This document shows positions 1 to 64,000 of a stretch of DNA of 64,000 bases, piece by piece. The stretch lies in IMG/VR virus record IMGVR_UViG_3300022555_003200, one strand, 5' to 3'. A program made the position numbers and the translations under genes. The notes under the pieces were generated by a model. That model ran no database searches. It worked only from the letters and a program-made list of their open reading frames with translations, and was not told the origin of the DNA. Source of the DNA: a virus (taxonomy: Duplodnaviria > Heunggongvirae > Uroviricota > Caudoviricetes). Each line of letters starts with the position of its first letter. Position 1 is the stretch's first letter.

Positions 1-261
1 CATGGTGAGCCCATTCACTGTTATTTTCATCCGCAGTACCGGATCAGGCTTGACGGGACCAGGACGATCGCCGACAGGGACTTCCCGCTCGTTTTTTCTA
101 AGGATGATCTCGAGATCGTGTGCGACTTGAAAGATCTTAGGGGCTTCTTAAACGAAGGGTTTTATGACCACAAGTGGAAGTTTGAAGAGGACTATTTTCC
201 AAAAGAGACGCGTATGAAGGACGCCGGCCTTGCAGACCAGCAGAAGGAGGCTGTGGCATGA
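1..261 (+). CDS. partial hypothetical protein (5' end outside window)
   Basis: Frame 1 open from base 1 to TGA at 259-261, overlapping the next ATG (GCATGA). Confidence 0.6.
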   Translation, partial: HGEPIHCYFHPQYRIRLDGTRTIADRDFPLVFSKDDLEIVCDLKDLRGFLNEGFYDHKWKFEEDYFPKETRMKDAGLADQQKEAVA

Positions 262-755
262 AAAGCAACTACGAAGATATCTATATGGCGGCTTCTGAGG
301 GGAAGCTTCTGGAGCCGGTTTGGTTTGACGAGAATGGGTGCCCGAGGTTCGCTGTGTTCACTCCGGAGCTCTGCCCTGACATCTACGCCCAGGAAGTGAT
401 TCTGCTTGAGATTGCCTGCCAGGATTGCCATAAGAAGTTCCTGGTTCAGATGTCTAACTGGGCATGGAAGAGAGTGGAGTGTAGCTTCGCGAGGAGGATG
501 TCCCAGTACGTCAAGGACAAGAAGCTAGGGGTATGGTCACCACTCCACTACGGGGATCCGCCGAACCACGGATGCATAGGGGATACGATGAACTGCTATG
601 ACCTGAGGGTTGTGGAGTTTTGGGACAAATCCTGGGAGAGAGACAACACCTGGCTGAGACACCCAGAGTTTGAGGTTCAGCTGATGAAAGAGGAGGACTA
701 CGAGGACGATAAGGGAGATGAGTTGGACTATAGGGCGAGTGAAAATGAAGGATAA
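258..755 (+). CDS. hypothetical protein (CxxC, acidic tail)
   Basis: 165 aa ORF, SD GGAGG upstream, ATGA coupling. Confidence 0.7.
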   Translation: MKSNYEDIYMAASEGKLLEPVWFDENGCPRFAVFTPELCPDIYAQEVILLEIACQDCHKKFLVQMSNWAWKRVECSFARRMSQYVKDKKLGVWSPLHYGDPPNHGCIGDTMNCYDLRVVEFWDKSWERDNTWLRHPEFEVQLMKEEDYEDDKGDELDYRASENEG

Positions 756-921
756 GTGCAAGCTGTGTGACAAGGTAAGGCGTGGTAAATGGGCATTGCT
801 CTTCAGTCCCCCAATCATATCAGGGAGGACTATGGGAAGTGGTGTTTGGAAGCACCATATATGCCCCAGCTGTTATGAGGGTATCCTAACAAGTAAGAGA
901 GGGCACAGGGATGTAAAATGA
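745..921 (+). CDS. small Zn-finger hypothetical protein
   Basis: MKDKCKLC...ICPSC; start moved to ATG 745. Confidence 0.55.
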   Translation: MKDKCKLCDKVRRGKWALLFSPPIISGRTMGSGVWKHHICPSCYEGILTSKRGHRDVK

Positions 922-1130
922 GAATAGCCGGCGTAGCAAGGATGCACGAGTTTTGGGGCCGTTGTATGGATACGTTGAACGAGCAGATATCACCACTGGA
1001 ACAGGAGGAATCGAAGAAGTTGGCTATACAAGCTGTTCAGAGGACGTTACGGTCGTACCTTGATGATAAAGATGGTAAGAAGATAGTTCTTGATATAGTC
1101 GCGTATTGCCGGCTAAAGGACGACATGTGA
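918..1130 (+). CDS. hypothetical protein
   Basis: 70 aa, overlaps neighbours in a coupled run. Confidence 0.55.
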   Translation: MRIAGVARMHEFWGRCMDTLNEQISPLEQEESKKLAIQAVQRTLRSYLDDKDGKKIVLDIVAYCRLKDDM

Positions 1131-1396
1131 ACCTTTCAAGCGTTTGTGACAGATGCGGAGGAAGTCCGGAGCCGTTTGAGTGTGATAACGAGGACGGCAG
1201 CTTAGGGTACGAGACAGCCTACTATCACATAGTTTCTAAGGGGTACCAGGATCCAACTACTCTTATGAGCAGCGGCGCCATAATGTTCAAGGTCGCGGTC
1301 ATAAAAGAGCACCCGGTCCTTGAAGACGAGAAGTTTATATGTGCCTGTTGCTTCGATGAACTGTTTGAGGAAGAAGACGAGGACGACGAGTACTAG
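1127..1396 (+). CDS. small Zn-binding hypothetical protein
   Basis: GTGA overlap start, CDRC...CACC, acidic C-terminus. Confidence 0.6.
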   Translation: MNLSSVCDRCGGSPEPFECDNEDGSLGYETAYYHIVSKGYQDPTTLMSSGAIMFKVAVIKEHPVLEDEKFICACCFDELFEEEDEDDEY

Positions 1397-1484
1397 GGGC
1401 CACCACCCAACGCAAGACAGCACTCATAATACTTACGTCAGTACCTGTGCAAGACTTATTAAAACAATTTAGCTTTACCCCACG

Positions 1485-1527
1485 AAGCCGGTATCAGGGT
1501 ATCTTTCCTGGTGCCGGCTTTTTCTTT
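1485..1527 (+). terminator. Rho-independent terminator
   Basis: 14-bp stem aagccggtatcagg/cctggtgccggctt (2 G-U) followed by TTTCTTT. Confidence 0.8.
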
Positions 1528-1698
1528 GCCATTAAGTTTTTTTAACTATTTTTTATAAAAACGTACCATCTTTTTTGTCCGCCGTTATACTTATTTGGTA
1601 AGAGTAGTTATGCGAAGATTAGTTTTCTAAGGCTTTTTAAGTGAAAACAGTGAGAAAAGGGCTCTTTTGGCCTTTATAAATGGTTTAAGAGAAGTAAC

Positions 1699-1929
1699 GT
1701 GATCCGGCCGAATATTGACGAGTTAACGAAGCAACTTAACCAGGCAAGGCTCAAGGTAGCGGGTAAGTCTTACTTGTACGTAGACGAGTGCGATACCTGC
1801 GGAGCACCAATAGTCAAGTCCTACCAGCAGGGAAGGCCACGCAGCATGTGTAAGGAGTGCGTGGAAGCGGCTAAGGTGGCACGTAAGTGGGCAAGGAAGC
1901 AAGCACGCATTGAACAACTGACACAATAG
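1699..1929 (+). CDS. small Zn-ribbon protein upstream of portal
   Basis: 76 aa, CDTC...CKEC, follows AT-rich intergenic region. Confidence 0.6.
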   Translation: MIRPNIDELTKQLNQARLKVAGKSYLYVDECDTCGAPIVKSYQQGRPRSMCKECVEAAKVARKWARKQARIEQLTQ

Positions 1930-1944
1930 GGAGCCCCCAAGAAG

Positions 1945-4900
1945 ATGGATATCCTAAAGTTTCTACGCCAAAAGTTAGTTCCTGAACGCACCCCAGTCAC
2001 CCCGCCAGAAGTAAAGAAAGTAGCAACCTCCAAAGAAGACGCGGATATGTGGAAGGCGTATGGGATATCCAACGAAGCTCTCCGCCAGGTCATCTCAGAC
2101 CAAAACCTCATCATCTACGAACGCAGCTGCCTTCGTGGGGACACTAGAATTTCCCTCCTAGACGGAACTACTCCAACAATCAAAGAGATGGCTGAGAACA
2201 ACCAAGACTATGTTGGGAAGTACGTTCTTTCAGTTAATCCAACCACGCTTGAAATCGAGCCAGATAAGATATTAGCCGCAACAAAAACTCGCCTAAATGC
2301 AGAGATGATTCGCGTTCATCTAGACAATGAGAATCACATTGACTGCACACCAGACCATAAGTTTATGCTTAGGAATGGGACCTTTAAGGAAGCAAAGGAC
2401 TTGGCTCAAGGGGAAAGTTTGATGCCTTTGTACCTAAAGAAACCAGCAAAAGTTTTAAAAGATTATTTAATGGTTTACAAGCCGAAGGGTGGGTGGACAT
2501 ACGTTCATTGGCTAGTTGATAAGTTTTTCAACGGCAAACGCCCTAAGGGAGTGATAGTGCACCACAAGGGAGACGATCGGTGCAAATATGATAAGGTAAA
2601 CAATGACCCATCTTGTCTGGAAAGGATGTCAAAGTCCGACCACAACAAGATACATTTTAACGAAGTAAGTCACAAGGAGCATTTACAGAAACTTCATAGG
2701 AAGATGGTCAAGCCCAGAGAAACCAGAGAATGTTTGGGCGGATGCGGTCTTACAAAGACAGTTATTGTTACAAGCGACTGGAGGGTGTGCAGAGACTGTG
2801 CTAACAAACTAAACGCACAGAAGCCATTTTGGCTGCAAAAACGTAAAGATGCACAACAGGCTTTATGGAACAGTCCAGAATACAGGGAACAGCAAACAAA
2901 GGCTATTTGGAATATCAAAAGATATCGTAGACCCCTCCTGACTAAAACGTGTGTTGTGTGCGGATGTGAATTTACGACCAAAGTGGGGAATCGCCAGTCG
3001 TGCAGTAAGCGCGATTGTGTAATAGAGCTTATCAGACGAAAAACTACTGGGGTTAAGAAAACCAAGTCGCTCAAAAACCACAAAGTTTTATTTGTTGAGA
3101 CGCTTACTGTTCGTGAAGATGTTTACGATATTTCAACAGAACGTAACCACAATTTTCCAACGGTTGCCGGAGTATTTGTTCACAACTCGGTTTACCAGGT
3201 AGTCGATCGCTCACTTAACCACGCCCTCATGTGCTTCACAGGTGACACCAAGGTCGCCCTGCTTGACGGCAGGGATGTGTCAATGGAGCAGTTGGCTAAA
3301 GAGTATGAACAGGGTAAAGTAAACCATGTTTATTCGATAGACCTAGACGGTAAGAAGATCGTTCGTAGCCCGATTAAACGAGCTTGGAAGACTGGGACTA
3401 AGGAGATCTTGAAGGTTGTCTTGGACAACGGCGAAGAGATCCGCTGCACACTAGACCATAGGTTCATGCTTAGGGACGGATCATACAAGGAAGCCCAGCA
3501 GCTTAAGCCAGATGACTCCCTTATGCCTCTATACCGGTATGTGGATAAGGAGTACCGCAAGGGGTATTGGCGGCTCTACGACCCATTTAACGCACGCCAG
3601 GCAGAGCCAAAGCACTATAGCGTCCAGTACACATACTTCAACAAGAACCGCGGTACAGGTAATCATGTCCACCACTCTTACACAAATTTCAAAGACTCCG
3701 CATTAAATAAACTAGATGACTCTCCGGAGAACCACTCCATCCTCTCCAAAAAAGACCACAGTGCAGTTCACACGAAGCCACAGGAAGCCAGGTTCGCCCA
3801 GGCTATTCGTACCATTCAGAACCATTATGGGGTTAGCCGCGAAGAAGCCATTAGGATCTATGAGTTCAATCACAAGAAAGTTCCTTGCCCTGTATGCACG
3901 GATCTGATGGATCCACGTCGTAAGACGTGTTCGTATGAGTGTAGGAACTCCGCAATGAGAGGCAGGGCTCCTCACAATAAGGGTAAGATCGGGCAGACGG
4001 CTTGGAACAAAGGGCTGACAAAAGAAGACATTAGAGTTGCTAAGTATGCGACTAAGCCGCGTTGGAACGTCGGGCTCACAAAAGAGACAGACGAGCGCGT
4101 CATGCATATGGCGGAGTCTAAGGTTGGTGGGACACCGTGGAATAAGGGGATTAGGAATCACAAGGTAAAAGAAGTTGTAAGGCTAAACGCTGTGGCAGAC
4201 GTCTATGATCTAACAATAGAGCCATTCCACAATTTTGCTTTGTCCGCCGGAGTGTTTGTTCACAATAGCGCGGCGTGTGTCGCATTTGCAGACACAGCTT
4301 GTCAGCGCTCCCCACTACACGGTTCAACTGTGTGGGTAACTTCTGACAATAAAGAATATCGCTACCAGCTGGAGAAGATGCTGGACGTGATCAACATCGA
4401 GGAAGTCATATACGATTGGGCCTGGACTACAGCAGCTTTCGGTGATCTCTTTGTAGAGTGTTTTGGAGAACCAGGCGTAGGACTCATATGCGTCAACGAT
4501 GATAACCATCCAATCAACGTCAGCAGGGTAGATCACAACGGAAGATTAGTGGGGTTTTTCCAGACTCCACTCGGCTACGCAACTACAGACACCCGTAAGT
4601 TACTAGCACCGTGGGACCATGTACACTTCAGACTCTTAGGAGCCAAGAAGCGGAGGCCACTATACGCCGATCAACAATATTGTATAGCTGGAAATACACG
4701 AATAAATCTTCTAGATAATACAACCCCAACCATAAAAGAAATCACAGAGAACCTCGCTTTCTATAAAGGAAAATCTGTACTAACAATCAATCCGCAGACC
4801 CTTAATCTTGAGGTTGGGCAAATTGTAGATGCAAAGAAAACCCGCCTAGATGCTCAACTGGTACGTGTTCATCTTGATAATGAACAACATATTGACTGCA

Positions 4901-7900
4901 CACCAGATCATAAGTTTATGCTTAGGGATGGTAGCTACAAGGAAGCGCAGGATCTTTTCCAGGGAGAGAGCCTAATGCCGTTGTATACTCGAGAAGATTC
5001 CAGAAAGAGATTTAAGGATTACCAGCAGGTATATAACCCAGCAGATGGAGAATGGCATTTTATTCATAGGCTGGTTGCCAAGCAAACATATGGTAAGACT
5101 CCAAAAGGCAGTATTGTCCACCACTGGGGGGATGAACGAAAGTTGTTTGATAAGAAGAATAATGATCCCAAGTGTTTAGAGGTTGTTACTAAGGCTAAGC
5201 ACATGGAGATACATGCAAATAACTTAGATGAGCTTAGGCAGGATCCCGAATGGAAAGAGGCCCATAGAAAGTCAGTTAAGGATGGGGTCGCACGAAGTAA
5301 AGCTGAGAATCCTGAGCTGTGGGATGAGCACGGCAAGAAAATTAGTCAGAAAGCGGTAGAACGATTTGAAGACCCTGCTTATAGAGATAAGTTTAACCGG
5401 GCTATGGAAGAGCGAAATGAAAATACTGAGTGGAAAAGAAACATTGGAGAAGGCTCGAAGAAGGTTTGGAGCGATAAAGAGTATCACGATAAGCAGGCAA
5501 AAAGGACGAAAGAAGGTCAACAAAAAGCATACTCAGACCCAGCATTTAGACACCATTGTACAAACCTAATAAAAGAAGCTGTAAATGAGATAAAAGAACT
5601 AACCTGCAAATATTGTGGAAAGAAATGGGTAGGAAAATATCCAGGATTAGCAGGGCATGCCAAGGGATGCAAGGTGAGCCCCAAGAATTTAGAGAAGGCC
5701 GCTGTTCTAAACCACAAGGTAGTCATAGTTGAGTGGCTAACTGAAAGAGAGGATACTTACGATATAGAAATTTCAGGCAACCACAATTTTCCAGTAACAG
5801 CGGGTGTGTTTATTTCCAACAGCGAGTTCAGGACGGTGAGTATAATGACCCCAGATGCACGCCGATTAACCTCCAAGTACGGCACAAGCATCCTCGCAGA
5901 CGCCCTCCCAATTTGGAAACGCCTTAGGCTCGCAGAAGACTCTATCATGATGGCGCGAATTATGAAAAGTCCTCAACGCTTCCTCTTCAAAGTGACGATC
6001 CCAGAAGATAATGCAAACGCGGAAGCTGTAGCTAACCTGGTAGACCAGTACATGACTGAGATCAAACGTTGCTTGGTTGGTGACACCAAAATAGCTTTGT
6101 TGAACAATACTAATCCTACAATTAAGGAAATGGCTGAAAATAAGGAGAAGTATGTTGGAAAATACGTATACAGTGTTAATCCAATAACGAAGGCTATTGA
6201 GCCTGACAAGATTGTAGATGTCGCTAAGACAGTTGTTGATGCTACTGTTATGAGAGTTCATTTAGACAATGAAGAGTATGTCGAATGCACTCCAGACCAC
6301 AGGTTTATGATGAGGGACGGGAGCTTCAAAGAAGCCAAGGACTTGGTTCAGGGTGATAGCCTGATGCCATTGTATACTAAGGTAAGCAGCGAAGGCAGAC
6401 GGCAGGTTCTTAACCCCAAGACTGGAAAATTCCCGTTGGTGTATAAGCTTGTTTCGGAATGTATAGACGGGAAAACTCCTAAAGATTGTGTAGTTCACCA
6501 CGAAAACGAAAACAAGCTGGACGATGACCCGTCTAATCTGAAGATTGTTACCAAGCATGACCACATGTCTATTCATCACTTATTCACGGATAAGATTATT
6601 GCTAAGCGAGGGTCTATACAAGCGTGGAATAAAGGATTGACTAAAGAAACCGATGAAAGAGTTGCAAAGTATGCTAAAAGTGTTTCGGAGACCCAACAGG
6701 TACAATATGACTTAGGTTTTAGAAAAAGTTGGAATGACGGATTAACTAAAGAAACTGACCGTCGAATGCAAGTAATATCGGATAAAGTTAAACAGAGTAA
6801 TCCGATGGGTCGCCCCGAGGTTCGTGCCAAAGCGTCTAAGTCAAAGATGGGTAACCACAATAAACCAGTAGCACCTAAAGAGACTCGGGTTTGTGGGTGC
6901 GGTTGTGGTGAAACATTCGAATGTAAGATAAGTTCAGATCAAGCGTATGTTCAATACCATCACAGGAAGAATAAGAAAAATAGTCAGGATCATAATCGTA
7001 AGATTGCATTATCACATATTGGAAAGCCCGGGCATAAACAAACATTTGAATCGAGGAAGAAAATAAGTTTGGGCGGAAAAATTAGTTGGGCTAAGCGGAA
7101 ACACACAGTTCTCAACCATAAAGTAATAAGTGTAGAAGTTCTGCCGTATACAGTTGATACGTATGATATTTCTACAGAGAAGAACCACAACTTTGCATTG
7201 AGTTGTGGTATTTTTGTCCATAACTCTAGAGCACTCAATCTCGACTCCAACAACCCAGGCTACTTGGATCGCTTCAACGCTATGGCAAGTTGTGAGGATT
7301 TGATATTCCCGGTATGGGGAGACAGCAACAACCTCACGGTAGAGACCCTAGGTGGAGATACGGATATTAAGTGGATCGCTGACGTAGATAAACTTGAGAA
7401 TCAGTTGATTACCGCTCTAAAAGTCCCAAAGCAGCTCCTCGCGGGATTCTCAGGTGAAGGCGGTGGGGGCTTCGAAGGCGGTACAGCCTTAGAGCGTATG
7501 GACATCCGGTTCGCCAGACAAGCACGTAGAGTACAGAGAAGTTTGATCAACGGGCTCACCAGGATGGCACAGATACACCTTGCTTGGCAAGGCCTCGATC
7601 CTGACCTAGACCTTTTCCAGATCCACATGTCGCAATCTTCCAGTGCAGAAGAGGTAGAGCTCCAGGACGCACTAGGGAAGTCTGTGGATGCCACCCGCGG
7701 TTTGTACGACATGCTTCAGGATATGGTTGGAGTAGACCTCAACAAGAAAGAGCTCCTTACGTACTTCAATGAGAAGTTCTTTAAGCTGTCAGACCTTGAC
7801 TTAGACACCTTGTACCTGAAGGGTGATGCTAAGGCCATACAGGGAGACCATAGAGATGTTCCTGTACCTGGTGTAGAAGAGCCAGCAGCTGAAGGTGGAG

Positions 7901-8064
7901 AAGAGGAGCAAGAGGCAACCAACCCATTTAGAGAAAGTAAGGAGTCGCTACGAATCAGTGACTTGAGCTCGCCCCTTCCAAACCACAAGACAGGACAGTT
8001 GTGGGAGAGCCAGTGGAAGGATGCTCCCATTAACGTTACCTCCCTGAACGAAGGGACAAAGTAG
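1945..8064 (+). CDS. gp20: T4 gp20-like portal protein precursor with four inteins (2039 aa; 576 aa spliced)
   Basis: Exteins (61+15+138+83+279 aa) join to a portal-like protein (WAWTTAAFGDLFVE, HFRL, RLAEDSIMMARI, ERMDIRFARQARRVQ, LKVPK); position at start of head module. Confidence 0.85.
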   Translation: MDILKFLRQKLVPERTPVTPPEVKKVATSKEDADMWKAYGISNEALRQVISDQNLIIYERSCLRGDTRISLLDGTTPTIKEMAENNQDYVGKYVLSVNPTTLEIEPDKILAATKTRLNAEMIRVHLDNENHIDCTPDHKFMLRNGTFKEAKDLAQGESLMPLYLKKPAKVLKDYLMVYKPKGGWTYVHWLVDKFFNGKRPKGVIVHHKGDDRCKYDKVNNDPSCLERMSKSDHNKIHFNEVSHKEHLQKLHRKMVKPRETRECLGGCGLTKTVIVTSDWRVCRDCANKLNAQKPFWLQKRKDAQQALWNSPEYREQQTKAIWNIKRYRRPLLTKTCVVCGCEFTTKVGNRQSCSKRDCVIELIRRKTTGVKKTKSLKNHKVLFVETLTVREDVYDISTERNHNFPTVAGVFVHNSVYQVVDRSLNHALMCFTGDTKVALLDGRDVSMEQLAKEYEQGKVNHVYSIDLDGKKIVRSPIKRAWKTGTKEILKVVLDNGEEIRCTLDHRFMLRDGSYKEAQQLKPDDSLMPLYRYVDKEYRKGYWRLYDPFNARQAEPKHYSVQYTYFNKNRGTGNHVHHSYTNFKDSALNKLDDSPENHSILSKKDHSAVHTKPQEARFAQAIRTIQNHYGVSREEAIRIYEFNHKKVPCPVCTDLMDPRRKTCSYECRNSAMRGRAPHNKGKIGQTAWNKGLTKEDIRVAKYATKPRWNVGLTKETDERVMHMAESKVGGTPWNKGIRNHKVKEVVRLNAVADVYDLTIEPFHNFALSAGVFVHNSAACVAFADTACQRSPLHGSTVWVTSDNKEYRYQLEKMLDVINIEEVIYDWAWTTAAFGDLFVECFGEPGVGLICVNDDNHPINVSRVDHNGRLVGFFQTPLGYATTDTRKLLAPWDHVHFRLLGAKKRRPLYADQQYCIAGNTRINLLDNTTPTIKEITENLAFYKGKSVLTINPQTLNLEVGQIVDAKKTRLDAQLVRVHLDNEQHIDCTPDHKFMLRDGSYKEAQDLFQGESLMPLYTREDSRKRFKDYQQVYNPADGEWHFIHRLVAKQTYGKTPKGSIVHHWGDERKLFDKKNNDPKCLEVVTKAKHMEIHANNLDELRQDPEWKEAHRKSVKDGVARSKAENPELWDEHGKKISQKAVERFEDPAYRDKFNRAMEERNENTEWKRNIGEGSKKVWSDKEYHDKQAKRTKEGQQKAYSDPAFRHHCTNLIKEAVNEIKELTCKYCGKKWVGKYPGLAGHAKGCKVSPKNLEKAAVLNHKVVIVEWLTEREDTYDIEISGNHNFPVTAGVFISNSEFRTVSIMTPDARRLTSKYGTSILADALPIWKRLRLAEDSIMMARIMKSPQRFLFKVTIPEDNANAEAVANLVDQYMTEIKRCLVGDTKIALLNNTNPTIKEMAENKEKYVGKYVYSVNPITKAIEPDKIVDVAKTVVDATVMRVHLDNEEYVECTPDHRFMMRDGSFKEAKDLVQGDSLMPLYTKVSSEGRRQVLNPKTGKFPLVYKLVSECIDGKTPKDCVVHHENENKLDDDPSNLKIVTKHDHMSIHHLFTDKIIAKRGSIQAWNKGLTKETDERVAKYAKSVSETQQVQYDLGFRKSWNDGLTKETDRRMQVISDKVKQSNPMGRPEVRAKASKSKMGNHNKPVAPKETRVCGCGCGETFECKISSDQAYVQYHHRKNKKNSQDHNRKIALSHIGKPGHKQTFESRKKISLGGKISWAKRKHTVLNHKVISVEVLPYTVDTYDISTEKNHNFALSCGIFVHNSRALNLDSNNPGYLDRFNAMASCEDLIFPVWGDSNNLTVETLGGDTDIKWIADVDKLENQLITALKVPKQLLAGFSGEGGGGFEGGTALERMDIRFARQARRVQRSLINGLTRMAQIHLAWQGLDPDLDLFQIHMSQSSSAEEVELQDALGKSVDATRGLYDMLQDMVGVDLNKKELLTYFNEKFFKLSDLDLDTLYLKGDAKAIQGDHRDVPVPGVEEPAAEGGEEEQEATNPFRESKESLRISDLSSPLPNHKTGQLWESQWKDAPINVTSLNEGTK
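2128..3186 (+). mobile_element. intein 1 (353 aa) with HNH endonuclease
   Basis: CLRGDT start, CTPDHKF block B, VYDISTERNHNF...VHN then Ser; VHHK..NND HNH core. Confidence 0.93.
3232..4266 (+). mobile_element. intein 2 (345 aa) with HNH-like endonuclease
   Basis: CFTGDT start, CTLDHRF, VYDLTIEPFHNF...VHN then Ser; WNKGLTK repeats. Confidence 0.93.
4681..5820 (+). mobile_element. intein 3 (380 aa) with HNH endonuclease, ends Ser-Asn
   Basis: CIAGNT start, CTPDHKF, TYDIEISGNHNF...ISN then Ser. Confidence 0.92.
6070..7224 (+). mobile_element. intein 4 (385 aa) with HNH endonuclease
   Basis: CLVGDT start, CTPDHRF, TYDISTEKNHNF...VHN then Ser; VVHHENENKLDD HNH core. Confidence 0.93.
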
Positions 8065-8134
8065 TGTCCTGTATTCACGATTCCAAGAGGTGCGGCAGTT
8101 GCCCTAGGACAGACTGTCCGGATAGGGGGAAATA

Positions 8135-8293
8135 ATGGCTGTAAGAGAGCTGACATTTGAAGTTACGAAGTACGACGACAAGAAGAACCCACTAGAGTGC
8201 AAGTTAACCGCTGTGGGAGATCATGCGGATCTTCAGAAGGCGTTTAAGGAGCTTAGCCTTAACGTTATGAAAGCCAATGAGGACAAGAAGTAG
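8135..8293 (+). CDS. small hypothetical protein (52 aa, not in ORF track)
   Basis: SD AGGGGG, ATG 8135, TAG abuts next ATG. Confidence 0.5.
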   Translation: MAVRELTFEVTKYDDKKNPLECKLTAVGDHADLQKAFKELSLNVMKANEDKK

Positions 8294-9991
8294 ATGCCTA
8301 ATCACGTAACGAACATACTCACCATAGAAGGCCCTACCAAGAGAGTAAAAGAGATCTTTGCTGCCATCTCTCCTGTGGACCCAACGCTTGCCAGTAAGCC
8401 ACTTCCGGCTCGCAAGGCTGGTGTGGTATTTGCTGCGGCCTCTGAAGAAGAGGTGGCCCGCAGAAAAGTAGACATCCACGAGATTGACTTCGGCAAGATC
8501 ATCCCGGCTCCTAAGACGAAGGCATATAGGAACCAGGGATGGTACAACTGGAACATTGAGCATTGGGACACTAAGTGGAATGCCTACAGCCAAGAGAAGG
8601 TAGATGACCATACGATGCGGTTTGATACTGCTTGGGGGGCTCCTTACGCTATCTTTAGAGCACTTAGCGAGAAGTTCCCGGATGTCACTATCAAAGTTAG
8701 GTATGCTGACGAGGACTTTGGCCAGAACTGCGGGGAGCTCGAGTATCGTGGAGGCAGTGAGACCTACAACGCTGGCATAGAGGAAGGAAGCAAGGAAGCC
8801 TATGAGCTAGCGTTTGATGTTAAGGGGTATGGCGCGGATGAGTATGTATACGACGAGAAGAAGGGTACTTATGTCTACAGAGACAACGCTGAAGATAATG
8901 AGCCTGTCCACAACGAGTCAGTTAAGAACGTAGGCAGGATGACTGCGGACCTAAAGAGTATCTTTGAGGCTGATCATGTGTTCAAAGCGGCTAGCGCTGA
9001 GGATGTGGCCAAGCGCAGGGAAGATCTGGACCGGAAGACGGGGGAAGTAAGCAAGTCTTTCTACGACGCTGAGTACAAGAGGAACGTGGACGTTTTACTA
9101 TACAAGCGCCGGTCGGACTGGTCAGACTCAGATGCTCCTAAGTGGACAGTTGAGTTCGACAATGGCTACCACGGCGGGTATTACGTAAGCACAATCTTTG
9201 GGAAGGATGAGAGGATTGGACATTACCGCAGGGTGGGCTGTCGCGGGGTGGGTCTAGTACTGCACGGTGGGGATGAGAACAGGTCAGCAATAGGCGCACA
9301 GTGCATGGATACGATCATGGACTGGATCGCGGCTACGATACATGCTCGCGGCGAGAAGATCGAAGAGGCGGGTGTGATGCCTAACGCAGGGGATGAGAAT
9401 CTGATCAGCCACGAGACTCTTAGCGGAACGGACTACAAGCATCAGTCAGTCAACAAGCCAGTATTTAAGGCTGCTAACCAGGAAGAGCTTGCAAGGCGTG
9501 GGATCAAGCAGCCTAAGTTCCAAAATGGTCAGCGGGTTGTCTACCACACTTCAATACGCGGCATTGATGATTACTTGGATGGGCGCATTGGAACGATAGC
9601 GATGTATCGCCCTGTTGAAGACTCAACAGGCGGGGTGCTTTACCGTTACGAAGTTAAGTTCGTGCACCCATTTATTTTCTTTAGGTGGACTACTGAGGAT
9701 TACCTGACTCCTGTGACGAATGAAGCGGCTGAGGAAGTGTTCAAAGCAGCAAGTCCAGAAGATGTAGCTAAGCGTCCTGAGTCAAAGATTCAGGTTGGGG
9801 ACACAGCAATGTACATGGGCGGAAATCCATCAAGCAAGTACTACCGCAGGTTTTGCAAAGTTACTGACATGCGCACAAATACTTACGGGACTAACTGGGT
9901 AGTGCACGATGTCAGGGCCGACATCAAGTTCCAGGATGGTAAGGGACTTAGGAATGTGGATGTTGATCACTTGGAGAAGATTTTTCAATGA
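8294..9991 (+). CDS. FKAA-tagged polyprotein: YubB/DUF1281-like ferredoxin-fold domain plus two SH3-like modules
   Basis: MPNHVTN...WNIEHWDTKWNAY...FDTAW; 4 tag copies. Confidence 0.75.
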   Translation: MPNHVTNILTIEGPTKRVKEIFAAISPVDPTLASKPLPARKAGVVFAAASEEEVARRKVDIHEIDFGKIIPAPKTKAYRNQGWYNWNIEHWDTKWNAYSQEKVDDHTMRFDTAWGAPYAIFRALSEKFPDVTIKVRYADEDFGQNCGELEYRGGSETYNAGIEEGSKEAYELAFDVKGYGADEYVYDEKKGTYVYRDNAEDNEPVHNESVKNVGRMTADLKSIFEADHVFKAASAEDVAKRREDLDRKTGEVSKSFYDAEYKRNVDVLLYKRRSDWSDSDAPKWTVEFDNGYHGGYYVSTIFGKDERIGHYRRVGCRGVGLVLHGGDENRSAIGAQCMDTIMDWIAATIHARGEKIEEAGVMPNAGDENLISHETLSGTDYKHQSVNKPVFKAANQEELARRGIKQPKFQNGQRVVYHTSIRGIDDYLDGRIGTIAMYRPVEDSTGGVLYRYEVKFVHPFIFFRWTTEDYLTPVTNEAAEEVFKAASPEDVAKRPESKIQVGDTAMYMGGNPSSKYYRRFCKVTDMRTNTYGTNWVVHDVRADIKFQDGKGLRNVDVDHLEKIFQ

Positions 9992-10341
9992 GCCTGGAAA
10001 AAGACATTACATCACTCAAGAAGATCATGGAAGCTGACAACGTCTTCAAGGCTGCTGGTGGTGATGAACTAACCAGGCGCATGGGACCTATAGCCGCTGA
10101 GAAGAAGGCCGCTATTGCCGAGGGCAAGGTATGGTGCAATGACTGCATGAAGGTTCCTAGAGCGCTTATGGTTGAGTTTGGTATAGCTAATCAGAAGGTA
10201 CGGCTTAAAGACGATGGCAAGTCCATCGCTAGCTTGGGAGAGGTGAACGTTCAGGAGCCTAACTACATTGTCTGCGTTGACTGCTACCAGGGTAATTTAG
10301 TGAATGAGAAGCAAATAATAGACAAGCTGAATGATTGGTGA
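9988..10341 (+). CDS. leader + FKAA-tagged Zn-ribbon protein
   Basis: MSLEKDITSLKKIMEADNVFKAAG; WCNDC...CVDC. Confidence 0.8.
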   Translation: MSLEKDITSLKKIMEADNVFKAAGGDELTRRMGPIAAEKKAAIAEGKVWCNDCMKVPRALMVEFGIANQKVRLKDDGKSIASLGEVNVQEPNYIVCVDCYQGNLVNEKQIIDKLNDW

Positions 10342-10344
10342 TTG

Positions 10345-11433
10345 ATGAGCTTAGAAAACGACGTTACTCAGGTGATGGCTCAGCTGCATGAAGGGTATGC
10401 AGACGCTAAACGTACGTTTGTTGACTTGGGGAAGATTGCTGAGGATGCATTTGAGCAGCTTTCTGAGAAAGATCCGACCAGTCAGAAGAAGTACCTTGTG
10501 TGGATGTGCAGGCAATACATTACCACACCCGAGTTAGGAAAGTTCGATATTATCCGGCAGTTCCACGACTTGGCTTTTCGGGGGATTATTAAGAATAGCG
10601 ATATATATTCTTATAAAAGCATCCAAGATGTGGAGAAAGCAGTGGAGGATTCCCAAGGTATATTTACCGGATCTTCTCTTAGGAAAGGGTCTAAAGAGAT
10701 TGGTAAGATCCCAGCAGATATTGTGAGACTTGACAATGACAAGGTTGTGATTATTGAACCCCGTGATAAGAACGAAGCTATTTACTATGGAAGAGGGTCT
10801 AAGTGGTGCACGGCCGCTATGGGAAGAGGCAATCTGTTTAGTAACTACCATACTGCAAACAAGAGGCTCTATTACATTTTAGCTAAGAATCCTACTAATG
10901 AGGAATCAGACAAGTTTGCGGTATCCTACAGGTTGCTTTCACCTCGCGTGTTTGGGCACGAGGATCCATCTAGCACGCCTAGGTATGAATGGATATTATG
11001 GACAAAGGAAGACCGTGGCTATTACCGCAATGACAGGGGGGTAGATACCATCCTTAGTCAACTAGGGTTGTCTGCTAGTGATTTAGCTGGGATGTTTGAT
11101 AAGTATGCTCCAAAAGAGTTCACAATAGGTGAAGCCAGTGTAGTGTATGACTCGCCTAAGATAAAAATCTACTACATAGATGATGTGGATACTGCGATCG
11201 AGCTCGGTAAGGGTACTGAATGGTTTGTGGCCGCTCCTTCCGATAATCAATTTGGTAATTACTACGGAATGAGCGGATACAACATATATTACTGGTTTTC
11301 AAAGATTGATGATCATAAATACTTGATGCTTCAGCCGCCTGCTGATGGTGGCAGTAAGGTGACACTGTGGGACGAACGAATGATTCCCGCTAATTTTAAA
11401 AAGATGGCGGCTAAATATGGAGTTCCTGCATGA
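10345..11433 (+). CDS. leader-bearing protein with two YGxG[ST]xW(C) repeats
   Basis: MSLENDVTQV; YGRGSKWCTA and LGKGTEWFVA. Confidence 0.75.
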   Translation: MSLENDVTQVMAQLHEGYADAKRTFVDLGKIAEDAFEQLSEKDPTSQKKYLVWMCRQYITTPELGKFDIIRQFHDLAFRGIIKNSDIYSYKSIQDVEKAVEDSQGIFTGSSLRKGSKEIGKIPADIVRLDNDKVVIIEPRDKNEAIYYGRGSKWCTAAMGRGNLFSNYHTANKRLYYILAKNPTNEESDKFAVSYRLLSPRVFGHEDPSSTPRYEWILWTKEDRGYYRNDRGVDTILSQLGLSASDLAGMFDKYAPKEFTIGEASVVYDSPKIKIYYIDDVDTAIELGKGTEWFVAAPSDNQFGNYYGMSGYNIYYWFSKIDDHKYLMLQPPADGGSKVTLWDERMIPANFKKMAAKYGVPA

Positions 11434-11855
11434 ATCTATACGAAGCAGTGACATCACTTAAGAAGATGTTTGAAGCGAACTGGGTGTTTAGAGCGGCCGA
11501 CCCGGAAGAGGTTGTGGCGCGTCGGGAGATCTACAAGTCCTGGGTCGTACTGGATACTGCTGATGTGAGGGTTGTTGAGCTTGAGTCTAAGGAACTTGCG
11601 ATCGAGTACGGCAAGGGTACTAAGTGGGAAATCTCAAGCCCTGACGCGTCAAGGAATACGTTCTCTAGATATTACGCACTTGGCTATTCATTTTACATTG
11701 TCTTTAACAAAAGATCAGGCAAGCGAATGGTAGTAAGTATTCCTCCTCCTGATGCCGATTCAACCGACATAGAGTATTACTCGGAAGATAACACTGTTAT
11801 TCCTGAAGAGACGGCTAAGCAGGAGCTGAAAGAACTCGGAGCTATAGCATTATGA
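11430..11855 (+). CDS. leader + FRAA-tagged protein, paralog of the 10345 repeat
   Basis: MFEANWVFRAAD; YGKGTKWEIS. Confidence 0.75.
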   Translation: MNLYEAVTSLKKMFEANWVFRAADPEEVVARREIYKSWVVLDTADVRVVELESKELAIEYGKGTKWEISSPDASRNTFSRYYALGYSFYIVFNKRSGKRMVVSIPPPDADSTDIEYYSEDNTVIPEETAKQELKELGAIAL

Positions 11856-12190
11856 GCTTACACGAAGCAGTGACATCACTTAAGAGAATGTTTGAGGCAA
11901 GTCCAGTCTTCAAAGCTGCCGGGCCAGAGGATATGGATAAGCGTAAGAGTGTGATGTCCTCAGCGAAGCAGAAGGCGTTAGCAGAAGGCAAGGTGTGGTG
12001 CAACGTCTGCGAGGCTGTTCCGACGTCTCTCTCGTGTACTTACGAATGGGCTACAGAAAACGCTAAGCTCAAGGACGGCAAGTTTGTTGACGGGTATTGT
12101 GGTGTCGACGAGACAGGCGATCGCAGTGCGACCAGCTGCGGCGAGTGTTACGAGTATGACTTAGAAAACATGGATAAGGTTGTGTGGTGA
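11852..12190 (+). CDS. leader + FKAA-tagged Zn-ribbon protein, paralog of 9988
   Basis: MFEASPVFKAAG; AEGKVWCNVC...CGEC. Confidence 0.8.
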   Translation: MSLHEAVTSLKRMFEASPVFKAAGPEDMDKRKSVMSSAKQKALAEGKVWCNVCEAVPTSLSCTYEWATENAKLKDGKFVDGYCGVDETGDRSATSCGECYEYDLENMDKVVW

Positions 12191-12191
12191 T

Positions 12192-12467
12192 ATGAGCCTA
12201 TCTAAAGATGTCTCAGAGATAAAGAAACTTGTTGAAGCTAAGCCTGTGTTCAAAGCAGCTAGTAGGGAAGAAGTGGCTAAGAGACCCAATCCCTTTAAGA
12301 CGCACAGGTTTAAGTTTGATCTTTGGAATCTTGTGGATGTGAACGAGCTTAACGAACACCTTGATTCTTTAGTTGGGAATGAAATGCCGTCAGACATTAC
12401 GTATAAGTTTTTAAGAATAACTCCGGATGGCGTTGTTACAGTCGATGCCACTTACGTTGCTGAATAA
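12192..12467 (+). CDS. leader + FKAA-tagged small protein
   Basis: MSLSKDVSEIKKLVEAKPVFKAAS (start ATG 12192). Confidence 0.8.
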   Translation: MSLSKDVSEIKKLVEAKPVFKAASREEVAKRPNPFKTHRFKFDLWNLVDVNELNEHLDSLVGNEMPSDITYKFLRITPDGVVTVDATYVAE

Positions 12468-12480
12468 AATAGGAATAATT

Positions 12481-12756
12481 ATGTACGCGGAACTATTAAA
12501 AGAACTCATCGAATCCAGGAAGAAGTACTTCGTTGCCGACAGCATCAATGCTGAAGAAGAGATCGGCTATACAGACGAGCAGCTCTCTGAGGTTATTAGA
12601 GAGAGCATGGAGCTTACAAGCAATCTTTTTAGCGAGATGTGTGAAGTTGAGGAAGTACACGAGAACATTCACAACCCTCGGTGGGGGTACAACGACCAAG
12701 AAGATTTATGTTGGTGCTACAGCCCAGAAGAGAACATGTGCTATTTTTACCGATAG
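12481..12756 (+). CDS. hypothetical protein
   Basis: ATG 12481 with AGGA SD, 91 aa. Confidence 0.6.
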   Translation: MYAELLKELIESRKKYFVADSINAEEEIGYTDEQLSEVIRESMELTSNLFSEMCEVEEVHENIHNPRWGYNDQEDLCWCYSPEENMCYFYR

Positions 12757-12762
12757 GACTCT

Positions 12763-13455
12763 ATGAATAACTACGGGTACATATATGAAACGATAAATAG
12801 TGCGACGGGGATGCTTTATGTCGGTAAGCATAAGGGCGCTTTTGAGTCTTGGTATCACGGAGGGGGCACGCGTATAAACCGTGCAATTAAAAAATATGGT
12901 AAGAAAGCTTTTACAACAAGGCCAATTGCTTATGCAAGAACTAAGGATGAGCTTAACGAGCTTGAAGTAGAGCACATAGCCAAGTACAAAGCTACGTATG
13001 GGGCAGACAAGCTCTACAACATATCTGAGGGTGGCGACGGAGGCGGCGGCCTTACTCGTCACTCTAGTGATTGTGTGTGCTGTTTTTGCATGGGTAAGCG
13101 TGGAGAGTTGAGTGGGTCTAACTGTCCTAGGTATGGCAAAACGTATCGATATGTTCGTAACAAGGCTACTGGTGAAAGACGTATGATTGCTCCTGAGATG
13201 CTTAGTGAATACATTATTGCCGGCTGGGTTAGATGCTCTACTGGGAGTAGGGTTGGCAAGAATAATGGTATGTACGGTAGACGGCATACAGAGAAAGCTA
13301 GGAAGGGAATGAAGGAGAATCGGCCAGACCAGTCAGGCAAAAGCAATGGTATGTTTGGGGTTCACCGGTATGGAAGCGCCAATCCGATGTTTGGTAAGAG
13401 TGACTCAGCTAAACGTGGCTGGGAGACTAGAAGAAAGAACATGGTGACTAAATGA
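12763..13455 (+). CDS. free-standing GIY-YIG homing endonuclease with NUMOD3-like repeats
   Basis: YGYIYETIN...YVGKH (GIY-YIG); GKNNGMYGRRHT and GKSNGMFG repeats. Confidence 0.85.
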   Translation: MNNYGYIYETINSATGMLYVGKHKGAFESWYHGGGTRINRAIKKYGKKAFTTRPIAYARTKDELNELEVEHIAKYKATYGADKLYNISEGGDGGGGLTRHSSDCVCCFCMGKRGELSGSNCPRYGKTYRYVRNKATGERRMIAPEMLSEYIIAGWVRCSTGSRVGKNNGMYGRRHTEKARKGMKENRPDQSGKSNGMFGVHRYGSANPMFGKSDSAKRGWETRRKNMVTK

Positions 13456-13970
13456 GCCTGTCTAAAGACGCAGCAGAGATCAAGAAGATGGTGGAAGCTA
13501 AGCCTGTATTTAAGGCGGCTAGCCCTGAAGAAGCACAAGCACGTAGAAATGTGACGGCAACTCAGAGGCCTTGGGCTATTTCTAAGAGATCTCCAAAGAT
13601 CATTGAGTCTGCAGATGGCAAGTATCGTATTGCTAAGTTGTTTGGGGATGAGTACGACTCTGATGAAATGGAAGCGAACGGAAAGTTAATTGTAAATGCG
13701 GTTAATGCTTACAAAGCTAGTGTAACTGAAGCTAAGCCAGTTTTCAAGGCAGCTGACCAGGCGGAGCTAAATAAGCGCCGGGCGGCCCGCGGGACTAAGC
13801 TCTACCGTTTCATCTACAAGTGCTATGCAGTTATCGAAGCGGCAAGCCCGGAAGATGCCCAGAGCAGGTTTGAAGAGATCGACCTGTTTTCAGATGACAT
13901 GCACAGCGCACAGGACGTGAAGATCTTCGACGTGCTTGATTCAGGATACCCTGAGGAATACACATCGTGA
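13452..13970 (+). CDS. leader + two FKAA-tagged modules
   Basis: MVEAKPVFKAAS, VTEAKPVFKAAD. Confidence 0.8.
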   Translation: MSLSKDAAEIKKMVEAKPVFKAASPEEAQARRNVTATQRPWAISKRSPKIIESADGKYRIAKLFGDEYDSDEMEANGKLIVNAVNAYKASVTEAKPVFKAADQAELNKRRAARGTKLYRFIYKCYAVIEAASPEDAQSRFEEIDLFSDDMHSAQDVKIFDVLDSGYPEEYTS

Positions 13971-14362
13971 GCTTAGAGAAGGACATTACACTTATCAAGA
14001 GCATGGTTGAGTCCGGTAATCCAGTCTTCAAGGCCGCTAGCCAAGAAGAGGTGGCTAAGAGGAGCCCTAAGGACTTTAAGATACGTATCGAGCCGGCTCC
14101 GGGGGAAGACTACAACATAATTACTGTAAGCAACTTTCGCTTGCCGCTTGGGAATAACTATAGATCAGACCACTTCTTTCGTGCTCTCATCGAAGAGTAT
14201 CCGGAGATCATTGACGAGCTAAGGGCGTACTCAGCCAATGACTCTGTTAGGTTCGACTATCGTGGAAGCTACGGGGCACACGAGGATAACTTTTCTATGT
14301 TAGACATATACGACTATGTGCGTGCTCACTATGACGATGTTCGTGCTAACGAGGAGCTCTAA
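13967..14362 (+). CDS. leader + FKAA-tagged protein
   Basis: MSLEKDITLIKSMVESGNPVFKAAS. Confidence 0.8.
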   Translation: MSLEKDITLIKSMVESGNPVFKAASQEEVAKRSPKDFKIRIEPAPGEDYNIITVSNFRLPLGNNYRSDHFFRALIEEYPEIIDELRAYSANDSVRFDYRGSYGAHEDNFSMLDIYDYVRAHYDDVRANEEL

Positions 14363-14961
14363 TGAAACCGGGACATGACGCGGTAGAACTTAAGAAGCTC
14401 TTCGAAGCTGGTCCAGTCTTTAAGGCAGCTGGCCCCAAGGACCTCAAGCAGCGCAAGAACGCGCTTGGCAAGCCGTGGCTGAGCATTCGTGTGGTGTTAG
14501 CTAATAACGAAGAGCAGGCTGTAGAGCAGGTGGTTGAAGGGAACTTCGAGGAGACTCACCCGCTGTGCGACGTGGTGCTTCCGGCCTCAGACGTTAAGGT
14601 GAACAACAAGTCAGGCAGCACCTGGGCGTGGACCCCGGTTGATCAGATGACCGAAGCTTCCAAGCCTATATTCAGAGCAGCCGGCCAAGAGGATATGTAC
14701 AAGAGGGCGGCGGAGCTTAGGGCTAAGAGTCCAGCAATAACTCCTGAGAACAAAGCTTTAGCGCAACTCTACTGGAAGACTGTTACCGATATCGAGTACG
14801 AGCTTGCCCAGTTGAGAGAGCAGTACGGGTTAGACGATGAAGACAAGTGCGAGTGCGAGATCACGGACTCAATCTCTTTTCCAGATGATTACGGCAGCAT
14901 CGCTAACTACTGCCTCAAGTGTGGTGGTGATGCTGGCAGCCGGCCGGAGGTGGCTGAATGA
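14362..14961 (+). CDS. leader + two FKAA-tagged modules
   Basis: LFEAGPVFKAAG, MTEASKPIFRAAG; C-terminal CxC..CxxC. Confidence 0.8.
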   Translation: MKPGHDAVELKKLFEAGPVFKAAGPKDLKQRKNALGKPWLSIRVVLANNEEQAVEQVVEGNFEETHPLCDVVLPASDVKVNNKSGSTWAWTPVDQMTEASKPIFRAAGQEDMYKRAAELRAKSPAITPENKALAQLYWKTVTDIEYELAQLREQYGLDDEDKCECEITDSISFPDDYGSIANYCLKCGGDAGSRPEVAE

Positions 14962-16889
14962 GCTACGAGCGGGATATTATTGCACTCACGGAAGACATTG
15001 AGAACGCTGTCTTCAAGGCCGCTAACGCTGACCAGATCACTAAGCGCCGTGAGGCGGGGTTGGTTGAGCTTCAGAACAAGTTTAAGCCTGGCACTAAGGT
15101 CATCAAGCACAGTGAGAGTATATGGAATGGAAAGCGTGTTAAGACTTCAGCCAGGGGCGAGGTTATTCAGGTCCATAAGCAGCACACACCAGATGGGTCG
15201 CCGCTGATCTCTGTTCTGTTTGGATATGGAAGAGGTCTTGTATGGCCTGAAGATCTAGAGATCGTCAACGAGGCTGGACCAGTGTTTAAGGCCGCGTCAT
15301 CAGAAGAAGCTGAGAAGCGCAAAGAAGCACACACTAGGAAGCTCACTGACGATACGGTTATTTCAATTTATGTGACCATGGAGCTAGGGGGAAACGTTAT
15401 ATTTAAAGAGGCTCTTGGCGTAACAGACTACAACAAGTACAAACAGCACTTTAACAACGATGACGTGTACAAGTCCGCGAAGGTTCTGGAATATGTAAAA
15501 GCTAGGGCTGTTAAAGAGTGTCAGCTGTATAAAGCGAATGTAGAAGTTCAGAGGGTAGCATTTAATGAATCCTATAGCTACTCGTCTGTGTCATGCAACG
15601 TATGGTTCTCTATAAGGCTCCGAGGGCCAGTTGGCGAGCTTAAGAAGGTTGCTGGTGAAGACAAGGATCTACAGCTTGATTGGAGATACATCGAGGATCA
15701 TATTCTAGAGTCTAACGTATTCAAGGCAGCAAGTCGCGAGGATGCTAGGAAGAGAAGCAACACGGAGTATGAGAAGATCGTAGCTAAGTTCAAGCCGGGG
15801 ACGAAGGTTGAGTACAACGACTATTACGGTTCGAATCCTGATAGATATAGAGTTCTAACTGGAATAGTTGATAGGGTTCGTAATATGCGCCCGCCGCTTC
15901 CGAATCTTACAGGGTTTGACGCGATCGTGGACGTGTACTTCGCAAACATTAAGAGAATGTACAACTTGCCACCTGAGCATTTAACGATTGTTGAGTCAGT
16001 GCGCGAGGCTAAGCCAGTCTTCAGAGCTGCTAGTCCGGAAGAAGTGATGGCCCGTAAGCCACAGCCGAAGATGGTGAAGTACCAGATACCTCTCTACACG
16101 TTTGACCAGCTCGATGGCAAGGCGAAGGATGCTGCTAGGAACTGGATGTATGAGCGTGGGTACTCAGATGTCGACTGGGATATGACTAAAGATGATGCTA
16201 AGCAGGTGGGGGTGGATCTTCACGGAAGAGATAGTGATAGAAGTCCCATGAAGGGTGAGTTTATGTGGGAGCCAGACGAAGTTGCTAAAAAGATTCTTGT
16301 AAACCATGGTAAGGACTGTGGCACCTACAAAGCGGCTAAGGAGTTCATCGCCGACGCTAGAAAAGCTCGTGGTGACGAAGATATGTTTGAAGAGATCACT
16401 CGTGTGTTTCTAGAGAAAGTCCTTGAGGACTACAGGAGATTACTCATAGAAGACGAAACGTACCACGCAAGTGATGAGCATCTTGAAGAGATGGCTGAAG
16501 CAAATCACTTACTATTCACAGAGAGTGGTAAGGCTTTCAGGCCGGACTCCGGCTGGACTATGATCGAGCGGAAGCTTAAGGAAGCCGGTGAGCCCGTGTT
16601 CAGGGCAGCGAGCCGAGAAGACGTTAAGGCTCGCAGGAGATCCGCGGCGCCTGTGTATGTGGTGTTTGACGTTAACATGGTTCCGATAATATTCGACAAC
16701 GAGACTGAGGCGCTTGAGTGTGCGAAGTCTCTCAAGCCGCGTTCAACACCAGGTGGAATGAGGGTAGAAGTCTGTGCTTATGAAGTACTTCCAGGACCTA
16801 AGATTGGCCAGAAGGTTAGACAGATCTATGGGCCACCTAACCAGCTAAGACTGTCATTCATTAAGCAAGCAGCGAGCGGACACTACTAA
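14958..16889 (+). CDS. leader + five FKAA-tagged modules (643 aa polyprotein)
   Basis: 5 tag copies; two KFKPGTKV SH3-like modules. Confidence 0.8.
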   Translation: MSYERDIIALTEDIENAVFKAANADQITKRREAGLVELQNKFKPGTKVIKHSESIWNGKRVKTSARGEVIQVHKQHTPDGSPLISVLFGYGRGLVWPEDLEIVNEAGPVFKAASSEEAEKRKEAHTRKLTDDTVISIYVTMELGGNVIFKEALGVTDYNKYKQHFNNDDVYKSAKVLEYVKARAVKECQLYKANVEVQRVAFNESYSYSSVSCNVWFSIRLRGPVGELKKVAGEDKDLQLDWRYIEDHILESNVFKAASREDARKRSNTEYEKIVAKFKPGTKVEYNDYYGSNPDRYRVLTGIVDRVRNMRPPLPNLTGFDAIVDVYFANIKRMYNLPPEHLTIVESVREAKPVFRAASPEEVMARKPQPKMVKYQIPLYTFDQLDGKAKDAARNWMYERGYSDVDWDMTKDDAKQVGVDLHGRDSDRSPMKGEFMWEPDEVAKKILVNHGKDCGTYKAAKEFIADARKARGDEDMFEEITRVFLEKVLEDYRRLLIEDETYHASDEHLEEMAEANHLLFTESGKAFRPDSGWTMIERKLKEAGEPVFRAASREDVKARRRSAAPVYVVFDVNMVPIIFDNETEALECAKSLKPRSTPGGMRVEVCAYEVLPGPKIGQKVRQIYGPPNQLRLSFIKQAASGHY

Positions 16890-17387
16890 ATGAGCTTAGA
16901 AAACGACATCACAACCGTAAAGATGATGGTTGAGACTAATGATGCTTTTATGGATCACCCAGATCCTAGTGGACTTGGGCATGCGGCAAATGATCCTAGA
17001 AACTGTAAGCTTGTTTGGTGGTATGACCCAAGGTCTGCTGAGTTTGTAAAATCGCGAGATCCTAAGCATCTTCATGTACTTGATGTTAGCCGTAACGTTA
17101 TAAAAGACTATCAGCATTGGGTTCGGGGGCGTGTGTTTCAGTATCAAGGTAAAGGATATCTGGTTGTTTATTTTCCTGAGAAGAAGCACTTATTAAGTCA
17201 TCAACTGGTAGATATTTTGGATAAGGCAATGAATAGCGTCGATATTCAAATAGATAAAGTCATTGATGATAATGGTCGTGATTTGCATGATATGCTCGAG
17301 TCTCTAAACGTTTATACGCTAGAGCACTCTTCTCTTGGAGCATGGAAGATAAATGCGAGTGGATCTGTCATAGAGGTAGCTGTTTAA
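16890..17387 (+). CDS. leader-bearing hypothetical protein
   Basis: MSLENDITTVKMMVE; no FKAA tag. Confidence 0.75.
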   Translation: MSLENDITTVKMMVETNDAFMDHPDPSGLGHAANDPRNCKLVWWYDPRSAEFVKSRDPKHLHVLDVSRNVIKDYQHWVRGRVFQYQGKGYLVVYFPEKKHLLSHQLVDILDKAMNSVDIQIDKVIDDNGRDLHDMLESLNVYTLEHSSLGAWKINASGSVIEVAV

Positions 17388-20203
17388 TGAGCCTAGAAAA
17401 CGACATCACCAATCTGAAAAAGATAATGGACCAGCGGGGCCCTGGTGTCCGCTCGACTCAGCGTGTCTTAGGTGAGAAGAAGCTAAACGAGCTCGCGTGC
17501 GTCAAGTGTGGCAAGCATAACGTAGACATCATGGGTAAGAAGTATAAGGACGAGGAGCTTTGTCCGGACTGTGCAGCTTTGAATAGGACGATGGCAGAGC
17601 CTAAGGTTGAGGAAGCTGAGCATGTCTTTAAGGCTGCGTCCCCCGAAGATGTAGACAGGCGTCGTGCTCCGCGTCAGCTTAAGATCAGAGCTCGTAGAGC
17701 CAAAGACACTGTGGAAGACAGAGTGCTTGGGATGGAGCCGGAAGACATTGATCCGCTACTTTCTATGTGGTTTGACGAGTGGGGTATGGACGTAGAGGGC
17801 GAGAACGGGGAAGAAGTAGATGAGGAGAGCCCGGCCGCTAGGAACAAGTATGTATTCCTACCGTTCATCAGGGACGCCAAGACAGTGCTGAAGATAGACC
17901 TTACTCCTCTAGTGAAGAGGTACCTGTCTCTTGATGAGAAGGACAGGGCTGAAGTTATGTTCTGTCAATCGGCAGCTGCCAGGATCGCTAAGGCTGGGTT
18001 CTACGTGTACGACAGCGACTCTCGCTTTGAGGTGTATGCACCAGAAGATATGGTGGACGTTGACTACGACGAAGACGAGCTTGACGAAGCCCAAAAGCCA
18101 GTGTTCAAGGCCGCGGGCAGGCAGGAACTTAAACGTCGCGAGAAGCTCCAGGGCCCCATGAAGACTATTAAGGCGCCTATTGTTAAGAATGAAGAAGGTG
18201 ACTTCCCCGAAGAAGAGCTTGTTAGCATTGAGTGCCCGCACTGTGGGAGCCTGGAAGATCATCCGGCTGAAGAGCGGAGATGGCTTACGCAGCACTTCGA
18301 CTTTTTAAATGTTGAGCAGGGTCGCGACGGTCACGAGTACACGTATTACAGGTGTCAGGACTGCGGTAAAGACTTCAGGATTAAAGACATGTTTGAGTCT
18401 AAGATAAACGAAGCCGAACCCATATTTAAAGCCGCGAGTCAGGATCAGATTGCGAAGAGACTCCAGATAAGTCCAGAACGAACTAGAGTACTTCAGCAGT
18501 ATGTTGCTGCAAGATTTCCTAATTCCGGTCCTTACTACCAAGGTGATTGGGCTGCAAGGTTTAAGGAGGGTATGGAGTGGCAGATGTCGGACAACGACGG
18601 GAGAGCTCTTCTTCAGAAGCTTGGTCCGAACATTTACCCTAAGGACATTGACGCGTTCTTTACAGTTAACGAAGCCGGGCAGGTGTTCAAAGCTGCCGGC
18701 CCGGAAGAGATTGCTAAGAGGCCGCATAAGACTTTTAAGGTTATTTACAAGGGGGACCGGGAGAACCCTGATGACTACGACAACTTTACGTTAGACAAGA
18801 CTTATGATGCCTTCGAATGCCATGAGGCGGATTTGAGCCTTGATCCTGTTTACAAAGGTGATGATCCAGATGCATTCATTAAGCTGAAGAACGACTTGGG
18901 CCAGATGGTCATTAACCCGAGCATTGACTTTGATTTTCCTGTGGAAGAGAACCGTCACTGCAAAGCCTGTGATAAAGATGTGCTTTCGGAAAACTATCTT
19001 CCTGACTGGCGCACTGTAGGGGTTTGCAAGTCCTGTGCTGAGACGATTGAGGAAGCTGAGAAAGAGATACGTGAAGAGCGCCGCATATTCCAGGCGGCAT
19101 CTCCGCAGGATGTCAAGGCAAGGTTGAATACTGAGCCATGTGGAGTGTGTGGCGTGAAGTTGATAATAGACAAGAGCACGATATGCTCCGACTGTGGGGC
19201 ATATATTTGTGATGAGTGCACAGCATGGAAAGATAGTGACACTCCTATTTGTAATATGCACGTTGGGGATGACATTGATGCAGCTCAGTACCGTATGGGT
19301 GAGGCAGTTAACGAGGCCGGTAATCCAGTGTTCAAGGCTGCCAGCAAGGACGATGTTGCCAAGCGACGCGGCCAGAAGCCACTTCCTGCGGGAACTCCCG
19401 ACTACAAGTTCTTGGAGTTCATTGTGGATCCGGACCCGGCGCTAAGCACATGGAAGATGACAGGTATTGGCGGGTACATTGATGAGGAGCATAGCGACAT
19501 TTATTTTGGTAAGGATGGAGAGCCCGAGTTCTGCTTCAACATGAAGACTCAGGATATGATCGATGACAAGCTCGAGAAGGATGACGAGCTCACTGAAGAG
19601 TGCTGTAAGTTCTTTGAAGATGAGGGGCATGGGAGCTTTGCTGACAAGAACGAAGCGTGGGTTGAGTCGAAGAAGTGGACTCCTAGGGGTACTGAGAACA
19701 CAGCTAACTGGGACAGCACATACTACTGGGGTGAGATCCTTCAGTATACAAGGTTCGAGACTGATGACGGCCGGGATGGCGTAATCATAATGATGCATAT
19801 GGGTGGAGACTACCGCGGAAACTACGCTTATCCGGTTGTGTACTTTGGGGACTTTGATGAAGTTATAAGTGCGTCTAACCCGGGTGACCCGAGGGAAGAG
19901 CCGGCGTATCTCCTAGGGTATGATGGGGACATGGACAAGCTAGTGGAAGACATGAAGAACTTCAGGAACCCACAAGCAGAGGAAGATGAGGAAGGTATTG
20001 AGGGGGCGTACAGGCCGCAGAAGGACGTCAAGAACCGCGGGCAGATGAAGTGGACATTTAACCCAGAGAATCCAGCAGAAACACAAGTTGAATCGAGGGT
20101 GCAGGAATGGAAGACGGATGGAAGTGTCACAAGCTCGGAAACACGGACCTCTATACCGACACCCAAGGGGTTGTCAGAGAAGTCCGAAGAGACGGGAAAC
20201 TAG
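17387..20203 (+). CDS. leader + six FKAA-tagged modules (938 aa polyprotein)
   Basis: Start ATG 17387 (TAATG overlap); 6 tag copies; several CxxC cargos. Confidence 0.8.
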   Translation: MSLENDITNLKKIMDQRGPGVRSTQRVLGEKKLNELACVKCGKHNVDIMGKKYKDEELCPDCAALNRTMAEPKVEEAEHVFKAASPEDVDRRRAPRQLKIRARRAKDTVEDRVLGMEPEDIDPLLSMWFDEWGMDVEGENGEEVDEESPAARNKYVFLPFIRDAKTVLKIDLTPLVKRYLSLDEKDRAEVMFCQSAAARIAKAGFYVYDSDSRFEVYAPEDMVDVDYDEDELDEAQKPVFKAAGRQELKRREKLQGPMKTIKAPIVKNEEGDFPEEELVSIECPHCGSLEDHPAEERRWLTQHFDFLNVEQGRDGHEYTYYRCQDCGKDFRIKDMFESKINEAEPIFKAASQDQIAKRLQISPERTRVLQQYVAARFPNSGPYYQGDWAARFKEGMEWQMSDNDGRALLQKLGPNIYPKDIDAFFTVNEAGQVFKAAGPEEIAKRPHKTFKVIYKGDRENPDDYDNFTLDKTYDAFECHEADLSLDPVYKGDDPDAFIKLKNDLGQMVINPSIDFDFPVEENRHCKACDKDVLSENYLPDWRTVGVCKSCAETIEEAEKEIREERRIFQAASPQDVKARLNTEPCGVCGVKLIIDKSTICSDCGAYICDECTAWKDSDTPICNMHVGDDIDAAQYRMGEAVNEAGNPVFKAASKDDVAKRRGQKPLPAGTPDYKFLEFIVDPDPALSTWKMTGIGGYIDEEHSDIYFGKDGEPEFCFNMKTQDMIDDKLEKDDELTEECCKFFEDEGHGSFADKNEAWVESKKWTPRGTENTANWDSTYYWGEILQYTRFETDDGRDGVIIMMHMGGDYRGNYAYPVVYFGDFDEVISASNPGDPREEPAYLLGYDGDMDKLVEDMKNFRNPQAEEDEEGIEGAYRPQKDVKNRGQMKWTFNPENPAETQVESRVQEWKTDGSVTSSETRTSIPTPKGLSEKSEETGN

Positions 20204-20274
20204 TGAACGACTTTGACTCGGCAACTGTTCGAATTATTCGTAAGGTCGAAGCGGAAGAGCGCGGAGGGTTCTAA
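20107..20274 (+). CDS. possible small protein (55 aa) overlapping the 3' end of the polyprotein
   Basis: Open alternative frame filling the gap to a further small ORF at 20274-20399. Confidence 0.3.
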   Translation: MEDGWKCHKLGNTDLYTDTQGVVREVRRDGKLVNDFDSATVRIIRKVEAEERGGF

Positions 20275-20401
20275 TGGACTCATCAGTGAGAGCTGGCGAT
20301 GAAATAGTGGGGCATGGGGTAGTGGCTGAGACCGCTGAGATTTTGTATGCACCACTACCGGCTCAATTGTTTTTGCATTCATACAAAGAGGTCTTTTAGC
20401 C

Positions 20402-20737
20402 ATGGTAATCCCGTTATATGACTATGGGTACAACCCAGTAAAGCACTACATGAATGAGGTTGGCACACAGATTATTGTCGACTGCGGGCAGGACATCTCT
20501 GCTGCTTCAACTTACAAGTTGAGCGTCAGGAAGCCGGATGGGACTGTTTTTACATGGAACCCAACGATCGTTACTATTGAGAGTAACCCTAACTACCTGC
20601 TATACCTGACAAGGGTAGGAGACTTCGATCAGATAGGTGTTTACTCCATTCAGCCATATCTTGTGCTCCCTACGTGGACCGGTCGCGGTGAGACCGTAAC
20701 TTTTGAAGTGTTTGGCAACTTTGACATGGGGTACTAG
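20402..20737 (+). CDS. small beta-rich structural-type protein (BppU N-terminal-like)
   Basis: VRKPDGT...GDFDQIGVYSIQP..L..WTG pattern. Confidence 0.5.
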   Translation: MVIPLYDYGYNPVKHYMNEVGTQIIVDCGQDISAASTYKLSVRKPDGTVFTWNPTIVTIESNPNYLLYLTRVGDFDQIGVYSIQPYLVLPTWTGRGETVTFEVFGNFDMGY

Positions 20738-20739
20738 AG

Positions 20740-21120
20740 ATGAGTTTTGAGAAGGACATATCCGCTATCAAGAAGCTTATGGAATCCGAGCCTGTGTTTA
20801 AGGCCGCCGGGCCTGAGGATCTCAATAAGCGTAAGGCAGCCGAGGATAGAGCTCGTGAGGCTCGGGAAGCTGCACGTAAGGCTGAAGGTATAGTAGATTT
20901 TTGTCCACACTGCAAGGCTGACTTACGGGACCAGAATATCGGAGCGTACGCTACCGGAAAAGAGTACTTCACGGAAGGGCTTTTTTGGGACAGTGAGCTT
21001 GAGAGCTGGAACTACGGTGAAAGAGATACTAACGACTCTTCTGTTGACGGCTACCTCTGCGGAAAATGTAACAAGGTATTGCACATAGGAACTGACTTTG
21101 ATCCTGAGAGAACACTATGA
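20740..21120 (+). CDS. leader + FKAA-tagged Zn-ribbon protein
   Basis: LMESEPVFKAAG; CPHC...CGKC. Confidence 0.8.
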   Translation: MSFEKDISAIKKLMESEPVFKAAGPEDLNKRKAAEDRAREAREAARKAEGIVDFCPHCKADLRDQNIGAYATGKEYFTEGLFWDSELESWNYGERDTNDSSVDGYLCGKCNKVLHIGTDFDPERTL

Positions 21121-21449
21121 GCTTAGAGCAAGATGTCGCATACATTCAGAGAATGATGAAGCTCTATGAAGCTGAGCCTGTGTTTAAGGCCGCCGGACGA
21201 GAGGATGTAAATCAGAGAAGGAACGCTGCTGCAAGAGCACGTCAAGCTGAGCTTGCTGACAAGCTGGCAGATCCAGTGTGGTCTTTCTGCTATGACCATT
21301 ACTATGCAGATCCAGACAGCGACGGTGTGCGTGAGAAGTGGTTGCCTTTCGATAGCTGGGACGATGATGACATCGAGGACCAAGTTGACACCGACGCTGA
21401 GGCTCTTAGACGGTTTATGGCGGGAACATATAGGAAGGCTGCACAATGA
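21117..21449 (+). CDS. leader + FKAA-tagged protein
   Basis: LYEAEPVFKAAG. Confidence 0.8.
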   Translation: MSLEQDVAYIQRMMKLYEAEPVFKAAGREDVNQRRNAAARARQAELADKLADPVWSFCYDHYYADPDSDGVREKWLPFDSWDDDDIEDQVDTDAEALRRFMAGTYRKAAQ

Positions 21450-22057
21450 GCTTCGAAAAAGATATCACAGAAATCAAGAAGATGGTTGAGGCGGAAGAGC
21501 CGGTGTTCAAGGCTGCTAGCCCTGAGCAGGTTGCCAAGAGGGTGGATGATATAGTGGCACAGCAGGCGCAGCAGCTGTACGCAAAGGCCGAGGAGGCTCG
21601 GCCTGGTATAATCGCGGAGCTTAGAGCAAAGCTTGGTAATAGTGAGGCACTCGTTCAGACGGCGATCGCTTACGCGGACACACAGCACATTGATACACTT
21701 CTTGGTATTGAGCCGGAAGAGATTCGAATGGCTGATCTTACGTCGTGGAATGACAGTCTTGGCGCCAAGATCCGGGATCTTGATTGGCCTGGAGTATGGA
21801 CGGATAAAAACACGTTCTTGAAGCAGGCTGAGATGGTTGGTGGATACAACGTATTTGATGAAGATATCGCTAAGGGTCTCGTTCAGGATTTTGGAGACAG
21901 GCAGTATCGATTGGCCCGTGAAGGCTCTGTAGCAGTTTACATCAGGCCAGTTAAGAAAGTAGAGATGGGGTTGTTGAAAGGTTCAGAAGGACCCAATGCA
22001 TTCGGGGAAGATGAGCACGATTTAGATGGAAATGAATTAAGACTTTGGTGGGACTAG
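21446..22057 (+). CDS. leader + FKAA-tagged protein, C-terminus paralogous to that of ORF 32700
   Basis: MVEAEEPVFKAAS; WPGVWTD...YRLARE. Confidence 0.8.
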   Translation: MSFEKDITEIKKMVEAEEPVFKAASPEQVAKRVDDIVAQQAQQLYAKAEEARPGIIAELRAKLGNSEALVQTAIAYADTQHIDTLLGIEPEEIRMADLTSWNDSLGAKIRDLDWPGVWTDKNTFLKQAEMVGGYNVFDEDIAKGLVQDFGDRQYRLAREGSVAVYIRPVKKVEMGLLKGSEGPNAFGEDEHDLDGNELRLWWD

Positions 22058-22065
22058 GGGGCTGT

Positions 22066-22716
22066 ATGGCTGGTGGTGTTTACAAGCGAACTAAGGCACA
22101 CGGTAGGGCAATTTCAAAAGCTAGGCAGGGGTCTATCAATTGGAGTCGTGGGCTTACAAAGGAGATTGATACCCGTGTTGCTAACAACGCTAAGTCAATA
22201 CAAAAATCAATAAAGGAGCTTTGGAAAGACCCTGCTTACGTAGCTAAGAGGAACGCAGGTTACGCTAAGTTTAGGAAAGAGCGCGGAGCAGAGGTTGCGG
22301 CTAAGATTTCCAGAACGTTGACAGGGAGAAAGACAGGACCACAGTCTAAAGAGCTAATTGAGAAGCGTATGCGTGGAGTATTAAAAGCTCTTTGCAAGCA
22401 TCCGAATAAGTTTGAAGCAAACTCAATGAACTACGTAAATACTATATACGGCGGTAACGTTAGATTTACAGGGGACGGTTCGTTGATCATAAACGGCAAA
22501 TCAGCAGACGCCGTGTTGGACGGAACAAACATAGTGTTTCTTTTTAACGGTGTTTACTGGCACTTAGAGCGATTTGGGTATGCAGTAACTGAAGAAGCTA
22601 AGCGTATTGTGGAAGCCAAAGAGTCAACGCCGTTTCTGCAAGCCGGATACAAAGTTATTTTCGTCTGGGAAGACGAGTTGAATAGGGTAATTAAAAAGTG
22701 TAACAAAAAAGTGTAG
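22066..22716 (+). CDS. free-standing PD-(D/E)xK (Vsr/DUF559-like) homing endonuclease with NUMOD-like N-terminus
   Basis: WSRGLTKEIDTRV repeat; KSADAV...FNGVYWH...GYKVIFVWEDE. Confidence 0.7.
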   Translation: MAGGVYKRTKAHGRAISKARQGSINWSRGLTKEIDTRVANNAKSIQKSIKELWKDPAYVAKRNAGYAKFRKERGAEVAAKISRTLTGRKTGPQSKELIEKRMRGVLKALCKHPNKFEANSMNYVNTIYGGNVRFTGDGSLIINGKSADAVLDGTNIVFLFNGVYWHLERFGYAVTEEAKRIVEAKESTPFLQAGYKVIFVWEDELNRVIKKCNKKV

Positions 22717-22774
22717 AAACTGGAATAGTTCCAAGTTTCACAGTGAGCAACACAATCAAAAGGAGAAACAAATA

Positions 22775-23641
22775 ATGGCAAGAGGCAAGGTTAAGTGGTC
22801 CGAATAGAGCCACGTACTTCGCTATATGCTGGAATAACTTCAAAAGATAGGAGTCCTAATATGGAAAAATCTTCTATACACGGAGTCAATCAGCAGGCAA
22901 AGGCAGTAGACTTGGCTTGGTTAGCGGGTCTGGTAGATGGGGAAGGTACTATAGGCTTGTATAAGTATATGTGTGGGAAGAGCTTAGTATGTAAGCCCAG
23001 ATTCCAGATTTGCACAACCAGTCCAAGATTGGTTAAACGTGTATTAGAAATCTTAGAACCGCTTGGTTTTAAGTTATACGTCAACCAGGCCGAACAACGG
23101 CCACAGTGGAAAGAGCGTTATACAATCGTAGCTTGTAAGCACGAAACGTGCGAACAAATTATACTAATGCTCTATGACTATCTTGTGGAAAAGAAACCAC
23201 AAGCAGATTTGTTGCTTGGATATCTTAGGTCAAGACATGGTAAGCTTGGCAATGGAAAAGGGTATTCAGAAAAAGAATTAGCAACAGTCGAAGCTCTAAA
23301 AGAAACTAACTTTAGAGGTGTCAATTTTCCACGACTGCCAGAGTCCTCAGAGACTACACGCGAAGAGCTGTTATGAGCAGCCAAGATATAGTCCGATCTG
23401 CATAGCGATATGCAGCTAACAAAATGTCAGCGGTCCCAAGGGTTACGGATTCATCACGGGTAACGACGGTAAAGATGTTTTTTGCCACTTTAGCAGCATT
23501 TTGCAAGATAAGGGATACAAGACACTTGACGAAGGTCAAGAGGTTGAGTTTGACATCGTTGCTGGAGAGAAGGGGGACCAGTCCGCGAACGTTCGTAAGA
23601 TTGTTCCGCTTAATGAAGTAAAAGCTGTGGATAGTAAGTAA
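22775..23641 (+). CDS. csp: cold-shock protein (CspA family, 79 aa), join(22775..22799,23427..23641)
   Basis: Spliced: [53 protein letters not shown]..., RNP1 KGYGFI, RNP2 VFCHF, SD AAGGAG; exons total 240 nt in frame. Confidence 0.9.
22800..23426 (+). mobile_element. group I intron (627 nt) in csp
   Basis: Exon ends in U, intron ends in G; IGS GCCAC 22809-13; P ATGCTGGAA 22826; Q AATCAGCAGG 22888; R TCAGAGACTA 23347; S AAGATATAGTCC 23383; P9 with GCGA tetraloop. Confidence 0.92.
22861..23376 (+). CDS. intron-encoded LAGLIDADG homing endonuclease
   Basis: [15 protein letters not shown]; PRFQICTTS; YLVEKKPQA. Confidence 0.88.
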   Translation: MEKSSIHGVNQQAKAVDLAWLAGLVDGEGTIGLYKYMCGKSLVCKPRFQICTTSPRLVKRVLEILEPLGFKLYVNQAEQRPQWKERYTIVACKHETCEQIILMLYDYLVEKKPQADLLLGYLRSRHGKLGNGKGYSEKELATVEALKETNFRGVNFPRLPESSETTREELL

Positions 23642-23648
23642 CGTATTA

Positions 23649-23720
23649 CGGGGCGATAAGAGCTGATCACTCTTCTGGTGCCTAGTTCATCAGATAGCCC
23701 CGCTTTACCTAACTAGGAGG
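23649..23720 (+). promoter_or_regulatory. candidate structured RNA (three-way junction with loop-RBS pairing)
   Basis: Three stems; loop CCTAGTT complementary to AACTAGG overlapping SD AGGAGG. Confidence 0.45.
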
Positions 23721-23725
23721 ATGGT

Positions 23726-24280
23726 ATGAATACAAAAGTTTGTACTGTTTGCGGCACTGAAAAGAAAACGTCTTATTTTTACCCAAAGAAAACTGGAAAG
23801 TTTAAAGTGTCGGCAGCATGCAAGGAATGTGATCTGTTAGCGCACAAAAAGTATTACAAGGATAACCGTGACATGGTGCTGAGCAAGGTCAGGGAGCGCA
23901 GCAGAGGCAGCAAAAAGGAAAAGGCAGTTTACGACCGTAATTACAATGTCGTAAATAACACAAGGCTTTTGCGACAGAAGGAAAACACAAGGCTTAAAAG
24001 AAGTTACAAAATAACGCTTGAGCAATATTTTGACATGTTATTTAAGCAAAGCTTTCGATGCCTTGGGTGTGGTAAGCACCAGTCTGATATTGAGTGGGCG
24101 CTATGCATAGACCATGATCATAAGTGCTGTTCCGGTGAAAGATCATGTGGTAAGTGCATACGAGGACTGTTATGCATTCATTGTAACCACGCAATAGGAA
24201 GTGCGTACGATGACGTTGGAACGCTAAAAAACTTGGTTTTATATCTAGAGTCGTTCGAACAACAAGGTAAACCAGCTTAG
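23726..24280 (+). CDS. endonuclease VII-family His-Cys nuclease (probable free-standing homing endonuclease)
   Basis: YKITLEQY...CLGC...LCIDHDH...IRGLLCIHCNHAIG. Confidence 0.85.
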   Translation: MNTKVCTVCGTEKKTSYFYPKKTGKFKVSAACKECDLLAHKKYYKDNRDMVLSKVRERSRGSKKEKAVYDRNYNVVNNTRLLRQKENTRLKRSYKITLEQYFDMLFKQSFRCLGCGKHQSDIEWALCIDHDHKCCSGERSCGKCIRGLLCIHCNHAIGSAYDDVGTLKNLVLYLESFEQQGKPA

Positions 24281-24352
24281 GAAGTGGCCAAAGAAGTGGC
24301 CAAAATGGCCGTTTTTAGGGCCTAGGAGCAACTTTCTAGGTAATAAGGAGTA

Positions 24353-24670
24353 ATGAGGTCTATGGAAACAATAACCTGTCCCAAGTGCAACAAAACGCTG
24401 GTTCCTATGAATGACAAGCATTATGCCTACTGTCCCAAGAAGGACTTGGTCGTAAAGTTTGGGGAGTCTTACAACAGGAAGTGCAAGATCCAACCGGACC
24501 CAAACTCTGGTTGCGGCACGCTGTTTGAGGTCCCTCTTAGTGAGCGCGACGAACTGGCCGAACTTGAACGCAGGTATAGGCCCAGAACACATAAGGCTGA
24601 GCACAGTGGAAGTCAGAAATCCCACGTTCGCGCACATTCCGATGGCAAGTCCATCAAACAGGAACGTTAA
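24353..24670 (+). CDS. Cys-rich hypothetical protein
   Basis: CPKC...C...C...C; SD AAGGAG. Confidence 0.6.
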   Translation: MRSMETITCPKCNKTLVPMNDKHYAYCPKKDLVVKFGESYNRKCKIQPDPNSGCGTLFEVPLSERDELAELERRYRPRTHKAEHSGSQKSHVRAHSDGKSIKQER

Positions 24671-24718
24671 TGAGGATTCTCTCCACTGTGCAAAGCTTTA
24701 TAACAGGGGGTAATTGAA

Positions 24719-25081
24719 ATGGAAGAAAAGTTAAAGACTTTCGGAGAATTACTAAAAGAGACGCTCGGTGAGCGCACGGCGGAATTGCCGGCTGTGGCAG
24801 AGGAATCGTCAGCTACACTTACTGACTCGGAGCGAGGCGCGATTCTCGAGAAACTTTCGAAAACGAAGCGCGAAACTACCGCCCAACCCCCTTCGGCGGC
24901 AGACAGTCACGGGGAAGACCTTTCGACTGCCTCCTTCGGGTCCTTACTTGAACAAACTGTAAAGCTTCAGGAGGAGATGAGGAACGAGGATCACTCGAAA
25001 GATGACGAGATTCGGGAGAAGGTCATTAAGAGCTCGAAGATGGAGCTGGCTGAAGAGATGATCAAGAGGTTTATGAGATAA
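24719..25081 (+). CDS. acidic hypothetical protein with T4 CTS-like N-terminus
   Basis: KTFGELLKE; 120 aa. Confidence 0.6.
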   Translation: MEEKLKTFGELLKETLGERTAELPAVAEESSATLTDSERGAILEKLSKTKRETTAQPPSAADSHGEDLSTASFGSLLEQTVKLQEEMRNEDHSKDDEIREKVIKSSKMELAEEMIKRFMR

Positions 25082-25341
25082 TGAGCTTTGAGACGGATAT
25101 CACTCAGATCAAGAAGATGGTCGAGGCTGATGAGAAGCCAGTGTTCAGGGCTGCTAGTCAGGAAGAGATCGCCAACCGTCCGGATCCTACTAAAGAGATC
25201 AAGACAAAGCTCACGATTTACATGCCTTTGTACAAGGCTGACGGAACGAAGACGACAAAGGATGAAGCGTACAACACGATCATGGAGCTTGTGATCAACG
25301 CTGGTCTAGAGTGTCAGATCTATGAGCAGGAGATCGAATGA
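25081..25341 (+). CDS. leader + FRAA-tagged small protein
   Basis: MSFETDITQIKKMVEADEKPVFRAAS. Confidence 0.8.
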   Translation: MSFETDITQIKKMVEADEKPVFRAASQEEIANRPDPTKEIKTKLTIYMPLYKADGTKTTKDEAYNTIMELVINAGLECQIYEQEIE

Positions 25342-26123
25342 GCTTAGAACGTGATATCACGGCCATCAAGACTCTTCTAGAGGCCACACCTGTTTTCAAA
25401 GCAGCTGGCCCGGAAGATATGGATAGGCGTGCTGGCGTGACTAGAGCCGCCGAAGATAAAGCTCGCCAAGAGCGCATTGCCATAGCTGGCCCACAGCTTA
25501 GAAAACTCATGGAGCTAGCAAGACTAGCAAGAGCCGCGGATGACGAATACATCAGAGCTAGCGAGAACGATTTTATAGGGAACTACGGTAAGCAGAACGA
25601 CGAGCAACATCCGATCAAGGTGTCCTTCAGCATAAAGGTTTACAACTGGCGCATGCCGGAAGGCGTTGAGGACAAGCTCCGCGATGCCGGGTATCTCGAT
25701 TCAGCATACGAGACAACGAACGAGGACATGGCAGGTGCACTGACAGACTTTGTTGAAGATCTCCAAGCTAAGTATAAGTTCATAAATGGCTGGAGCCAGG
25801 AAGGACGGTCAGGGGGGTGGCTAGTTCTCGACATAGATGATGTTGACAACTCCTACGATGCGTCAAGGTTGACCGGGGACTTTGAGAGCATGGAGTACGC
25901 GTTAGATGAGACAGAGGGGTGGTTGCCGCAGGATTTTAAGTACGCCGAGCAGACTTTTATAGACTACAGGAAGGCGCTAGCTACAAGGCTTCACTGCTTG
26001 ACTGCTATTGAAGCATCAATTGAAAAAGGGAAGAGAGATTTAGAGAAGTGGTTCTCATCAACGGACTACTGGGATTCATACTTTGAAAGAAACGAGATAG
26101 CAGACAAAAGGAGTGAGGTCTAA
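25338..26123 (+). CDS. leader + FKAA-tagged protein
   Basis: LLEATPVFKAAG; GRSGGWL cargo motif. Confidence 0.8.
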   Translation: MSLERDITAIKTLLEATPVFKAAGPEDMDRRAGVTRAAEDKARQERIAIAGPQLRKLMELARLARAADDEYIRASENDFIGNYGKQNDEQHPIKVSFSIKVYNWRMPEGVEDKLRDAGYLDSAYETTNEDMAGALTDFVEDLQAKYKFINGWSQEGRSGGWLVLDIDDVDNSYDASRLTGDFESMEYALDETEGWLPQDFKYAEQTFIDYRKALATRLHCLTAIEASIEKGKRDLEKWFSSTDYWDSYFERNEIADKRSEV

Positions 26124-26124
26124 C

Positions 26125-26352
26125 ATGAGTTTTGAGAATGATATTACGCACATCAAGAAGATGATCGAGAAGCTTCAGGCTGAGACTGAAACGATGCCTA
26201 CAGAAGCCCCGGTAATTACCCCGGAAGCTCCTACGCAGCGCCCGGATAAGCCAAGCACTCCTATTCGCAAGATGCCGGGGATTTCCCCAAAGCCGAAGGC
26301 TCTTAATAGGGATACGGAATTATTTTTAGCTAAGCGAGGTATAACTAGGTAA
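26125..26352 (+). CDS. leader-bearing Pro-rich small protein
   Basis: MSFENDITHIKKMIE; PTEAP...PKPKA. Confidence 0.7.
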   Translation: MSFENDITHIKKMIEKLQAETETMPTEAPVITPEAPTQRPDKPSTPIRKMPGISPKPKALNRDTELFLAKRGITR

Positions 26353-27065
26353 TGAGTTACGGTTATGTTTACAAGACCACCAACTTACTTAACGACAGAG
26401 TGTATATAGGACAGAAGAAAGGTCAATTTGACTCTAACTACTTCGGTAGTGGGTTAATTATTAGGAGTGCTTTGAGTAAGGAAGGGTCTAGTAACTTTAG
26501 CTTAGAAGTGTTGGCTTATGGGATGACACGTGACCAGCTCAACGAGCTTGAGATGAAGTTTATAGCTGACTACAGGGAGATGTTAGGTCGGGACACACTA
26601 TATAACATAACTGATGGCGGTGTTGGCGTACGCCGACCGTGTCCTGATTTGGTTAGGCAGAAAATACGAGCTAAGGTACATGCGCCAGACTGCACCTGTA
26701 TGAGTTGCAAGAACACAAGAAAAGAAAAGCATGGAGCTGACTGTTGTTGTGTTGGGTGTAGGAGTAGCCGCGGAGACAGTTTGAATCACAGAGAAGATTG
26801 TAAATGTATTGCGTGTGCACCTATTTACACTAAGAGAGAAGTAAGGACCTGCGTTTGTGGTTGCGGGGGAACGTTTGAGTGCAAGGTATCCTCTAGCAAG
26901 AGGTACATTTTTAACCACCACAAGAGGGGCAGCACTTCTTGGAACAAGGGTAGAACAGGTCTTCAGACATGCTGGAATAAGGGGCTGACCAAATATACGG
27001 ATGGCAGAGTTCTCAAAATGTCTAATAGTCTGACCGGGAAGAAGTATAAAAAGAGGGACTTATAA
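26352..27065 (+). CDS. free-standing GIY-YIG homing endonuclease with Cys-rich repeats
   Basis: YGYVYKTTN...YIGQ; three HxxDCxCxxC repeats; WNKGLTK. Confidence 0.85.
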   Translation: MSYGYVYKTTNLLNDRVYIGQKKGQFDSNYFGSGLIIRSALSKEGSSNFSLEVLAYGMTRDQLNELEMKFIADYREMLGRDTLYNITDGGVGVRRPCPDLVRQKIRAKVHAPDCTCMSCKNTRKEKHGADCCCVGCRSSRGDSLNHREDCKCIACAPIYTKREVRTCVCGCGGTFECKVSSSKRYIFNHHKRGSTSWNKGRTGLQTCWNKGLTKYTDGRVLKMSNSLTGKKYKKRDL

Positions 27066-27066
27066 A

Positions 27067-28242
27067 ATGAGCCTAGAGCAGGACATTACAGAGGTAAGGA
27101 AGAAAGTCACAGAAGCAACGCCAGGTAAGAACTACGACATCAGTGTGGTCCCGCAGGACAAGCAGCAGTGGATCTCAGCAGGTGATGATGTCATCAACCA
27201 GATCCTTCCTGGCCTTCCTCCGGAGCAGCAGGAATACTTGATCAAGATCAACAGCGATAGCTACACAGAGCTTGTTGACAGAGTCGAGGCCCTTACGGGC
27301 ATTACAGTCACTCCCCGTAATGTTCCAAGACTTATTGGTCTTGTAATGCAGTCGATCGCCGAAGTTAAGAGTATCGAGAGTAAGAACAAGAATCGCTTAG
27401 AAGAGATGGCTATAGAGCTTGTGTTCAGCGTTCCTGAGTTCAAGGTGGTTGAGCAGGCATACCTAAATGACGAGATCTCGATTGACGCGAAGCTTGGTCC
27501 CGCGGAGCTAAGTAAGCTTACACAGCAGGAGCAGCCCGAAGACCAGGAAGAGATGCAGGATGGTCTTACAACAGACGAAGAGGCTAACCTTGAAGTAGCT
27601 CAGTACCTGGAGAAGGCTACAGATGAGGACATTAAGCGCAGGTTCGCTAACCTGATGACTTCAGGCGGCGCAGTAGGGAAGCTTTATCTATACAACTTGG
27701 CAGCCGATAAGCTTGCCAGGTTCAACCCGAAACTGCCGGCTCTGTATGGTATCCTATCCTCGATTGTCCACCTAGGCTACTGGATAGCTCCTACAGGTAT
27801 AGAGAAGATGGCCGCTCAGAGAGAAGACACAAGCATGGGCTCTGAGGAAGTGGTTTCTGATGGAGACAAGTACGTCATCAAGGCTCGTGCGGTCACATTC
27901 CCGTATCTAGTTCACGAGCTTGTTAAGGGCATTTACGAGTACCTCGCCTTAGATCCTAACCAGCAGAATGCTATGAAGAAAGATAACGTCGAAGCTGAGA
28001 CGCGTGACTTCATGGCAGGCCCCGGAATCCACAAGACCGTTTTATCCTACATACCGGATGACAAGCAGGAGTTGATCCCTATGGTTCAAAGTAAGCTAAC
28101 AGCCATGGCTCCTGCGGATATCAAGGATGTGCTCGCTAAGAACTTTAACGGCAAGAAGATCATGGCGGACCTCATGAAGCAGGCTGAAGAAGAGTGGTCT
28201 GGTTATAAACAGAAGAAAGATAACTACAAGGAGTCCTTCTAG
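27067..28242 (+). CDS. leader-bearing helical hypothetical protein (391 aa)
   Basis: MSLEQDITEVRKKVTE; IKARAVTFPYLVHELVKG. Confidence 0.75.
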   Translation: MSLEQDITEVRKKVTEATPGKNYDISVVPQDKQQWISAGDDVINQILPGLPPEQQEYLIKINSDSYTELVDRVEALTGITVTPRNVPRLIGLVMQSIAEVKSIESKNKNRLEEMAIELVFSVPEFKVVEQAYLNDEISIDAKLGPAELSKLTQQEQPEDQEEMQDGLTTDEEANLEVAQYLEKATDEDIKRRFANLMTSGGAVGKLYLYNLAADKLARFNPKLPALYGILSSIVHLGYWIAPTGIEKMAAQREDTSMGSEEVVSDGDKYVIKARAVTFPYLVHELVKGIYEYLALDPNQQNAMKKDNVEAETRDFMAGPGIHKTVLSYIPDDKQELIPMVQSKLTAMAPADIKDVLAKNFNGKKIMADLMKQAEEEWSGYKQKKDNYKESF

Positions 28243-28622
28243 TGAACCAAAAGAACAGCGCCAGCTACTCAAGGAAGATCTTAGAACTCTGCAGAAGGAA
28301 GTCTACTGAAGATGAAAGTAAGTTGATTGAAGAGGCTTCAGAGGCGTACATCAGGGGTGACTACGATATGATCGATGAGGTCATCCAGAAACTTAGCGGG
28401 GACTTTAAGCTCCTTGAGATGCTTATTACAAAGCTAAAGGGCAAGTCTGTTTATACTGGCCTCAAGAACCTCATGGAAGGCAAGGACCAGTCAAACGAGC
28501 AGGCAATCATCTCTACAGCGTCACTCATAAGCCACTGCGCGATCGAGGTGAAAGAGAATAAAGAGTACCGGAAACTTCTCCCGGATCTCTACAGGAAGCT
28601 CGGAGTTCTTATCAATGGCTAG
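28242..28622 (+). CDS. hypothetical protein
   Basis: 126 aa, coupled start. Confidence 0.6.
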   Translation: MNQKNSASYSRKILELCRRKSTEDESKLIEEASEAYIRGDYDMIDEVIQKLSGDFKLLEMLITKLKGKSVYTGLKNLMEGKDQSNEQAIISTASLISHCAIEVKENKEYRKLLPDLYRKLGVLING

Positions 28623-28797
28623 TGGAACTGACATTTCTAACTGCATACGTTGCGGAAGTGACAAGCTTGAGAAGGTTGTGTGGCAGTCACCGTACGTTGT
28701 TGGATCCAGGGATACCAATAAAGTTTTGAGGAAGTGGGGACTCAACTGCATCAGGGACTACACCTGTAACAATTGCGGGGTTACGTGGAGGGACTAG
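28615..28797 (+). CDS. small Zn-ribbon protein
   Basis: CIRC...CNNC. Confidence 0.5.
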   Translation: MASGTDISNCIRCGSDKLEKVVWQSPYVVGSRDTNKVLRKWGLNCIRDYTCNNCGVTWRD

Positions 28798-28799
28798 CG

Positions 28800-29633
28800 A
28801 TGGGAATAATTTCATTTTTAAAGGGGCTTCTTCCGAAGAAGGTTGTCATCCGGAAGTACGGGTACATTCGCGATCGTAAGGACTCACGTGACAAGATGTA
28901 TAAAGATTTTATGGCGGATGAGGTTGGAATAACTGCAAATCTACCACAAACTGTTGATCTCACAAGTAAGCTTCCTCCTTGCTACGACCAGGGACAGCTT
29001 GGCTCTTGCACGGCCAACGGTATTGCTGCTGCTATCGAGTTTATTCAGCCAGGGTTTATGCCAAGCCGATTGTTCATTTACTATAACGAACGGGCTATGG
29101 AAGGCACTGTCTCACAGGACTCAGGTGCTCAGATCCGTGATGGCATTAAGGCTGTCGTAAGTGACGGAGTTTGTCCTGAGAGCATGTGGAAGTACAACCC
29201 GTCTATCTTCTGGGTCAAGCCATGGCCTTGCTGCTACGCGAAGGCGAAGAAAGATAAGGTCAATGCCTACCTACGCGTTACTGGTACTCAGGAACTTCAG
29301 AGCTGCTTGGCTGCTGGGTTCCCCGTAGTTATTGGTATTCAGGTGTATGAAAGCTTGGAGTCGCCGGCAGTTGCCAGGACAGGTATTGTTCCTATGCCGG
29401 GGGCCAACGAGCAGTGTGTCGGCGGGCATTGCGTCCTTGTTGTCGGGTATGACATTGGGAAACAAATGTTTCTTGTAAGAAACAGTTGGGGAACTGACTG
29501 GGGCATCAATGGGAACTTTTGGATACCGTTTGCATATCTGGCGGATCCCAAGCTTTGCTCGGATAACTGGACTATCCGCGGTGCTAACGTGCTTAAGCTA
29601 ATTAAGAAATCAGCCGGTAAGAAGAAGTCATAA
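28800..29633 (+). CDS. papain-family (C1A) cysteine peptidase
   Basis: DQGQLGSCTA (Gln/Cys), GGHCVLVVGY (His), RNSWG (Asn). Confidence 0.92.
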   Translation: MGIISFLKGLLPKKVVIRKYGYIRDRKDSRDKMYKDFMADEVGITANLPQTVDLTSKLPPCYDQGQLGSCTANGIAAAIEFIQPGFMPSRLFIYYNERAMEGTVSQDSGAQIRDGIKAVVSDGVCPESMWKYNPSIFWVKPWPCCYAKAKKDKVNAYLRVTGTQELQSCLAAGFPVVIGIQVYESLESPAVARTGIVPMPGANEQCVGGHCVLVVGYDIGKQMFLVRNSWGTDWGINGNFWIPFAYLADPKLCSDNWTIRGANVLKLIKKSAGKKKS

Positions 29634-29646
29634 GGAGGGTGTCATC

Positions 29647-30807
29647 GTGAGTTTTGAGAATGATATTACAGAGATTTATAAGCTTGCTAAAGCGGGTGAG
29701 CCACTCCTAGAGGGGTTTGCTGAAGCCAGAAGGCGCTACGTTGAAACTCTTGATCCTGCGACACAACAACCGCTGATGCCTCTTGCAATGCTTAAGCGAC
29801 TTGCTGCTAAGGATCCTACATACCCGGCTAAGGGAAAGTACGTTGAGTGGATCGCTAAACAGTACATGAACAGCCACAGTATGCGTGGGCTAGACGCGGT
29901 AAAGGAGTTCGACAAAATCCTTACCACTAAGCCGACGTACCTCGAGAAGAAGGACATCAACCAGTACACCACGGTTGATGATCTCCATAACGCAGTTGAC
30001 GCAGTACGGGCCAGGGTTTCCGCGGAACGTGAGCAGAAGAAGGATAGGATTGTCCGCGGACTTCTTGCGAAAGCCGGAGGGTCTGAGGACAAGGCTTTCA
30101 AGTGGGCTGCCGGGCAGGGTGCAGTTCGTAACGCCGCACACGATGCCGGTGAGCAGATATCTGATGAAGAGGCAGCTAGAAGGGCCGCAGAGCTAGGAAG
30201 AGGCAGCCTTGTGAACGAGTATGGCATTACTCTTGAGTACGTTAAGAAGATCAAGAAAAAGATGCAGGCAGAAGGAGCAGGAGCTGCCTGGAGAGACTTT
30301 TCGATCGACACCGACATCTTTAACGAGATAGCGCGTGAGCCATATTCCATTGAGACTAAAGATTCTGATGGTAAAGTTACTACCGTACCCCTTCCGGCCG
30401 ATCTCGTATTCGAGAACGACAAGGTAGCAATCGTATGTCCTCCTAACGAGGAGAAGAGCAGGCTGTATGGACGCGATCCTGACTATGATCCGAACGATCC
30501 ACATCAGACCGGTTCTCCGTGGTGTACTTCATACGCCACTCGCAGCACCCAGTGGGGTAACTACTACGGGCGCCAGGGAGATACGTTCTATATCATTATG
30601 CCTAAGAGCATTGATATCGTTCCTGAAAAGAGGTTTAAGAAGATCAATGTTCAGGTAAAGGCAAAGCGTCATGGTGAGACTGATGACTCCCCCGTGCGTT
30701 TGACTGCATGGGACTGCAACGATACTCCTATCCCGAGACCTGAGTCCAGGAAGATATTCAAGGCTTGGGGTATACCGCCACAGAAAACTGTGGATGACAA
30801 CGATTAG
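29647..30807 (+). CDS. leader-bearing WCT-motif protein, paralog of 10345
   Basis: KYVEWIAKQY...KDINQY; SPWCTS...YY...FYII. Confidence 0.75.
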   Translation: MSFENDITEIYKLAKAGEPLLEGFAEARRRYVETLDPATQQPLMPLAMLKRLAAKDPTYPAKGKYVEWIAKQYMNSHSMRGLDAVKEFDKILTTKPTYLEKKDINQYTTVDDLHNAVDAVRARVSAEREQKKDRIVRGLLAKAGGSEDKAFKWAAGQGAVRNAAHDAGEQISDEEAARRAAELGRGSLVNEYGITLEYVKKIKKKMQAEGAGAAWRDFSIDTDIFNEIAREPYSIETKDSDGKVTTVPLPADLVFENDKVAIVCPPNEEKSRLYGRDPDYDPNDPHQTGSPWCTSYATRSTQWGNYYGRQGDTFYIIMPKSIDIVPEKRFKKINVQVKAKRHGETDDSPVRLTAWDCNDTPIPRPESRKIFKAWGIPPQKTVDDND

Positions 30808-30808
30808 C

Positions 30809-31084
30809 ATGAGCTTGGAAAAAGACATATCCCAAATTAAGAAGCTTGTTGAAGACGACAGTGTCTTTAAGGCTGCCGGTCCTGACGAAGTGTCCAAAAG
30901 ACCAAAGCACTACGTTGACGCTCTTAAAGAGACTGTAGACACTCTTATTGGTAGGCTGAACTGGCTTAAGCACGACTTGGACAGGGGAGTCATTACGTTA
31001 GATGTTGATGTGCAGTCTGCTGCTAAGAAGGTTCATCTATATTTGAAATCTGCAGAACATGAGCTCGATGAGAGTGGATTATGA
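30809..31084 (+). CDS. leader + FKAA-tagged small protein
   Basis: MSLEKDISQIKKLVEDDSVFKAAG. Confidence 0.8.
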   Translation: MSLEKDISQIKKLVEDDSVFKAAGPDEVSKRPKHYVDALKETVDTLIGRLNWLKHDLDRGVITLDVDVQSAAKKVHLYLKSAEHELDESGL

Positions 31085-32679
31085 GCCTGGAAAAAGACAT
31101 CACATCACTCAAGAAGATCATGGAAGCTGACAACGTCTTCAAGGCTGCTGGGCCGGATGAGCTTAAGAAGCGCGGGTGGCATAGGGATGTAGATTCTATG
31201 CTGAAGGTCAACACTATTCAGAACAGAGACTACAGCATCTCTGGGCCACATTGGATTGGACGTTCAGAGAACCACCATGACTCCTATGCTCGCAAGACAG
31301 AAGGGGCTCAGTGGGCTGTTTATATTATGCAGAGAGACCATGATTTTGATACTACTATGAAGAACTTGGATCGTAGGCTCGCGGCCTGTGTGCGTAAGTA
31401 TTTTAAGACAGAGGCTGAAGCCACTCAGTATATGAGCACAGACGCGTTTGAGAGAGACCTACCTACGCTTGTTGAAGCCGAGCAGGTGTTTAAGGCAGCA
31501 GGACCAGATGAGCTGGCACAGCGCAGGGTTGAGTATCCGGAGACAACTCATTTTCACGGTGGCAGAGTGTATGGCCCGGGGTCTAACCGTGGGTTTATAA
31601 GTAACTGGATTAATGGGGTACGTAATACAGCGCGTCCAAGAAACATGCGCAGTGAGGGAGATGTTCTCTACTCTTATGGAACTCCGATCGCCATTAAGAA
31701 GGAAGGGCTTATTTACTCTGTGGACAGGAGGTTTTCTGTAACGACGTCTAAGCAACAATACTATGTCAGAACACAGGCCGGAGATAGGCTCAGGCTTGTG
31801 CCGCAGGATGAGTTTAAGGCTCTGGCACGCGAGGCTGGAGCGAACTACATGGGGTGGCTCGGAGAGTCTGTAAGCGAGGCTAAGCCAATATTCAGAGCAG
31901 CTGGGCCGGAAGACATCGCCAAGCGTAAGGAAGACAGGATCAAGGCTATTGGGGCTCATGCTGATGCTAATAGTGGTGAGTGGTTTGAGATAGCAAGGGC
32001 CGAGCTCTCGAGGGAGCTTGCGGTAGCTATTGAGCTTGTTGATGACGGTGGTCTTTACGGGCCGGCTACTATGCAGGCAGTGGATGGCGAGGGGAGCAAC
32101 GGGGAGAGGGAGTGGGCCGTCTACAGGGATTCTGATAACGCTGAGCAGGCGGCTATCGCCAGAGTAACTGAGGACATGAATGATGATCCGCCCATGTTTA
32201 CAGAGAGTTTCATTCAGCAATACATTTCTATTCGTCCAACGGATAGGCGGATGATCGCTCAGGAGGAGTCTGATAATTATGTGGATGAAGTGCTGCGGGA
32301 CGCGGACGTTTTAGAAGAAGCTGGGGTGACTGACGAATACGAGGAGCTCCAGGCAAAGATAGACAGTACGCGCTCTGAGGCTAGGAAAATAGCGTTAGAG
32401 AAGACACAGGAAGACATGCTTGAGTCCGCTAAAGAGACAGTTCGCGAGAAGAAGTATGACGAGATCCATGCCGCTCTTGAGGACCCGATTCAGTATTTTG
32501 TTCATGACCATGGTATTTATAGCATTCAAGACCTTATGAAAGCTAGCTTTATATACATTGATACCGATGAAGCTGCCAAAGATGCAGTGGACACGGATGG
32601 AGTAGCGCACTTTCTTGACAACTACGATGGTAGCGAAGTCGATCTTCCGAGTGGCGCAGTAGCGTTTGGTACTAACTAA
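31081..32679 (+). CDS. leader + three FKAA-tagged modules (532 aa)
   Basis: IMEADNVFKAAG, LVEAEQVFKAAG, VSEAKPIFRAAG. Confidence 0.8.
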   Translation: MSLEKDITSLKKIMEADNVFKAAGPDELKKRGWHRDVDSMLKVNTIQNRDYSISGPHWIGRSENHHDSYARKTEGAQWAVYIMQRDHDFDTTMKNLDRRLAACVRKYFKTEAEATQYMSTDAFERDLPTLVEAEQVFKAAGPDELAQRRVEYPETTHFHGGRVYGPGSNRGFISNWINGVRNTARPRNMRSEGDVLYSYGTPIAIKKEGLIYSVDRRFSVTTSKQQYYVRTQAGDRLRLVPQDEFKALAREAGANYMGWLGESVSEAKPIFRAAGPEDIAKRKEDRIKAIGAHADANSGEWFEIARAELSRELAVAIELVDDGGLYGPATMQAVDGEGSNGEREWAVYRDSDNAEQAAIARVTEDMNDDPPMFTESFIQQYISIRPTDRRMIAQEESDNYVDEVLRDADVLEEAGVTDEYEELQAKIDSTRSEARKIALEKTQEDMLESAKETVREKKYDEIHAALEDPIQYFVHDHGIYSIQDLMKASFIYIDTDEAAKDAVDTDGVAHFLDNYDGSEVDLPSGAVAFGTN

Positions 32680-32699
32680 TTTATCAAGGAGAAAATTAA

Positions 32700-35600
32700 A
32701 TGAGTGCTGATAAAACAATTTTTGAAAAAATGTTTAACCACGTTAATCCAAACGTAGGATCTACTGCTGAAAACGTTGCTAAGAAAGAGGAGGCTGCTAA
32801 GACTCTTGGTCAGAGCATTCAGGAGAACGTGAAGATGGACGCTGCTATGAGGCCGGAAGTTGTTAAGGAGTCAGAGGAAGTTGAGATGCTTAACAACATG
32901 CACCGTAAGGACTTCGGGGATGTTGAGGATATTGAGTCGGAATCTGAAGACAGCGCTTCTCCGGACTTTCGCTTGCTACTTAAAGGGGTGCAGAAGGATG
33001 TGTCCACTAAGTACGCGGATACTTGTGGGATCTGCCCTGACGTAGACGGTGACATTATTCCTATTGGAAGCGAGACTGCAAAGTCTTCTGCCAGGCACGA
33101 TGAGGTTGAGCAGCACATGAAGGATCTCGCCAAGGAAGTTGGACAGAACACCGTTCAGCAGCAGGTAACTGCCCACCAAACTGAGGCCGATGAGCTCCCA
33201 AAACAGGAGCCCGAGGTTCATACTGCTATAATGTCGGAAGAGCCCAAGGAAGAGATTGTTTGTGAAGAGCCAGCGGGCGAGATATCGACGGAAGATGAAG
33301 TAGAAGGTGAAGAAGTGTTTAAGGTGAATGTTCCCGCGAAGCTGTCGAAGGTTGCTGAAGAACGTGACCCGTGGCTTCCGCATGTTGCTGGGCAGTGCAT
33401 GGTTTGCAAGAAGCCCGCTACTATCAAGGATGCTAAGGGTGGAGAGTATTGCTCACCGGAGTGCCAGAAGTCCCCGGCGCCTAAGTCTAAGATGAGGACG
33501 TTCTCGTACCCCACTGAGTTAGGCGTTGTTGGGCGCCCGGCAGCTTTAGAATCCAAGAAGCTTAAAGAGACGTCTGGTGAGGCTGACCATTATCAGGTTA
33601 TTGGGATAAGCAAGCCTAAGGACATCAAAGAGACCACCGTTGATATATGCTGGAAGTATGCCGGAAAATCCGGTGTTGTTGGAGGACAGTTTGAGTCAGT
33701 TGAGGACTTCCTACGCAAGAGCAGCGACAGGAGTCTCGAGTGGTACCAGGTTGACGGGCAGGACAAGGTTTCAATGATTGAAGCCAAGATCAAGCCGCTT
33801 AGCGAAGCTGGTAAGAAGGTATTTAAAGCTGCATCGCCTGATGATATTTCTAAGCGTCCTAACTCTGCAAAATACTCCGAGTGTGACATCTGCAAGCAGC
33901 CAATGAACCCACATAACGAAGGCTGCTGGTCCCATATGATCGATTCCAAGGGTGAGTGGGTTGAGCGTATTCCTTATGGCGGCGAAGGTGAAGATACGTC
34001 GATGCCTTGCGGCGACTGCAACGTTAAGTCGTTTGGTTATCACCATGACGGCTGCGACAGCGAGCACTGCCCGCGTTGCGGCGGCCAGATGCTTGGCTGT
34101 GAGTGCGACTGGACGAGCATTGGTAAGCGCAAAGCTAAGTCTCCTAGGGCTGTTGAGTCTAAGAAGCACGAGTTTGGTGATTCAACTGTATCTGACTTCC
34201 GCGGCATCTTTGAAGGAGCCAAGAAGATTAAAGAAGCTTCCACTCTTGAGCCGGGCGACGACGACCTAAGTCCGACTGAGGAAGACTGGAAGAGCGAGGA
34301 GACGTTCCCCATCCTTAGGCCAACTACCCCGGAGCGCAAGCCGACTGACGAAGGCGCTTTCGAGGACTATCTGTGGAAGATGGATGTGAAGGAGCTTCGC
34401 GAGCTTCTATCAAGCGACCGTACCAAGGGTGATGCTGACAGGCTTAGCCGCAGAGAGCTTCAGATCGTCAATACTGTTATCAGGCGCAAGGAGCTTGGCG
34501 AGCGGAAGGTAAGCGAAGCTGGTGAAAATAATCCAGGATATTGGACGAGGACCAAAAAAGGAAAGCGCAAATGGAACTCAACTAAGGCGTACACGCAGAC
34601 TCCAGGAACTAAGCCCTGCAAGAGCTGCGGCAAAGACATGGCCGAGGAAGGCGCGGATGAGTGTAACGACTGCTTTCTAGATCACAACAGTCCAGTAGAA
34701 GAAGCTAAGAAAGTCAATGAAGACGGCATGGCGCCTGGCGGCGGAAGCGGAACTGTAGCCGCTATGGCAAGTGCAATTCCTCCTACTAAGGTTGACAGAA
34801 ACAAGATGCCAGATTCAGTCCCGGCGCAGAACCCGGAGACACATGACAATACAGAGAAGCAGCCTGAGGCTAATGAACAAGGTGACAAAGAGTACTTTGG
34901 CAAGCAGGGAGATGATAACTACTACTATCTCCTGTCAGTGCCAGCCGAGGATGAGGGATCACAGGGCGGTATTTCGAGTGAGGAAAAGCCGGACGTGACT
35001 CCTAATGTTGCCCAGGCCGAGGAAGCTCCTGCTGAAGAGAAGACTCCTGAGTCGATGGTTGCAGGGTTTAAGGAATCTGTTGATCCAGCAAATGACTTTC
35101 ACTTTATCAAGGAACAGCTTTCTGAGCTCTTGAAGAGCTGGGAGAGCATTGCTTCACGTCAGGATTCTATGGGTAATGTTAAGGGTCGTCTCGAAGCACT
35201 CGTTAACGCGATGAACGAAGCTAAGATAAACGAAGAAGACACGCTTGCTGGAACCCAGAACTTTGCGAGCCTTCAGATCATCGATGCAAGCGGAAAGGTA
35301 GTTAAGGATGACAAGAGTGCCGAGAAGAGCACCGACAACATTAAGAACTTCCTCTTGCAGGCGATGGATGAGCTTGAGCTTACTGAGTTAGCTCCGGACA
35401 TCGTTAAGAAATACTTGCTCGCGGATGAAGTAAGCACTGAGGATGACGAGATGACTAAGACCCCGTCAGAAGATGAGACAAATAAGGTTCAGGGCGAACC
35501 GCCGACGAAGACCGAGAAGCCTAAGCCAGGTCAGAACATGGCGAGTGAGTCCATAGATAAGTTGATGGAGAAGTTTAATTTGAGTGAAAAGAAAGAGGAC

Positions 35601-36410
35601 ACGGATATGAATGAGTTTAACATCAATATTATGCTAGATAAGTTTGGGCTAGGCGAGCCAACAGTAGTTGAATCGCTACTAGAGAAGTACAAGCTTAACG
35701 AAGCCCCGGAAGTCTTTAAAGCCAAGCAAGCTAAGGGAGCCCCTGAAGAAAAGCCTAGGGACAGGGATTTGACTGGCGAGCCTATGGTTCCAAAGGATTT
35801 GCCGGCCGGAGAAGCTCCTATCGCAGATCCGTCAGCCCCAGGAGAAACTATTCCTGGAACACCGAACAACCTCGCCGGCGAACCTACAGAAGACCCCGCT
35901 GTCGGTCAGGTTGATCCGGGTGTGACAGCTCCTGTAGGTGGTGGAGTTCCAGGAGGTCTTGCTGAGCCACTTGCTCCAACAGCTGCTCAGGACATGAGCT
36001 CCCCGGAATCGTCCAAGGCATATATCCAGAGTGAGTACCCGGAAGAGCCGTTTACATCAACGGCGCTTGCTTACGCGGACTCTATGATTGCTGATCCTAA
36101 TGTTTACGGAAAGGTTCGTAACATGCAATGGGGCGGCATTTGGAGTGACGCTGAGACACTAAAGAAGCAGGCTAAGATCGTTGGTGACTACGGTAATTTC
36201 TCTCCAGACACGGTTGAGGCTATTACAGACAGGTTTGGCAACACAGCCAAGTATAAGCTTGCTAGAGACGTTCGCCCGGTTATTTTTATTACGGTACGCG
36301 ACGTTGGCGACGGCGTTGAGCCGATCTCCCTAAGCGAGCTTAAGGGTCTTTCTGGAGCGCGTGAAGTACAGGCCACAGAGAACCCTGGTGAATGTAAGGT
36401 TGTGTACTAG
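32700..36410 (+). CDS. large acidic multi-module protein, putative prohead core/internal polyprotein (1236 aa)
   Basis: Many [ILV]xE-[AST] junctions, one full FKAA tag, two degenerate tags, Zn domain. Confidence 0.6.
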   Translation: MSADKTIFEKMFNHVNPNVGSTAENVAKKEEAAKTLGQSIQENVKMDAAMRPEVVKESEEVEMLNNMHRKDFGDVEDIESESEDSASPDFRLLLKGVQKDVSTKYADTCGICPDVDGDIIPIGSETAKSSARHDEVEQHMKDLAKEVGQNTVQQQVTAHQTEADELPKQEPEVHTAIMSEEPKEEIVCEEPAGEISTEDEVEGEEVFKVNVPAKLSKVAEERDPWLPHVAGQCMVCKKPATIKDAKGGEYCSPECQKSPAPKSKMRTFSYPTELGVVGRPAALESKKLKETSGEADHYQVIGISKPKDIKETTVDICWKYAGKSGVVGGQFESVEDFLRKSSDRSLEWYQVDGQDKVSMIEAKIKPLSEAGKKVFKAASPDDISKRPNSAKYSECDICKQPMNPHNEGCWSHMIDSKGEWVERIPYGGEGEDTSMPCGDCNVKSFGYHHDGCDSEHCPRCGGQMLGCECDWTSIGKRKAKSPRAVESKKHEFGDSTVSDFRGIFEGAKKIKEASTLEPGDDDLSPTEEDWKSEETFPILRPTTPERKPTDEGAFEDYLWKMDVKELRELLSSDRTKGDADRLSRRELQIVNTVIRRKELGERKVSEAGENNPGYWTRTKKGKRKWNSTKAYTQTPGTKPCKSCGKDMAEEGADECNDCFLDHNSPVEEAKKVNEDGMAPGGGSGTVAAMASAIPPTKVDRNKMPDSVPAQNPETHDNTEKQPEANEQGDKEYFGKQGDDNYYYLLSVPAEDEGSQGGISSEEKPDVTPNVAQAEEAPAEEKTPESMVAGFKESVDPANDFHFIKEQLSELLKSWESIASRQDSMGNVKGRLEALVNAMNEAKINEEDTLAGTQNFASLQIIDASGKVVKDDKSAEKSTDNIKNFLLQAMDELELTELAPDIVKKYLLADEVSTEDDEMTKTPSEDETNKVQGEPPTKTEKPKPGQNMASESIDKLMEKFNLSEKKEDTDMNEFNINIMLDKFGLGEPTVVESLLEKYKLNEAPEVFKAKQAKGAPEEKPRDRDLTGEPMVPKDLPAGEAPIADPSAPGETIPGTPNNLAGEPTEDPAVGQVDPGVTAPVGGGVPGGLAEPLAPTAAQDMSSPESSKAYIQSEYPEEPFTSTALAYADSMIADPNVYGKVRNMQWGGIWSDAETLKKQAKIVGDYGNFSPDTVEAITDRFGNTAKYKLARDVRPVIFITVRDVGDGVEPISLSELKGLSGAREVQATENPGECKVVY

Positions 36411-36412
36411 AT

Positions 36413-36847
36413 ATGGGCTGCGAATTTCCGAAGATAGATTACAACATCCTTGCTGTGGATTTCGATGGGACGATCGTGTCAAACGAGTTCCCTCTCATCG
36501 GAGTCCCCAACATGGTTGTTATAGATAAAGTTAAGGAGTTTGTAGCATCCGGTGGTAAATGGATCCTCTACACCTGCAGAAATGCAGATGAGCTAAAAGC
36601 CGCTGTTCAGTTCTGTGAGGAGCAGGGGATCACACCGGACGCTGTGAATGATGATGTTCCGGACATCAAGAACTCAGCATTTGGGCGCAGTAAGAGTATC
36701 AAGCCCTACTTCAACTGTTGTGTGGATGACAAAAACAGCACTATAGAAACATTTTCAATCGCGGATCTTTCCAAAGACTCATCTGTTTTAGAACCAGATG
36801 AGTTAGCTCAGAAAAGAATGTCCGGAATAATCAACTTTATAAAGTAA
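36413..36847 (+). CDS. HAD-superfamily phosphatase
   Basis: LAVDFDGTIV, LYTCR, KP...VDDK motifs. Confidence 0.8.
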   Translation: MGCEFPKIDYNILAVDFDGTIVSNEFPLIGVPNMVVIDKVKEFVASGGKWILYTCRNADELKAAVQFCEEQGITPDAVNDDVPDIKNSAFGRSKSIKPYFNCCVDDKNSTIETFSIADLSKDSSVLEPDELAQKRMSGIINFIK

Positions 36848-36861
36848 ACGAGGAGATAAAA

Positions 36862-37518
36862 ATGCCTACGTATTTGAACGCAAATTTAATTATTACAAGT
36901 TTGACCTATGCATCGGTACAGCCGGCGCAGAACGCTGTTTATAAGGATACTGGCGGTATCTCATATACGATCATAGCTGTTCAGGGGGCCGGAGCGTCAG
37001 CTCAGTACGCGGTTACCACGCTTGGATACAACAACCTAGACCCTAAGCTTGGTACGCTTACGAAGGTGTCTGGAACAGGGGATGCTACTGTAACTCTAAA
37101 GGCGTACGTGCAGAACGCAGTATCCATAATAGGATTTACGAGGATCGAGCCGGGGCAGACTGTTGCTACGGGTGAGTATTTGCTTAACCTTCCTTGGGAT
37201 GTTGTCCAGACCTCGGCATCTCCGTACATGGACACCATGATTTATTCGGCAAAACTCACGGGTACTACAACAGTTAACATTCCTACGACTGTTGTAGATA
37301 GTTCGTCTGGGCTAACCATACCCCTTCTTACAAACTACAAGTTCAGGGCGTATGTAGGCCTTGGTGAATGTTCGATACAGCTTAATAACGTTGCTGCAGT
37401 ATCAAGGTACGTAGGTTTGTATGACACCTATGAGATCTTTTGTAGCACCAGGATGGTTAATTCTGTGATTCTGACGATTTCAAGCGGAACAGTCTACGTT
37501 TCGATAGAAAAGCTGTAG
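36862..37518 (+). CDS. beta-rich hypothetical, probably virion-associated
   Basis: 218 aa, T/S/V/G-rich, SD GAGGAG. Confidence 0.5.
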   Translation: MPTYLNANLIITSLTYASVQPAQNAVYKDTGGISYTIIAVQGAGASAQYAVTTLGYNNLDPKLGTLTKVSGTGDATVTLKAYVQNAVSIIGFTRIEPGQTVATGEYLLNLPWDVVQTSASPYMDTMIYSAKLTGTTTVNIPTTVVDSSSGLTIPLLTNYKFRAYVGLGECSIQLNNVAAVSRYVGLYDTYEIFCSTRMVNSVILTISSGTVYVSIEKL

Positions 37519-37537
37519 AGATTATAGGAGCTTAGAG

Positions 37538-39652
37538 ATGGCTAACTTAAATGAGCAGATCGAAAATGAAAGTGTGATCCTGGAGAGAGACTCATCCAAG
37601 CTTCCTAAAGGAGTGTTGGCTAGGGTTTCCAGGATCGTGTGTTGGCTCGATGAGCGTAACGCCAACAACAGGAAGTACGGTAAGGACGTTTGGGAAACAA
37701 CGTTTAACAGGGACGACTTCAAGAGAAAGATGGATAACCGCACCATTCTTGGGGAGTACGAGCATCCAGAGTCTTCTGCTCTTAAGCTGGACAAGGACCG
37801 CACAAGTCACATCGTTAGTAAAATGTATGTGGGTCAGCCCGTACTGCACGAAGGCAGGATGCGTACTCCTGTTAAAGCTGAATTTGATCTTCTTCCAACA
37901 GACGCCGGTAAGTTTATCTTAATTCTTCACGAAGCGGGTGTCAAGGTTGGTGCGAGCACACGTGCTGACGGATCTTTGATGGAAGAGATTGATGAGGATG
38001 GGTCCAAGTATATGCGCGTCGATCCTAAGGACTATAAGTTCGTAACAATCGACCATACAGGCGATCCTAGCTGCCAGAACACGGAGCCGGAGTCGATCAT
38101 AAATGCCGTCCAGAGTAACTACGAGAACCATACGATCAATAAGAACGTTGCGATCGCTCTTCTTGAGAGTGTTCAGGGAGAAGCTGCTAAGGCCCTTGAG
38201 AAGCTTATCAAGGACGATAAGCAGCACGCCGGATGCAAGTGCAAACTTTCAGAGAAGGGATGCGCCGGTGGCTGTGGTATGGCTAAGAAGGCTAATGAGA
38301 GCGTTAACGACAAGTACGCGGCTGCTAAGGAAAAGATTAAGGAGTTAAGCTCCAAGATAGTTGCCGAGAAGGACGAAGCAAAGAAGCGTGCTCTCGAGAA
38401 GGAACGCGAGACACAGTACGACATTAAAGATGAGTACGAAGAGAAGTGGAAAGAACTTGGTGGTGCTCATGAGTCAAAGGCGAACGAAGAGTACACAACA
38501 AGTTCTGATACGTCCGGTCAGCCGGCCAATCTCGCGGCGGCAAAAGAAGATATGATGAAGTCCAAGGCCAGGACTGAAGAAACAGACAAGAAAATGCAGA
38601 GCGTTGCTGATAGGCCAGTTGAATCCGTTACTGCTAAAGACTCAGATAAGGAGACCGAGGCTACTATGAAAGAATCAAAGAAAGTAAATGAAGAGAGCGT
38701 TCCTAAGGGATTTTTAGAGCCACGGCCGCAGCCGACTGTCTCTGCCAACATTGGGGACAAGGTTAAGGAGTTTCTAGGAGATAACTGGAACAGATTTATG
38801 AACGACAGCGAGATGGCTAGCGGAGGAAGTGCCCAGTCTAGGGATCTTGACGCTATAGCTAATGTTGTGAAGGTGTTTAAGGTTCCTGAGGAGCAGGCTA
38901 AGCAATACGTGGGTCAGCTTCACCCAGCTCATCAGAACGAAAGTATTGAAACAGAGGATCCTCTCGCGTCTGTCAAAGAGAGCTACGTTAGCGATGTTAT
39001 TCGCTACGCTGGCGAGCTTGCAGCTATTCGTGAGGAGAAGGATGCGCTTGTGCGGAACTACTCAAATGATTCCGTTCACTTTGCGAACGCTCGTATGGAG
39101 CTTGAGAGACAACTATCAGAGAAGATTTCTGAGAATAGCAAGCTTCAGGAAGCCATTACAGTTAAGCAGGCCGACCACTTGTCGGAGAAGGCAGCCCTGG
39201 ACGAGCAGGTTGCCAAGCTTACTGAAGAGAAAAATAAGCTCGCAGGAGAACTTAATGAAAAGATTGATAAGTTGGGTAAAGAACTTGCTTCAAAAGAAAC
39301 AGCCATCAAAGAGTCAGAAAAGAAGCAAAAGCTGCTGCAAGAAGCACACGACAAAAAGGTGAAAGACCTCAACGAGGCTCACCAGTCAGAAATCATAAAC
39401 TTATATGTCGATAGCAGGGTTAAAGGGATGGGCTTACGGTTGCACGAGAAAGTCTTAACACTTTTAAGACAGTCCAAGAGCACCAAAGAAGTCGATTCCC
39501 TTATTCGCGAGACTCAGGACGCACTCAGAGAAGGGCTTACACAATCTGTTGGCAGGATATCTGAAGTGACCGTTGCCCGTCCAGTGGATAAGAACCAGGC
39601 AGACATAAACGCTAAAGTTGGCATAGCCCTCAAACACTTTGGCGGACTTTAA
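37538..39652 (+). CDS. gp21: gp21-like prohead protease fused to a scaffold-like coiled coil (704 aa)
   Basis: RNANNRKY, LGEYEHP (His), GASTRADG (Ser), IDHTGDPS; long E/K-rich C-terminal region; directly precedes capsid gene. Confidence 0.85.
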   Translation: MANLNEQIENESVILERDSSKLPKGVLARVSRIVCWLDERNANNRKYGKDVWETTFNRDDFKRKMDNRTILGEYEHPESSALKLDKDRTSHIVSKMYVGQPVLHEGRMRTPVKAEFDLLPTDAGKFILILHEAGVKVGASTRADGSLMEEIDEDGSKYMRVDPKDYKFVTIDHTGDPSCQNTEPESIINAVQSNYENHTINKNVAIALLESVQGEAAKALEKLIKDDKQHAGCKCKLSEKGCAGGCGMAKKANESVNDKYAAAKEKIKELSSKIVAEKDEAKKRALEKERETQYDIKDEYEEKWKELGGAHESKANEEYTTSSDTSGQPANLAAAKEDMMKSKARTEETDKKMQSVADRPVESVTAKDSDKETEATMKESKKVNEESVPKGFLEPRPQPTVSANIGDKVKEFLGDNWNRFMNDSEMASGGSAQSRDLDAIANVVKVFKVPEEQAKQYVGQLHPAHQNESIETEDPLASVKESYVSDVIRYAGELAAIREEKDALVRNYSNDSVHFANARMELERQLSEKISENSKLQEAITVKQADHLSEKAALDEQVAKLTEEKNKLAGELNEKIDKLGKELASKETAIKESEKKQKLLQEAHDKKVKDLNEAHQSEIINLYVDSRVKGMGLRLHEKVLTLLRQSKSTKEVDSLIRETQDALREGLTQSVGRISEVTVARPVDKNQADINAKVGIALKHFGGL

Positions 39653-39673
39653 AAGGGCATAAGGAGCATTAAA

Positions 39674-41149
39674 ATGAGTAAAGAACTTAATAGCCTAGTC
39701 GAGTCGAGACTGGCTGCAATCCACTCTGAGCGCGACAGGCTTGCTAAGTCTTGGAGCCCCTACATTGGTTCCGTTAGGAACTACATGGGCAAACAAGGCA
39801 AGACCCTGACCGAGAACGACGAGCGCAACATTGCTCGTTGCTTAGAGAACGCTCTGTTGGAAAGCGGCGTACGCTCGAAGTCCTCGATCTTTGAAACAAC
39901 GGATTCATCTGCCATCAGCTTCCTCGGCATTCAGCTTCCTGTCATTTCCGCCCTGCTTCCCAGCCTCGTGCTGAACAAGCTTGCGGTTACTCAGGCGTTG
40001 GATCGTCGTTCTGGTGCAGTGTTTTTCATGGACGTGAAGTATGGTTCCACGAAGGGTTCTATCACGTCTGGTCAGACGATGATGAGCTCTCTCACGGGTC
40101 ACAACGCTTCTGTTGCTGGCCGTCAGTTCGCCTCTGTGAGAGTGTACTCTGAATCCTTCAGCGGCTCAACGTACCAGACTGTTTACACTCCGATCCAGCT
40201 CGGAACCGTGGTTATCACCAACGCAGCCGGTACTGAAACTCTTACCGACTATGCAACCCCGGGCGTGCTGGTTGCTACATCATCCCTCACGGGCGTGGTG
40301 TCAGGAACTGTAACGGCTGCTGGTGCTGTGTCGCTGTCCGGAGCAATGCCTGGTGGTGGTACGAACACGATCACGTACAACTACAACTGGCAGACTTTCA
40401 GCGGTTCGGCAACGAACACTGAGTCAGTTCCGGAAGTTAACATCGCAGTATCTTCTTCGACTATCACGGCCGAAGACTTCCCGCTCCGTGCATATTTCAC
40501 TCTTGGTGCAGCTATTGACCTTGAGAAAGCACATGGGCTGAACCTGGAAGATGAACTTGTGAAGTACCTCGGTGGCGAAGTGAAGTTCACGATGGACCAT
40601 CTTGGTATTGATCTAATGCTCCAGGCTGCACAGAACACCCTCCCGGGTCAGCTCGCCGCGGCCGCAACGACGGTTGGTGCTTATACCGCCGCTCCGACCA
40701 CCGGTGAAACTTGGGTGTGGAAGAAGTACCAGTTCATCGACTTCGTGGAAAAAGCGAACGTTGCCATTATCAACCAGACGTTGCGTGCTATTTGCAACTT
40801 CATGGTTGTTGGTAGCAACAGCGCACGTCTGATCCGTCAGCTTGAGCCGCATTTTAAGCCGGCTGCTGGGTTGGATTCGCTCGTTCCGACAGGTCCGTAT
40901 GAACTCGGCACGCTGGATGGACGCCTTGTTATCCATGATCCGCTCTTGGGAGTGAACCAGATCCTGTTCGGATTCAAGGGTGACAACTACTTGTTCGCCG
41001 GCTTGCTTTTTGCGCCGTACATTCCTTTGTTTGCGACACCGACACTGGTGACCGCCGACTTGAAGGCGCAGAAGGGCTTCTTGAGTTCAGCGGGTTACAA
41101 GGTTGTAAATCCTGGTATGTTCTGCTACGGCACGATCAGCATCACATAG
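39674..41149 (+). CDS. gp23: T4 gp23-like major capsid protein
   Basis: CLEN, IFE/TT putative maturation site, TQALDRRSGAVFFMDVKY, DLEKAHGLNLEDEL, FAPYIPL. Confidence 0.92.
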   Translation: MSKELNSLVESRLAAIHSERDRLAKSWSPYIGSVRNYMGKQGKTLTENDERNIARCLENALLESGVRSKSSIFETTDSSAISFLGIQLPVISALLPSLVLNKLAVTQALDRRSGAVFFMDVKYGSTKGSITSGQTMMSSLTGHNASVAGRQFASVRVYSESFSGSTYQTVYTPIQLGTVVITNAAGTETLTDYATPGVLVATSSLTGVVSGTVTAAGAVSLSGAMPGGGTNTITYNYNWQTFSGSATNTESVPEVNIAVSSSTITAEDFPLRAYFTLGAAIDLEKAHGLNLEDELVKYLGGEVKFTMDHLGIDLMLQAAQNTLPGQLAAAATTVGAYTAAPTTGETWVWKKYQFIDFVEKANVAIINQTLRAICNFMVVGSNSARLIRQLEPHFKPAAGLDSLVPTGPYELGTLDGRLVIHDPLLGVNQILFGFKGDNYLFAGLLFAPYIPLFATPTLVTADLKAQKGFLSSAGYKVVNPGMFCYGTISIT

Positions 41150-41193
41150 TAGCTTAACAGAACTGGATTCACGCTTTATTGCACTAGAATCAC

Positions 41194-41229
41194 GAGTCTT
41201 GGGGGGAGGTAAAACTCCCCCCAGGATTC
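41194..41229 (+). terminator. strong hairpin after capsid gene (terminator or mRNA stabiliser)
   Basis: 15-bp stem gagtcttggggggag/ctccccccaggattc; no U tract. Confidence 0.55.
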
Positions 41230-41247
41230 AACTAAAGGACAGTGATG

Positions 41248-42006
41248 ATGAGTTTTGAAATGGATGTGACAGTAGTAAAAGAGTTGATGGAGAAGAACAC
41301 AGACACTAGAAATTGTATTGTGTGCGGTAAGTCGTTTGAGTGTCCTACTTGGAGTAAAAAGAAAAGTTGCAGTATTCAATGTCACAATAATAGAAAAGAC
41401 ACACGTCATGTGTACAGGAAGGCATGGAACAAGGGACTAGATAAGAGTGATCCTCGTGTTGCTAAGTATGCCGCATCACAGACTGGTAAAGTCCCATCAG
41501 AGGCAACACGGAAGATTTGGAGTGAGCAGAGGACTGGTAGACCAGCTTGGAATAAAGACAAGCCTCTTTCAGATAAACATTGTTTGGGGTTATCAAAAGC
41601 AGCATGTAAAAGAGTAGAAGCGGGTGGTGGAGTTTCCTACGGACGAAATGGATTTGTTGAGTTGCCTAGACTTGGAAGATTTCATTACAGATCATCGTGG
41701 GAGATGGACGCTTTAATGAATTTGGACAGGAACGAAGACGTTCTTAAGGTTGTAAAGGACTCTATTCGAATACCATATGTGTTTAACGGTCGCAATCATC
41801 ACTATGTATTAGATCTACAAATCTATATGAAGAGTGGTTTAGTTGTGTTAGCTGAGATAAAGCCAGATTTTAAGTTACTTGATTTAGAAACTAAGGCAAA
41901 GCTTGAGGCTGGACGCGAGTACGCTAAGACTGTTGGGTGCCCATTTCAAATTTGGAATAAAGATATTTGTTGCAACTATAACAGACAAGCAGAGGTATTA
42001 AAATGA
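41248..42006 (+). CDS. TnsA-N/gp4-like PD-(D/E)xK endonuclease with NUMOD-like repeats and a leader-like N-terminus
   Basis: YRSSWE...IPY...HYVLDL...AEIKP; WNKGLDKSDPRVAKYA; MSFEMDVTVVKELME. Confidence 0.75.
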   Translation: MSFEMDVTVVKELMEKNTDTRNCIVCGKSFECPTWSKKKSCSIQCHNNRKDTRHVYRKAWNKGLDKSDPRVAKYAASQTGKVPSEATRKIWSEQRTGRPAWNKDKPLSDKHCLGLSKAACKRVEAGGGVSYGRNGFVELPRLGRFHYRSSWEMDALMNLDRNEDVLKVVKDSIRIPYVFNGRNHHYVLDLQIYMKSGLVVLAEIKPDFKLLDLETKAKLEAGREYAKTVGCPFQIWNKDICCNYNRQAEVLK

Positions 42007-42920
42007 CAATAAATGATATTCTTGAGTGGGTGCGTCAAGAGTTCCAGCCAGTGTCTCTTGCTACTTCAGATGCGACTATTTTGCAAATGATTTCAAACGC
42101 AATTCGTTACTGGAATACCCATTCAAGTTTCCCGATCGCGAAGATGTTCCCGGCAGGTACCGGGACACGTAGTGTTCAGATGACCCCGGACTACAAGAAC
42201 GTTATCCAAGTGTACCCGGCAACTACCCCTGACTGGATCCTTCAAAACTACCCACTCTGGTCGTTGCTTGGCATCACGGTTATTGACAACTTGACATCCG
42301 ATTTGATCATGATCTCAGAAGCCTTTCGCAACTACCGTTACTATATGGGTACGGACTTCAAGTTTACCTACCAGAAGTCAGACAATTCATCCGTAGGCGG
42401 AGTGCTATACCTATCAAACCTTCCAGGTCCGACATCCTCTATTTGCGTTATCGGAACAAAGCGGATTGTATCACATGATGTGTCCGTGCAGATTACTGGG
42501 TATAAAGGAACATTCCAGTTCGTTCCAGTAACTCCCTCTACACTTACGATGACGGATGGAACGCACACATACACAGACGACGGTCTCGGGCATCTTATAT
42601 CGTCCCAGTCCGGCGGAAGCGGAACAGTCAATTACGCAACAGGCGCGTGGACTACAACAACGATGTTTCAGGGTTTCACGGCGGCTGCTACATACGAGTT
42701 TAATGAAGACATCAAGAGCGAGTACATGCTGGCGTGGCTTCTGTACTACGTTAAGGCACTCGTTAAACAGTGTGAGGGTAATGTGTTACGTAAGGTTGAC
42801 GCTATTGATATTAAGAACGACGGCGCCATTCTTTACAACGAAGGCAAGGAAGAAAAGGCTGATCTTGAGAAGAAGCTTAACGTTGAAGGACGCTGGCTAA
42901 GTTTCATAAAGAGGTTCTAG
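42003..42920 (+). CDS. gp13: gp13-like neck protein
   Basis: WLLYYVKALVKQCEG...LYNEGKEE..LE C-terminus; position after capsid. Confidence 0.65.
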   Translation: MTINDILEWVRQEFQPVSLATSDATILQMISNAIRYWNTHSSFPIAKMFPAGTGTRSVQMTPDYKNVIQVYPATTPDWILQNYPLWSLLGITVIDNLTSDLIMISEAFRNYRYYMGTDFKFTYQKSDNSSVGGVLYLSNLPGPTSSICVIGTKRIVSHDVSVQITGYKGTFQFVPVTPSTLTMTDGTHTYTDDGLGHLISSQSGGSGTVNYATGAWTTTTMFQGFTAAATYEFNEDIKSEYMLAWLLYYVKALVKQCEGNVLRKVDAIDIKNDGAILYNEGKEEKADLEKKLNVEGRWLSFIKRF

Positions 42921-43049
42921 TGGACTACTACGAGATGTTTGAGAATCTCCCTAAGGGAGCAAACGTTTTCAGTCTAGGTCTAAAAGAACGCGTTAAGAAC
43001 GTTGAGCAGCTTATTGAGAAGCTAAAGAAGGTAAAGAAAGAAGAGGACG

Positions 43050-44072
43050 ATGGATTACTACGGCATTCTTCAGGAACTTAACTACAACGGTATCATGAGG
43101 AAGCAGGCGAGTATTAACAAGCTGTTCCCTACGTTCGGCCAGCGTGTTGATGCACTCGCGTCTTTGGGAGGGGTCACACTCGTAGAGAAGATGCCTGAGA
43201 CTTGGCACTTCAAGGTTCCGTCGTCTAAGGGAGATGGTGTTAAGTACGACATATACGTTCGGTTTGTTAACATCGAAGAGACCATTAAGAAGTATGCCTC
43301 AGATCGCCGGCTGTGGAATAAGGCTGAAACGCGTGTGAACCTGAACTTGCTAGCTCAAGAGGTGCTTAATAACGTCGATATTGAAACAGACTGCGCATGC
43401 CCGGCCGACTTGTATTGGGGTGGTGAGTACATCAAGACACAGAGAAGTGCTCAGTATGACCATCCAGAAAACAGACGTCCGAAGAAGAGAAATCCAAAGG
43501 AATACGGCATGCTGTGCAAGCACGCGGAGCTCGTGTTCGAGGTGCTCCCGATGTTTGTAGGAACATTTGCTAATTTCCTAAAGCTTTATTGGATTGACAT
43601 CATTGATAACTCTGTTGAAGCAGCATCAAAGGACATGACTGGATACCGTGCCGCGGCCGAGGAGCTCGGAAGACGCGAGAAAGAGCAGATGCTAGCTAAG
43701 AAGACTAAGGGTAAAGGGCCTCGTGGAGAGCCTACCAAAGATAAGGGGGGTCCGTCCAAAAAAGAGGTGCCTACTGCCGAGCCTGTCGATGGGGGTGAGG
43801 AAGGTGAAGAAATACCAACTGCTGAGCCACTAAGTGGAGGAGAACCGGTGAAACAAGGAGCCGATCAGCCATTAAGAAAACATTCGAAGCTCCCTGAGCC
43901 GAAGCATGGAAAAGAAGCACCTCCAAGCAGGTACTCTAAGCTTCCTGAGCCAGGAGCCAGTAAGGAAGCCCCTCTAAGAACACATTCCAAGTTACCGACT
44001 TCGTCAACAAAGCCTGGGACAAAGCCCATAGCTAAGTCGAACATACTCGCTACTAAAAGGGGAACTAAATGA
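43050..44072 (+). CDS. SWIM-like Zn-finger protein with low-complexity Pro/Lys tail
   Basis: DCACP...MLCKH; HSKLPEP repeats. Confidence 0.6.
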   Translation: MDYYGILQELNYNGIMRKQASINKLFPTFGQRVDALASLGGVTLVEKMPETWHFKVPSSKGDGVKYDIYVRFVNIEETIKKYASDRRLWNKAETRVNLNLLAQEVLNNVDIETDCACPADLYWGGEYIKTQRSAQYDHPENRRPKKRNPKEYGMLCKHAELVFEVLPMFVGTFANFLKLYWIDIIDNSVEAASKDMTGYRAAAEELGRREKEQMLAKKTKGKGPRGEPTKDKGGPSKKEVPTAEPVDGGEEGEEIPTAEPLSGGEPVKQGADQPLRKHSKLPEPKHGKEAPPSRYSKLPEPGASKEAPLRTHSKLPTSSTKPGTKPIAKSNILATKRGTK

Positions 44073-44911
44073 GCAAATACAGCGATATTATCGAACAGAT
44101 AAAGCGTTCAGTAAGAGAAGACGGCGGGGCTGCGGCAGGCGGCGGAACCACATCTGGAGCCATGAGCACAGGGGCAATCGGACCGACAACTGCACAAGAC
44201 GGAAACACTTCGATTTCGTACATTCCGGGTGGCCTATCCAGGAAGAAGAAAGCACGTCTTGGTGGGGTGAAGAAGGTTGAGGACTGTGTTAATCCGGAAA
44301 TGCTAAACGAGCAGAGATCGGAGATGATTCATAACATCTACAACAAGCTTATGCGCGTAATGACAGTGGACCTTAGGGACAATAAGCAGATTAAGAAGAC
44401 GATCGTCCTACTGAACTACTGGCTGTCTCTTTTCCCGAACTCAAGGTACCTTCCGATCTCTCTTCCGATTGCAGTGAATCTTGGTAGCTACGATAGGAGC
44501 ATCAGGGACCTCATCAGTAGGATCAAGAACATCTATTCAGATGATATCGGTAACCTTCAGATGCTCATGAATACGATCCAGAATGACATGCCACTTAATG
44601 CGTTTGAGCCGTTTGCAGAGTTTGAGTACGTTGTTGGAGTTCGCGTGCACACTGAGTATGAGGGTATCGTAATGATCCCCGAGCTTACGGTTAATCTGGC
44701 TATGATCCCTACGCAGACTATTTACGTTGAATCGTCTGACGTTATCGACGAGCTAAGCGCCTACAGGACTGTAAAAATACTTAAAGACATGGTGTTCCCT
44801 GTTGGGCAGATGTTTGCGCCGTCAGTCTTCCACAACATTAAAGACATCATTGACAACATGCCTGAGCAGAGCGATAAGCGCGTTCAAGCACCAAGAGGGA
44901 AGCGTAAGTGA
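44069..44911 (+). CDS. hypothetical protein with leader-like N-terminus
   Basis: MSKYSDIIEQIKRSVRE. Confidence 0.65.
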   Translation: MSKYSDIIEQIKRSVREDGGAAAGGGTTSGAMSTGAIGPTTAQDGNTSISYIPGGLSRKKKARLGGVKKVEDCVNPEMLNEQRSEMIHNIYNKLMRVMTVDLRDNKQIKKTIVLLNYWLSLFPNSRYLPISLPIAVNLGSYDRSIRDLISRIKNIYSDDIGNLQMLMNTIQNDMPLNAFEPFAEFEYVVGVRVHTEYEGIVMIPELTVNLAMIPTQTIYVESSDVIDELSAYRTVKILKDMVFPVGQMFAPSVFHNIKDIIDNMPEQSDKRVQAPRGKRK

Positions 44912-45501
44912 GTTCATTCTACGAGTTAGTTGGGTCGATAAAGGGAGTTGTTGAGGCCGGGCCAGTGTTCAAGGCTGCTTGGCCGGAAGAGGTAGCTACA
45001 AGACCTGGACACGTAGAAGAGCTTCTGTGCCCGCATTGCAACGAGCCTGTTTGGGATCGCGCCAAGTGGAATCAGTTGAACAAGTGCTGGGGATGTGGTT
45101 TAGCGTTTGACGTGGGGGTAGATGAAGCACAGAGCCCTGTCTTTAAAGCAGCAGGGCCGGAAGAGCTTGATAGGAGAGCAGGTCCGGAAGACCGTCGTAT
45201 TAGCGCTATTTTAAGAGCTTCAGCACAAGTAAACACGAACGGTGTTGCGGTTGACGTTATTAGCGGTGCCACGTTTGATGACTTCGTAACAAAGGGTAAG
45301 GAAGATCTAGAAGAAGGATGTACACCATTTTGGACACAGATCTGCCCGAAGCATGCATGGCACTACAAAATGAATGACATGAACGGCTTGGACAGGGATA
45401 TTGGTTCTGGAATTTGTGGTGTGCAAGGCTGCAATCGTGAAGCAGTTCACTATTATGACTTCAACACTAGAGAGACGCTAAAGGCAGGGGAGACAGCATG
45501 A
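44908..45501 (+). CDS. leader + two FKAA-tagged modules
   Basis: VVEAGPVFKAAW, VDEAQSPVFKAAG. Confidence 0.8.
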   Translation: MSSFYELVGSIKGVVEAGPVFKAAWPEEVATRPGHVEELLCPHCNEPVWDRAKWNQLNKCWGCGLAFDVGVDEAQSPVFKAAGPEELDRRAGPEDRRISAILRASAQVNTNGVAVDVISGATFDDFVTKGKEDLEEGCTPFWTQICPKHAWHYKMNDMNGLDRDIGSGICGVQGCNREAVHYYDFNTRETLKAGETA

Positions 45502-46073
45502 GTTCTTTTGAAGAGATGATTGAGGATATTAAGAGAGCAATCGAAGCCAAAGAACGGGCCGCTGCTCCTGCTCCTAAGCCGGCTTCAGGAGCGTTAAATG
45601 AGGCTATTGAGACGCAGGTATTTGAGATTGACCAGGATAAGCTTGAGGCTAAAAAATATTTCAAGCTTCCCGGGATGAAGTTTGCCGTTATTGAGGGCCA
45701 GACAGGCTGGATCCTTTTGAACAACGAAGCGGTGCATTGGACAGCCGGTCTTAACGAGCCAATTAAGATCCATGTGTATGCTCCGGATAGGGAAGTTGAC
45801 CCTACAGAGGAAGAGAAGAAGCAGGGAACTCTTAGAAAGCATATGGTTTCAATAATGCCTGAGCCTGGGGATGTTGAGTTGTACCTAACTGAGCTTGAAG
45901 AGTTTGCAGTCCCACAGACAGATATCTCTTCTCCATCAGCGATCGATTGGACTGAGTGGATTCATTACTTCGGTGTGAAGGACAGGATTTATCACAACTA
46001 CAGGTTGCTTGAGGGAACAATTAAGAAGATCGGCGCCAACGTGAACATGCCTGAATGGGATTGGAAGAGGTAG
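45498..46073 (+). CDS. leader-like hypothetical protein
   Basis: MSSFEEMIEDIKRAIE; LNE/A site. Confidence 0.7.
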   Translation: MSSFEEMIEDIKRAIEAKERAAAPAPKPASGALNEAIETQVFEIDQDKLEAKKYFKLPGMKFAVIEGQTGWILLNNEAVHWTAGLNEPIKIHVYAPDREVDPTEEEKKQGTLRKHMVSIMPEPGDVELYLTELEEFAVPQTDISSPSAIDWTEWIHYFGVKDRIYHNYRLLEGTIKKIGANVNMPEWDWKR

Positions 46074-46076
46074 ACG

Positions 46077-47891
46077 ATGCGGATAAATGAGCTGTTTGAC
46101 GAGCTGAAGAAGATCAACTTAGCGGAGAGTGAAGCTAACGACCGCGGGCAGGGACTTGAGCCGTTGCTTCAGGAGTTTGTCTACGAGGTTAGCGGTCTTC
46201 CTGAAGAAGCAAGGGTTAGAAGGACACGCTTGATATCTGATTACTACAACACAATCTATAACCGTAGCCATAGACGTGTGCCTGTCGCTTACAGCCAGAC
46301 TCGTAAGTGGGCTATGAAGACGTTCGTTCAGCACTGGATTGATAAGACTGTGGATAGCAAAGACCCACAAGTGGATTTGTTTAATGAGAGCGTTGACACG
46401 GCTGTCGACGAGAAAGAGAAGCATTTCGAGGAGCGCACCAGGATGCACATTGGCCTAGTGCAGAAGTCATCGAAGAAGATTGCTGAGAAGTACCCTGAGT
46501 TTGTGAAGCTTCCGGAAATTGCTGAAGAGCACGATGCGAGTAAGTTTGAGGATCCGGAGCACGCACCATATGTATCTCTTACTTGGAAGATGAGGCAGGG
46601 CCATAAGAACAAGACACCCGGAGAGATTGGTGTGGAGGACGAGAATGAAGCAACTATGCACCACATCAAGAACAACGCACATCACCCAGAATACTGGCTG
46701 GAGGACAAGGGCGAAGCTAATATTGACCCCGAGGACCGAAGCAAGTCTAAGAAGTGCGTTGACGCGTCCGAGATGCCCGACATTGCAGTAGCTGAGATGG
46801 TGTCTGACTGGCAGGCGATGTCTGAGGAGCTGAAGAAGAACACCGCTCGCGAGTGGTTCGAGAAGCAGAAGGATGTCCGGTGGCACTTCAGTAAGCACCA
46901 GGTAGAGCTTATTGATAAGCTGCTTAAGGTGTTTGAAGACGAGAAGGTTTCTGAGTCAGCGATTGACTTCCCTAAAGACGAGCTTCCGTCCGACATTTGG
47001 GCCAAGAAGGACGAAAAGTACTTCCTTAAGCCTGGCATTAAGGAAAAGGTTTTAAAGTACATTAAGTCGTACCCAGGAAAGGACTTAACGTCGATTGCAA
47101 AAGAGATTCACGTGTGTGGAAGCCTTGCAACGAACTTGTATACGCAATACTCAGACTTTGATGTTCACATTGTCCTTGACCAGAAGAAGGTTACAGGCAA
47201 GCAGAAGCAAGAGGAGCTTGTTAAGGAGGTTGGTGACTGGAGTGAGGAGAACCCGGATGAGATTGCCGGGCACCCATGCCAGATTTATATCCAGTTGAAT
47301 CAGGCTCAGGACTATGTTGGCGACTCTGCGTGGCACCTGATTGATGAGTTCTGGGTAAAGGGTCCTAAGGTTACTAAGCTAAACTTTAACCCGTACACTT
47401 ACTACAAAGACATCTTGGATGAGGTTGCAAAGAAGTCCAAGGACTGTGACGTTAAGCTCGGTGAGCTCAGTCGAAGCGTCATTGACTACGCGTCTATCAA
47501 GTCAGCCTTCAAGAGCATCCCGAAGAGTGGTAAGGAATCGCTCAGGAAGCTTATGAAGACTAAGTTAAGGGATATCGAAGGTGATATCGAGTCCTTAACT
47601 AAATACAAGAAGGAGTGGGTAAAGAAGCGCAGGAGCGTAAGCCAGCCAAAGACAATTCAGCAGGCTGTGACAGACAAGAGGATGCAGGAGGAGTGGGAGA
47701 GGGCAAACGCTGTGTTTAAGTTCTTGGCGAAGTACGACTACCTCCTAACGATTAAGGCTTTAGAGGATATTTTAGAAGACGACGACGTTCTGGATGACGA
47801 GGACGTGCACGCGATCGCAAAAGTTTTAGATGTCCATAATGATTTTGACAAGGTCTCTCCCGACCTAACTAACAAGGAGAAAATTAAGTAA
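46077..47891 (+). CDS. HD-like (DUF5662-type) domain fused to a Pol-beta-superfamily nucleotidyltransferase
   Basis: HDASK...HHIKNNAHHPEYW...EMVSDW; VCGSLA..YTQYSDFDVH. Confidence 0.75.
   Translation: MRINELFDELKKINLAESEANDRGQGLEPLLQEFVYEVSGLPEEARVRRTRLISDYYNTIYNRSHRRVPVAYSQTRKWAMKTFVQHWIDKTVDSKDPQVDLFNESVDTAVDEKEKHFEERTRMHIGLVQKSSKKIAEKYPEFVKLPEIAEEHDASKFEDPEHAPYVSLTWKMRQGHKNKTPGEIGVEDENEATMHHIKNNAHHPEYWLEDKGEANIDPEDRSKSKKCVDASEMPDIAVAEMVSDWQAMSEELKKNTAREWFEKQKDVRWHFSKHQVELIDKLLKVFEDEKVSESAIDFPKDELPSDIWAKKDEKYFLKPGIKEKVLKYIKSYPGKDLTSIAKEIHVCGSLATNLYTQYSDFDVHIVLDQKKVTGKQKQEELVKEVGDWSEENPDEIAGHPCQIYIQLNQAQDYVGDSAWHLIDEFWVKGPKVTKLNFNPYTYYKDILDEVAKKSKDCDVKLGELSRSVIDYASIKSAFKSIPKSGKESLRKLMKTKLRDIEGDIESLTKYKKEWVKKRRSVSQPKTIQQAVTDKRMQEEWERANAVFKFLAKYDYLLTIKALEDILEDDDVLDDEDVHAIAKVLDVHNDFDKVSPDLTNKEKIK
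47845..47866 (+). repeat. 22-nt TTGACA-stem-TCTCCC-stem element, copy 1
   Basis: ttgaca aggtc tctccc gacct. Confidence 0.7.
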
Positions 47892-48119
47892 TGCCTAGAG
47901 GAGTGTATGCCAGGAAGCCACTGAAACTAATCACTATTGCCTGTGCAAACTGTGGTAAGGAGTTTGATGTGCCACATTACGACGCTCATAGAGCTTTGGA
48001 ACCTTATCACACTGTGTTCGTGGTGTAACTTAAAAGCGAATGTTAATAGGCAGAAGTGGCAAAAGTTTTTTGGAACTTTGACAGGGTCTCTCCCGACCCA
48101 AAAACAGGAGATACTATAA
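47891..48119 (+). pseudogene. internally deleted HNH endonuclease remnant
   Basis: N-terminal MPRGVY..CANCGKEF in one frame and C-terminal NLITLCSWCNLKAN.NR..W in another, 229 nt total. Confidence 0.65.
48078..48099 (+). repeat. 22-nt element, copy 2
   Basis: ttgaca gggtc tctccc gaccc. Confidence 0.7.
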
Positions 48120-48718
48120 TGACGAACAAGGAAATTGTAAAAGCAGCGTTTGCATCCGCTGAAAAAGAGGCAAGAGAGAAGCAAGTAAACGAGGTAAAGA
48201 AAATAGTAACGCGGACTCTGGAGAAACTCGATGCTGTTAAGAAGGAGATCAAGGCGAAGCAGGAAGAAGAGCGAATCCTTAAGATGGACATCGACGATTT
48301 GAAGGAAGGCCGTCTTGACCGAATCGCTGAACGGCAGGAGAAGGATCCAGAGGCCAAGAAAGTATCAGTGGTGCTGATTATCAAGGAGAAGGAAGTTGTT
48401 CATGTTCCGTCTCCGTGGTACTCGCCCTATACGGTAGTCTGGCAATATTATACCCCGACATTTTCGCCATCAACCGTGATGTATTCGGGTACCGGTGGGA
48501 GTGTGGGAATAGCAACAGGTGGTAGCTATACAACTTCTAGCTGCAGCGGGTTTAATGGTGTTTCAATGTCGAACTCTATAGGCAGCAAGAGCTGTAATCT
48601 ATCGGACGGATCAAACTTTGTTGCGACAGTCACACCCACTTGTATCACGGGTTCGGTTGCCAAGTTTGCTACTGTGGGTAGCTATGACGTAAATGGTCAC
48701 ATTATTAATCTGCGGTAA
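48119..48718 (+). CDS. hypothetical protein (coiled coil plus S/G/T-rich tail)
   Basis: ATG 48119 with CAGGAG SD. Confidence 0.65.
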   Translation: MTNKEIVKAAFASAEKEAREKQVNEVKKIVTRTLEKLDAVKKEIKAKQEEERILKMDIDDLKEGRLDRIAERQEKDPEAKKVSVVLIIKEKEVVHVPSPWYSPYTVVWQYYTPTFSPSTVMYSGTGGSVGIATGGSYTTSSCSGFNGVSMSNSIGSKSCNLSDGSNFVATVTPTCITGSVAKFATVGSYDVNGHIINLR

Positions 48719-48729
48719 ACATAAATAAT

Positions 48730-48751
48730 AAGTCGGGAGAGACTTTGTCAA
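48730..48751 (-). repeat. 22-nt element, copy 3 (inverted)
   Basis: Reverse complement ttgaca aagtc tctccc gactt. Confidence 0.7.
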
Positions 48752-48778
48752 GTTTAACAATAACAAGGAGGAAACAAA

Positions 48779-50269
48779 ATGGGTAAGGATTTAGTCAACG
48801 AGTTGTTCAAGTTCATAAATAGCGACGAGAGCGTGACGATGAAGAAGCTCCAGGAAGCTTCTGATGCGGCATACGCCGGTGTTGGTAAGGAAAACGCGGA
48901 CATGCTGAAAGAGCACAACGTGTTTATAAAGAAGATGGGTCTTACAGCTGGAATGCCGAAAGCTGACGAAGGCGTAGTTGTATCCAACCCAGCTAACATT
49001 GACAAGCCAGAAGAAGTGATCCAGACGCTAGCCGAGGAGAAGAAGAGCACCAAAGCACCAAAGGCGGCTAAGACTGATGTTAAGTCTGCTGACCGTGGTA
49101 TTGTCGCTGATCCAGAGAAGGGACCTCTTCAGAAGTCTATGGATAAGGCAACTCCGGATGTTGATAAGAAGTCCGACTTCCAAGTTGCGGCTAAGGTCAG
49201 TAAGGCCAAAGTTTTGCAGCCTGAGCCTATCACTGGGGTTACAACTCCTAAGGGCGTTAAGGTTGGATACGAGGAAGAAGGATCATCGGCAGAGCTTGAG
49301 GAAGGCACTGTTGTAGCCAACCCGGCTAATATCGACAAGCCAGAAGAAGTGATCCAGACGCTAGCCGAGGAAAGAGCGCTTGTAGCTGTGTCGGATCAGA
49401 ACATCGCTAATGACATCAAGTCCAAGTATCCAGGCTCACGCATTGTTCAGGATGCAGACAAGAAACAGTGGATAGTAATGGTGCAGGAAAAAGCCGCTGT
49501 TCAGGAAGAGAAGACTTCATCTCCTACTGAGTCCGAGATCAAGGCTGCTAGTATTCCGGAAGTTGACGCTGTTGAGAGGAACAAGCTTACCAATATTTCT
49601 AAGGCTGATCCCAAGGAGCCGGCTATTAAAGCGGCAGTTGCCAACGTCAGCAAGTCTGACATGGGTGACAAAGCTGTTGGAGATAAGGGCGCATCGACCG
49701 CTAAGCAGCATAAGGAAGAAAAGAAGCCTAGTGCCGACACTGGAAAGGCCGACCAGAACGCATCAAGTGCACGTCACGATGCTACTCAGAAGCCGCTTCA
49801 GACTAAGACTGGCCCGGATATTGTTGCTAAGCCAGAGATCAAAGATGTGAACACAGTAGCTGGTACAAGCGCGGCGAAGCAGGACAAGCTTACGACTGAG
49901 GCAAAGGTTCAGGAAGACGCTGAAGTCACTGTGACCGCCGATGATAAAACTGCAACTATTTCAATGACTGCTGATGGGGTTAACGTTTCAACCTCCGGTG
50001 CTACAGCAGAGCCGTCCGTTGTTGAGCCGGCTGAAGGTGAGATAGAGCCAGAAGCTGATCAGGACATGGAGGATGCAGAAGCTGATGAAATGGCTGAGCG
50101 TATCTTTGTTAGCGACTACCTTGCAACGCTTGAGGAAGCGAAGCTGACCGAGAAGCAGAAGGCGTTTATCGCTGAAGTTAAGGCAAAGAAACTGTCGAAA
50201 AAGAACGCCGACAAGGTCGGAAAAAAGGTAAAGGTTCTTAAGGATAAAGCAGATAAAAAGTGTTGCTAA
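48779..50269 (+). CDS. acidic low-complexity protein, putative prohead core/internal protein
   Basis: A/K/E/D-rich; many xxE junctions; internal duplication. Confidence 0.6.
   Translation: MGKDLVNELFKFINSDESVTMKKLQEASDAAYAGVGKENADMLKEHNVFIKKMGLTAGMPKADEGVVVSNPANIDKPEEVIQTLAEEKKSTKAPKAAKTDVKSADRGIVADPEKGPLQKSMDKATPDVDKKSDFQVAAKVSKAKVLQPEPITGVTTPKGVKVGYEEEGSSAELEEGTVVANPANIDKPEEVIQTLAEERALVAVSDQNIANDIKSKYPGSRIVQDADKKQWIVMVQEKAAVQEEKTSSPTESEIKAASIPEVDAVERNKLTNISKADPKEPAIKAAVANVSKSDMGDKAVGDKGASTAKQHKEEKKPSADTGKADQNASSARHDATQKPLQTKTGPDIVAKPEIKDVNTVAGTSAAKQDKLTTEAKVQEDAEVTVTADDKTATISMTADGVNVSTSGATAEPSVVEPAEGEIEPEADQDMEDAEADEMAERIFVSDYLATLEEAKLTEKQKAFIAEVKAKKLSKKNADKVGKKVKVLKDKADKKCC
48968..49371 (+). 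repeat. 71-nt direct repeat (48968-49038 and 49301-49371)
   Basis: Encodes EG.VV.NPANIDKPEEVIQTLAEE twice; 3' part identical. Confidence 0.85.
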
Positions 50270-50298
50270 CGTACCGCATACGACAAGGAGAATAAAAC

Positions 50299-50913
50299 AT
50301 GGATTTGCACAAGTTCATAGGTGAAACACTTAAGATCAACGAAGGGTATCGCGACACGGAAGAGCCTGTTGAGGAACCTGTTGAGGCTCCTGTAGAAGCG
50401 CCTGTGGAAGACGCAGGTGTTGCACAGGCTCCTGAAATCAATGACGAGCTCATTGCAAGCCTTGAAAATGATCTACCTGGTCTCAAGGATGTCGACCAGG
50501 AAGAGCTTAAGAAGGGTCTTGCTGACGAGATGGAGCACTTCAATACGGTTGGCGGCGACGTTGCTGTTATTGCCAAGATAACACTCGACCATTTGAACGA
50601 GTTCCCTGGTCAGAAGTACTACACGGCTCTTGAGCAGCTTGAGTCTGAGCTGAGCAAGGCGGCTGAGCAAGATGTTGCTCCGGCTCCGGAAGCTGAGCCT
50701 GTTGCACAAGAACCTGCTCCTGAAGCTCCGGTTGAAGAGCCGGTTGCTATGGAAGCAAAGGTTTCAGAAGAAACTGTTGCCGGTGGTCTTAAGACAGTAG
50801 CGATAGACCGGGAAATGATGAAGAAAGAAACAGCCGAGATGCACACTAATCAGGACAGGCTCAAGAAAGAAGAGAAGAAAACGTTAGCTGCAAACAAATC
50901 TAGCGGAGTTTAG
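50299..50913 (+). CDS. acidic protein with DUF5661-like domain
   Basis: ELKKGLADEMEH...ITLDHLNEFP..YYTAL. Confidence 0.65.
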   Translation: MDLHKFIGETLKINEGYRDTEEPVEEPVEAPVEAPVEDAGVAQAPEINDELIASLENDLPGLKDVDQEELKKGLADEMEHFNTVGGDVAVIAKITLDHLNEFPGQKYYTALEQLESELSKAAEQDVAPAPEAEPVAQEPAPEAPVEEPVAMEAKVSEETVAGGLKTVAIDREMMKKETAEMHTNQDRLKKEEKKTLAANKSSGV

Positions 50914-50963
50914 GGAGAGTACCCACTAAACACCCCTATTTTGGGGCCTAATAGGGCATAGGA

Positions 50964-51503
50964 GTGACCATAATGCGTGATTTGATAGATCATATCCAAC
51001 GTGACAATAGGCCATTAAACGAGGTTTCTTGGGGTCAAGTGGCTGGTGGGGCGGCTTTGATCGGCGCCCTGGCTACAGCCAGCCCGGGACCCGCCTTAGC
51101 TCAGCAACAGCATCATGCACCTAAACATCACCATGTTGCGGCTAAGCACTATACGGAAAACGACTATGTGGATGCCATAGTTGGAGAGGCCTCGTCTAAG
51201 GGGTATTCGGGGATGCTTGACATTGCATGTGCTATACGCAACAGAATAAAGAGTCCCAAGCACGCTAAGCGCCCACTAAAGCAAGTGTACGGATACAAGG
51301 CAAATCACAACAAGTCTGAGCCTCAAGAAGTGTGGGATGCAGCTAGAAAAGCTTGGGCAGACTCAGCTAAACAAGACACGGTTAACGGAGCTACTCTTTG
51401 GGGTAACGCTAAGGACGTTGAGAAGTTTAACACGACTTGGGATATGTCAAGAGTAGATCAAACGGTATCAAGACATGGGCACACCTTCTTCGCAGAAAAA
51501 TAA
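50964..51503 (+). CDS. SleB/Hydrolase_2-family cell wall hydrolase
   Basis: AIVGEA (catalytic Glu), IRNR, DTVNGAT, HGHTFF; N-terminal LNE site then hydrophobic segment. Confidence 0.75.
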   Translation: MTIMRDLIDHIQRDNRPLNEVSWGQVAGGAALIGALATASPGPALAQQQHHAPKHHHVAAKHYTENDYVDAIVGEASSKGYSGMLDIACAIRNRIKSPKHAKRPLKQVYGYKANHNKSEPQEVWDAARKAWADSAKQDTVNGATLWGNAKDVEKFNTTWDMSRVDQTVSRHGHTFFAEK

Positions 51504-51522
51504 TGTTCCAAGAGAGGATGTT

Positions 51523-52002
51523 ATGAAGCACATGACTGGCACGTGGTTAGAAGAAGAGAGTAGTGAGGTGGTTACGCTGCTTTCGAAGATCACGAAAAAC
51601 TTTAATACAATTTCTGATCTTTTGTCCCGTAAAACCATTGTAACTGACACAAGAGAGGCGTGTAAAAAGTGGTTGCTCAAGCCTCTCTTTGACAATGACA
51701 CGTGTTCTGTTGGTATCGTTCTTATTAAGAGCAAAGATTCTGGTCCGTGTGAGGAGCACGTTCACCACAGAGCTGTTGAGTACCTCATTGTCACGAGTGG
51801 CAGCCTGATGCTAAACATGAACGGAGAGAACATACGAGTTCTGAAACCAGGAGATTGCGCGGCTATACCGGCAGATGTCCCACATTTTAGTACGCCTCTT
51901 GAAGATAACACAGAGCATATTTATGTGACCGTACCTAGAGATAATGACATACCGTCATTTAAAAACATTGACGTTGTGGAATACTTAGACAAGGGAGTCT
52001 AG
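51523..52002 (+). CDS. cupin-domain protein
   Basis: HVH...EYLIVTSG...LKPGD..IPADVPH. Confidence 0.85.
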   Translation: MKHMTGTWLEEESSEVVTLLSKITKNFNTISDLLSRKTIVTDTREACKKWLLKPLFDNDTCSVGIVLIKSKDSGPCEEHVHHRAVEYLIVTSGSLMLNMNGENIRVLKPGDCAAIPADVPHFSTPLEDNTEHIYVTVPRDNDIPSFKNIDVVEYLDKGV

Positions 52003-52003
52003 C

Positions 52004-52579
52004 ATGCCTGGTGATGCACTTACAAAAGAAGAGTTTAAAGCGGCTCTCGAGGTTCAGGCCAAAGCTACTGAGCAGATGGTCCTGATAGCTACGTCTTTGA
52101 GGGAGATTACCGTTGAACTAAAAGAAGTGCACTCGCGTTTGTCAAACGGAGCTATAAAAGATATCGTCCAGGGTGTTACTGAAAACTACAGCGGCATTCA
52201 CAAGGAAACAGTGTCATGTTTGCTTCGGATAGAAGAGTATCAGAAGGATACCCAGGACATGCTTACATCAGATGTGCTGGTAAAGAAAATATCTGACACG
52301 ATCTCTACCGGAACGTTGAGTCGAATCGAAGACGCTATTATTACGAAGCTTCCAGTAACTATTATTGAAAGGTTCAACAATAGCGGAATGGCAAAGGATC
52401 TGGACAGGGCTAAGTGGTTTATCGGTATTGTCGGAATTGCCATTGTTGTTGCTACAGTAGTCATTCGCGGTATCGATACTAGATTTGTTGCGGGGAACCA
52501 GGACAAAGAGATCCAGCGTGTCGAGAAGGTTCTTGCGGATCACTTAGAGCCACCGACAGCAGCGTCAGGAGCAAGGTGA
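52004..52579 (+). CDS. coiled-coil protein with one C-terminal TM helix
   Basis: WFIGIVGIAIVVATVVI. Confidence 0.6.
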   Translation: MPGDALTKEEFKAALEVQAKATEQMVLIATSLREITVELKEVHSRLSNGAIKDIVQGVTENYSGIHKETVSCLLRIEEYQKDTQDMLTSDVLVKKISDTISTGTLSRIEDAIITKLPVTIIERFNNSGMAKDLDRAKWFIGIVGIAIVVATVVIRGIDTRFVAGNQDKEIQRVEKVLADHLEPPTAASGAR

Positions 52580-52583
52580 CGGA

Positions 52584-53042
52584 ATGAGCGGAATAATCCC
52601 TAGGGAAACGGCGAATGTGTTCAGGGATTTCAACGATGTCGGAGTTGACATCTTCGGAATCGATTGCGACCTGTACATACCAATAAACAAGACATCCATA
52701 GAGCACAGTGACGCGTATGAGAGTCCTATCGATGTCATTTTCAAGAAGTACCCACAAAATAAGGTGTGGGTGCACTGGTCTGTTAAGGACCTACGCAGGC
52801 TCCGCAAGATGGGAGTGTTTGCTGAAAACGAGACACCCATTATCGCGTATTTTAAGAACTTTCCTGAAGTAACCATCAACAGCTACATTAAGGTGGAAGT
52901 TCGGTATATACCCAACAACTTTGACACTGACGAGTTTGAGGTTGTCGATATATTGATGAAGGGCACCTACGACAGTGAGATTCTAAGGCCTTACAAGCTG
53001 GCACCAAGACGTGCACGTAGCCCACGGGTAGGTCTCGTATGA
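52584..53042 (+). CDS. gp14: gp14-like neck/head-closure protein
   Basis: VDIFGIDCDLYIP N-terminus; beta-barrel size; context. Confidence 0.6.
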   Translation: MSGIIPRETANVFRDFNDVGVDIFGIDCDLYIPINKTSIEHSDAYESPIDVIFKKYPQNKVWVHWSVKDLRRLRKMGVFAENETPIIAYFKNFPEVTINSYIKVEVRYIPNNFDTDEFEVVDILMKGTYDSEILRPYKLAPRRARSPRVGLV

Positions 53043-53263
53043 AGTTTAACGCCAAAGCCGCGGCGTGTGTGCTCCTAGCCAACAAGCTCTACATAGACTA
53101 CTTAGGTTCCGTAAAAGAGCTACATGGGGTCGAGGTAGAGCACTTCGCCGAGCAGTGGCTGGACAATACGCTATATGGGGATTACAAGACGATGAGAGAG
53201 TCTGTGTGGAAGCATTTTATAGCACGTCTAGTGGAACGTCGAAAGGACGAAGCCAATGACTAA
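53039..53263 (+). CDS. hypothetical protein
   Basis: 74 aa coupled ORF. Confidence 0.5.
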   Translation: MKFNAKAAACVLLANKLYIDYLGSVKELHGVEVEHFAEQWLDNTLYGDYKTMRESVWKHFIARLVERRKDEAND

Positions 53264-53924
53264 GATACCGTCTTTTATCCACATTATCGATGATGCGATG
53301 AAAGCGGCTGTCTTCCAGAGATTTGGAGACTTTTTCGGACTGACAGACAGAAGCAAGGATCTGGTATTTCAACCGAAGTCAATCTCTCAGCGTAAGATTG
53401 CTGAGAAGAGGGGGGAGGCTAGCGTAGAGTTCATTAGCCTTTGGAGAAATAAGATCTCTCCTGATTGGACCAGGCAGCGTACTTCAGTGGCCAGGGATGG
53501 TATCAACCTTAAGTACACGGATAGCGGTAAATCAACACTTGTTAACATAAAGGCTGTTCCTGTTCAGATGGACTACGAGCTTAGGTTCTGGAGCCGCGAC
53601 TTTAACTCTATAACGTATGCTGCTGAGTCTTACTTGAAGTGGTTTCAAGACTTCCCAAACCTTGTTGTTAACTACAACGGTTTGTACGAGATGGATATGT
53701 ATATGAAGTTCGGTTCATGGACGGACGAGACAGATTACAACATCTATGAGAAAGGACTGTATTATGTAGCTGAAATGCCAATAACTTTGGACGGCTGGGT
53801 TATGACCACAATTAACACACCGACGATCCTGAAGATCATTGTGGATTTGTACCTGAGGAATTATGTAGGTAATCAGACTCAGGATCTGTTCATTGATGAG
53901 TATGTAATTACTGCCACGCCATGA
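53256..53924 (+). CDS. gp15: gp15-like tail terminator/sheath stabiliser
   Basis: AVPVQMDYELRFWSR; immediately upstream of sheath. Confidence 0.7.
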   Translation: MTKIPSFIHIIDDAMKAAVFQRFGDFFGLTDRSKDLVFQPKSISQRKIAEKRGEASVEFISLWRNKISPDWTRQRTSVARDGINLKYTDSGKSTLVNIKAVPVQMDYELRFWSRDFNSITYAAESYLKWFQDFPNLVVNYNGLYEMDMYMKFGSWTDETDYNIYEKGLYYVAEMPITLDGWVMTTINTPTILKIIVDLYLRNYVGNQTQDLFIDEYVITATP

Positions 53925-53973
53925 GTGAACTACTAATGTGTGATATGGAAACAATAATAAAGGAGGAAACAGA

Positions 53974-55626
53974 ATGAGCGTATTTTATGTGTCACCTGGA
54001 GTTTATACGGTTGAAAAGAATTTGAGTCAGTTGGTTCCGACTATTGCGACGACTTCCGCGGGTATTGCTTTCTATTCGACGAAGGGAAACACGAACGCTG
54101 TTACGCTGATGTCGAGCTCCCAGCAGTTCATTGCCGAATACGGAGAACCGACTCTTGGAAATCCCGGGCACTACTCTGCTTTGGCATACTTGCAGAACGG
54201 AAACCAGCTCTACTGCTACAGGGTTCAGAGCGGGGCGCTTTACGGCGGAGTAAACATTAAGTCATCAACAAGCATTCAATCGAACGCAGCAATATCCACT
54301 GGAGCGTCAACGACAGACTTTGTTGTGACGTCAGGTCAGGACAACTTATTCCAGATCTATGGCGTTAATCCTGGATCCTGGAATAACAATCTCAGCATCG
54401 GCATTGCTAATGTTAATGTCGGTCCGAACTTAAGCTCTAATGCGTTTGACATCCTTGTGTTCAACCTGATCAACGGCAGCTACGTGCAAGTTGAGAAGTG
54501 GACAGTTTCAAGGAAGCAGCAGCTAGACGGGTATGGAAGACAGCAGTACCTAGAGACGGCTATTAACGGCTACAGCCAGTACATTATGGTTGCCGATAGC
54601 TCTCTTGCAGACAGCGTCCTTCCTAAGGCTCAGACGTACGGGTACAACACAGGTGTTTGGACGGGTCTTAACATGGCGAGAGGAAGCAACGGAACGGATC
54701 TTATTGCCAACTACTCTTCAGGCCCTTACCAGCTTGGTTGGGATAAGTTTGCTAACCCAGACGACATTGACATCCGTGTGTTGATTGGTGCTGGCCAGAC
54801 GGCTACAGCGATTCAGGCGTACATTACAAATATCTGCGAGACGCGTAAGGATTGTATCGCGATATTGGACATCCCGGACACGATGACAACGTCAGTTACC
54901 TCGATGGTCAACTGGAGGACGGGTACACAGAACATCAACTCGTCATACGCGGCTCTATACGCTCCGATGGTCAAGGACTATGACTCGTTTAACGATACGA
55001 TCGTATTTCTTCCAGGTTCGGGGTACGTGGCGTCACAGTTCGCCTACAACGACTATGTGTCGGACGTGTGGTATGCGCCGGCCGGTCTTAACAGAGGCGT
55101 GCTGAACGTTCTTAGCGTGTGTAACAAGAACGGTGACAGGATGGTGTTCTCTCAGGGAGACAGGGACGCGCTGTATGCGGCCCAGATCAACCCGCTTCAG
55201 GTGTTCAGCGGTTCTGGAAACGTTATTTGGGGCCAGAAGACACTGACATCGCTGCCGTCGGCTCTTGACAGGGTTAATGTGAGAAGGCTTCTCATTATTC
55301 TTGAAAAGACTATGTCTGTTTCGCTTAAGCAGTTCGTATTCGAGCCAAACAACGACACAACGCGTTTCAGAATTACCGCAATGCTTGAGACGTTCCTTGA
55401 CCTGCTCTCCGCAAAGGGAGCTTTCCAGACTGAGCTAGGAGATAAGGGATACGTGGTTGTCTGTAACTCGACTAACAACACTCCCGCTATTATCGATCGT
55501 AATGAGCTTGTCGTAGACGTGTTTGTGAAGCCTTCTCGTGCAGCTGAGTTCCTCCAGCTGAATGTGATCGTGACACCTACTGGGACTTCATTCAATGAGT
55601 TGATTGCGCAAGGTACTATCCTGTAA
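53974..55626 (+). CDS. gp18: tail sheath protein
   Basis: SPGVYTVE, WYAPAGLNRG, INP..GQKTL...DRVNVRRL, FEPN. Confidence 0.95.
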   Translation: MSVFYVSPGVYTVEKNLSQLVPTIATTSAGIAFYSTKGNTNAVTLMSSSQQFIAEYGEPTLGNPGHYSALAYLQNGNQLYCYRVQSGALYGGVNIKSSTSIQSNAAISTGASTTDFVVTSGQDNLFQIYGVNPGSWNNNLSIGIANVNVGPNLSSNAFDILVFNLINGSYVQVEKWTVSRKQQLDGYGRQQYLETAINGYSQYIMVADSSLADSVLPKAQTYGYNTGVWTGLNMARGSNGTDLIANYSSGPYQLGWDKFANPDDIDIRVLIGAGQTATAIQAYITNICETRKDCIAILDIPDTMTTSVTSMVNWRTGTQNINSSYAALYAPMVKDYDSFNDTIVFLPGSGYVASQFAYNDYVSDVWYAPAGLNRGVLNVLSVCNKNGDRMVFSQGDRDALYAAQINPLQVFSGSGNVIWGQKTLTSLPSALDRVNVRRLLIILEKTMSVSLKQFVFEPNNDTTRFRITAMLETFLDLLSAKGAFQTELGDKGYVVVCNSTNNTPAIIDRNELVVDVFVKPSRAAEFLQLNVIVTPTGTSFNELIAQGTIL

Positions 55627-55627
55627 A

Positions 55628-56449
55628 ATGAAAAAAATACACGGAAACACTGGACGAAGGCCTAGTAACTATGTGCCTCGAGAAACACGACTTTGTATGT
55701 GTGGTTGTAATGGTTATTTTGTTTGTAAAGTAAACTCCAAACAACGTTACATTCGTGACCACCATACAAAGTCGGTGGAGTTTCGAGAGGCGCAGAGTAA
55801 AAGGTACACGGGAAGGAAGCTACCGCAAGAGACTAAGGATAAGATTAGTCTTTGGAATGTAGGTAAGAAAATGCTTCCGGAACAGGTTGAGAAGAGTGTG
55901 AATAGTAGATTGAGAAACTCTAAGCTGCGTGGTCATTACTTTTCTCCTAAGACTATAGAGTGTATGAAAATAGCGGCGATGAGCCCCGCTGTTCAGAAAA
56001 ATAAGAGAGATGGGCTTAGGAAGTACTTATCTAATGATAGTAACTTGCGGAGAAAGTCTAGGACATCTCGTAATCTGTGGATGGATCCAGTGTATCGAAA
56101 GAAGTGTATAAATGGTGCTATTGAAAGCCCAAATAATGCTGAACGATACTTGGAAACTTTGTTAGGTGAGCTTTTTCCAGATGAGTATAAGTTTGTTGGT
56201 GATGATAGTTTCAGAATTGAATCGTATAACCCAGACTATGTGAACATAAACGGACAGAAGAAAATTATAGAGTTGTTCGGAGAACGTTGGCATAGGGGGG
56301 CTGAGAAAGAGAAGCAGGATGCACGAAAACTTAAAACATACAAAAAGTATGGCTATTCTGCCCTAGTTGTCTGGGGAAGTGAGCTAAAAAATAAAACCAC
56401 ATTGGTTGAAAAACTAAACATGTTTCATTACGGAGGTAAAAATGAGTAA
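55628..56449 (+). CDS. free-standing Vsr/DUF559-like endonuclease with NUMOD3 and Cys modules
   Basis: YNPDY...KIIELFGERWH...LVVWGSEL; LCMCGC module. Confidence 0.75.
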   Translation: MKKIHGNTGRRPSNYVPRETRLCMCGCNGYFVCKVNSKQRYIRDHHTKSVEFREAQSKRYTGRKLPQETKDKISLWNVGKKMLPEQVEKSVNSRLRNSKLRGHYFSPKTIECMKIAAMSPAVQKNKRDGLRKYLSNDSNLRRKSRTSRNLWMDPVYRKKCINGAIESPNNAERYLETLLGELFPDEYKFVGDDSFRIESYNPDYVNINGQKKIIELFGERWHRGAEKEKQDARKLKTYKKYGYSALVVWGSELKNKTTLVEKLNMFHYGGKNE

Positions 56450-56960
56450 TAACATTGGTATAGATTCATTAAAAGGAAATCTTACAAACCCGGCTAGAAC
56501 ATTTATGTGGGACGTGCTGATCCCTGTTCCGGTTGGATCTGGTTCCTCAACAACGTATCAAATCAGGGCGCAGTCTTCAAGCATTCCTGGTCGTTCTAAT
56601 GCGGCAATTGCGATCCCTTACAAGCAGACCGCCGGTGTCATGGTCGCTGGTAAGTTGGAATTCCCGCATACATGGCAGTGTACGTTCATCGAGGGTGAGG
56701 ATAAAAAGGTGTTTGATGCCATTCACTCTTGGCAACAGAATATCGTTAACGATGCGTTCGGAGTTGGTACTGGAGATCCGTTCTACAAGACGGACGTCTA
56801 CATCTCGCTTCTTACAACAACGGGCGATACGTTCATGAAGATCAAAATCAAAGGTGCATGGGTTCAACAGATTCAGGATCTTGCTCTTGCATATTCTGAT
56901 AATGAAACTGTTAAATACACTGTCACGTTTGAGTATGACAGTTGGGAAGACGCGTCGTAA
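56442..56960 (+). CDS. gp19: tail tube protein
   Basis: ARTFMWDV, SIPGRS...KQ..VAGKLEF..WQCTF, GAW...LAYSD..YTVTFEYD. Confidence 0.9.
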   Translation: MSNNIGIDSLKGNLTNPARTFMWDVLIPVPVGSGSSTTYQIRAQSSSIPGRSNAAIAIPYKQTAGVMVAGKLEFPHTWQCTFIEGEDKKVFDAIHSWQQNIVNDAFGVGTGDPFYKTDVYISLLTTTGDTFMKIKIKGAWVQQIQDLALAYSDNETVKYTVTFEYDSWEDAS

Positions 56961-57511
56961 TGGCTGATCTCGGTGTTATTGGGCAGTTCGTCACCAATCC
57001 TACTGATTTCCTTCTAAGGTATGCACGTCTCCAGAGGAACTACCTCTGGGACGTGCTGTTACCTGATGTCGGGATCAATATGCTTGGACTAGGCGGCTTG
57101 GCGATAGGGCAGCTTGTCCAATCCGTGCAGTTTGGTGACTACAGCATGGATGACATCAAGACTATGCGTGTAGGTCCATATACCGCTAATTTTGCCGGCA
57201 TGCTGAGTGTTCAGAAAATACAGATGTCATTTTTAAAGATACAGCCGGATATAGTGTCAATGTACTTTAACGCGTGGAAGAAGCTTATTGTTGATGAAAA
57301 CACAGGTTTGTTTTCCACAAAGTCAAAGTACCAGAAAACGATCTTCGTTAGGTTTATTGATCAGTCTGGAATAGCCTTTGGCAGGTATAAACTTATTGGA
57401 TGTTTTCCGACGTCATTTCCATCGTATCGTGACTTGAACTATGAGTCGAATACTGTGACTAAGCTGCAGATAGAGTTTTCAGTCGACAAGCTGGAGTACG
57501 AAATTCTATGA
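56960..57511 (+). CDS. second gp19/gp54-like tube-fold protein
   Basis: LQRNYLWDV, GCFPTSF..LNY...IEFSVD. Confidence 0.75.
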   Translation: MADLGVIGQFVTNPTDFLLRYARLQRNYLWDVLLPDVGINMLGLGGLAIGQLVQSVQFGDYSMDDIKTMRVGPYTANFAGMLSVQKIQMSFLKIQPDIVSMYFNAWKKLIVDENTGLFSTKSKYQKTIFVRFIDQSGIAFGRYKLIGCFPTSFPSYRDLNYESNTVTKLQIEFSVDKLEYEIL

Positions 57512-57777
57512 CGACATCGTTTGAGGGTTTTATTGACTATATTAAAAATAACCATGTTTCAGAGAACGTTAACGCGCACACTGAGGAGATTAAGAACTAC
57601 CGCGGAAAAATCATAGCCGTCATTGACTACAAGCCGAACGGAGACCAGGAGATCAAGAACTACCGCGGAATGATCCTCGGGGTATACAGCTCATCACAAA
57701 ACGTAACTAAGGACTACAGGGGGAAGATATTGAGCACAGGCAACACTCTTACAATGCTCCTAAAGGATACCAAATGA
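57508..57777 (+). CDS. small beta-repeat protein with CTS-like N-terminus
   Basis: Three [IT]K[ND]YRG[KM]I repeats; SFEGFI...VSE. Confidence 0.7.
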   Translation: MTTSFEGFIDYIKNNHVSENVNAHTEEIKNYRGKIIAVIDYKPNGDQEIKNYRGMILGVYSSSQNVTKDYRGKILSTGNTLTMLLKDTK

Positions 57778-58029
57778 GTAGTTTGTATGAGTTTATAACC
57801 GACAAAGGGGGTATACCTAGAAGCACACCATGCTCCGAAATTGTTTTCATGGTTATTGGCCGAGTTTTTGAAACAGCATTCAGACCTATCACCTATAGAC
57901 AACAAGGAAGAGCTAGTTACATTGGCCAGGAAGCACAGCCCATTTTGGGATGTTAACAATGGGAAGACCTTATGTACTAAATGTCATACAGCTTTTCATA
58001 GGAAACACGGTTACAAATTAATTGATTAA
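57774..58029 (+). pseudogene. frameshifted or truncated HNH endonuclease
   Basis: LEAHH...WDVNNGKTLCTKCH frame has an upstream TAA and no matching start; ATG 57774 is in another frame. Confidence 0.6.
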
Positions 58030-58075
58030 CTGAACAAAACTTTTCTCACAAAAAGAAAAAGAAAAGGAAAATTAA

Positions 58076-58837
58076 ATGAGTGACTACACTTTCTTCAATA
58101 TCACACTTCCATCAAAGTGCCTTGTCTATCAAGGCATAGACCCCACCCAGATCCAGATCAGAACTCTTAAGGGCGAAGACGAAAAGCTCATCGCTGAGAT
58201 CAGTTCTGACAACTTCGATAAGAAATACAATATGGTTTTAACCAGAGTCCTCAAAGGGATTGATCCGCTTAGACTCACCCTTGGAGATAGGTTCTACATC
58301 GTTCTCTGGGAGACCATCAACTCTTACTCGAAGGACTTCCCTATTGAGCACACTTGCTCAAGTTGCTCGCAGAAATCTAACTATAACGTTGATCTGTCAC
58401 AACTTGAGACTATGGAGCTTCCGGATGGGTACACAGAGCCGTGTGAACTTACACTACCGAAGTCTGGAACAAAGATCAAGCTTCGGTTGCTTACGGTTAA
58501 GGATCTTATTGAGATTGATAGTATCGACAAGCTTGGTCAGAACACGTGGCTCTACAGGCCGGCGATAAGTATTGTTGATAATAGGTCATTGGCAGACAAG
58601 CTAGACTATTTGAGTAAGATCGATACACAAGACCTGGAGTACATCCGGGCTTTTCAAGAAGCTTTCGAGCATGGTGTGAAGATGCAGACAAATTACACCT
58701 GTCCAAAGTGTGGAGGGAACGGCGTAATGCCGGTGCCCTTTCGATTTGAGATGCTTCTTTCGTATGGCGAGACCCTTAAGCGACGTGTTGGAGATGCAAT
58801 TCGCGCTTCAATACTATCTTCATATGTCAATAAGTGA
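58076..58837 (+). CDS. gp26: gp26-like baseplate hub/tail assembly chaperone
   Basis: TLKGEDEK, CSSC...VDL, LPKSG..LRLLTVKD, CPKC..VPF. Confidence 0.8.
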   Translation: MSDYTFFNITLPSKCLVYQGIDPTQIQIRTLKGEDEKLIAEISSDNFDKKYNMVLTRVLKGIDPLRLTLGDRFYIVLWETINSYSKDFPIEHTCSSCSQKSNYNVDLSQLETMELPDGYTEPCELTLPKSGTKIKLRLLTVKDLIEIDSIDKLGQNTWLYRPAISIVDNRSLADKLDYLSKIDTQDLEYIRAFQEAFEHGVKMQTNYTCPKCGGNGVMPVPFRFEMLLSYGETLKRRVGDAIRASILSSYVNK

Positions 58838-58931
58838 CTTTAATCATAACGATATGAAAGATAACGAGTGGCTATATGGGCGCCTCTGTGAGAAGAAGAA
58901 GCAAGAGATAGAATCCAATAAGAGGTCATAA
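58764..58931 (+). CDS. gp51-like small chaperone overlapping the gp26-like gene
   Basis: QFALQYYLHMSISDFNHNDMKDNEWLY pattern; sits before tape measure. Confidence 0.55.
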   Translation: MARPLSDVLEMQFALQYYLHMSISDFNHNDMKDNEWLYGRLCEKKKQEIESNKRS

Positions 58932-58932
58932 G

Positions 58933-60459
58933 ATGGATCCCAAAATGAATGCACCGATGGACGAAGCAGCATTATCAAAAAAAATCCTTGAGAAGATGTA
59001 TGAGCAGGTCCAAAAGAGCAAGGGCTTTTCTGGGGTTCAGAAGTATGCCAGGGACGTGCGTGACATAGCTCCAAGATCTGAATCCGGTGAAGCTATCGGA
59101 GCACTTCTTGACATTGCGAGGCAGCTGAAGAACAGATTTTCACCTGCTAAAGCCGCGAAGCTAGAGACTGTTCCTACCCCAGGAACAGCTCCAGCTTCAC
59201 AAACGTCTTCTACAAAGGCAAGTCCAACAATTGGCGAAGAAGCTACCAAAGATCGCACTGAAGAGGTTAGGGATAGGGCCCATAAGATTTGGGAACATCA
59301 GGGTAAGCCTGAAGGAAAAGCTGAAGAACACTGGAGCGCGGCTGAGAGGCATCAGGACGCCGTGGAGTCCATTCAAGAGGGTGTTCACAAGTTCTTCTCG
59401 ATGGATGCGTATAAAGCTAAATGGACTAAAGACCTTCTTGAGGCAGTTCAGGGCGGAGGTCCTAAAGAGGGGGATGCTGCTCCTAAGAAAGACGTAAAGG
59501 ATACGCTTGAGGAGTTGGCAAAGATGGGCGGTATTGCGTCAACACTGGCTGTTCTTATCGGTGACGCTGTTCCTATCTTTATGGCCGGAGCGGCCGGCGC
59601 TGCACTTGGCTCATGGATTAGCGGGTGGGTAAAGAACCACGGTGACTTTTTAAGTGGTAAAAACGGGATATTTACAAAAGCATTCGAGCTCGGTGACAAG
59701 CTAAAGTCCAGTATGACTATGGCTGGTCCTATGGGGCTACTTTCTGGTTTAGGAAAGATGCTCGGACATAAGGCGACAGAAAACAAGAATGAAAAGCTTG
59801 TTGACCGCACAACTGAACTTACGGAAAAAGGAATGAAGCCGGATGCTGCAGCACGCAGGGCGCAAGCTGAACTAAAGCAGACGACTTCCGATAAAGACGT
59901 TAACAAAACGCAGCTAAAAGATGTTGCGATGAGTGGTCCTATGGGTCTAGCCGCATCTTTAAAAGGTGCCCGTAGTGAGGTTAAAAAGACGTCGGTTCAG
60001 GAGAAGGCTAGGTTGGCCGGAACTGTAAATCATACTGACTTCAAAATGGATAAGTCTCAAAAAGCTGAGTATGACAAGGAAATGAAGGGTCGGTTTAAAG
60101 GAGTAGCTAACAATACCAGTGATGAGTTTGAACGCAAGAACGAAGTCAGCGATATGCGTAAGAGTGAAATGCAAACTATGATCTCCGCTGCCAAGTCAGG
60201 CAGTGTTGATGAGACGGGCACCAGTCAGCGGATACTTAAGGAAGTTCCTTTAAATAAAGAGGAAGCTGCTCTGCAAAAGGAGTTAAAGGAAGCCATAGAC
60301 AAGTTACATCAAGAGATGGCTGCGACGCATCAAACTATAAAAGATGGCGCTAAGAATGGATCCACAAAAACCCCAAGCGGGTATGACGCCAACAATACGC
60401 GAAACCCGTTTCTTTCCGGAATGGCTGCCGGTGTAGTTGGGTTGACTAGAAGAGGGTAA
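58933..60459 (+). CDS. putative tape measure/gp29-like protein with a DUF2934-like segment
   Basis: Helical A/K/G-rich with central hydrophobic stretch; follows chaperones; RAHKIWEHQGKPEGKAEEHW. Confidence 0.55.
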   Translation: MDPKMNAPMDEAALSKKILEKMYEQVQKSKGFSGVQKYARDVRDIAPRSESGEAIGALLDIARQLKNRFSPAKAAKLETVPTPGTAPASQTSSTKASPTIGEEATKDRTEEVRDRAHKIWEHQGKPEGKAEEHWSAAERHQDAVESIQEGVHKFFSMDAYKAKWTKDLLEAVQGGGPKEGDAAPKKDVKDTLEELAKMGGIASTLAVLIGDAVPIFMAGAAGAALGSWISGWVKNHGDFLSGKNGIFTKAFELGDKLKSSMTMAGPMGLLSGLGKMLGHKATENKNEKLVDRTTELTEKGMKPDAAARRAQAELKQTTSDKDVNKTQLKDVAMSGPMGLAASLKGARSEVKKTSVQEKARLAGTVNHTDFKMDKSQKAEYDKEMKGRFKGVANNTSDEFERKNEVSDMRKSEMQTMISAAKSGSVDETGTSQRILKEVPLNKEEAALQKELKEAIDKLHQEMAATHQTIKDGAKNGSTKTPSGYDANNTRNPFLSGMAAGVVGLTRRG

Positions 60460-60461
60460 TT

Positions 60462-61307
60462 ATGGGATTACTAAGCATAGACTTTGGTAAAGCATTAGGT
60501 CAGGTACTTCCAACAGTATGTGGTATTCCGGACAGTGTTCTTAGCGGCATAAGTGCTAGGTACATAGTAAAGATAACAGCAAATTATGGGCAGTCCCTCG
60601 CCACACAAGGTCTGGGACAACTGGATAAGAGTATGGCGCCACAACAACAGGAGTTTGTTGTAAATGGTTACCTTCAAGACAAGATCGCCATGACAGCGTC
60701 TTCGAAGTGGGAGGGCCTAACACAAGCTATACCAGGAATGCAGTTTATTGAGGGGGCGTTAGACACAGCTTCTCAAGCTCTTTCAGGCACGTCAACACGC
60801 ACACCGCTTACAACGAGAAGAAAATGGGCCGGGTCTGATCCGATAGGTATGAGTATGAAGTTGAAGTTTGAAGCATTTGAGGATGCCTATAGTGAAGTGA
60901 TTATGCCGTGTATTGGTTTGCAAGGTTTGACACTACCACGTGGCGGCGTTGGAAATACATTCTTTCTAACGCCTCCGGGACCGAACCCGTTCAATATCAA
61001 GCTAAAGAGTGGCGTTGAACTCGAGCGTAATGAGTCTATTACCATAGATATTGGGGGAGGGTTTTTAAAGTTTGATAGTGTCATCATTAAAAGTGTGAAG
61101 GTTGTATTTGAGAATAGAATGACTGAGCGGGGACCGGTTGGAGCCGAAGCTGATATTGATTTTGAGACTTACCAGATGCTTACACGTGAAGACTTGATGA
61201 AGATCGTTAACAACAACAGAATCCCCGAGATGACCGGGACTTTAGGAACACCAGCACAGTCTGCCACGCCCGTAAAGATGTCGGGTGGGGCAAGTGGAGG
61301 GTGGTAG
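60462..61307 (+). CDS. gp48-like baseplate tube cap/initiator
   Basis: RRKWAGSDP..MKLKF, ITIDIG..FDSVII.SV..F; context. Confidence 0.55.
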   Translation: MGLLSIDFGKALGQVLPTVCGIPDSVLSGISARYIVKITANYGQSLATQGLGQLDKSMAPQQQEFVVNGYLQDKIAMTASSKWEGLTQAIPGMQFIEGALDTASQALSGTSTRTPLTTRRKWAGSDPIGMSMKLKFEAFEDAYSEVIMPCIGLQGLTLPRGGVGNTFFLTPPGPNPFNIKLKSGVELERNESITIDIGGGFLKFDSVIIKSVKVVFENRMTERGPVGAEADIDFETYQMLTREDLMKIVNNNRIPEMTGTLGTPAQSATPVKMSGGASGGW

Positions 61308-61308
61308 T

Positions 61309-61614
61309 ATGGACCGCACAAGCTTCTTCAACATGGTTACAAATGACAACAACAAAGAGTATGACTTTTTATACAACAATTTATCTCGGTTCGCCATGCG
61401 CTACACAGTAAGTTACTACCAAGTCATATCCTCAGACGTAATGCGTCCGGATCTAATTAGCTACAAGCTGTATGGGACTGTTGACTATTGGTGGATCCTC
61501 CTTTACGTAAACAAGATTGACAACCCATTAACGGATATCGAAGTTGGTAAGGTTCTTACTGTTCCTAACGTTTTAGATATTTATCAGTTCTACAAACAGT
61601 ATGCACTAAGGTAG
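61309..61614 (+). CDS. gp53: gp53-like LysM baseplate wedge protein
   Basis: RPDLISYKLYG..YWWILLYVNKI.NP...GKVL.VP. Confidence 0.88.
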   Translation: MDRTSFFNMVTNDNNKEYDFLYNNLSRFAMRYTVSYYQVISSDVMRPDLISYKLYGTVDYWWILLYVNKIDNPLTDIEVGKVLTVPNVLDIYQFYKQYALR

Positions 61615-61618
61615 ACGA

Positions 61619-62803
61619 ATGCTCGGAAATTACTATGTACTCCTAAAATTTGGCGAGACGGTGATCCCGCTGAGCACTTCCATCATCCGGGAACTAACAA
61701 TCGCACAAGACTACAACAAGTTTCTTCCTGAGATCAGGTTGCGACTGGATGATGCTACCGGGGCGATGACACATACCGCTCCGTTTGATAGGGGTATGAG
61801 TAGTATTTACATTGAGTTTGCTCAGAGCCAGGATGCTGTGGACAAAAATGCCATGAGCTTTCAGGTGTACACGAGGGAGCCTAAAAGCAATCAGAGTACT
61901 CCGGCATCTGAGTATGATGCTACAGGTCTTTTAGATGTTACAAAGATGTTTAATCCAGATTATACCCGCGGGTTTTCTGGCAGCATCAAGGAGTCTTTGG
62001 AAGGCATAGCAAAGAAGGAGATTGGGGTAGCACAGACCAGTGTAAGCGGATCTCTTGACTACAAACTAAACCTTCTTCAGCCAAACTGGACGAACGCTCA
62101 GTTTTTTAACCATCTAAAAGATAACCTTATAGGTAAGGATGGCGAGTACGGATTCAAAAGTTTTGTAACAACGCATAACGGAAAGAACACGTTCGTGTTC
62201 AGAGCTATTTCCGAAATGATTGATGATCCTGTTACATATAAGTTTATGTTAAGCGACACTCAATATGAAGACCAGAACCCAGTTTTTCAGTACTTCATTT
62301 ATGACAACTATAAAATGTACGGCGCATTTGGAGCAAAGGCACAGGGGTACACCTACTATGACTACACAAAAGGGGTAGTCGTAAATGCGACTGAGACGGC
62401 TCAGACGTACACGTCACTGTCCGACTACTTTATGATCGATGAGAGTGACACAATGGATAGCAACACACTCAATGCAACAGGAAGATCTAATGACTTTACA
62501 GCTAACTTCTCTGGCCTGGTAAAGTCAAGCTACGGAAATAGGCTCGTTGGTTTAGCGAAGATGTGGATTACTACAATGGGCCTTCCTAACATTTCACCTG
62601 GGAATGTAGTACAGATATTTTTCCCACACGGATCTCCTGGATCGGAGCTGTATTCTTACCAATACTCCGGATATTGGCTGGTTGAGCGTGTTGTTCATAA
62701 CATGGGGGATGCGTTCTTAACTAAGCTTATGCTTACACGGCACGGCGTGGACACTGACAAAGACACTTCTCTTATGCAAGCAGCTATTTCAAAGGCGTCT
62801 TAA
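61619..62803 (+). CDS. gp27-like baseplate hub protein
   Basis: GLPNISPG...YSGYWLVERVVH...TKLML.R; position between gp53 and spike. Confidence 0.7.
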   Translation: MLGNYYVLLKFGETVIPLSTSIIRELTIAQDYNKFLPEIRLRLDDATGAMTHTAPFDRGMSSIYIEFAQSQDAVDKNAMSFQVYTREPKSNQSTPASEYDATGLLDVTKMFNPDYTRGFSGSIKESLEGIAKKEIGVAQTSVSGSLDYKLNLLQPNWTNAQFFNHLKDNLIGKDGEYGFKSFVTTHNGKNTFVFRAISEMIDDPVTYKFMLSDTQYEDQNPVFQYFIYDNYKMYGAFGAKAQGYTYYDYTKGVVVNATETAQTYTSLSDYFMIDESDTMDSNTLNATGRSNDFTANFSGLVKSSYGNRLVGLAKMWITTMGLPNISPGNVVQIFFPHGSPGSELYSYQYSGYWLVERVVHNMGDAFLTKLMLTRHGVDTDKDTSLMQAAISKAS

Positions 62804-62804
62804 T

Positions 62805-63680
62805 ATGGCAACTGACCTCGGGGCTACAGGACTTAGCGTAAATGATGATAAGTTCTACGGAACTTATCGCGGTATCGTTGTAGACAATAGTGACCCATTG
62901 CATCTAGGTAGGATAAAAGTTCAAGTCATCCCGTACTTCGTTGGAATAGATAAAGACATTTTACCGTGGGCTACTCCTAAGAACCCGTTAGTCGAGGGGT
63001 CTTGCGGGGGCGCTAGTGGTTACGGAGGATTAGCCGGCTCAGCGGCGTCAGGATACAGTGGGTACGGAACGTTCGCAGTTCCTCAGGTTAACTCCCAAGT
63101 GTGGGTGTTCTTTGAGGCCGGTGACTTGTACCAACCTGTGTATGACGGCGAAGCACAGGACGCAATGCGTGGAGTTCCGATCGACGCGAACACCAATTAC
63201 CCGAACCGCAAGGTTACAAAGACTGTTTGCGGAATAACGACCATCATCGACAACGTAGACAAACAGGCGATCATATACACGGCCTATGGTATCAACGGAA
63301 CGATCGATGACAAGAACAAGACTGTCACGATCAGCACTCCTGGCGGGATCATTGGGAAGATAGATGACGCGAATAGCACCATAACCATCACGCATCCATC
63401 GGGGTCGTTCATAGAGTTCTTTCCAGATGGGAACATTCAAGTTATGGCGGTAAAAGACGATGCAAATATATACATGAAGGTTGGCAAGGGCAACATCAAC
63501 CTTGAGGCTACAAATAATGAGATCAATCTAGTGGCAGGGGGGTCTGTGAACATACAGGCGCCAGAGACAGTTGTGGACGGAAACCTGCGTGTCGGGACCG
63601 GGGACACGGGGACATTTGTCACCGGGACAGGGGATACAGTCACGGTGGATAACGGGATTATTACTGGGGGGCTAATGTAA
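62805..63680 (+). CDS. gp5: gp5/VgrG-like spike with OB fold (no lysozyme domain seen)
   Basis: YRGIVVDNSDP..GRIKV, VPQVNSQVWVFFEAGD, HPSGSFIEF. Confidence 0.85.
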   Translation: MATDLGATGLSVNDDKFYGTYRGIVVDNSDPLHLGRIKVQVIPYFVGIDKDILPWATPKNPLVEGSCGGASGYGGLAGSAASGYSGYGTFAVPQVNSQVWVFFEAGDLYQPVYDGEAQDAMRGVPIDANTNYPNRKVTKTVCGITTIIDNVDKQAIIYTAYGINGTIDDKNKTVTISTPGGIIGKIDDANSTITITHPSGSFIEFFPDGNIQVMAVKDDANIYMKVGKGNINLEATNNEINLVAGGSVNIQAPETVVDGNLRVGTGDTGTFVTGTGDTVTVDNGIITGGLM

Positions 63681-64000
63681 TGGATATGACGCTTAATACA
63701 ATTCAGTGGTACTTGGGGTCGTCTGGTGTTCCGCTGGACACATCTAAGATCACTGTAGTAGCTGGTGCTATCACAAAGTGGACTGAGACGCAGGTTCCGG
63801 AGCCAACGGTCGCTGAGCTGGCGACGATCAAGACGAACTATGAGGCAGCGTATTCCACTGCTATCACGGACTTCAGCGAGTATTCTGATTTTTATGACAA
63901 CATGATCGATAAGATCAATGGTATCCCGAATTGCAAAGAGCTTGAGGCGTACGCGCAGAAGCTTGTTACGGAGTACTTTACCAACATGATGAAGGATCAG
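63680..64000 (+). CDS. partial hypothetical protein (runs off window)
   Basis: TAATG overlap; frame open to base 64000. Confidence 0.55.
   Translation, partial: MDMTLNTIQWYLGSSGVPLDTSKITVVAGAITKWTETQVPEPTVAELATIKTNYEAAYSTAITDFSEYSDFYDNMIDKINGIPNCKELEAYAQKLVTEYFTNMMKDQ

Follow-up and report, generated by a model that had tools for sequence, protein, structure and literature searches.

How can the gene for an essential structural protein of a phage remain functional when most of its reading frame is intein, and do four sequential splicing events serve the phage? These questions are raised by a portal gene in a 64,000-nucleotide stretch of viral DNA (IMGVR_UViG_3300022555_003200), which was analysed as a whole and is called the window here. 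The frame at 1945-8064 on the plus strand is open through 2039 codons and encodes a precursor of 2039 aa (233.3 kDa), in which four inserts, all in frame, account for 1463 aa, or 71.8% of the ORF; after removal of the inteins, the joined exteins give a predicted mature portal of 576 aa (64.8 kDa). The intein boundaries that we derived return exactly the 1463 of 2039 intein residues and the 576-aa spliced product of the original prediction, together with the initial Cys and the following (+1) Ser that it had claimed for all four inteins. A protein identical to the 2039-aa product (P0002) is encoded on a 202,598-bp ENA metagenome contig. The gene is laid out as follows:

1945-8064 (+): portal precursor ORF, 2039 aa; open frame with derived intein boundaries
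1945-2127 (+): extein 1, aa 1-61; aligns to residues 1-61 of intein-free portals
2128-3186 (+): intein 1, aa 62-414, 353 aa, at portal position 61; Pfam Intein_splicing E 1.7e-24, motifs and site mapping
2476-2673 (+): HNH nuclease core of intein 1; family HNH profile, and HNH_3 at 24.5 bits (cut-off 24.8)
3187-3231 (+): extein 2, aa 415-429, only 15 aa, between inteins 1 and 2
3232-4266 (+): intein 2, aa 430-774, 345 aa, at portal position 76; Intein_splicing E 2.2e-24; divergent lineage
3613-3783 (+): HNH-like core of intein 2; family profile and alignment only, without a Pfam match
4267-4680 (+): extein 3, aa 775-912; PHROG portal family phrog_1497, profile positions 129-215
4681-5820 (+): intein 3, aa 913-1292, 380 aa, at portal position 214; Intein_splicing E 2.7e-20
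5032-5244 (+): HNH nuclease core of intein 3; HNH_3 E 5.6e-8, 32.7 bits
5821-6069 (+): extein 4, aa 1293-1375; Portal_T4 profile positions 170-233
6070-7224 (+): intein 4, aa 1376-1760, 385 aa, after residue 297 of the spliced product (profile position 295); Intein_splicing E 3.9e-21
6412-6588 (+): HNH nuclease core of intein 4; HNH_3 29.3 bits, and family HNH profile
7225-8061 (+): extein 5 (C-extein), aa 1761-2039; Portal_T4 profile positions 247-407, E 1.1e-15

The identity of the exteins is clear. From residue 1 to residue 576, the spliced product aligns with homologs that lack inteins (P0014, P0021, P0026, P0031; 573-577 aa), 53-55% of positions being identical, and the alignment of the joined exteins with gp20 homologs, set beforehand as the refuting test, is colinear over the full length. 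The whole ORF matches Portal_T4 (PF07230) with 82.6 bits against a cut-off of 22.9, its pieces falling in order (profile positions 170-233, then 247-407), and the extein pieces find PHROG portal families 213 and 1497, again in colinear order; the predicted portal identity is thus confirmed. The C-extein has 1644 homologs. Evidence on the fold comes from the intein-free ortholog P0021, which is 55% identical to the spliced product and stands in for it. Its sequence profile matches the portal of phage P1 (9ums) at E 1e-28, and with its model Foldseek returned portals exclusively, with P1 9ums first (E 6e-12) and T4 gp20 also among them. The model is moderately reliable (pLDDT 65, position 214 lying in a loop of low confidence), and the superpositions were loose. 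All four intein sites fall within conserved portal sequence motifs. Elsewhere in the window, 39674-41149 encodes a major capsid protein of the gp23 type (E 2e-30) and 53974-55626 a tail sheath, which gives the portal the head-module context of a tailed phage. No second portal was seen among the matches on the 202,598-bp contig, of which the DNA itself was read over the 64-kb window.

The inteins carry the features expected of working splicing domains. The Pfam check proposed with the original prediction gave four separate matches to Intein_splicing (PF14890), one per intein, each running from profile positions 1-3 to 153-155 and scoring 73-87 bits (cut-off 35.8); such sequence matches are far beyond what chance would give. 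Block B, at intein positions 72-77, reads CTPDH in inteins 1, 3 and 4 and CTLDH in intein 2. The inteins end in HN (1, 2 and 4) or SN (3), so that the terminal Asn is present in all four. When 32 family inteins, these four among them, are aligned, Cys1, Thr74 and His77 of block B and the terminal Asn show no variation. A model of intein 4 (pLDDT 80 overall, above 94 in the splicing domain) resembles the solved mini-inteins Ssp and Npu DnaB and Mtu RecA with TM scores of 0.55-0.63. The penultimate His normally assists Asn cyclisation, and some natural inteins splice without it; intein 3, which has Ser in its place, could splice slowly because of this absence. We assign all four to class 1 and predict from their sequences that they are competent to splice. 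That they do splice we infer from the purifying selection described below and from their position in an essential gene for which no second copy was seen. A regular-expression scan of all six frames of the window, which is a weak test, found no further intein C-termini.

Each intein also appears to carry a nuclease of the HNH type, and not LAGLIDADG, as the original prediction held. The Pfam cut-off for HNH_3 (PF13392), 24.8 bits, is exceeded only by inteins 3 and 4; intein 1 lies just below it, and intein 2 has no Pfam HNH match. The attribution of HNH cores to all four rests on a profile built from the HNH segment of intein 3, which reaches every one of them, and on conserved His residues: across the 32 family inteins, His143 and His144 (the His pair of 'VHH') and His165 are invariant, and His169 is nearly so. 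In the model of intein 4, this region forms strands at 140-144 and 157-161 followed by a helix at 162-179, the beta-beta-alpha unit of an HNH nuclease. Downstream of the intein 4 HNH lie two WN(K/D)GLTKETD repeats (direct repeat D2) and a Cys cluster. The label NUMOD3 for the WNKGLTKE repeats was dropped, as neither they nor the Cys clusters of the inteins matched NUMOD3 or any other named Pfam domain. The cores would make the inteins putative homing elements with active nucleases.

To place this gene among its relatives, we surveyed 95 full-length representatives of the portal clade, its own product among them. Inteins are present in 47 of them, the numbers with 0, 1, 2, 3 and 4 inteins being 48, 24, 17, 4 and 2. 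The 89 sampled inteins occupy ∼31 sites, several on adjacent codons, and nearly all belong in the tree to a single HNH-intein family, the exception being one LAGLIDADG clade; the portal-specific HNH is present in 65 of the 89. Empty sites coexist in the clade with decayed, nuclease-less inteins, and such mini-inteins share sites with full ones, as in the near-identical P0005 and P0006, where the inteins are 361 and 181 aa long. Other phages have same-site inteins for all four positions of the window's gene. Within the same portal and intein families, P0004 has three inteins and P0003, the nearest relative, has two, lacking counterparts of inteins 1 and 3; P0008 also has four, of which three are minis and one is LAGLIDADG. 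The window's portal is the only protein among the 95 with four nuclease-bearing inteins, and its 2039 aa are the greatest length among the retrieved relatives (the runner-up has 1760 aa). It is therefore extreme yet not singular; the portal family commonly shows the same pattern to a lesser degree. Searches of 50,697 phage records gave no match to the gene at the DNA level and, at the protein level, only distant portals of 24-32% identity (e.g. Microcystis phage Mel-JY01 and Bacillus SP-15). A set of IMG/VR loci (L001-L014) was put aside, with 27-28% identity over only 117 residues. The single RNA run, a peat metatranscriptome (X10), contained 6% of the sampled words and is uninformative on expression.

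These observations lead us to regard the locus, with high confidence, as a real and functional portal gene of a ∼200-kb uncultured freshwater myophage, colonised by four selfish HNH class 1 inteins. The 233-kDa precursor would be translated whole, and each of the inteins would then excise itself autocatalytically (Cys1 attacking, the +1 Ser accepting the transfer, and the terminal Asn cyclising), leaving a 64.8-kDa T4-type portal able to form a dodecamer. The nucleases would benefit the inteins and not the phage: in a mixed infection, a portal allele lacking the intein would be cut and would acquire it during repair. The four inteins are all members of the one portal-specific HNH family that occupies the ∼31 positions. 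Variable intein number and position, with nuclease-less minis at the same sites, are what a selfish homing cycle predicts.

This leaves the question of how four such elements came together in one gene. One intein may have copied itself to new sites within the gene, or each may have homed in separately from another phage. Inteins 1 and 3 are mutual best full-length BLAST matches (261 bits, against 254-257 bits for same-site inteins elsewhere), a constraint uniting them raises the tree likelihood by 39.6, and they are precisely the two that P0003 lacks; moreover, adjacent codons elsewhere in the family hold related inteins. However, the four are only 29-46% identical in pairwise comparisons, so that any copying must be old, and resolution in the intein tree is low (39 of 85 branches are open), with AU tests (p 0.26 and 0.88) that do not discriminate. 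Inteins 2 and 4 also speak against such a history: intein 4 is orthologous to the same-site (second) intein of P0003 (81% identical, sisters at support 99), and intein 2 comes from another, divergent lineage, in which it groups with the inteins at positions 71 of P0003 and 69 of P0007 (support 98). In three phages that lineage occupies positions 69, 71 and 76, all within seven codons, the +1 residue having changed to Cys or Ser as each site requires. Because same-site inteins are known for all four positions, ordinary homing could supply each of them, and multiplication within the gene remains a doubtful account, albeit one with a real chance of being correct. The common ancestor with P0003, the nearest relative, probably had inteins 2 and 4 already, or forerunners of them, and inteins 1 and 3 would be later additions.

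A second question is whether the inteins are kept because splicing is useful to the phage. We compared the gene with the P0003 locus, where synonymous sites are saturated (pS 0.8-1.0), and pN and pS are accordingly given in place of dN/dS. The pN values are 0.10 for intein 4, 0.24 for intein 2 and 0.085-0.24 for the exteins, and conservation of the inteins extends through the HNH and downstream modules. Low non-synonymous change alongside saturated synonymous sites implies that the inteins are maintained, and thus that they are under purifying selection. The original prediction had proposed that four splicing events pace head assembly, that is, that they persist because they govern when, or restrict how much, mature portal becomes available, and thereby pace prohead initiation. 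In T4-type phages the portal does start head assembly; an unspliced precursor should be inactive, given that all four sites are within conserved portal motifs; the inteins are under selection; and conditional protein splicing exists for other inteins (e.g. PMC7360933). But any intein in an essential gene is under purifying selection for splicing, so this selection is uninformative on regulation. Intein number and position, moreover, differ among close relatives, with two in the nearest and none in 48 of the 95 representatives, and decayed nuclease-less forms beside empty sites are the pattern of a homing cycle. The idea of pacing thus finds no support in these data, and we consider a regulatory role very improbable.

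Finally, we asked whether the gene is intact and correctly assembled. Contigs of run X4, from another sample, span all eight extein-intein junctions with 0-1 mismatch, and runs of two further studies jointly span seven of the eight. Misassembly is excluded because contigs from other lake metagenomes span every junction. The metagenome contigs examined, a form of data that drops rare variants, contained no intein-less junctions and no intein-free allele of this phage. A segment of ∼84 nt is similar in all four inteins, with a DNA identity of 67-73%, and is therefore too dissimilar for an assembler to collapse. An assembly chimeric through this repeated sequence, or a dying gene with non-splicing inteins of which the SN end of intein 3 would be a sign, is thus scarcely credible against junctions spanned by independent runs, 2039 open codons with all catalytic residues retained, and low non-synonymous divergence from a diverged relative.

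A functional portal gene colonised by selfish inteins can be set beside several known systems. In the literature consulted, the previous prokaryotic maximum was also four inteins per protein, in Trichodesmium RNR and in archaeal MCM, and the only case exceeding four is a eukaryotic Prp8, with five (PMC10710043). The description 'extreme' in the original prediction is thus fair for the count, which equals that maximum. The RNR of Trichodesmium erythraeum (Liu, Yang and Meng 2003, as cited in PMC2874743 and PMC10710043) likewise holds its four inteins in one polypeptide, and archaeal MCM (PMC10710043; PMC10643990) holds them at several sites of one conserved protein. Those hosts are cellular enzymes of replication and nucleotide metabolism, whereas the present host is a viral structural protein in which all four inteins bear nucleases and fill 72% of the ORF; the comparison with RNR and MCM is one of intein number and sites.

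The background given with the original prediction, which placed phage inteins typically in other proteins with LAGLIDADG nucleases, was incomplete: portal inteins and HNH inteins had both been described, and about half of the present portal clade carries one to four. Portal inteins are known in mycobacteriophages and actinobacteriophages (PMC5050341; 10.1101/2025.01.02.630785). Those of the cluster C1 mycobacteriophages and actinobacteriophages (Kelley et al. 2016, PMC5050341; Gosselin et al., 10.1101/2025.01.02.630785) are likewise self-splicing elements in a phage portal gene; they are polyphyletic, with several independent events of site diversification reported, and no account of multiple inteins per portal was found in these two works. 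The window's phage differs in having four HNH inteins in one T4-type (Portal_T4) portal of a freshwater myophage. In-frame HNH inteins are themselves a known non-canonical type (Dalgaard et al. 1997, as cited in 10.1101/2025.01.02.630785), similarly with HNH in place of LAGLIDADG nested in frame within the splicing domain; the citing work gives four types of host protein for non-canonical nucleases, naming DNA polymerase, minor capsid protein, terminase and thymidylate synthase, and portal is not included. Compared with the Dalgaard-type inteins as described there, the present family is a large portal-specific radiation, with HNH in 65 of 89 members and extra modules after the HNH. The window's gene is thus a record-level example of a known phenomenon and, as far as the literature we found goes, carries more inteins than any other viral or structural protein reported.

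For the phage, the dodecameric portal of each virion would require 48 successful splicing events. A practical consequence for annotation is that a portal gene in a lake phage may be three to four times longer than expected. Neighbouring inteins have been reported to block each other's homing in haloarchaeal MCM (PMC10643990), and the four active-looking, nuclease-bearing inteins here, two of them 15 codons apart, make a direct test of such interference possible. The portal family could also reveal how inteins gain insertion sites, through its ∼31 sites, adjacent-codon shifts, fresh nuclease deletions and the radiation of a single intein family through a single protein. We suggest, tentatively and at somewhat less than even chances, that the HNH-intein family gains sites both by short-range shifts and by copying within a gene, and that both are recorded in the window's gene; if so, this 576-aa portal would be the most densely targeted intein host known to us.

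The portal open reading frame (1945-8064, + strand) runs uninterrupted for 2039 codons, and cutting it at Cys...Asn/Ser signatures yields four inserts, each bearing such a signature:

nt 2128-3186 (aa 62-414), + strand: intein 1
nt 3232-4266 (aa 430-774), + strand: intein 2
nt 4681-5820 (aa 913-1292), + strand: intein 3
nt 6070-7224 (aa 1376-1760), + strand: intein 4

Together these account for 1463 aa (71.8% of the ORF), leaving exteins of 61, 15, 138, 83 and 279 aa that sum to 576 aa; our derived boundaries reproduce the figures of the original prediction exactly. Searched singly, the inserts match Pfam Intein_splicing (E 1.7e-24, 2.2e-24, 2.7e-20 and 3.9e-21 for inteins 1-4), with a central insert separating the N-terminal from the C-terminal part of the match in all four. 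The translation bears out the claim that every intein starts with Cys and is followed by Ser; the last residue is Asn in all four, a block-B motif C-T-x-D-H lies at intein positions 72-77 in each, and intein 3 ends in Ser-Asn, not His-Asn. Every detail of the observation behind the prediction holds up.

The host protein is a T4-type portal. The extein pieces match Pfam Portal_T4 in order (profile 170-233, then 247-407) and PHROG portal families 1497 and 213 colinearly. When joined, they align end to end with the intein-free homologs P0014, P0021, P0026 and P0031 (573-577 aa) at 53-55% identity; the exteins are therefore colinear with gp20-like portals, the reverse of the outcome named in advance as refuting the prediction. 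A profile of 24 intein-free homologs, compared with solved structures, matches the phage P1 portal (9ums, E 1e-28) and T4 gp20 (E 2e-10), and all Foldseek matches of a moderate AlphaFold model (pLDDT 65) of the ortholog P0021 are portal proteins. All genes of the window lie on one strand, and two others besides the portal identify a myophage's head and tail module:

39674-41149: gp23-type major capsid protein
53974-55626: tail sheath

The gene after the portal (8294-9991) encodes 565 aa with a DUF1281_C ferredoxin-like domain; its counterpart in L015, the locus of the nearest relative, is a pair of genes (13960-15374; 238 and 233 aa), a fusion or split difference. At least 12 consecutive genes after the portal (9988-22057; starts at 9988, 11430, 11852, 12192, 13452, 13967, 14362, 14958, 16890, 17387, 20740, 21117 and 21446) share a ~30-aa leader, MSLEKDIT.IKKMVEA.PVFKAA.PEE..., and the same array occurs in L015 (15823-23960). 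We take the hydrophobic-x-Glu before Ala to resemble T4 prohead-protease sites, and the leader may target internal head proteins to the capsid or act as their propeptide.

DNA likeness among inteins 1-4 is confined to a single segment of ~84 nt (67-73% identity), which is not enough to cause misassembly. Freshwater and lake metagenome runs from several studies (2016-2020) contain the gene: contigs from run X4, another sample, cross each of the eight intein-extein junctions with 0-1 mismatch, and two further studies contribute runs X6 and X9, which together bridge seven of the eight. An identical protein is encoded on a 202,598-bp ENA contig. The four-intein portal gene is no artefact. Among the homolog-search matches there was no second portal homolog from that contig, which suggests that the interrupted gene is presumably the phage's one portal and that splicing would be required.

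All four inteins were predicted to keep HNH-type cores, and this proved right. Inteins 3 and 4 exceed the Pfam HNH_3 cut-off and intein 1 falls a hair below it, while intein 2, which has no HNH_3 match in Pfam, is the weakest case; a profile seeded with the intein 3 HNH segment reaches all four inteins and 65 of 89 family inteins. Across 32 aligned family inteins, a "VHH" His pair and one downstream His are invariant, and in the predicted structure of intein 4 the invariant His residues sit on a strand-strand-helix unit. Cys clusters lie 3' of the HNH core, joined in inteins 2 and 4 by two WN(K/V/D)GLTKE repeats; Pfam names no domain for either. The same repeat motif (W-S-R-G-L-T-K-E-I-D-T-R-V) occurs in a 223-aa ORF at 22045-22716, which has no Pfam match and could be related, as a free-standing protein, to the DNA-binding module of the intein nucleases.

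P0003, the nearest relative (1319 aa; locus L015 on a 214,834-bp contig), carries two inteins: an ortholog of intein 4 and a relative of intein 2. Comparison of the two genes shows saturated synonymous sites (pS 0.8-1.0), and pN is 0.10 for intein 4, 0.24 for intein 2 and 0.085-0.24 for the exteins; this low non-synonymous divergence indicates that the inteins are maintained. Intein 4 is 81% identical to its ortholog through both the HNH core and the repeats, an argument that selection acts on the nuclease and not just on splicing.

Intein 4 and the P0003 intein at the same site are sisters (support 99), and intein 2, at portal position 76, groups with the first inteins of P0003 and a further relative, P0007, at positions 71 and 69 (support 98). 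The shift of this lineage's site is visible directly in the extein text: ...VDRSLNHALM-intein-SAAC in the window, ...VDRSL-intein-CHALMSAAC in P0003 and ...VDR-intein-CLAHPLM in P0007. In our reading, two inteins would have been inherited from the ancestor shared with P0003, one of which then shifted a few codons along in one of the lineages. Inteins 1 and 3, both missing from P0003, would be later arrivals: each may have homed in from other phages in the ordinary way, or one may have given rise to the other. They are mutual best full-length BLAST matches (261 bits, narrowly ahead of the 254-257 bits for same-site inteins of other phages), and the tree likelihood rises when they are forced together. 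With pairwise identities among inteins 1-4 of only 29-46% and a weakly resolved tree, the data favour neither route. In empty alleles the +1 residue is already most commonly Ser at three of the four sites. The exception is the site that follows residue 297 of the spliced product (profile column 296), where Ala is the norm; the window and P0003 carry Ser there, so either Ser came with the intein or only Ser alleles were invadable.

Ordinary class-1 protein splicing has the best support as a mechanism: four rounds would convert a precursor of 233.3 kDa into a portal of 64.8 kDa (computed masses), and the HNH nucleases would drive the spread of inteins from one co-infecting phage to another. The inteins are inserted within conserved portal motifs (YER-S.Y, H.LM-SAA, Y-SEFR, LKR-AR), so the unspliced precursor should be inactive. 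The further proposal that the phage uses four splicing events as a timer to pace head assembly is unsupported and, we think, very improbable: intein number and positions differ among close relatives, half of the portal clade is intein-free, and decayed inteins are common. Inteins 1 and 2 lie only 15 codons apart and, by analogy with haloarchaeal MCM, where neighbouring inteins with active nucleases were found to impede one another in homing to empty alleles (PMC10643990), may do so too.

Homing elements have colonised this phage heavily: it has four portal inteins and several free-standing nuclease genes. Homing-type nuclease genes in the head module lie at 12763-13455, 22795-23376, 23726-24280 and 26352-27065, and the types recognised there are:

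PHROG "homing endonuclease" gene (E 1e-26), with weak GIY-YIG/NUMOD3 signals
LAGLIDADG ORF (weak)
Endonuclease VII gene (E 7e-17)
SegE-type GIY-YIG gene (borderline)

In L015, a 299-aa homing-endonuclease-like gene (9138-10037) directly upstream of the portal overlaps the portal start; it is 43% identical over 98 aa to window 12763-13455 and has a 40-aa stretch in common with the Cys-cluster region of intein 4.

The gene is an extreme case of a known phenomenon. Portal inteins have been reported from cluster C1 mycobacteriophages (six cases; PMC5050341) and, as five separate groups, from actinobacteriophages; in the actinobacteriophage survey in-frame HNH inteins are a rare, non-canonical type outside portals (10.1101/2025.01.02.630785), whereas here they lie inside one. 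The earlier maximum per protein was four, in Trichodesmium RNR, with archaeal MCMs also at four and eukaryotic Prp8 at five (PMC10710043). A literature search of incomplete coverage found no description of multi-intein T4-type portals or of a portal HNH-intein family.

An exhaustive, profile-free search with the C-extein retrieved 1644 homologs, many of the best 150 being 900-1500 aa long, and three HMMs (intein-free portals, intein N-termini, intein C-termini) located 89 complete inteins in the retrieved portals. Among 95 full-length representatives, 48 have no intein, 24 one, 17 two, 4 three and 2 four; the last are the window's protein and P0008, whose four are three nuclease-less mini-inteins and one LAGLIDADG intein. 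About 31 portal positions are occupied, including adjacent codons (profile positions 60/61, 69/70/71, 130/131 and 315/316/317). Neighbouring codons in different phages hold related inteins, with the +1 residue changed to Cys or Ser as needed, which suggests that the insertion point moves by short-range shifts. In the splicing-domain tree, all inteins but a three-member LAGLIDADG clade at position 236 form one family (support 99), and site labels are clustered (44 changes; minimum 31; shuffled mean 71.9); the excess over the minimum means that the family switched sites repeatedly. Twenty-one inteins are ≤210 aa long, and P0005 and P0006, near-identical portals with two inteins each, have position-87 inteins of different length (361 and 181 aa), as though the HNH module had recently been cut out cleanly and the splicing domain left intact. 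Judged from these sequences, the family pattern is that expected of the homing cycle: invasion, nuclease loss, then intein loss. The more interesting result thus lies at the level of the family: one lineage of HNH inteins occupying ~31 sites in a small structural protein, with shifts between adjacent codons.

What the first reader, a model, noticed from the sequence alone, without database searches (positions are those of the whole stretch)
8294..36410. Modular FKAA-tag system: 36 copies of one peptide tag head unrelated cargo domains in 19 genes
SEEN: manual count of 36 copies of E-[AS]x(1-4)-[VI]F[KR]AA[SGDN]xE[ED]xx[KR]R in 19 ORFs (18 here plus 44908), including one degenerate VFAAA copy. 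Tags sit at the gene start or between domains: 6 in 17387, 5 in 14958, 4 in 8294, 3 in 31081. Cargo after each tag is unrelated (Zn ribbons, SH3-like folds, acidic modules, roughly 50-250 aa). Codons vary synonymously (TTC/TTT, AAG/AAA, GCN), so selection acts on the peptide. About 32 tags are preceded by [ILMV]-x-E. KNOWN: T4 gp21 cleaves prohead proteins after Glu, typically at (I/L)-x-E, and T4 internal proteins are packaged, cleaved and injected. INFERENCE: polyproteins are packaged into the prohead and cut into many small proteins, each starting A..VFKAA. The retained tag could be an ejection, capsid-lumen or DNA-docking signal, making a pre-loaded injected effector library. I know no description of this tag.
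Basis: partly seen in the sequence, partly recalled or inferred. Interest (0 to 1): 0.93.

Follow-up and report, generated by a model that had tools for sequence, protein, structure and literature searches.

The report
Portable peptide tag on phage head cargo
An uncultivated freshwater giant phage puts the same 14-residue peptide 36 times in front of unrelated small protein modules encoded between its portal and capsid genes, nearly always just after a predicted head-protease cutting site, which looks like an undescribed address label for proteins carried inside the phage head.

Summary
The consensus is E-A-x(1-3)-P-VFKAA-[SG]-x-[ED]-[ED]-φ-x-[KR]-R. Synonymous sites are randomised, so selection acts on the peptide.

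The tagged genes fill the 28 kb between a T4-type portal and a gp21-like protease-scaffold fusion plus a gp23-like capsid protein. 33 of 36 tags follow [LIVMF]-x-E, the gp21-type site. Across 289 copies in related proteins the figure is 90%, against 12% at random positions.

A separate 15-residue N-terminal leader (MSLEKDITxIKKLVE) resembles the T4 capsid-targeting sequence.

New here:
- The system occurs in at least 172 metagenomic protein clusters, with lineage-specific flavours (FKAA, FKPA, FKGA).
- It keeps the portal-adjacent position in three genomes.
- It is absent from cultured phages and from the literature searched.
- The tag is not needed for cutting: the capsid protein, the scaffold part and leader-only proteins have the site without it.
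- It also occurs without a site, grafted into a loop of an Api92-like domain and directly after Met in small relatives' ORFs.

Best reading: a portable docking tag, one per mature module, on head-internal cargo. Packaging, cleavage, the receptor and injection are untested.

The scan had already noted this leader and the 565-aa polyprotein.

The parts
1945..8064 (+). Portal gene (T4-type) interrupted by HNH-containing inserts. It marks the upstream border of the tagged block.
   Evidence: PHROG portal families 213 and 1497 plus several HNH endonuclease families. Relatives L022 and L024 have Pfam Portal_T4 at the same position.
8294..9991 (+). Leaderless 565-aa polyprotein. Module 1 is an Api92-like/DUF1281 domain with a tag grafted into a loop (aa 45; nt 8426-8464). 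Further tags are at aa 229, 390 and 482 (nt 8978, 9461, 9737).
   Evidence: Pfam DUF1281_C. The alignment with tagless homologues shows a 30-40 aa tag-bearing insertion. The AF2 model has pLDDT 85 and its best PDB match is Api92, 2IJR.
9988..12467 (+). Leader+tag genes 9988-10341, 11430-11855, 11852-12190 and 12192-12467 (tags at nt 10042, 11484, 11906, 12246). The leader-only gene 10342-11433 lies among them.
13452..16889 (+). Leader+tag genes and polyproteins: 13452-13970 (2 tags), 13967-14362 (1), 14362-14961 (2) and 14958-16889 (5 tags at nt 15009, 15282, 15717, 16017, 16596).
   Evidence: The module family of 14362 recurs in other phages with a different second module after the second tag. 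The AF2 model shows the tag as a coil plus a short helix, not packed on the cargo.
17387..20203 (+). 938-aa polyprotein with a leader and 6 tags (nt 17624, 18101, 18422, 18683, 19085 degenerate IFQAAS, 19328).
20740..22057 (+). Three leader+tag genes: 20740-21120, 21117-21449 and 21446-22057 (tags at nt 20794, 21180, 21503).
25081..26123 (+). Two leader+tag genes: 25081-25341 and 25338-26123 (tags at nt 25141, 25392).
30809..36410 (+). Leader+tag gene 30809-31084 (tag at nt 30863), 532-aa polyprotein 31081-32679 (3 tags at nt 31135, 31486, 31888), and 1236-aa protein 32700-36410 with one internal tag (nt 33819).
16890..17387 (+). Example of a leader-only gene: it has the leader ending in φ-x-E but no tag. 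Others are 10342-11433, 26125-26352, 27067-28242, 29647-30807 and 41248-42006.
   Evidence: N-termini listed; no tag-HMM hit above noise. ORF 41248 carries a TnsA-like nuclease domain.
37538..39652 (+). Prohead protease (gp21/S77-like, about aa 1-235) fused to a charged coiled-coil, scaffold-like C-terminal part carrying several φ-x-E-[AS] sites and no tag.
   Evidence: PHROG 207 head maturation protease. The profile of 8 relatives hits T4 gp21 5JBL at E 4.7e-4, and 7 of 8 relatives hit Pfam Peptidase_S77. His76, Ser140 and Asp172/176 are invariant.
39674..41149 (+). Major capsid protein (gp23 family) with predicted cleavage sites LVE10|S and LLE64|S and no tag.
   Evidence: Pfam Gp23 at 2e-30, sites, and conservation of the ...LENALLE motif across 37 relatives.
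44908..45501 (+). The nineteenth tagged ORF, lying among conserved head genes downstream of the capsid gene. It has a variant leader and 2 tags (nt 44965, 45139).

Best explanation
The block encodes accessory proteins of the head interior.

Inferred pathway, modelled on T4: the genes are expressed with the head genes and enter the prohead core. The phage's gp21-type protease then cuts after Glu in φ-x-E. This removes the 15-residue leader and separates the modules of the polyproteins.

The 14-residue tag is not the cutting signal. It is a portable, flexible docking peptide that each mature module keeps. It is usually 2-5 residues from the new N-terminus. Where the N-terminus cannot be extended, it is grafted into a surface loop.

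Through the tag, otherwise unrelated and mostly acidic cargo would bind one common receptor. The receptor is unknown. The candidates are the scaffold/protease core, the inner face of the capsid shell, and the portal/ejection path. Binding would keep the cargo in the head, organise it there, or dispatch it from there.

Shown: the anatomy, the statistics, the gene context, the family distribution, and that tag and site can be separated. Inferred: packaging, cutting, receptor binding, and delivery into the host.
For: 1. Position. All 19 tagged ORFs lie in the head module, and 18 of them fill the portal-to-protease interval. Genes are tightly packed: 35 of 51 junctions overlap or are 15 nt or less apart. 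The same portal-then-tagged-genes order occurs in G001 (215 kb) and in L024 (84-kb contig).
2. The protease is gp21-like with an invariant His/Ser/Asp. Enzymes of this family cut after Glu (PMC5694885). The capsid protein has LLE64|S at the position where T4 gp23 is cut (that position is from my own knowledge). φ-x-E-[AS] is 4.3 times denser in the block than in tail genes.
3. Coupling of tag and site: 33 of 36 copies here, and 260 of 289 across 283 non-redundant proteins against 11.6% at random positions.
4. The tag is not required for cutting sites. The capsid protein, the scaffold part and at least 6 leader-only proteins have φ-x-E without a tag.
5. The tag occurs without a site. It is a loop insertion in the Api92-like domain, absent from tagless homologues. 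It also sits at residues 4-8 directly after Met in 8 small ORFs of G001.
6. One tag per module. The leaderless first module of ORF 8294 has a family-invariant N-terminus (MPNH..N) and gets its tag in a loop instead.
7. AF2 models the tag as a coil plus a short helix with low confidence, while the adjacent cargo fold scores 70-79, as expected of a linear motif.
8. Each genome has its own homogenised flavour: VFKAA here, FKGA 13 of 13 in L012, EAG-LFKPA in L013, EAD-VFKPAS in L017 and L024. That fits co-evolution with one receptor per phage.
9. Lys(+2) is replaced by Arg in 6 copies, which argues against covalent chemistry on that lysine.
10. The cargo is accessory. An 899-bp deletion removes the cargo of ORF 13967 and all of ORF 14362. 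It is seen in contigs of three lake runs, and in at least one of them a contig with the full form is also present.
11. Cargo domains seen across the family (ankyrin repeats, GNAT, Api92-like, Zn ribbons, TnsA-like nuclease) fit effector-like rather than structural roles.
Against: There is no direct evidence that any of these proteins is in a virion, is cut, or binds anything. No receptor was identified. Four tag-only ORFs of G001 lie far from the head module among small early-looking genes, and one has a hydrophobic, membrane-like C-terminus. This fits a capsid-lumen role poorly. In the Api92-like model the grafted tag region has high pLDDT, about 85, so there it may pack in cis rather than stay free. 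The cargo is acidic, unlike the basic DNA-bound T4 internal proteins, so the T4 analogy is incomplete. The constant 1-5 residue spacing between Glu and the tag is also what a protease P'-side determinant would show.
Confidence: 0.5

Rival explanations
1. The tag is the P'-side recognition or exosite element of the prohead protease. In this reading it is a standard junction cassette that makes every module boundary an efficient substrate, as conserved junction motifs do in RNA-virus polyproteins, and it has no role after cutting.
For: The Glu lies only 1-5 residues before the tag in most copies. 90% of tags are coupled to φ-x-E. Genome-specific tag flavours fit co-evolution with a single enzyme. 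The protease sits in the prohead core, so binding it could also explain incorporation.
Against: The capsid protein, the scaffold part and leader-only proteins carry φ-x-E without a tag. Tags exist with no upstream Glu: the loop graft in the Api92-like module, aa 390 of ORF 8294, and the G001 ORFs that start Met-x(2-6)-tag. Known gp21-type sites are described by P4-P1' only (PMC10052503).
Confidence: 0.2
2. The tag works in the host cytoplasm, not in the capsid. It is a short motif that binds a host or phage hub such as a chaperone, an unfoldase/degron receptor or another takeover target. It is shared by proteins delivered by injection and by proteins made from early genes.
For: G001 has tag-only ORFs among small genes far from the head module, on the opposite strand, and one is membrane-like. 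The tag sits near a free N-terminus in most mature forms. From memory only, φ-φ-basic-φ near an N-terminus resembles ClpX N-terminal recognition motifs; this is a lead, not a test.
Against: Nothing here tests it. Four of the eight G001 tag-only ORFs lie just upstream of the portal, and two of them are copies of the capsid-protein propeptide, which ties even that class to head assembly. The 14-residue conservation and the per-genome flavours point to a phage-encoded partner rather than a conserved host partner.
Confidence: 0.15
3. This is no address system. Leader plus tag is simply the conserved N-terminal part of one rapidly diverging paralogous family, or a DNA-level repeat that serves as a recombination joint for shuffling modules.
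For: Many genes share leader plus tag at the N-terminus. One natural deletion has its breakpoint at a 9-nt microhomology inside a tag.
Against: 20 of the 36 copies are not preceded by a leader, and one is grafted into the loop of a domain with tagless homologues. BLASTP finds almost no paralogy among cargo modules. Synonymous sites are randomised and nucleotide identity is 0.61 over 42 nt, too low for homologous recombination. Invariant residues persist across lineages with different flavours.
Confidence: 0.05

Closest known systems
T4 capsid-targeting sequence (CTS) on internal proteins IPI-III and Alt, removed by the gp21 prohead protease (Mullaney and Black 1996, as cited in PMC5694885 and PMC3012670)
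   Same: A short N-terminal propeptide heads otherwise unrelated, diverse cargo. It ends in hydrophobic-x-Glu. The phage encodes a gp21-family protease and a gp23-family shell. In T4 the cargo includes anti-defence effectors.
   Different: Here the CTS-like leader is followed by a second conserved element that would stay on the mature protein. That element is repeated inside polyproteins, can be grafted into a loop, and can occur without the leader. The cargo is acidic rather than basic. About 25 genes sit in one block between portal and protease, whereas T4's are few and dispersed.
Proteolytically processed head, ejection and inner-body proteins of giant phages phiKZ, 201phi2-1 and SPN3US (PMC5694885, PMC10052503)
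   Same: Many head-internal proteins are cut after Glu by a gp21-related protease. Some precursors have several cuts. A large mass of ejected proteins is involved.
   Different: Those phages use A/S/G-x-E sites, long propeptides (100-250 aa) and paralogous families. No conserved tag retained after the site has been described. The capsid and protease families differ (S80 there, S77-like here).
Encapsulin cargo-loading (targeting) peptides (from my own knowledge; not tested here)
   Same: One short conserved peptide on unrelated cargo addresses it to the interior of an HK97-fold shell. The peptide is portable and works as a flexible extension.
   Different: Encapsulin peptides are usually C-terminal and bind the shell protomer, and there is no protease processing. 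Binding of this tag to the capsid protein is not shown.
Phage P1 Dar system: head-packaged anti-restriction proteins loaded through DarA/Hdf (PMC12810830, PMC9024508)
   Same: Accessory, dispensable effector proteins are loaded into the head during assembly and delivered with the DNA. Loading depends on dedicated phage factors.
   Different: P1 loading is a hierarchy of specific protein-protein dependencies, not a shared peptide tag. It has no polyproteins.
RNA-virus polyproteins with a conserved junction motif for the viral protease, for example the potyvirus NIa heptapeptide (from my own knowledge)
   Same: Several unrelated domains sit in one ORF, separated by a repeated conserved peptide next to the scissile bond.
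   Different: In those viruses the conserved residues lie mostly on the P side and are the protease determinant. Here they lie on the P' side, and cleavage sites exist without them.

Membership tests
T4-type CTS-led, gp21-processed internal head proteins | N-terminal propeptide of 10-20 residues ending in hydrophobic-x-Glu | tested here: met
   A 15-residue leader, MS[LF]E.DIT.IKK[LM][VM]E, is found on 23 head-module ORFs. The T4 CTS length range is taken from PMC5694885.
T4-type CTS-led, gp21-processed internal head proteins | The phage encodes a gp21-family (S77) prohead protease and a gp23-family capsid protein | tested here: met
   PHROG 207 and Pfam Gp23. The profile hits T4 gp21 5JBL, 7 of 8 relatives hit Peptidase_S77, and His/Ser/Asp are invariant. 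The window's own protease alone does not reach Pfam significance.
T4-type CTS-led, gp21-processed internal head proteins | Proteins are incorporated into the prohead core and the propeptide is removed in vivo | not testable with these tools
   The phage is uncultivated and no RNA-holding run was listed. This needs virion proteomics with N-terminomics.
Protease P'-side recognition cassette (polyprotein junction motif) | Every site used by the protease carries the motif, and the motif never occurs without a site | tested here: not met
   φ-x-E sites without a tag occur in the capsid protein, the scaffold part and leader-only proteins. Tags without a site occur in ORF 8294 at aa 45 and 390 and in eight G001 ORFs.
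Encapsulin-like cargo-loading peptide | A short portable peptide is shared by unrelated cargo | tested here: met
   Cargo is unrelated by BLASTP. Pfam domains across the family are diverse. The tag is grafted into a domain whose homologues lack it.
Encapsulin-like cargo-loading peptide | The peptide binds the inner face of the HK97-fold shell protein | not testable with these tools
   The one available complex prediction gave no verdict (see Tried and rejected). This needs binding assays or a prohead structure.
DNA-level repeat or recombination joint | Conservation at the nucleotide level, including synonymous sites | tested here: not met
   Third-position identity is 0.29 at identical four-fold residues, and mean nucleotide identity is 0.61.
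Covalent lysine-based tag (isopeptide or acyl attachment site) | Strictly invariant lysine | tested here: not met
   Position +2 is Arg in 6 copies, Ala in 1 and Gln in 1 here. FRAA, FRPA and FQPA variants occur elsewhere.

The most novel reading that the evidence does not exclude
The tag is a natural cargo-loading and retention (or ejection-order) signal of a tailed phage. It would be a 14-residue peptide, recognised by one capsid-internal receptor, that is sufficient to address any protein module to the head interior. A whole clade of freshwater giant phages would use it to carry an exchangeable library of dozens of pre-made effectors, released from polyproteins by the prohead protease.
Probability: 0.35. 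Interest if true: 0.88.

Novelty: new variant of a known kind. Interest (0 to 1): 0.75.

Why it matters
Internal and ejected phage proteins are the first phage products a host cell meets, and several known ones are anti-defence factors. How diverse cargo is selected for the head is understood only for the T4 CTS and a few special cases.

This system shows features not described before:
- a second, retained address element;
- a one-tag-per-module rule, obeyed even by grafting the tag into a loop;
- polyprotein organisation;
- lineage-specific tag flavours across at least 170 protein clusters.

If the tag proves sufficient for loading, it would give a compact, natural handle for packing chosen proteins into phage capsids. 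It would also give a sequence signature for listing the injected-effector repertoire of uncultivated phages directly from metagenomes. The dozens of unannotated acidic modules behind the tags are then a ready list of candidate host-takeover or anti-defence proteins.

Tried and rejected
- Complex prediction of the capsid protein, the protease domain and leader+tag gave no verdict (score 0.17, mark 0.32). It counts neither for nor against binding.
- Searching for the window's own contig in IMG/VR by an exact 40-mer found nothing. No whole genome is held for the window.
- blastn of the protease and capsid genes, and tblastn of leader+tag, against 50,697 phage records gave no match. The nearest cultured capsid proteins are below 28% identity.
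- IMG/VR and JGI metagenome scans with leader+tag patterns returned only the G001 contig and one 1.3-kb contig.
- The scan of 185,579 prokaryote genomes found no relative.
- Metagenome records behind L021-L023 could not be searched whole. So whether the 84%-identical relative L023 has tags is unknown.
- Pfam and PHROGs on the cargo gave almost nothing. The atlas search on one cargo gave only weak YbjN/CesT-like structural neighbours (TM 0.3-0.55), which I did not use.
- No RNA holder was listed among the sequencing runs.
- Cutting inside the tag at [SG]-x-E (phiKZ-type) was considered and rejected. Position +7 is Glu in only 24 of 36 copies here and in about half of the G001 head-block copies.
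- A second joint reported by read laying (10058 to 15993, one contig, 8 mismatches in 50) looks like cross-alignment of tag-coding DNA. I ignored it.
- Literature searches for the tag strings found only unrelated papers.


Full report
**What is there**

All genes of the window are on the + strand. They form the structural module of a myovirus: a portal interrupted by HNH-bearing inserts (1945-8064), a head-maturation protease (37538-39652), a gp23-family major capsid protein (39674-41149) and, further on, tail genes.

The 28 kb between portal and protease are tightly packed with genes whose start and stop codons mostly overlap. The count includes a degenerate VFAAA and an IFQAAS copy. The only minus-strand hit has no surrounding context.

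The consensus is E-A-x(1-3)-P-[VI]-F-[KR]-A-A-[SG]-x-[ED]-[ED]-φ-x-[KR]-R. F, A, A and the final R are invariant in the 35-copy alignment. Synonymous positions are randomised: third-position identity is 0.29, and all Ala and Arg codons are used. The repeat is therefore kept at the peptide level and is not a DNA repeat.

BLASTP finds only six related pairs among 61 modules. Pfam and PHROGs recognise almost none of them. The modules behind tags are mostly acidic, with a median pI of 4.7.

**Two elements, not one**

Twenty-three head-module ORFs begin with a 15-residue leader, MS[LF]E.DIT.IKK[LM][VM]E. This leader occurs with the tag and also without it (10342, 16890, 26125, 27067, 29647, 41248). 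Looser versions head the conserved head genes downstream of the capsid gene and occur in tagless relatives.

In length, position and its hydrophobic-x-Glu end, the leader resembles the 10-20-residue T4 capsid-targeting sequences (PMC5694885, PMC3012670). The scan had already noted this leader (e1-5442865).

**The protease and its sites**

The N-terminal part of ORF 37538, about 235 residues, is gp21-like.
- A profile of eight relatives hits the T4 gp21 structure 5JBL.
- Seven of the eight relatives hit Pfam Peptidase_S77.
- His76, Ser140 and Asp172/176 are invariant.

The remaining 470 residues are charged and coiled-coil-like. They carry several φ-x-E-[AS] motifs, as a scaffold that is chopped up would. 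Proteases of this family cut after Glu (PMC5694885, PMC10052503).

The capsid protein has LVE10|S and LLE64|S. The second site is conserved in 37 relatives. It lies where T4 gp23 is cut (that position is from my own knowledge).

In the window, 33 of 36 tags have [LIVMF]-x-E within six residues upstream. Over 289 non-N-terminal tags in 283 non-redundant proteins of the family the figure is 90%, against 11.6% at random positions of the same proteins.

**The tag and the site can be separated**

Sites exist without tags in the capsid protein, the scaffold part and the leader-only proteins. Tags also exist without sites, and two cases show this most clearly.

The first is ORF 8294, which has no leader. 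Its first module is an Api92-like/DUF1281 domain whose N-terminus (MPNH..N) is invariant across the whole family. In the tag-bearing phages a 30-40-residue insertion carrying the tag sits in the loop after the first strand-helix unit. Tagless bacterial and phage homologues lack this insertion. The model is confident, and its only significant PDB match is Api92. So the one module that cannot take an N-terminal tag has one grafted inside.

The second is the 215-kb relative G001, where eight small ORFs start Met-x(2-6)-tag with no leader and no Glu. Four of them lie just upstream of the portal. One of these is 69% identical to the capsid-protein propeptide (residues 20-61), and a second resembles it weakly (35% over 37 residues). 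The other four lie among small genes elsewhere, and one has a membrane-like tail.

AF2 models the tag as a coil followed by a short helix that starts at the P-E-E turn. Confidence is low next to a better-defined cargo fold. Lys(+2) can be Arg.

**Distribution**

A leader+tag profile finds 172 protein clusters (E up to 0.001) among 1.84 billion representatives. Of the best 150, 132 are not identical to proteins of the window or of G001. FKPA is the commonest flavour overall.

Single contigs show homogenised flavours: FKGA 13 of 13, EAG-LFKPA, EAD-VFKPAS. A third long contig (L024, 84 kb) again shows a T4-type portal followed by leader+tag genes.

Relatives with 55-70% identical capsid proteins have no tags. 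In L022 the portal-to-protease interval is only 3.6 kb. The block is therefore a lineage-specific expansion.

Nothing similar is found in 50,697 phage records, in prokaryote genomes or in the literature searched. The phage recurs in freshwater and lake metagenomes of four studies.

**Turnover**

Homologues of ORF 14362 share module 1 and then carry different modules after the second tag.

Contigs of three lake runs carry an 899-bp deletion between a 9-nt microhomology in the tag of ORF 13967 and the end of ORF 14362. In at least one of the runs a contig with the full form is also present. The deletion removes three cargo modules and leaves a 31-residue leader+tag stub in phase with the next gene's start. 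These cargo modules are therefore dispensable.

**Interpretation**

The new evidence shifts the role of the tag away from a cutting signal and towards an autonomous docking peptide that every mature module carries once. The receptor is unknown. Genome-specific flavours suggest a phage-encoded partner, and the number of modules suggests an abundant one (shell or core) rather than the portal.

The main rival is a P'-side protease determinant. The second rival is a cytoplasmic hub-binding motif shared with early proteins. None of packaging, cutting, binding or injection has been observed. The single complex prediction gave no verdict.

Noticed in passing
window 14048-14946: A natural 899-bp deletion variant appears in contigs of three lake-metagenome runs; in at least one of them a contig with the full form is also present. 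The breakpoints lie at a 9-nt microhomology (GAGGTGGCT, E-V-A) between the tag of ORF 13967 and the last codons of ORF 14362. The deletion leaves a 31-aa leader+tag stub.
   Followed up: yes
L005:4463-4687 and L005:9332-9613 (G001 112462-112686 and 117331-117612): Two small ORFs upstream of the portal in the relative G001 consist of the tag fused to a copy of the capsid-protein N-terminal propeptide. The first is 69% identical to capsid residues 20-61; the second is more diverged (35% over 37 residues). Free-standing tagged propeptides of this kind are unexplained.
   Followed up: partly
window 37538-39652: The prohead protease is fused to a charged coiled-coil region of about 470 residues with several φ-x-E-[AS] motifs. 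This looks like a protease-scaffold fusion, with no separate gp22-like scaffold gene evident between portal and capsid gene.
   Followed up: partly
window 41248-42006: A leader-bearing, tagless protein with a TnsA-like endonuclease N-terminal domain (Pfam, 6e-8) lies directly after the capsid gene. It is a candidate head-packaged nuclease, or a mobile-element remnant that acquired the leader.
   Followed up: no
window 12763-13455 and 26352-27065: Two paralogous GIY-YIG-type homing-endonuclease-like genes (40% identity) sit inside the tagged block. Similar ones flank the blocks in G001, L012 and L023. The block is peppered with selfish elements.
   Followed up: no
window 13839-13880 (ORF 13452, aa 130-143): A partial tag remnant (..IEAASPEDAQSRF) lacks the φ-F-K start and sits inside the second module of ORF 13452. 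It looks like a decayed copy.
   Followed up: no
window 39674-39740: The capsid protein's own N-terminus (MSKELNSLVE|S...) resembles the shared leader. The leader family may derive from the capsid propeptide, or the reverse.
   Followed up: no
L004:41-6562 and L021:603-5078: Tagless relatives carry giant ORFs of 1,491-2,173 aa in place of the tagged block, just upstream of the protease. These may be an alternative way of loading head cargo.
   Followed up: no

Follow-up and report, generated by a model that had tools for sequence, protein, structure and literature searches.

The window, meaning the whole stretch of 64,000 nucleotides that was analysed, comes from an uncultured phage of approximately 200 kb with a T4-type capsid. 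The portal gene formed the upstream border of a block of genes whose products start with a common peptide (the leader), and these leader genes filled the interval from the portal gene to the protease and capsid genes. The features are listed below; each leader is given with its score, in bits, in the leader position matrix (PSSM).

1945..8064, + strand: T4-type portal gene with inteins (PF07230, 3e-23; Intein_splicing, 2e-84)
9988..10032, + strand: leader, 15 codons; 117-aa gene, FKAA tag next (38.2)
10345..10389, + strand: leader; 362-aa gene, no FKAA tag (26.7)
11430..11474, + strand: diverged leader (MNLYEAVT...); 141-aa gene with tag (15.6, untrained)
11852..11896, + strand: leader; 112-aa gene with tag (21.5)
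12192..12236, + strand: leader; 91-aa gene with tag (32.1)
13452..13496, + strand: leader; 172-aa two-tag gene (32.3)
13967..14011, + strand: leader, GTG start; 131-aa gene with tag (36.7)
14362..14406, + strand: half-decayed leader MKPGHDAVELKKLFE; 199-aa two-tag gene (2.9)
14958..15002, + strand: leader; 643-aa polyprotein, five tags (20.8)
16890..16934, + strand: leader; 165-aa gene, no tag (37.0)
17387..17431, + strand: leader; 938-aa polyprotein, six internal tags (38.4)
20740..20784, + strand: leader; 126-aa zinc-ribbon gene with tag (38.3)
21117..21170, + strand: 18-codon leader variant; 110-aa gene with tag (20.1, untrained)
21446..21490, + strand: leader; 203-aa gene with tag (43.7)
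25081..25125, + strand: leader; 86-aa gene with tag (40.4)
25338..25382, + strand: leader; 261-aa gene with tag (31.2)
26125..26169, + strand: leader; 75-aa upstream half of a split gene (41.4)
26352..27065, + strand: GIY-YIG homing-endonuclease gene splitting the 26125/27067 gene (ORF; N-terminal motif by reading)
27067..27114, + strand: leader; 391-aa downstream half of the split gene (30.4; alignment)
29647..29691, + strand: leader, GTG start; 386-aa gene, no tag (35.8)
30809..30853, + strand: leader; 91-aa gene with tag (37.9)
31081..31125, + strand: leader; 532-aa three-tag polyprotein (38.2)
37538..39652, + strand: prohead protease fused to a scaffold-like part (phrog_207, 2e-15; fold match)
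39674..41149, + strand: gp23-type major capsid protein (PF07068, 2e-30)
41248..41292, + strand: leader; TnsA-like endonuclease gene just downstream of the capsid gene (23.0; PF08722, 6e-8)

A GIY-YIG endonuclease gene preceded 13452, its stop overlapping the 13452 start. Pfam and PHROGs returned no known family for most of the cargo bodies behind the leaders. Two members of the same block, the polyprotein at 8294-9991 and a conserved 1236-aa protein (32700), had no good leader; thus, either the leader is not the sole route into this block or both proteins are unpackaged.

The leader followed the consensus M-S-[LF]-E-[KN]-D-[IV]-T-x-[ILV]-K-[KR]-h-h-E from residue 1 in 21 ORFs (9988 to 31081, plus 41248), and a logo of 101 leaders placed 15 residues up to the Glu. 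The matrix was trained on 18 of the 21 strict starts, with 11430, 21117 and 41248 outside the training set. Twenty of the 21 strict starts and 41248 scored 15.6-43.7 bits, all exactly at + strand ORF starts, while the strongest match away from those starts in the six frames of the window reached 11.5 bits; the window held no copy of the motif inside proteins, in other frames or on the other strand. The starts on which the matrix had not been trained still scored 15.6 (11430), 20.1 (21117) and 23.0 bits (41248). All 21 strict starts listed in the preliminary description were present and 20 had matrix support; the remaining one, 14362, scored only 2.9 bits, had lost all but its second half and cut site, and was removed from the family as a half-decayed copy. 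As for the looser starts proposed there, 41248 proved to be a true member, with its ortholog in a complete relative scoring 30.3 bits. The others (44069, 44908, 45498 and 46077) stayed below 11 bits and had in common with the leader only a short amphipathic N-terminus ending in h-x-E; 44069, 45498 and 46077 were ruled out because their N-termini were ortholog-specific. The start at 57508, once read as a shorter T4-like leader, found no support, sits in the tail module and falls outside the family. Among the best 150 public cluster representatives, the leader stood at residue 1 in 114 and was internal in none. The N-terminal position and the length of the leader were those expected of a T4-type capsid-targeting sequence (CTS), taken as 10-20 residues long.

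Comparison of codons at the conserved residues revealed that Leu3 was written CTG, TTA, CTA or TTG, Glu was GAA or GAG, and Ile was ATT, ATC or ATA. This free variation of synonymous codons indicated that selection acts on the peptide. It bears on an alternative in which the conserved start is a nucleic-acid signal (for translation initiation, a promoter, or a recombination or homing target) or a relic of duplication. Several features fit that alternative: Ser2 was always AGY and Leu3 almost always YTR, two GIY-YIG endonuclease genes lay directly 5' of leader starts, and the 9988 and 31081 genes contained near-identical DNA. However, leader codon pairs in the window were synonymous in 634 cases and identical in 746, the DNA upstream of the leader starts was not conserved, the bodies were unrelated, and the amino-acid pattern was retained over 114 clusters less than 50% identical to one another; we therefore regard a nucleic-acid signal as very improbable. 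Over their first 60 nt, 31081 and 9988 differed by one base. The T4 late-promoter octamer was absent from the + strand of the window, and in the complete relative it showed no association with leader genes. The cargo bodies were similar in only 12 of 231 pairs, most of these matches being internal tags. Between orthologs, the leader was 60% identical and the bodies 27-60%, in relatives whose capsid proteins were 82% identical, and the gene content of two such relatives was strongly different. Sharing among otherwise unrelated, fast-evolving proteins, expected of a T4-type CTS, was thus observed.

A genome-wide scan with the window-trained matrix was performed on the complete relative (G001, 215 kb). 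It revealed 23 ORF starts of at least 18 bits, all on the coding strand and at 124.3-154.7 kb, a 31-kb stretch around the head genes; a 24th start scored 12.1 bits, and the best match elsewhere (14.7 bits) was internal. Genes at 9-106 kb for a CCA enzyme, RtcB, a methyltransferase, DnaB, a helicase, DNA polymerase, SbcCD and GroEL were without the leader. The preliminary description had staked its reading on the absence of the leader from replication and metabolism genes; none of these genes in G001 carried it, so the expectation was borne out. Among cultured phages, megablast with the head region found no match, and the closest capsid proteins were only approximately 27% identical. A tblastn search with 27067 gave no cultured relative, a related-locus search with the same protein returned no loci, and neither the leader string nor the tag string turned up when the literature was searched. 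Other leaders occupied the same place in more distant lineages. In a sister lineage, homologous tagged cargo started with 10-residue leaders resembling the T4 CTS, such as MRELIEAIQE; distant 27067 orthologs carried other short h-x-E leaders, one of which was common to three neighbouring genes in locus L016, and the 41248 homolog in L016 lacked the leader. Judged from these sequences, leaders appear interchangeable between lineages, which we counted in favour of a targeting role. The MRELIEAIQE-type 10-mers match the T4 CTS in length and pattern only, and we class the leader as an analog rather than a homolog. Consistently, assignment to the T4 CTS sequence family (MKTYQEFIAE) was rejected, as only Met1 and the terminal h-x-E are in common.

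AF2 predicted a helix over leader residues 3-15, and the hydrophobic moment was 0.47 compared with 0.25 +/- 0.13 in shuffled sequences. The hydrophobic positions in the logo (3, 7, 10 and 14) had heptad-like spacing. The amphipathic helix proposed earlier was thus supported, but the Glu described as its usual end is better read as P1 of a cut site: of 101 leaders, 90 had the P1 Glu at position 15 and 96 had L, I or M at P3. The leader sequence therefore ended in the hydrophobic-x-Glu motif of prohead proteases, as expected of a T4-type CTS. A similar site, [LIVMT]-x-E, lay 2-5 residues upstream of 33 of the 35 FKAA tags, including internal ones. Two other classes of leader were ruled out. A Sec/Tat signal peptide, which calls for a hydrophobic core of at least 7 residues behind a basic N-region, does not fit the alternation of charged and hydrophobic residues or the predicted amphipathic helix; a double-glycine C39 leader was rejected because the leaders have no GG site and G001 lacks the C1/C39-like peptidase. 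That peptidase, papain-like and encoded at 28773-29633 within the leader-gene cluster (Peptidase_C1, 3e-13, with a weak C39_2 match), could in principle be responsible for the processing of leader and tag, in analogy to C39 peptidases and their double-glycine leaders. We consider this extremely improbable, given that G001 has the full leader and tag system without a homolog of the peptidase, that the conserved junction is h-x-E and not Gly-Gly, and that the spacing of double-glycine leaders is absent.

The product of 37538..39652 comprised a protease (approximately residues 1-230) and, C-terminal to it, a long helical extension that resembles a scaffold and contains numerous h-x-E sites. The only significant PDB match of its AF2 model was T4 gp21 (5JBL, E 4e-7), while phmmer of the protease against PDB sequences gave nothing useful; His76 and Ser140 were invariant. 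A gp22 homolog was not found, and the protease has the helical C-terminal extension instead. The capsid protein contained h-x-E sites (L-L-E63 and I-F-E74) in its N-terminal propeptide, ahead of the Gp23 domain. The gp21-type protease and gp23-type capsid expected of a phage with a T4-type CTS were therefore both found (5JBL, PF07068 and PF07230), and the 37538 protease is the presumed enzyme that removes the leader. In a complex prediction, leader plus tag against the whole protease-scaffold protein scored 0.00, which was under the mark and speaks neither for nor against docking. The resemblance of a conserved scaffold segment (VFK-V-PEEQAK, approximately residues 445-458 of 37538) to an FKAA tag copy was unsupported, since the tag HMM missed it in six-frame ORFs.

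In T4, the genes for gp67 and gp68 lie between portal and protease. The leader genes are placed in the same way, and the leader proteins might accordingly be disposable core or scaffold components like gp67 and gp68, with a helix that serves assembly and bodies that are degraded and expelled rather than delivered. The heptad-like spacing and the many cut sites in the bodies would agree with such a role. However, the bodies comprise diverse folded domains (zinc ribbons, a TnsA-like nuclease and a conserved 391-aa family), gene content changes strongly between relatives despite the similarity of their capsid proteins, and the internal cuts fall between modules and not within them, which makes a purely structural role quite unlikely.

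The leader and the FKAA tag were separable. As described previously, leader genes 10345, 16890, 26125, 27067 and 29647 had no tag; in addition, no tag was adjacent to the leader in 17387 (first tag at approximately residue 80) or in 41248. The tag could itself aid retention or targeting. In the strongest version of this idea, the tag is the real loading or retention signal, and the leader is only a removable cap, a pro-sequence under which tag or cargo stays masked before proteolysis. The tag precedes every module, so that every cleaved piece would keep one, and it is more widespread than the leader, with variants in loci L002 and L016, both of which are without the MSLEKDIT leader. Furthermore, tag-only proteins begin M-x(2-6)-[VI]FKAA, near the predicted N-terminus after cleavage. 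On the other hand, seven leader genes of the window are without an adjacent tag, 27067 acquired a leader again after the split but is devoid of tags, and the tag-only genes of G001 occupy the replication module and minus-strand blocks at a great distance from the head genes, a location that points to a cytoplasmic role of the tag. We consider it unlikely that the tag is the loading signal.

The 26125/27067 gene was unsplit in six relatives, where it encoded 456-473 aa with one leader and an internal V-x-E-A site. The 26125 half aligned to the N-terminus of these unsplit orthologs, all of which were missing the endonuclease gene at 26352..27065, assigned to the GIY-YIG type by reading its N-terminal motif rather than by a family scan. 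The alignment revealed that the 27067 leader consists of 12 new residues placed directly in front of the V-x-E-A site that is internal in the ancestral gene. We also found the converse case, in which a separate leader gene of G001 corresponded to an internal module in the window that kept only I-E-E|A. Because of these two split or fused gene pairs, the sequences suggest that each separately translated chain has one leader and that internal modules keep the cut site only.

Taken together, the same helical 15-mer with a protease motif on approximately 21 unrelated genes near the head genes is most likely a capsid-loading label. We conclude that the leader is probably a lineage-specific capsid-targeting propeptide that is removed by the prohead protease. 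The core of the earlier proposal of a longer, lineage-specific CTS was thus supported by the restriction to the head module, the h-x-E end, the gp21-fold protease, the occurrence at N-termini only, the unrelated bodies and the split and fused genes, which fit a single leader per chain; the details concerning 14362, 44069, 45498, 46077 and 57508 were not. During head assembly, the helix would dock the precursor onto the scaffolding core, and the protein would be enclosed by the capsid shell. The gp21-type protease would then cut after Glu15 and after the h-x-E before every internal FKAA tag, which would remove the address and chop polyproteins into modules starting approximately three residues before the tag. 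These modules would remain inside the head and pass into the host together with the DNA. One address would be needed per translated chain, and internal modules would need only the cut site.

The CTS that T4's internal proteins IPI-III and Alt carry was reportedly described by Mullaney and Black in 1996. It has been reviewed since (PMC9958956, PMC3012670, PMC5694885), and the proteases of T4, phiKZ and SPN3US all cut after Glu (PMC5694885). The T4 CTS and the leader are both short N-terminal peptides common to otherwise diverse proteins, with a hydrophobic-x-Glu end that is a site for a gp21-type prohead protease, and both phages have gp20-, gp21- and gp23-type head genes and one address per chain. 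In contrast, the leader has 15 residues and the T4 CTS approximately 10, with no significant sequence similarity; it occurs on 21-24 genes per genome rather than on a handful, and these genes form a cluster between portal and protease, where those of T4 are scattered. Its mature cargo is mostly acidic (pI 4.4-6.2), in contrast to the basic internal proteins of T4, and often consists of polyproteins. In most cases an FKAA tag, absent from T4, comes after the leader; the function of the leader is one that we infer. The lack of sequence similarity to the T4 CTS and the acidic cargo count against the targeting reading. In phiKZ, 201phi2-1 and SPN3US, many head-internal proteins are likewise cut after Glu by a gp21-related protease, the SPN3US paralogs gp53 and gp54 have an identical 15-residue N-terminus, and propeptides, known there from ejection and inner-body proteins, are thought to target proteins into the prohead (PMC5694885, PMC7411985, PMC10052503). 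However, the propeptides of these giant phages are mostly longer than 100 residues and are not one leader across some 20 unrelated genes, and their cut motif is A/S/G-x-E compared with L/I/M-x-E in the leader.

A further possibility, which we put forward tentatively, is that leader and FKAA tag form a two-part code of a portable address and a second signal that the protease exposes. The address could be grafted onto any gene, such as a gene half left by a homing endonuclease or a TnsA-like mobile nuclease, and its removal would expose the tag approximately three residues from the new N-terminus. Small, non-packaged proteins encoded elsewhere in the genome, among them mini-proteins built from pieces of the capsid protein, would have the same N-terminal tag directly from translation. 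In that case, the tag would act inside infected cells as a handle on injected and newly synthesised proteins alike, and the phage would possess a cargo platform that can evolve and that covers over 100 protein families.

The T4 CTS is already known; new here are a longer leader and its use on far more genes. Rare evidence from evolution that each chain requires one address peptide is provided by the split gene, and a defined 15-residue tag that brings its own cut site could serve protein loading, given a host. If the targeting reading is true, virion cargo of this clade's metagenomic phages could be predicted by a simple rule, the residue-1 motif with h-x-E. Approximately 12% of a 200-kb genome would then be devoted to 20-25 capsid-addressed proteins, far above T4, and the predicted cargo would constitute a large injected toolkit.

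The window represents the virion module of an uncultured myophage, with every real gene on the + strand. The main features are as follows:

1945-8064, + strand, T4-type portal gene with inteins (PF07230)
after the portal gene and before 32700, + strand, 24-kb block of small and polyprotein genes
32700-36410, + strand, conserved 1236-aa head-module protein
37538-39652, + strand, prohead protease with a long helical C-terminal extension fused to it (phrog_207)
39674-41149, + strand, gp23-type capsid gene (PF07068)
downstream of the capsid gene, + strand, neck, sheath (53974) and baseplate genes

The portal gene contained several inteins with HNH endonucleases (Intein_splicing in four stretches, HNH_3 in three). 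No close cultured phage was found, the best capsid identity being ~27%; the nearest relative was the IMG/VR contig UViG_3300029288_003766 (hereafter G001, covering loci L005-L015; 214,968 bp, 100% complete by CheckV), whose capsid protein showed 82% identity.

A position matrix for the shared N-terminal leader was trained on 18 of the 21 window starts listed in the preliminary description; G001 took no part in training. The motif was present on all 21 starts, and the matrix confirmed 20 of them. These 20 and ORF 41248, formerly regarded as a looser version, scored 15.6-43.7 bits, each exactly at the ORF start, and the best score away from these starts in all six frames was 11.5. The exception, 14362, is a decayed copy in which just the leader's second half survived (2.9 bits). 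In G001, 23 ORF starts scored 18-40 bits and one further start 12.1, and the top score in the rest of the 215 kb was 14.7, not at a start. A leader-plus-tag profile, which included the FKAA tag often found just after the leader, was searched against 1.84 billion cluster representatives and matched 152 proteins at E <= 0.001; the leader was at residue 1 in 114 of the best 150 and internal in none. The consensus was M-S-[LF]-E-[KN]-D-[IV]-T-x-[ILV]-K-[KR]-[LIM]-[VFLIM]-E-[AD].

Of the remaining looser candidates, 44908 had a variant leader plus tag, and 44069, 45498 and 46077 had ortholog-specific N-termini, conserved in G001, from which the shared leader was absent. The short leader proposed for 57508, which lies among tail genes, was unsupported. 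Judged by their sequences, 24719 and the previously unlisted 12481 are plausible candidates for short leaders: both have short, T4-like amphipathic starts ending in hydrophobic-x-Glu (h-x-E), with 12481-12756 beginning MYAELLKELIE/S and 24719-25081, conserved in its G001 ortholog, beginning MEEKLKTFGELLKE/T. In the window, the 32700 protein carried a single FKAA tag, located internally, and lacked a good leader; its G001 ortholog (146223, 1263 aa) had the leader at its start. Its C-terminal domain was common to 21446 and conserved in three other relatives (L002-L004). Within the leader block, a papain-family cysteine peptidase gene (28773-29633; PF00112, 3e-13) had no leader, and no homolog of it was found in G001.

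The leader had been proposed as a capsid-targeting sequence (CTS), a role that an equal frequency on replication or metabolism genes would speak against; in G001, it was not found on such genes. All G001 copies lay between 123.6 and 154.7 kb, corresponding to the portal-to-capsid stretch and a single gene directly downstream of the capsid gene. Across 9-106 kb, the leader was absent from the genes for CCA-adding enzyme, RtcB, DNA methyltransferase, DnaB, a second helicase, DNA polymerase, SbcCD and GroEL. In the window, the leader gene just after the capsid gene (41248-42006) encoded a TnsA-like endonuclease (PF08722), possibly a nuclease that is packaged. A distant relative carried a homolog (L016:5697-6602; 37% identical, E 3e-19) that had no leader and lay within a split capsid gene, in the manner of a mobile endonuclease.

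The leader is a peptide signal and not a nucleic-acid signal, because codons varied freely at conserved residues (bias was limited to Ser2, always AGY, and Leu3, YTR), the upstream DNA was not conserved, and many leader starts overlapped the stop codon of the preceding gene. The bodies behind the leader were mostly unrelated, with any similarity in only 12 of 231 pairs, most of which matched through internal FKAA tags. Between window and G001 orthologs, leaders were 60% identical and bodies 27-60%. Two homologous GIY-YIG endonuclease genes (12763-13455 and 26352-27065) each ended directly upstream of the start codon of a leader gene, and the repeated leader-coding DNA might serve such genes as a landing or homing site.

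AlphaFold predicted that residues 3-15 form a helix, that the FKAA core after it is an extended stretch, and that a short helix follows. The hydrophobic moment was 0.47 against 0.25 +/- 0.13 for shuffled leaders, with hydrophobic residues at positions 3, 7, 10 and 13/14. In 90 of 101 leaders, the expected terminal Glu occupied position 15, within an [L/I/M]-x-Glu motif (P3 was L/I/M in 96 of 101; P1' was mostly Ala or Asp). Additionally, [LIVMT]-x-E preceded 33 of the 35 window FKAA tags by 2-5 residues, most often 3, and was present before all internal tags except one or two. Beyond this cut motif, internal junctions had nothing in common with the leader; thus, the first 12 leader residues belong to translated N-termini only and are unneeded for the cut or the tag. 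Cleavage after Glu, with a preference at P3, is common to T4 gp21 and the proteases of phiKZ and SPN3US (PMC5694885). The single significant PDB match of the protease-domain model (pLDDT 79.5) was T4 gp21 (5JBL; E 4e-7, TM 0.68 on target), and His76 and Ser140 were invariant in five relatives. In the capsid propeptide, L-L-E63 and I-F-E74 closely preceded the Gp23 domain, and the C-terminal part of the 37538 protein was full of h-x-E sites, as would be expected for a digested scaffold. A motif in the scaffold-like part of this protein (VFK-V-PEEQAK; 38870-38911, ~residues 445-458) resembled the FKAA tag; its N, F, K, A and V were invariant in five relatives, and the tag HMM did not detect it.

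Leader and tag were separable, as previously noted: seven window leader genes had no adjacent tag. Conversely, eight leaderless small G001 genes far from the head module, some on the minus strand and two adjoining DnaB, started directly with M-x(2-6)-[VI]FKAAT. These N-termini resemble the one expected from cleavage after Glu15, which indirectly supports that cut, and they suggest that the tag does its work in the cell, close to a free N-terminus, and is not the loading signal. Four small G001 genes were made up of an N-terminal FKAA tag and a piece of the G001 major capsid protein itself (residues 250-313, 18-61, 435-463 and 27-52; blastp E 5e-16, 1e-19, 4e-8 and 1e-4):

L010:12243-12862 and L010:17367-17612 (G001 112243-112862 and 117367-117612), four tag plus capsid-fragment genes

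These could act as assembly regulators or decoys, or be remnants of partial duplication driven by endonucleases.

The 27067 family comprises widespread virion-module proteins (~100 homologs), located between neck and sheath genes in one distant relative. Six close orthologs were unsplit (456-473 aa), and each combined a single leader with a linker rich in proline and a V-[VT]-E-A site in its interior. The window ortholog was interrupted by the GIY-YIG gene at 26352-27065: the upstream piece (26125, 75 aa) retained the original leader, and the downstream piece (27067, 391 aa) opened with twelve new leader residues, fused precisely at the ancestral K-V-T-E-A site. In the reverse case, a separate leader gene in G001 (123661) and several other relatives corresponded to an internal module of window ORF 8294-9991, where only I-E-E/A-G-V-M-P was left. 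Both cases fit one address per chain, with the cut site alone for internal modules. The 8294-9991 polyprotein (565 aa) had an N-terminal DUF1281/Api92-like domain (PF18406, 2e-16), three FKAA tags and no leader. Ahead of its first tag (~8921-8971), ...MTADLKSIFE/A resembled a decayed internal leader, and this relic also stood at the end of the G001 ortholog; the DUF1281 region contained a degenerate tag, VFAAAS.

Distant 27067 orthologs (37-46% identical) had other short amphipathic starts ending in h-x-E, such as MFKNLLNILME and MDKNLKNVILKLVEE. In L016, one of the genomes with such an ortholog, an M-[LF]-[NK]-x-L...E leader was common to three adjacent virion genes, one of which was followed by a tag variant. 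In a small sister-lineage contig (L018), the 20740 and 17387 orthologs started with the 10-residue leaders MRELIQQLME and MRELIEAIQE, which were like the T4 CTS in length and pattern, with the tag coming directly after. The MSLEKDIT leader was absent within 10 kb upstream of the capsid gene in L002-L004 (capsid identity 67-69%). L002:67-2697 (69%) encoded a polyprotein of >876 aa in which a variant tag, h-x-E/KD-IFKGAS, was repeated at least three times. The leader type differs between lineages and its place stays constant.

We consider leader-directed capsid loading followed by gp21-type cleavage the likely mechanism. The leader helix would dock the precursor on the assembling core, and the shell would then close around it. 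As motif and fold suggest, a gp21-type protease would cut after Glu15 and each internal h-x-E; the leader peptide would exit the head, and the modules, each with an N-terminal tag, would remain and, by analogy with T4, be delivered with the DNA (PMC9958956, PMC3012670). The 8294 polyprotein and window 32700 protein, which have no good leader, are a weak point for this proposal. Another is that the leader cargo was mostly acidic, unlike the T4 internal proteins. No paper containing the leader or tag strings was found in the literature. In T-even phages, it is established that diverse internal proteins share only a CTS (PMC3012670), and the leader is therefore a variant of a known principle. Compared with the T-even CTS, the leader family is longer and different in sequence. 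It has been multiplied to 21-24 genes in each genome and 114 or more protein clusters, and on its genes, which lie between portal and protease, it goes together with polyproteins and a second tag.

Follow-up and report, generated by a model that had tools for sequence, protein, structure and literature searches.

The region between positions 22775 and 23641 of a 64,000-nt stretch of viral DNA (IMGVR_UViG_3300022555_003200; hereafter the window) carries a gene for a cold-shock protein (csp) that is split by an insert of 627 nt. All features described here for the window are located on its plus strand. The gene is preceded by the Shine-Dalgarno sequence AAGGAG (22760–22765), positioned 9 nt upstream of the ATG, and an AAGGAG box is also present 5' of csp in two syntenic contigs, L382 (intron-less) and L384. 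Exon 1 (22775–22799) comprises just 25 nt, encodes M-A-R-G-K-V-K-W together with the first base of a Phe codon, and ends in U; exon 2 (23427–23641) supplies bases two and three of this Phe codon and continues to the stop codon TAA, encoding both RNP1 (KGYGFI) and RNP2 (VFCHF). Joining of the exons generates an ORF of 240 nt, the 79-aa product of which matches the Pfam cold-shock domain CSD (PF00313) over residues 3–66 (84.9 bits, E 3.5e-24, cut-off 27). The exon coordinates and the 79-aa Csp that had been proposed by an earlier sequence-only reading of the window are thus correct, as is its statement that the gene escapes plain ORF calling; the unspliced frame from the ATG at 22775 reads M-A-R-G-K-V-K-W and then terminates at an in-frame TAG (22805–22807) two codons after the Trp. 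The insertion point, which separates the first base of the Phe codon from the other two, falls in the conserved K-W-F / K-G-Y-G-F stretch, which represents the most conserved codons of the cold-shock domain.

Uninterrupted Csp orthologues (P0006–P0014) were identified which are 71–82% identical to, and colinear with, the spliced product, and which have in common M(A)RGKVKWFS.(P/Q)KGYGF at the N-terminus and, at the other end, the tail ...VRKIV.LN... that is specific to this clade. P0014, from this set, is encoded on L382, a contig of 215 kb showing synteny with the window (its neighbouring sequences match window positions 20740–21120, 21446–22057, 24371–24610, 24722–25081 and 25338–26096) and that therefore presents an empty csp site. 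The search for intron-less csp alleles was thus successful, and the assignment of csp as the host gene is supported by the Pfam match and by these orthologues in syntenic phages. Around the insertion point, 14 of 22 bases are identical between L382 and the window, and unrelated intron-less csp genes share 15–16 of the 22 bases of the presumed target. Additionally, in the csp gene of a syntenic 216-kb contig (L384), a different, ORF-less intron of 229 nt (62.3 bits against Rfam Intron_gpI) separates the Gly codon of K-G-Y-G-F from the Tyr codon, 15 nt downstream of the position used in the window, indicating that the site has been invaded repeatedly and that the intron is optional. Among the best 80 csp loci of IMG/VR no intron was observed at this site; of these loci, L314 contained no motif that could be recognised, and the upstream part of L318 is masked.

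Homologous introns at the csp site

A search of the whole 64-kb window with the Rfam models at gathering score, which is 50 bits for Intron_gpI (RF00028), did not yield any match. A permissive Rfam search of positions 22700–23700 matched Intron_gpI twice, in both cases partially: positions 23270–23415 scored 31.7 bits (E 4.8e-6), with J6/7-P7-P3', P8, J8/7-P7' and P9 aligned, consensus bases near-perfect and J8/7-P7 exact, and positions 22827–22895 scored 13.7 bits across P4-P5. The intron of the window remains below the Rfam cut-off because about 420 nt of ORF separate the two parts of the ribozyme, to which the speed filters of the search contribute; at their default settings these filters also concealed the approximately 70-bit matches of L031 and L034 (see below), which became visible only in a narrow search.

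Four public read runs on the region yielded short contigs, none of which joins the sequences on either side of the intron and some of which, from other samples, carry a diverged intron 3' end, and in two of these (record 1 of X11 and record 11 of X5) this diverged end is fused to a different csp exon 2. These fragments led to a search with a pattern composed of the J8/7-P7 core joined to the codons for K-G-(F/Y)-G-F-I, whereby csp genes split at the identical T|T(C/T) position came to light on four metagenome contigs. The corresponding introns are located at L031:386-590 (minus strand), L034:8733-8931 (minus strand), L040:572-780 (plus strand) and L049:487-688 (minus strand), are 199–209 nt in length, lack an ORF, and follow the sequence ...AA(G/A)TGGT inside the Phe codon. 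All four exceed the Rfam cut-off of 50 bits, with Intron_gpI scores of 74.3, 69.8 (L034), 70.3 and 66.3 bits. Removal of the intron restores W-F-x-x-x-K-G-Y-G-F with equal spacing in all five intron-containing csp genes. The pattern was unmatched in IMG/VR.

A covariance model constructed exclusively from the four ORF-less csp introns (R1) was then compared with both strands of the 64-kb window and produced exactly two matches, corresponding to the two halves of the insert. The match at 22792–22999 (36.4 bits, E 1.2e-8) starts at the exon strand of P1, and that at 23182–23429 (73.7 bits, E 3e-19) ends 3 nt inside exon 2. Alignment indicated that the intron of the window is the same RNA as the ORF-less forms, its P6a being extended at the terminal loop by an insertion of approximately 420 nt. 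The 3' half of its ribozyme is nearest to the L034 csp intron (88% identity), and the 5' half is marginally nearest to an intron in a phage head gene on contig L381 (72% versus 68%). This half-by-half similarity would fit an exchange of endonuclease cassettes between introns, and is too weak to discriminate gain of the ORF from its loss. The core motif TCCTCAGAGACTAYACG is common to more than 240 other introns on viral and prokaryote contigs among the matches listed, and none of those examined among these matches resides in csp.

Structure of the ribozyme

The intron extends from 22800 to 23426, where it terminates with a G, as defined by the partial Rfam matches, R1 and a table of helices. 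The latter was compiled from seven introns, i.e. that of the window, its four homologues in csp and two relatives with an endonuclease gene (on L375 and L381), in which the helices were located by means of conserved anchors. The internal guide sequence (22809–22816) constitutes the 3' strand of P1, a helix which was also predicted by RNAalifold in the four homologues, and the last 8 nt of exon 1 form its 5' strand: exon bases GUGGU (22795–22799) pair with GCCAC (22809–22813), leaving a U.G pair at the splice site. This U.G pair and the terminal G are common to the window intron and all four csp homologues, and the splice geometry described in the sequence-only reading is indeed present at the positions given there.

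The 5' half of the ribozyme core (22817–22897) is delineated by the partial Rfam match, R1, the alignment and the helix table, and contains the 5' strand of P3 (22817–22822, paired with 23360–23365), P4 (22827–22832/22890–22895), P5 (22837–22841/22882–22886), P5a (22847–22853/22871–22877), P5b and the 5' strand of P6 (22896–22897, paired with 23345–23346). P6a (22902–22907/23334–23339), as identified from the MAFFT alignment and the helix table, encloses the insertion of about 420 nt with the body of the ORF, and is reduced to a hairpin of 3–5 bp in the ORF-less homologues. The 3' half of the core (23340–23426), to which the 31.7-bit Rfam and 73.7-bit R1 matches correspond, includes J6/7, P7 (5' part 23350–23356, with 23352–23356 paired to 23389–23393, also supported by the Rfam alignment), P8 (23367–23370/23378–23381), J8/7, P9 with a GCGA loop (23398–23404/23409–23415) and the 3' tail. 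The pairings P3, P4, P6a, P7 and P9 with its GNRA loop had all been listed previously, and each was located in the sequence at its reported place. P2 and P7.1/P7.2 are absent and a single hairpin (P8) lies between P3' and J8/7, so that the intron does not possess the classical IA2 architecture of the T-even phage introns. Furthermore, P10 was found upon inspection to be weak in the window intron, at about 2 bp, as compared to 5–6 bp in L034 and L049.

Across the seven introns, P3, P4, P5/5a/5b, P6/6a, P7, P8 and P9 are paired throughout, and in P3, P5a, P6a, P8 and P9 the sequence varies with pairing being retained. P3 is paired in seven of seven introns with five different sequences (e.g. CUUCGC/GCGAAG, UUCCAC/GUGGAA and CGGUAC/GUGCCG). 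The P8 and P9 hairpins are always present even though nearly every sequence differs, and the P9 loops are of the GNRA type. P6a reads GGCAGU/ACUGCC in the window, CCAAUC/GAUUGG in L375 and CAGUCG/CGACUG in L381, whereas in the ORF-less introns it is a short hairpin of either CUG/CAG or CUAGA/UCUAG; P7 changes from GACUA/UAGUC to GGCCA/UGGUC in L381, involving replacement of a U-A by a C-G pair. RNAalifold analysis of the four homologues returned P1, P3, P4, P5, P5a, P6a, P8 and P9 with 52 pairs, 16 of which have changed on both sides, the evidence for covariation being derived from four to seven sequences. As judged from sequence comparison, the 627-nt insert is a group I intron with P1, P3–P9 and the P3/P7 pseudoknot. 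The earlier identification of a group I intron is thereby substantiated by the R1 matches to both halves, the four same-site homologues at or above the Rfam cut-off, and covariation.

The intron-borne ORF

The intron contains an ORF of 171 codons (22861–23376) whose predicted product is a single-motif LAGLIDADG endonuclease of the I-CreI/I-MsoI type, as indicated by profile comparison, AlphaFold2 (AF2) modelling and Foldseek. Its AGGAG Shine-Dalgarno sequence (22849–22853) is situated in the 5' strand of P5a according to the fold of the P5 segment, its ATG (22861) occupies the loop and stem of P5b, the body of the ORF fills the P6a loop, and the stop codon TGA (23374–23376) lies in the P8 loop. 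The first 48 nt or so of the ORF are also part of the ribozyme core (P5', P4', P6 and the 5' strand of P6a), as are approximately its last 43 nt (the 3' strand of P6a, P6', J6/7, P7, P3' and the 5' strand of P8). Two protein segments that are conserved among the three closest homologues are encoded by such core elements, namely N-Q-Q-A by J5/4-P4'-P6 and P-R-L-x-E-S-S-E by P6a 3'-P6'-J6/7-P7. Given the position of these conserved ends within the core, and of the stop codon in the P8 loop, about 90 of the 516 nt serve both RNA and protein. The ribosome-binding sites of the endonuclease genes in the L375 and L381 introns were likewise found by inspection in P5a/P5b helices.

Pfam scores of the ORF product are below their respective cut-offs (LAGLIDADG_3, 18.8 bits with a cut-off of 22.5; LAGLIDADG_1, 18.5 with 23.1; Hom_end, 17.1 with 21.1), and the product matches PHROG 5046, labelled 'HNH endonuclease', with E 1.9e-11. 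A profile built from five homologues, which were obtained in a search of 5.8 billion proteins, matches I-MsoI (1m5x, natural chain; E 2.9e-9), I-CvuI (E 1e-8) and I-CreI (E ~1e-6), and its alignment to the solved members of the family covers residues 6–145, almost the entire protein, and brings the catalytic Asp residues into register. In the motif LAGLVDGEG, residues D26, G27, E28 and G29 are invariant in the five homologues, and the Asp of the LAGLIDADG helix and a K-P-Q-A segment that aligns with I-MsoI and I-CreI are retained in homologues at 27–72% identity. The AF2 model (pLDDT 74) displays the fold alpha-beta-beta-alpha-beta-beta-alpha (H15-28, E29-38, E41-52, H55-68, E73-77, E86-91 and H94-107), is confident over residues 10–125, and has residues 1–9 and 151–171 predicted as disordered. 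Foldseek superposed this model on I-CreI chains with E 2e-8 to 1e-7, TM scores of 0.71–0.75 (normalised to target length) and an rmsd of 2.3–2.6. The claim of a LAGLIDADG endonuclease is therefore borne out by the profile matches to I-MsoI, I-CvuI and I-CreI and by the superposition on I-CreI. As a single-motif enzyme, the protein should, from knowledge of the family, act as a homodimer. Some sites of homodimeric LAGLIDADG enzymes are pseudo-palindromic; in the presumed 22-bp target, the best pseudo-palindrome comprises 5 of 11 positions, which is not above expectation.

For the closest homologues of the endonuclease, P0002 (73% identity) and P0003 (67%), the coding sequence likewise occupies a P6a loop, in each case that of a related group I intron, and the host ORFs surrounding these introns match PHROG families of major head proteins (L375, E 4.5e-7; L381, E 1.2e-7). 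The exons that flank these head-gene introns differ, and, apart from GGT|T, inspection of those flanking the L375 intron revealed little resemblance to the csp site. An identical ORF product is encoded on 14 contigs, the longest being 202,599 bp, and DNA of the window is present in freshwater and lake metagenomes from several studies. Among GenBank phages, no near match to window positions 22000–24400 and no tblastn match to the endonuclease at E 1e-5 were detected, and the ORF-less intron produced a single short match confined to the core. Similarly, no relative of the endonuclease was detected in IMG/VR.

Interpretation and comparison with known systems

The element is, with high probability, an ordinary selfish and splicing-competent mobile group I intron that carries its own LAGLIDADG gene and resides in the csp gene of an uncultured freshwater phage of about 200 kb. 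The intron would excise itself from the csp transcript with the aid of guanosine, which would allow the phage to continue to produce Csp. The endonuclease, presumably as a homodimer, would cleave the intron-less csp gene of relatives that infect the same cell, close to the insertion site; repair of the break would then copy the intron into csp (homing). Formation of the ribozyme structure and passage of ribosomes through the endonuclease ORF may hinder each other and thus maintain endonuclease expression at a low level, as suggested by the location of the ribosome-binding site of the ORF inside P5a and of its ATG at P5b; interference of this kind is known in other phage introns. The suggestion that the conservation of csp sustains homing is reasonable in view of the insertion into the most conserved codons, the occurrence of intron-less alleles and the second intron 15 nt away.

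Three other explanations were considered. The insert could be a decaying element that no longer splices, in which case csp would be a pseudogene in this phage. The failure of the window intron, taken alone, to reach the Rfam cut-off and its weak P10 would be compatible with such decay; however, the core helices and the consensus bases of J6/7, J8/7 and P7 are all intact, the 3' half is 88% identical to that of an ORF-less homologue scoring 69.8 bits, both exons, the csp ribosome-binding site and RNP1/RNP2 are preserved, and the endonuclease ORF is unbroken, with an identical product on the 14 contigs. Non-splicing decay is consequently considered highly improbable. Greater weight, within what is still an unlikely scenario, is given to the possibility that the ORF no longer specifies a homing endonuclease, being either an inactive remnant or mainly a maturase that assists folding of the intron. 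Endonuclease genes of introns often decay after fixation, certain LAGLIDADG proteins such as I-AniI are maturases, four relatives at the same site already lack the ORF, the Pfam scores are under their cut-offs, and no intron-less copy of the same strain was present among the short contigs of the four read runs. Against this, the ORF retains its full length, homologues conserve both K-P-Q-A and the Asp of the LAGLIDADG helix, the fold is confidently predicted for residues 10–125, and the ORF-less homologues indicate that the ribozyme does not need an internally encoded protein.

It is also conceivable that the phage has recruited the intron for regulation, with Csp promoting the folding and splicing of its own pre-mRNA or with splicing being dependent on translation or temperature, so that the output of Csp would be switched by cold or by feedback from the chaperone. 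Proteins of the CspA family are RNA chaperones that melt RNA structure (PMC3017892), and ribosomes that initiate at the csp start codon would encounter P1 at once because exon 1 is just 25 nt long; together, these features could render splicing responsive to Csp, translation or temperature. The repeated invasion of csp is a further point in favour. Under such an arrangement the amount of an RNA chaperone in the phage infection would adjust itself and respond to cold, and the repeated invasion of one 20-nt stretch of csp by unrelated introns would on that account be tolerated or even favoured. Nevertheless, the syntenic relative L382 does well with an intron-less csp and the csp gene of L384 has been invaded differently, the most conserved codons are the usual choice for insertion by homing endonucleases, and a homing endonuclease combined with ORF-less relatives and relatives in other genes is the signature of a selfish element. 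Moreover, the sequence contains no feature specific to regulation, and we regard a regulatory role as improbable.

Interpreted as a mobile intron, the family displays, at the level of sequence, the usual life cycle of such elements and forms a compact natural series for the study of the homing cycle and of endonuclease retargeting, consisting of empty sites (one of them syntenic), four ORF-less introns, an ORF-carrying copy with an intact I-CreI-type gene, and relatives in head genes with enzymes of 67–73% identity. In addition, csp would join the phage genes that carry self-splicing introns, splicing being predicted here, and since the split gene escapes ORF callers entirely, csp is under-represented in the annotation of such phages. 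The roughly 90 nt that serve as ribozyme core and also encode the endonuclease termini, together with the ribosome-binding site buried in P5a, represent a clear case of mutual adaptation of intron and endonuclease.

Phage group I introns with homing endonucleases encoded in their loops constitute a textbook class, of which the T4 td intron with I-TevI is an example. Both the td and the csp intron interrupt a conserved phage gene and bear the endonuclease ORF in the P6a loop. In the self-splicing td intron, structured RNA around the ribosome-binding site keeps translation of I-TevI in check, and the intron homes into intron-less alleles. I-TevI is a GIY-YIG enzyme and the td intron belongs to subgroup IA2, with P2 and P7.1/P7.2, whereas the csp intron encodes a LAGLIDADG protein, lacks P2 and possesses one hairpin (P8) between P3' and J8/7. 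I-CreI, I-MsoI and I-CvuI, which are homodimers from group I introns of green-algal chloroplast 23S rRNA genes, represent the best profile and fold matches of the csp enzyme, and resemble it in size, in the single LAGLIDADG helix with its catalytic Asp, and in the location of the gene, which lies within a peripheral loop of its group I intron. They differ in that identity is limited to 15–21%, the csp enzyme belongs to a protein-coding gene of a phage, its presumed target is without an evident pseudo-palindrome, and ribozyme core sequence encodes its termini, for which disorder is predicted.

The group I intron in the capsid gene of mycobacteriophage LittleE encodes an I-CreI-related LAGLIDADG protein (gp14), and its splicing was demonstrated by RT-PCR (PMC3706429). 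It shares with the csp intron the phage context, a single-motif I-CreI-like gene of approximately 170 aa and an optional presence among related phages, and its capsid host gene is matched by the major-head-protein genes in which the closest relatives of the csp endonuclease occur; in contrast, the LittleE ORF is antisense to its intron, whereas that of the csp intron is on the intron strand, in csp as host gene. LAGLIDADG genes are uncommon in phage introns, though documented: a survey of the Bastillevirinae reported loop-encoded endonucleases, including one LAGLIDADG protein in a DNA-polymerase intron (PMC11878797). The class to which the td intron belongs is summarised in the same two papers (PMC3706429, PMC11878797). 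In full-text literature searches, for which most subscription journals were outside coverage, no paper on an intron in a csp gene was found, in agreement with the sequence-only reading, whose author knew of none; the word 'cold' occurs twice in PMC11878797, in both cases in a DNA-purification method. In the Bastillevirinae, introns occur in genes for DNA polymerase and for other replication or structural proteins (PMC11878797), as opposed to csp in the present case. As far as could be found, the novelty of the present intron thus resides in csp as the host gene, for which no published report was found, its LAGLIDADG cargo, and its link to introns of head genes, with the general picture of mobile introns being unchanged.

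Nuclease genes on either side of csp

The window's intron-bearing cold-shock protein gene (csp) has nuclease genes on either side, as it is preceded by a nuclease-like open reading frame and followed by an endonuclease gene. The downstream gene (23726-24280, plus strand), which lies directly 3' of csp, encodes a 184-aa protein of the Endonuclease VII/HNH type (Pfam PF02945, E 6.9e-17). In neither of two syntenic contigs, L382 and L384, does a counterpart lie within 3 kb of csp, and the gene is probably a free-standing homing endonuclease inserted beside the intron-bearing csp. The upstream reading frame (22045-22716, plus strand) is located directly 5' of csp and specifies 223 aa with repeated NUMOD3-like motifs and a C-terminal segment (F-N-G-V-Y-W-H ... 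W-E-D-E) that resembles, by eye, a Vsr/PD-(D/E)xK nuclease. Pfam returned no match for this product, while PHROG 3339 ('homing endonuclease') matched it weakly (E 8.3e-5). Additionally, L382 and L384 each carry a homologue (42-46% identity) two genes downstream of csp, indicating that this free-standing nuclease-like gene is differently placed in the window's phage.

Other introns within csp

The csp gene of L384, a 216-kb syntenic relative, is interrupted by an intron differing from that of the window, namely an ORF-less group I intron of 229 nt (L384:2775-3003, plus strand; Rfam, 62.3 bits). Within K-G-Y-G-F it separates the Gly codon from the Tyr codon that follows, 15 nt away from the insertion site in the window, and gene callers report for this csp only a truncated 67-aa product whose start is the terminal ATG of the intron.

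ORF-less csp introns are also carried by shorter metagenome contigs. In the 2-kb contig L040, the intron-containing csp is followed, after approximately 660 nt, by a tmRNA gene (L040:1443-1821, plus strand; Rfam RF00023, 65.2 bits), which suggests that the contig derives from a large phage or else from the genome of a bacterial host. The 9.9-kb contig L034 encodes two collagen-repeat proteins (L034:2752-5663; Pfam Collagen, E 4.8e-61 and 2.3e-12) together with one methyltransferase and zinc-ribbon proteins, a gene content that would fit a phage or other virus. The introns of L034 and a further such contig, L031, score 70-74 bits on Intron_gpI. Searches of the whole loci missed both, whether the cut-off was the gathering threshold or E 0.001, and they emerged only from searches of stretches of about 280 nt. 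Compact, AT-rich introns can be hidden by default filters.

At window positions 23340-23476, contigs from two sequencing runs, X11 and X5 (one a wastewater run labelled RNA-Seq, the material of which may be RNA or DNA, the other a lake run), join a diverged copy of the 3' end of the window's intron to other csp exon-2 sequences reading ...V-F-V-H-F-S-A-I-Q-Q, and thereby point to what would be additional csp-intron alleles in other habitats.

Related introns in head genes

Group I introns related to that of the window interrupt the major-head-protein genes of two further uncultured phages, of which one is GC-rich (L375:about 2907-3543 and L381:about 260-900; inspection by eye gave no exact 5' splice site for the L381 intron). 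Their LAGLIDADG reading frames are 67-73% identical to that of the window and occupy the same P6a loop.
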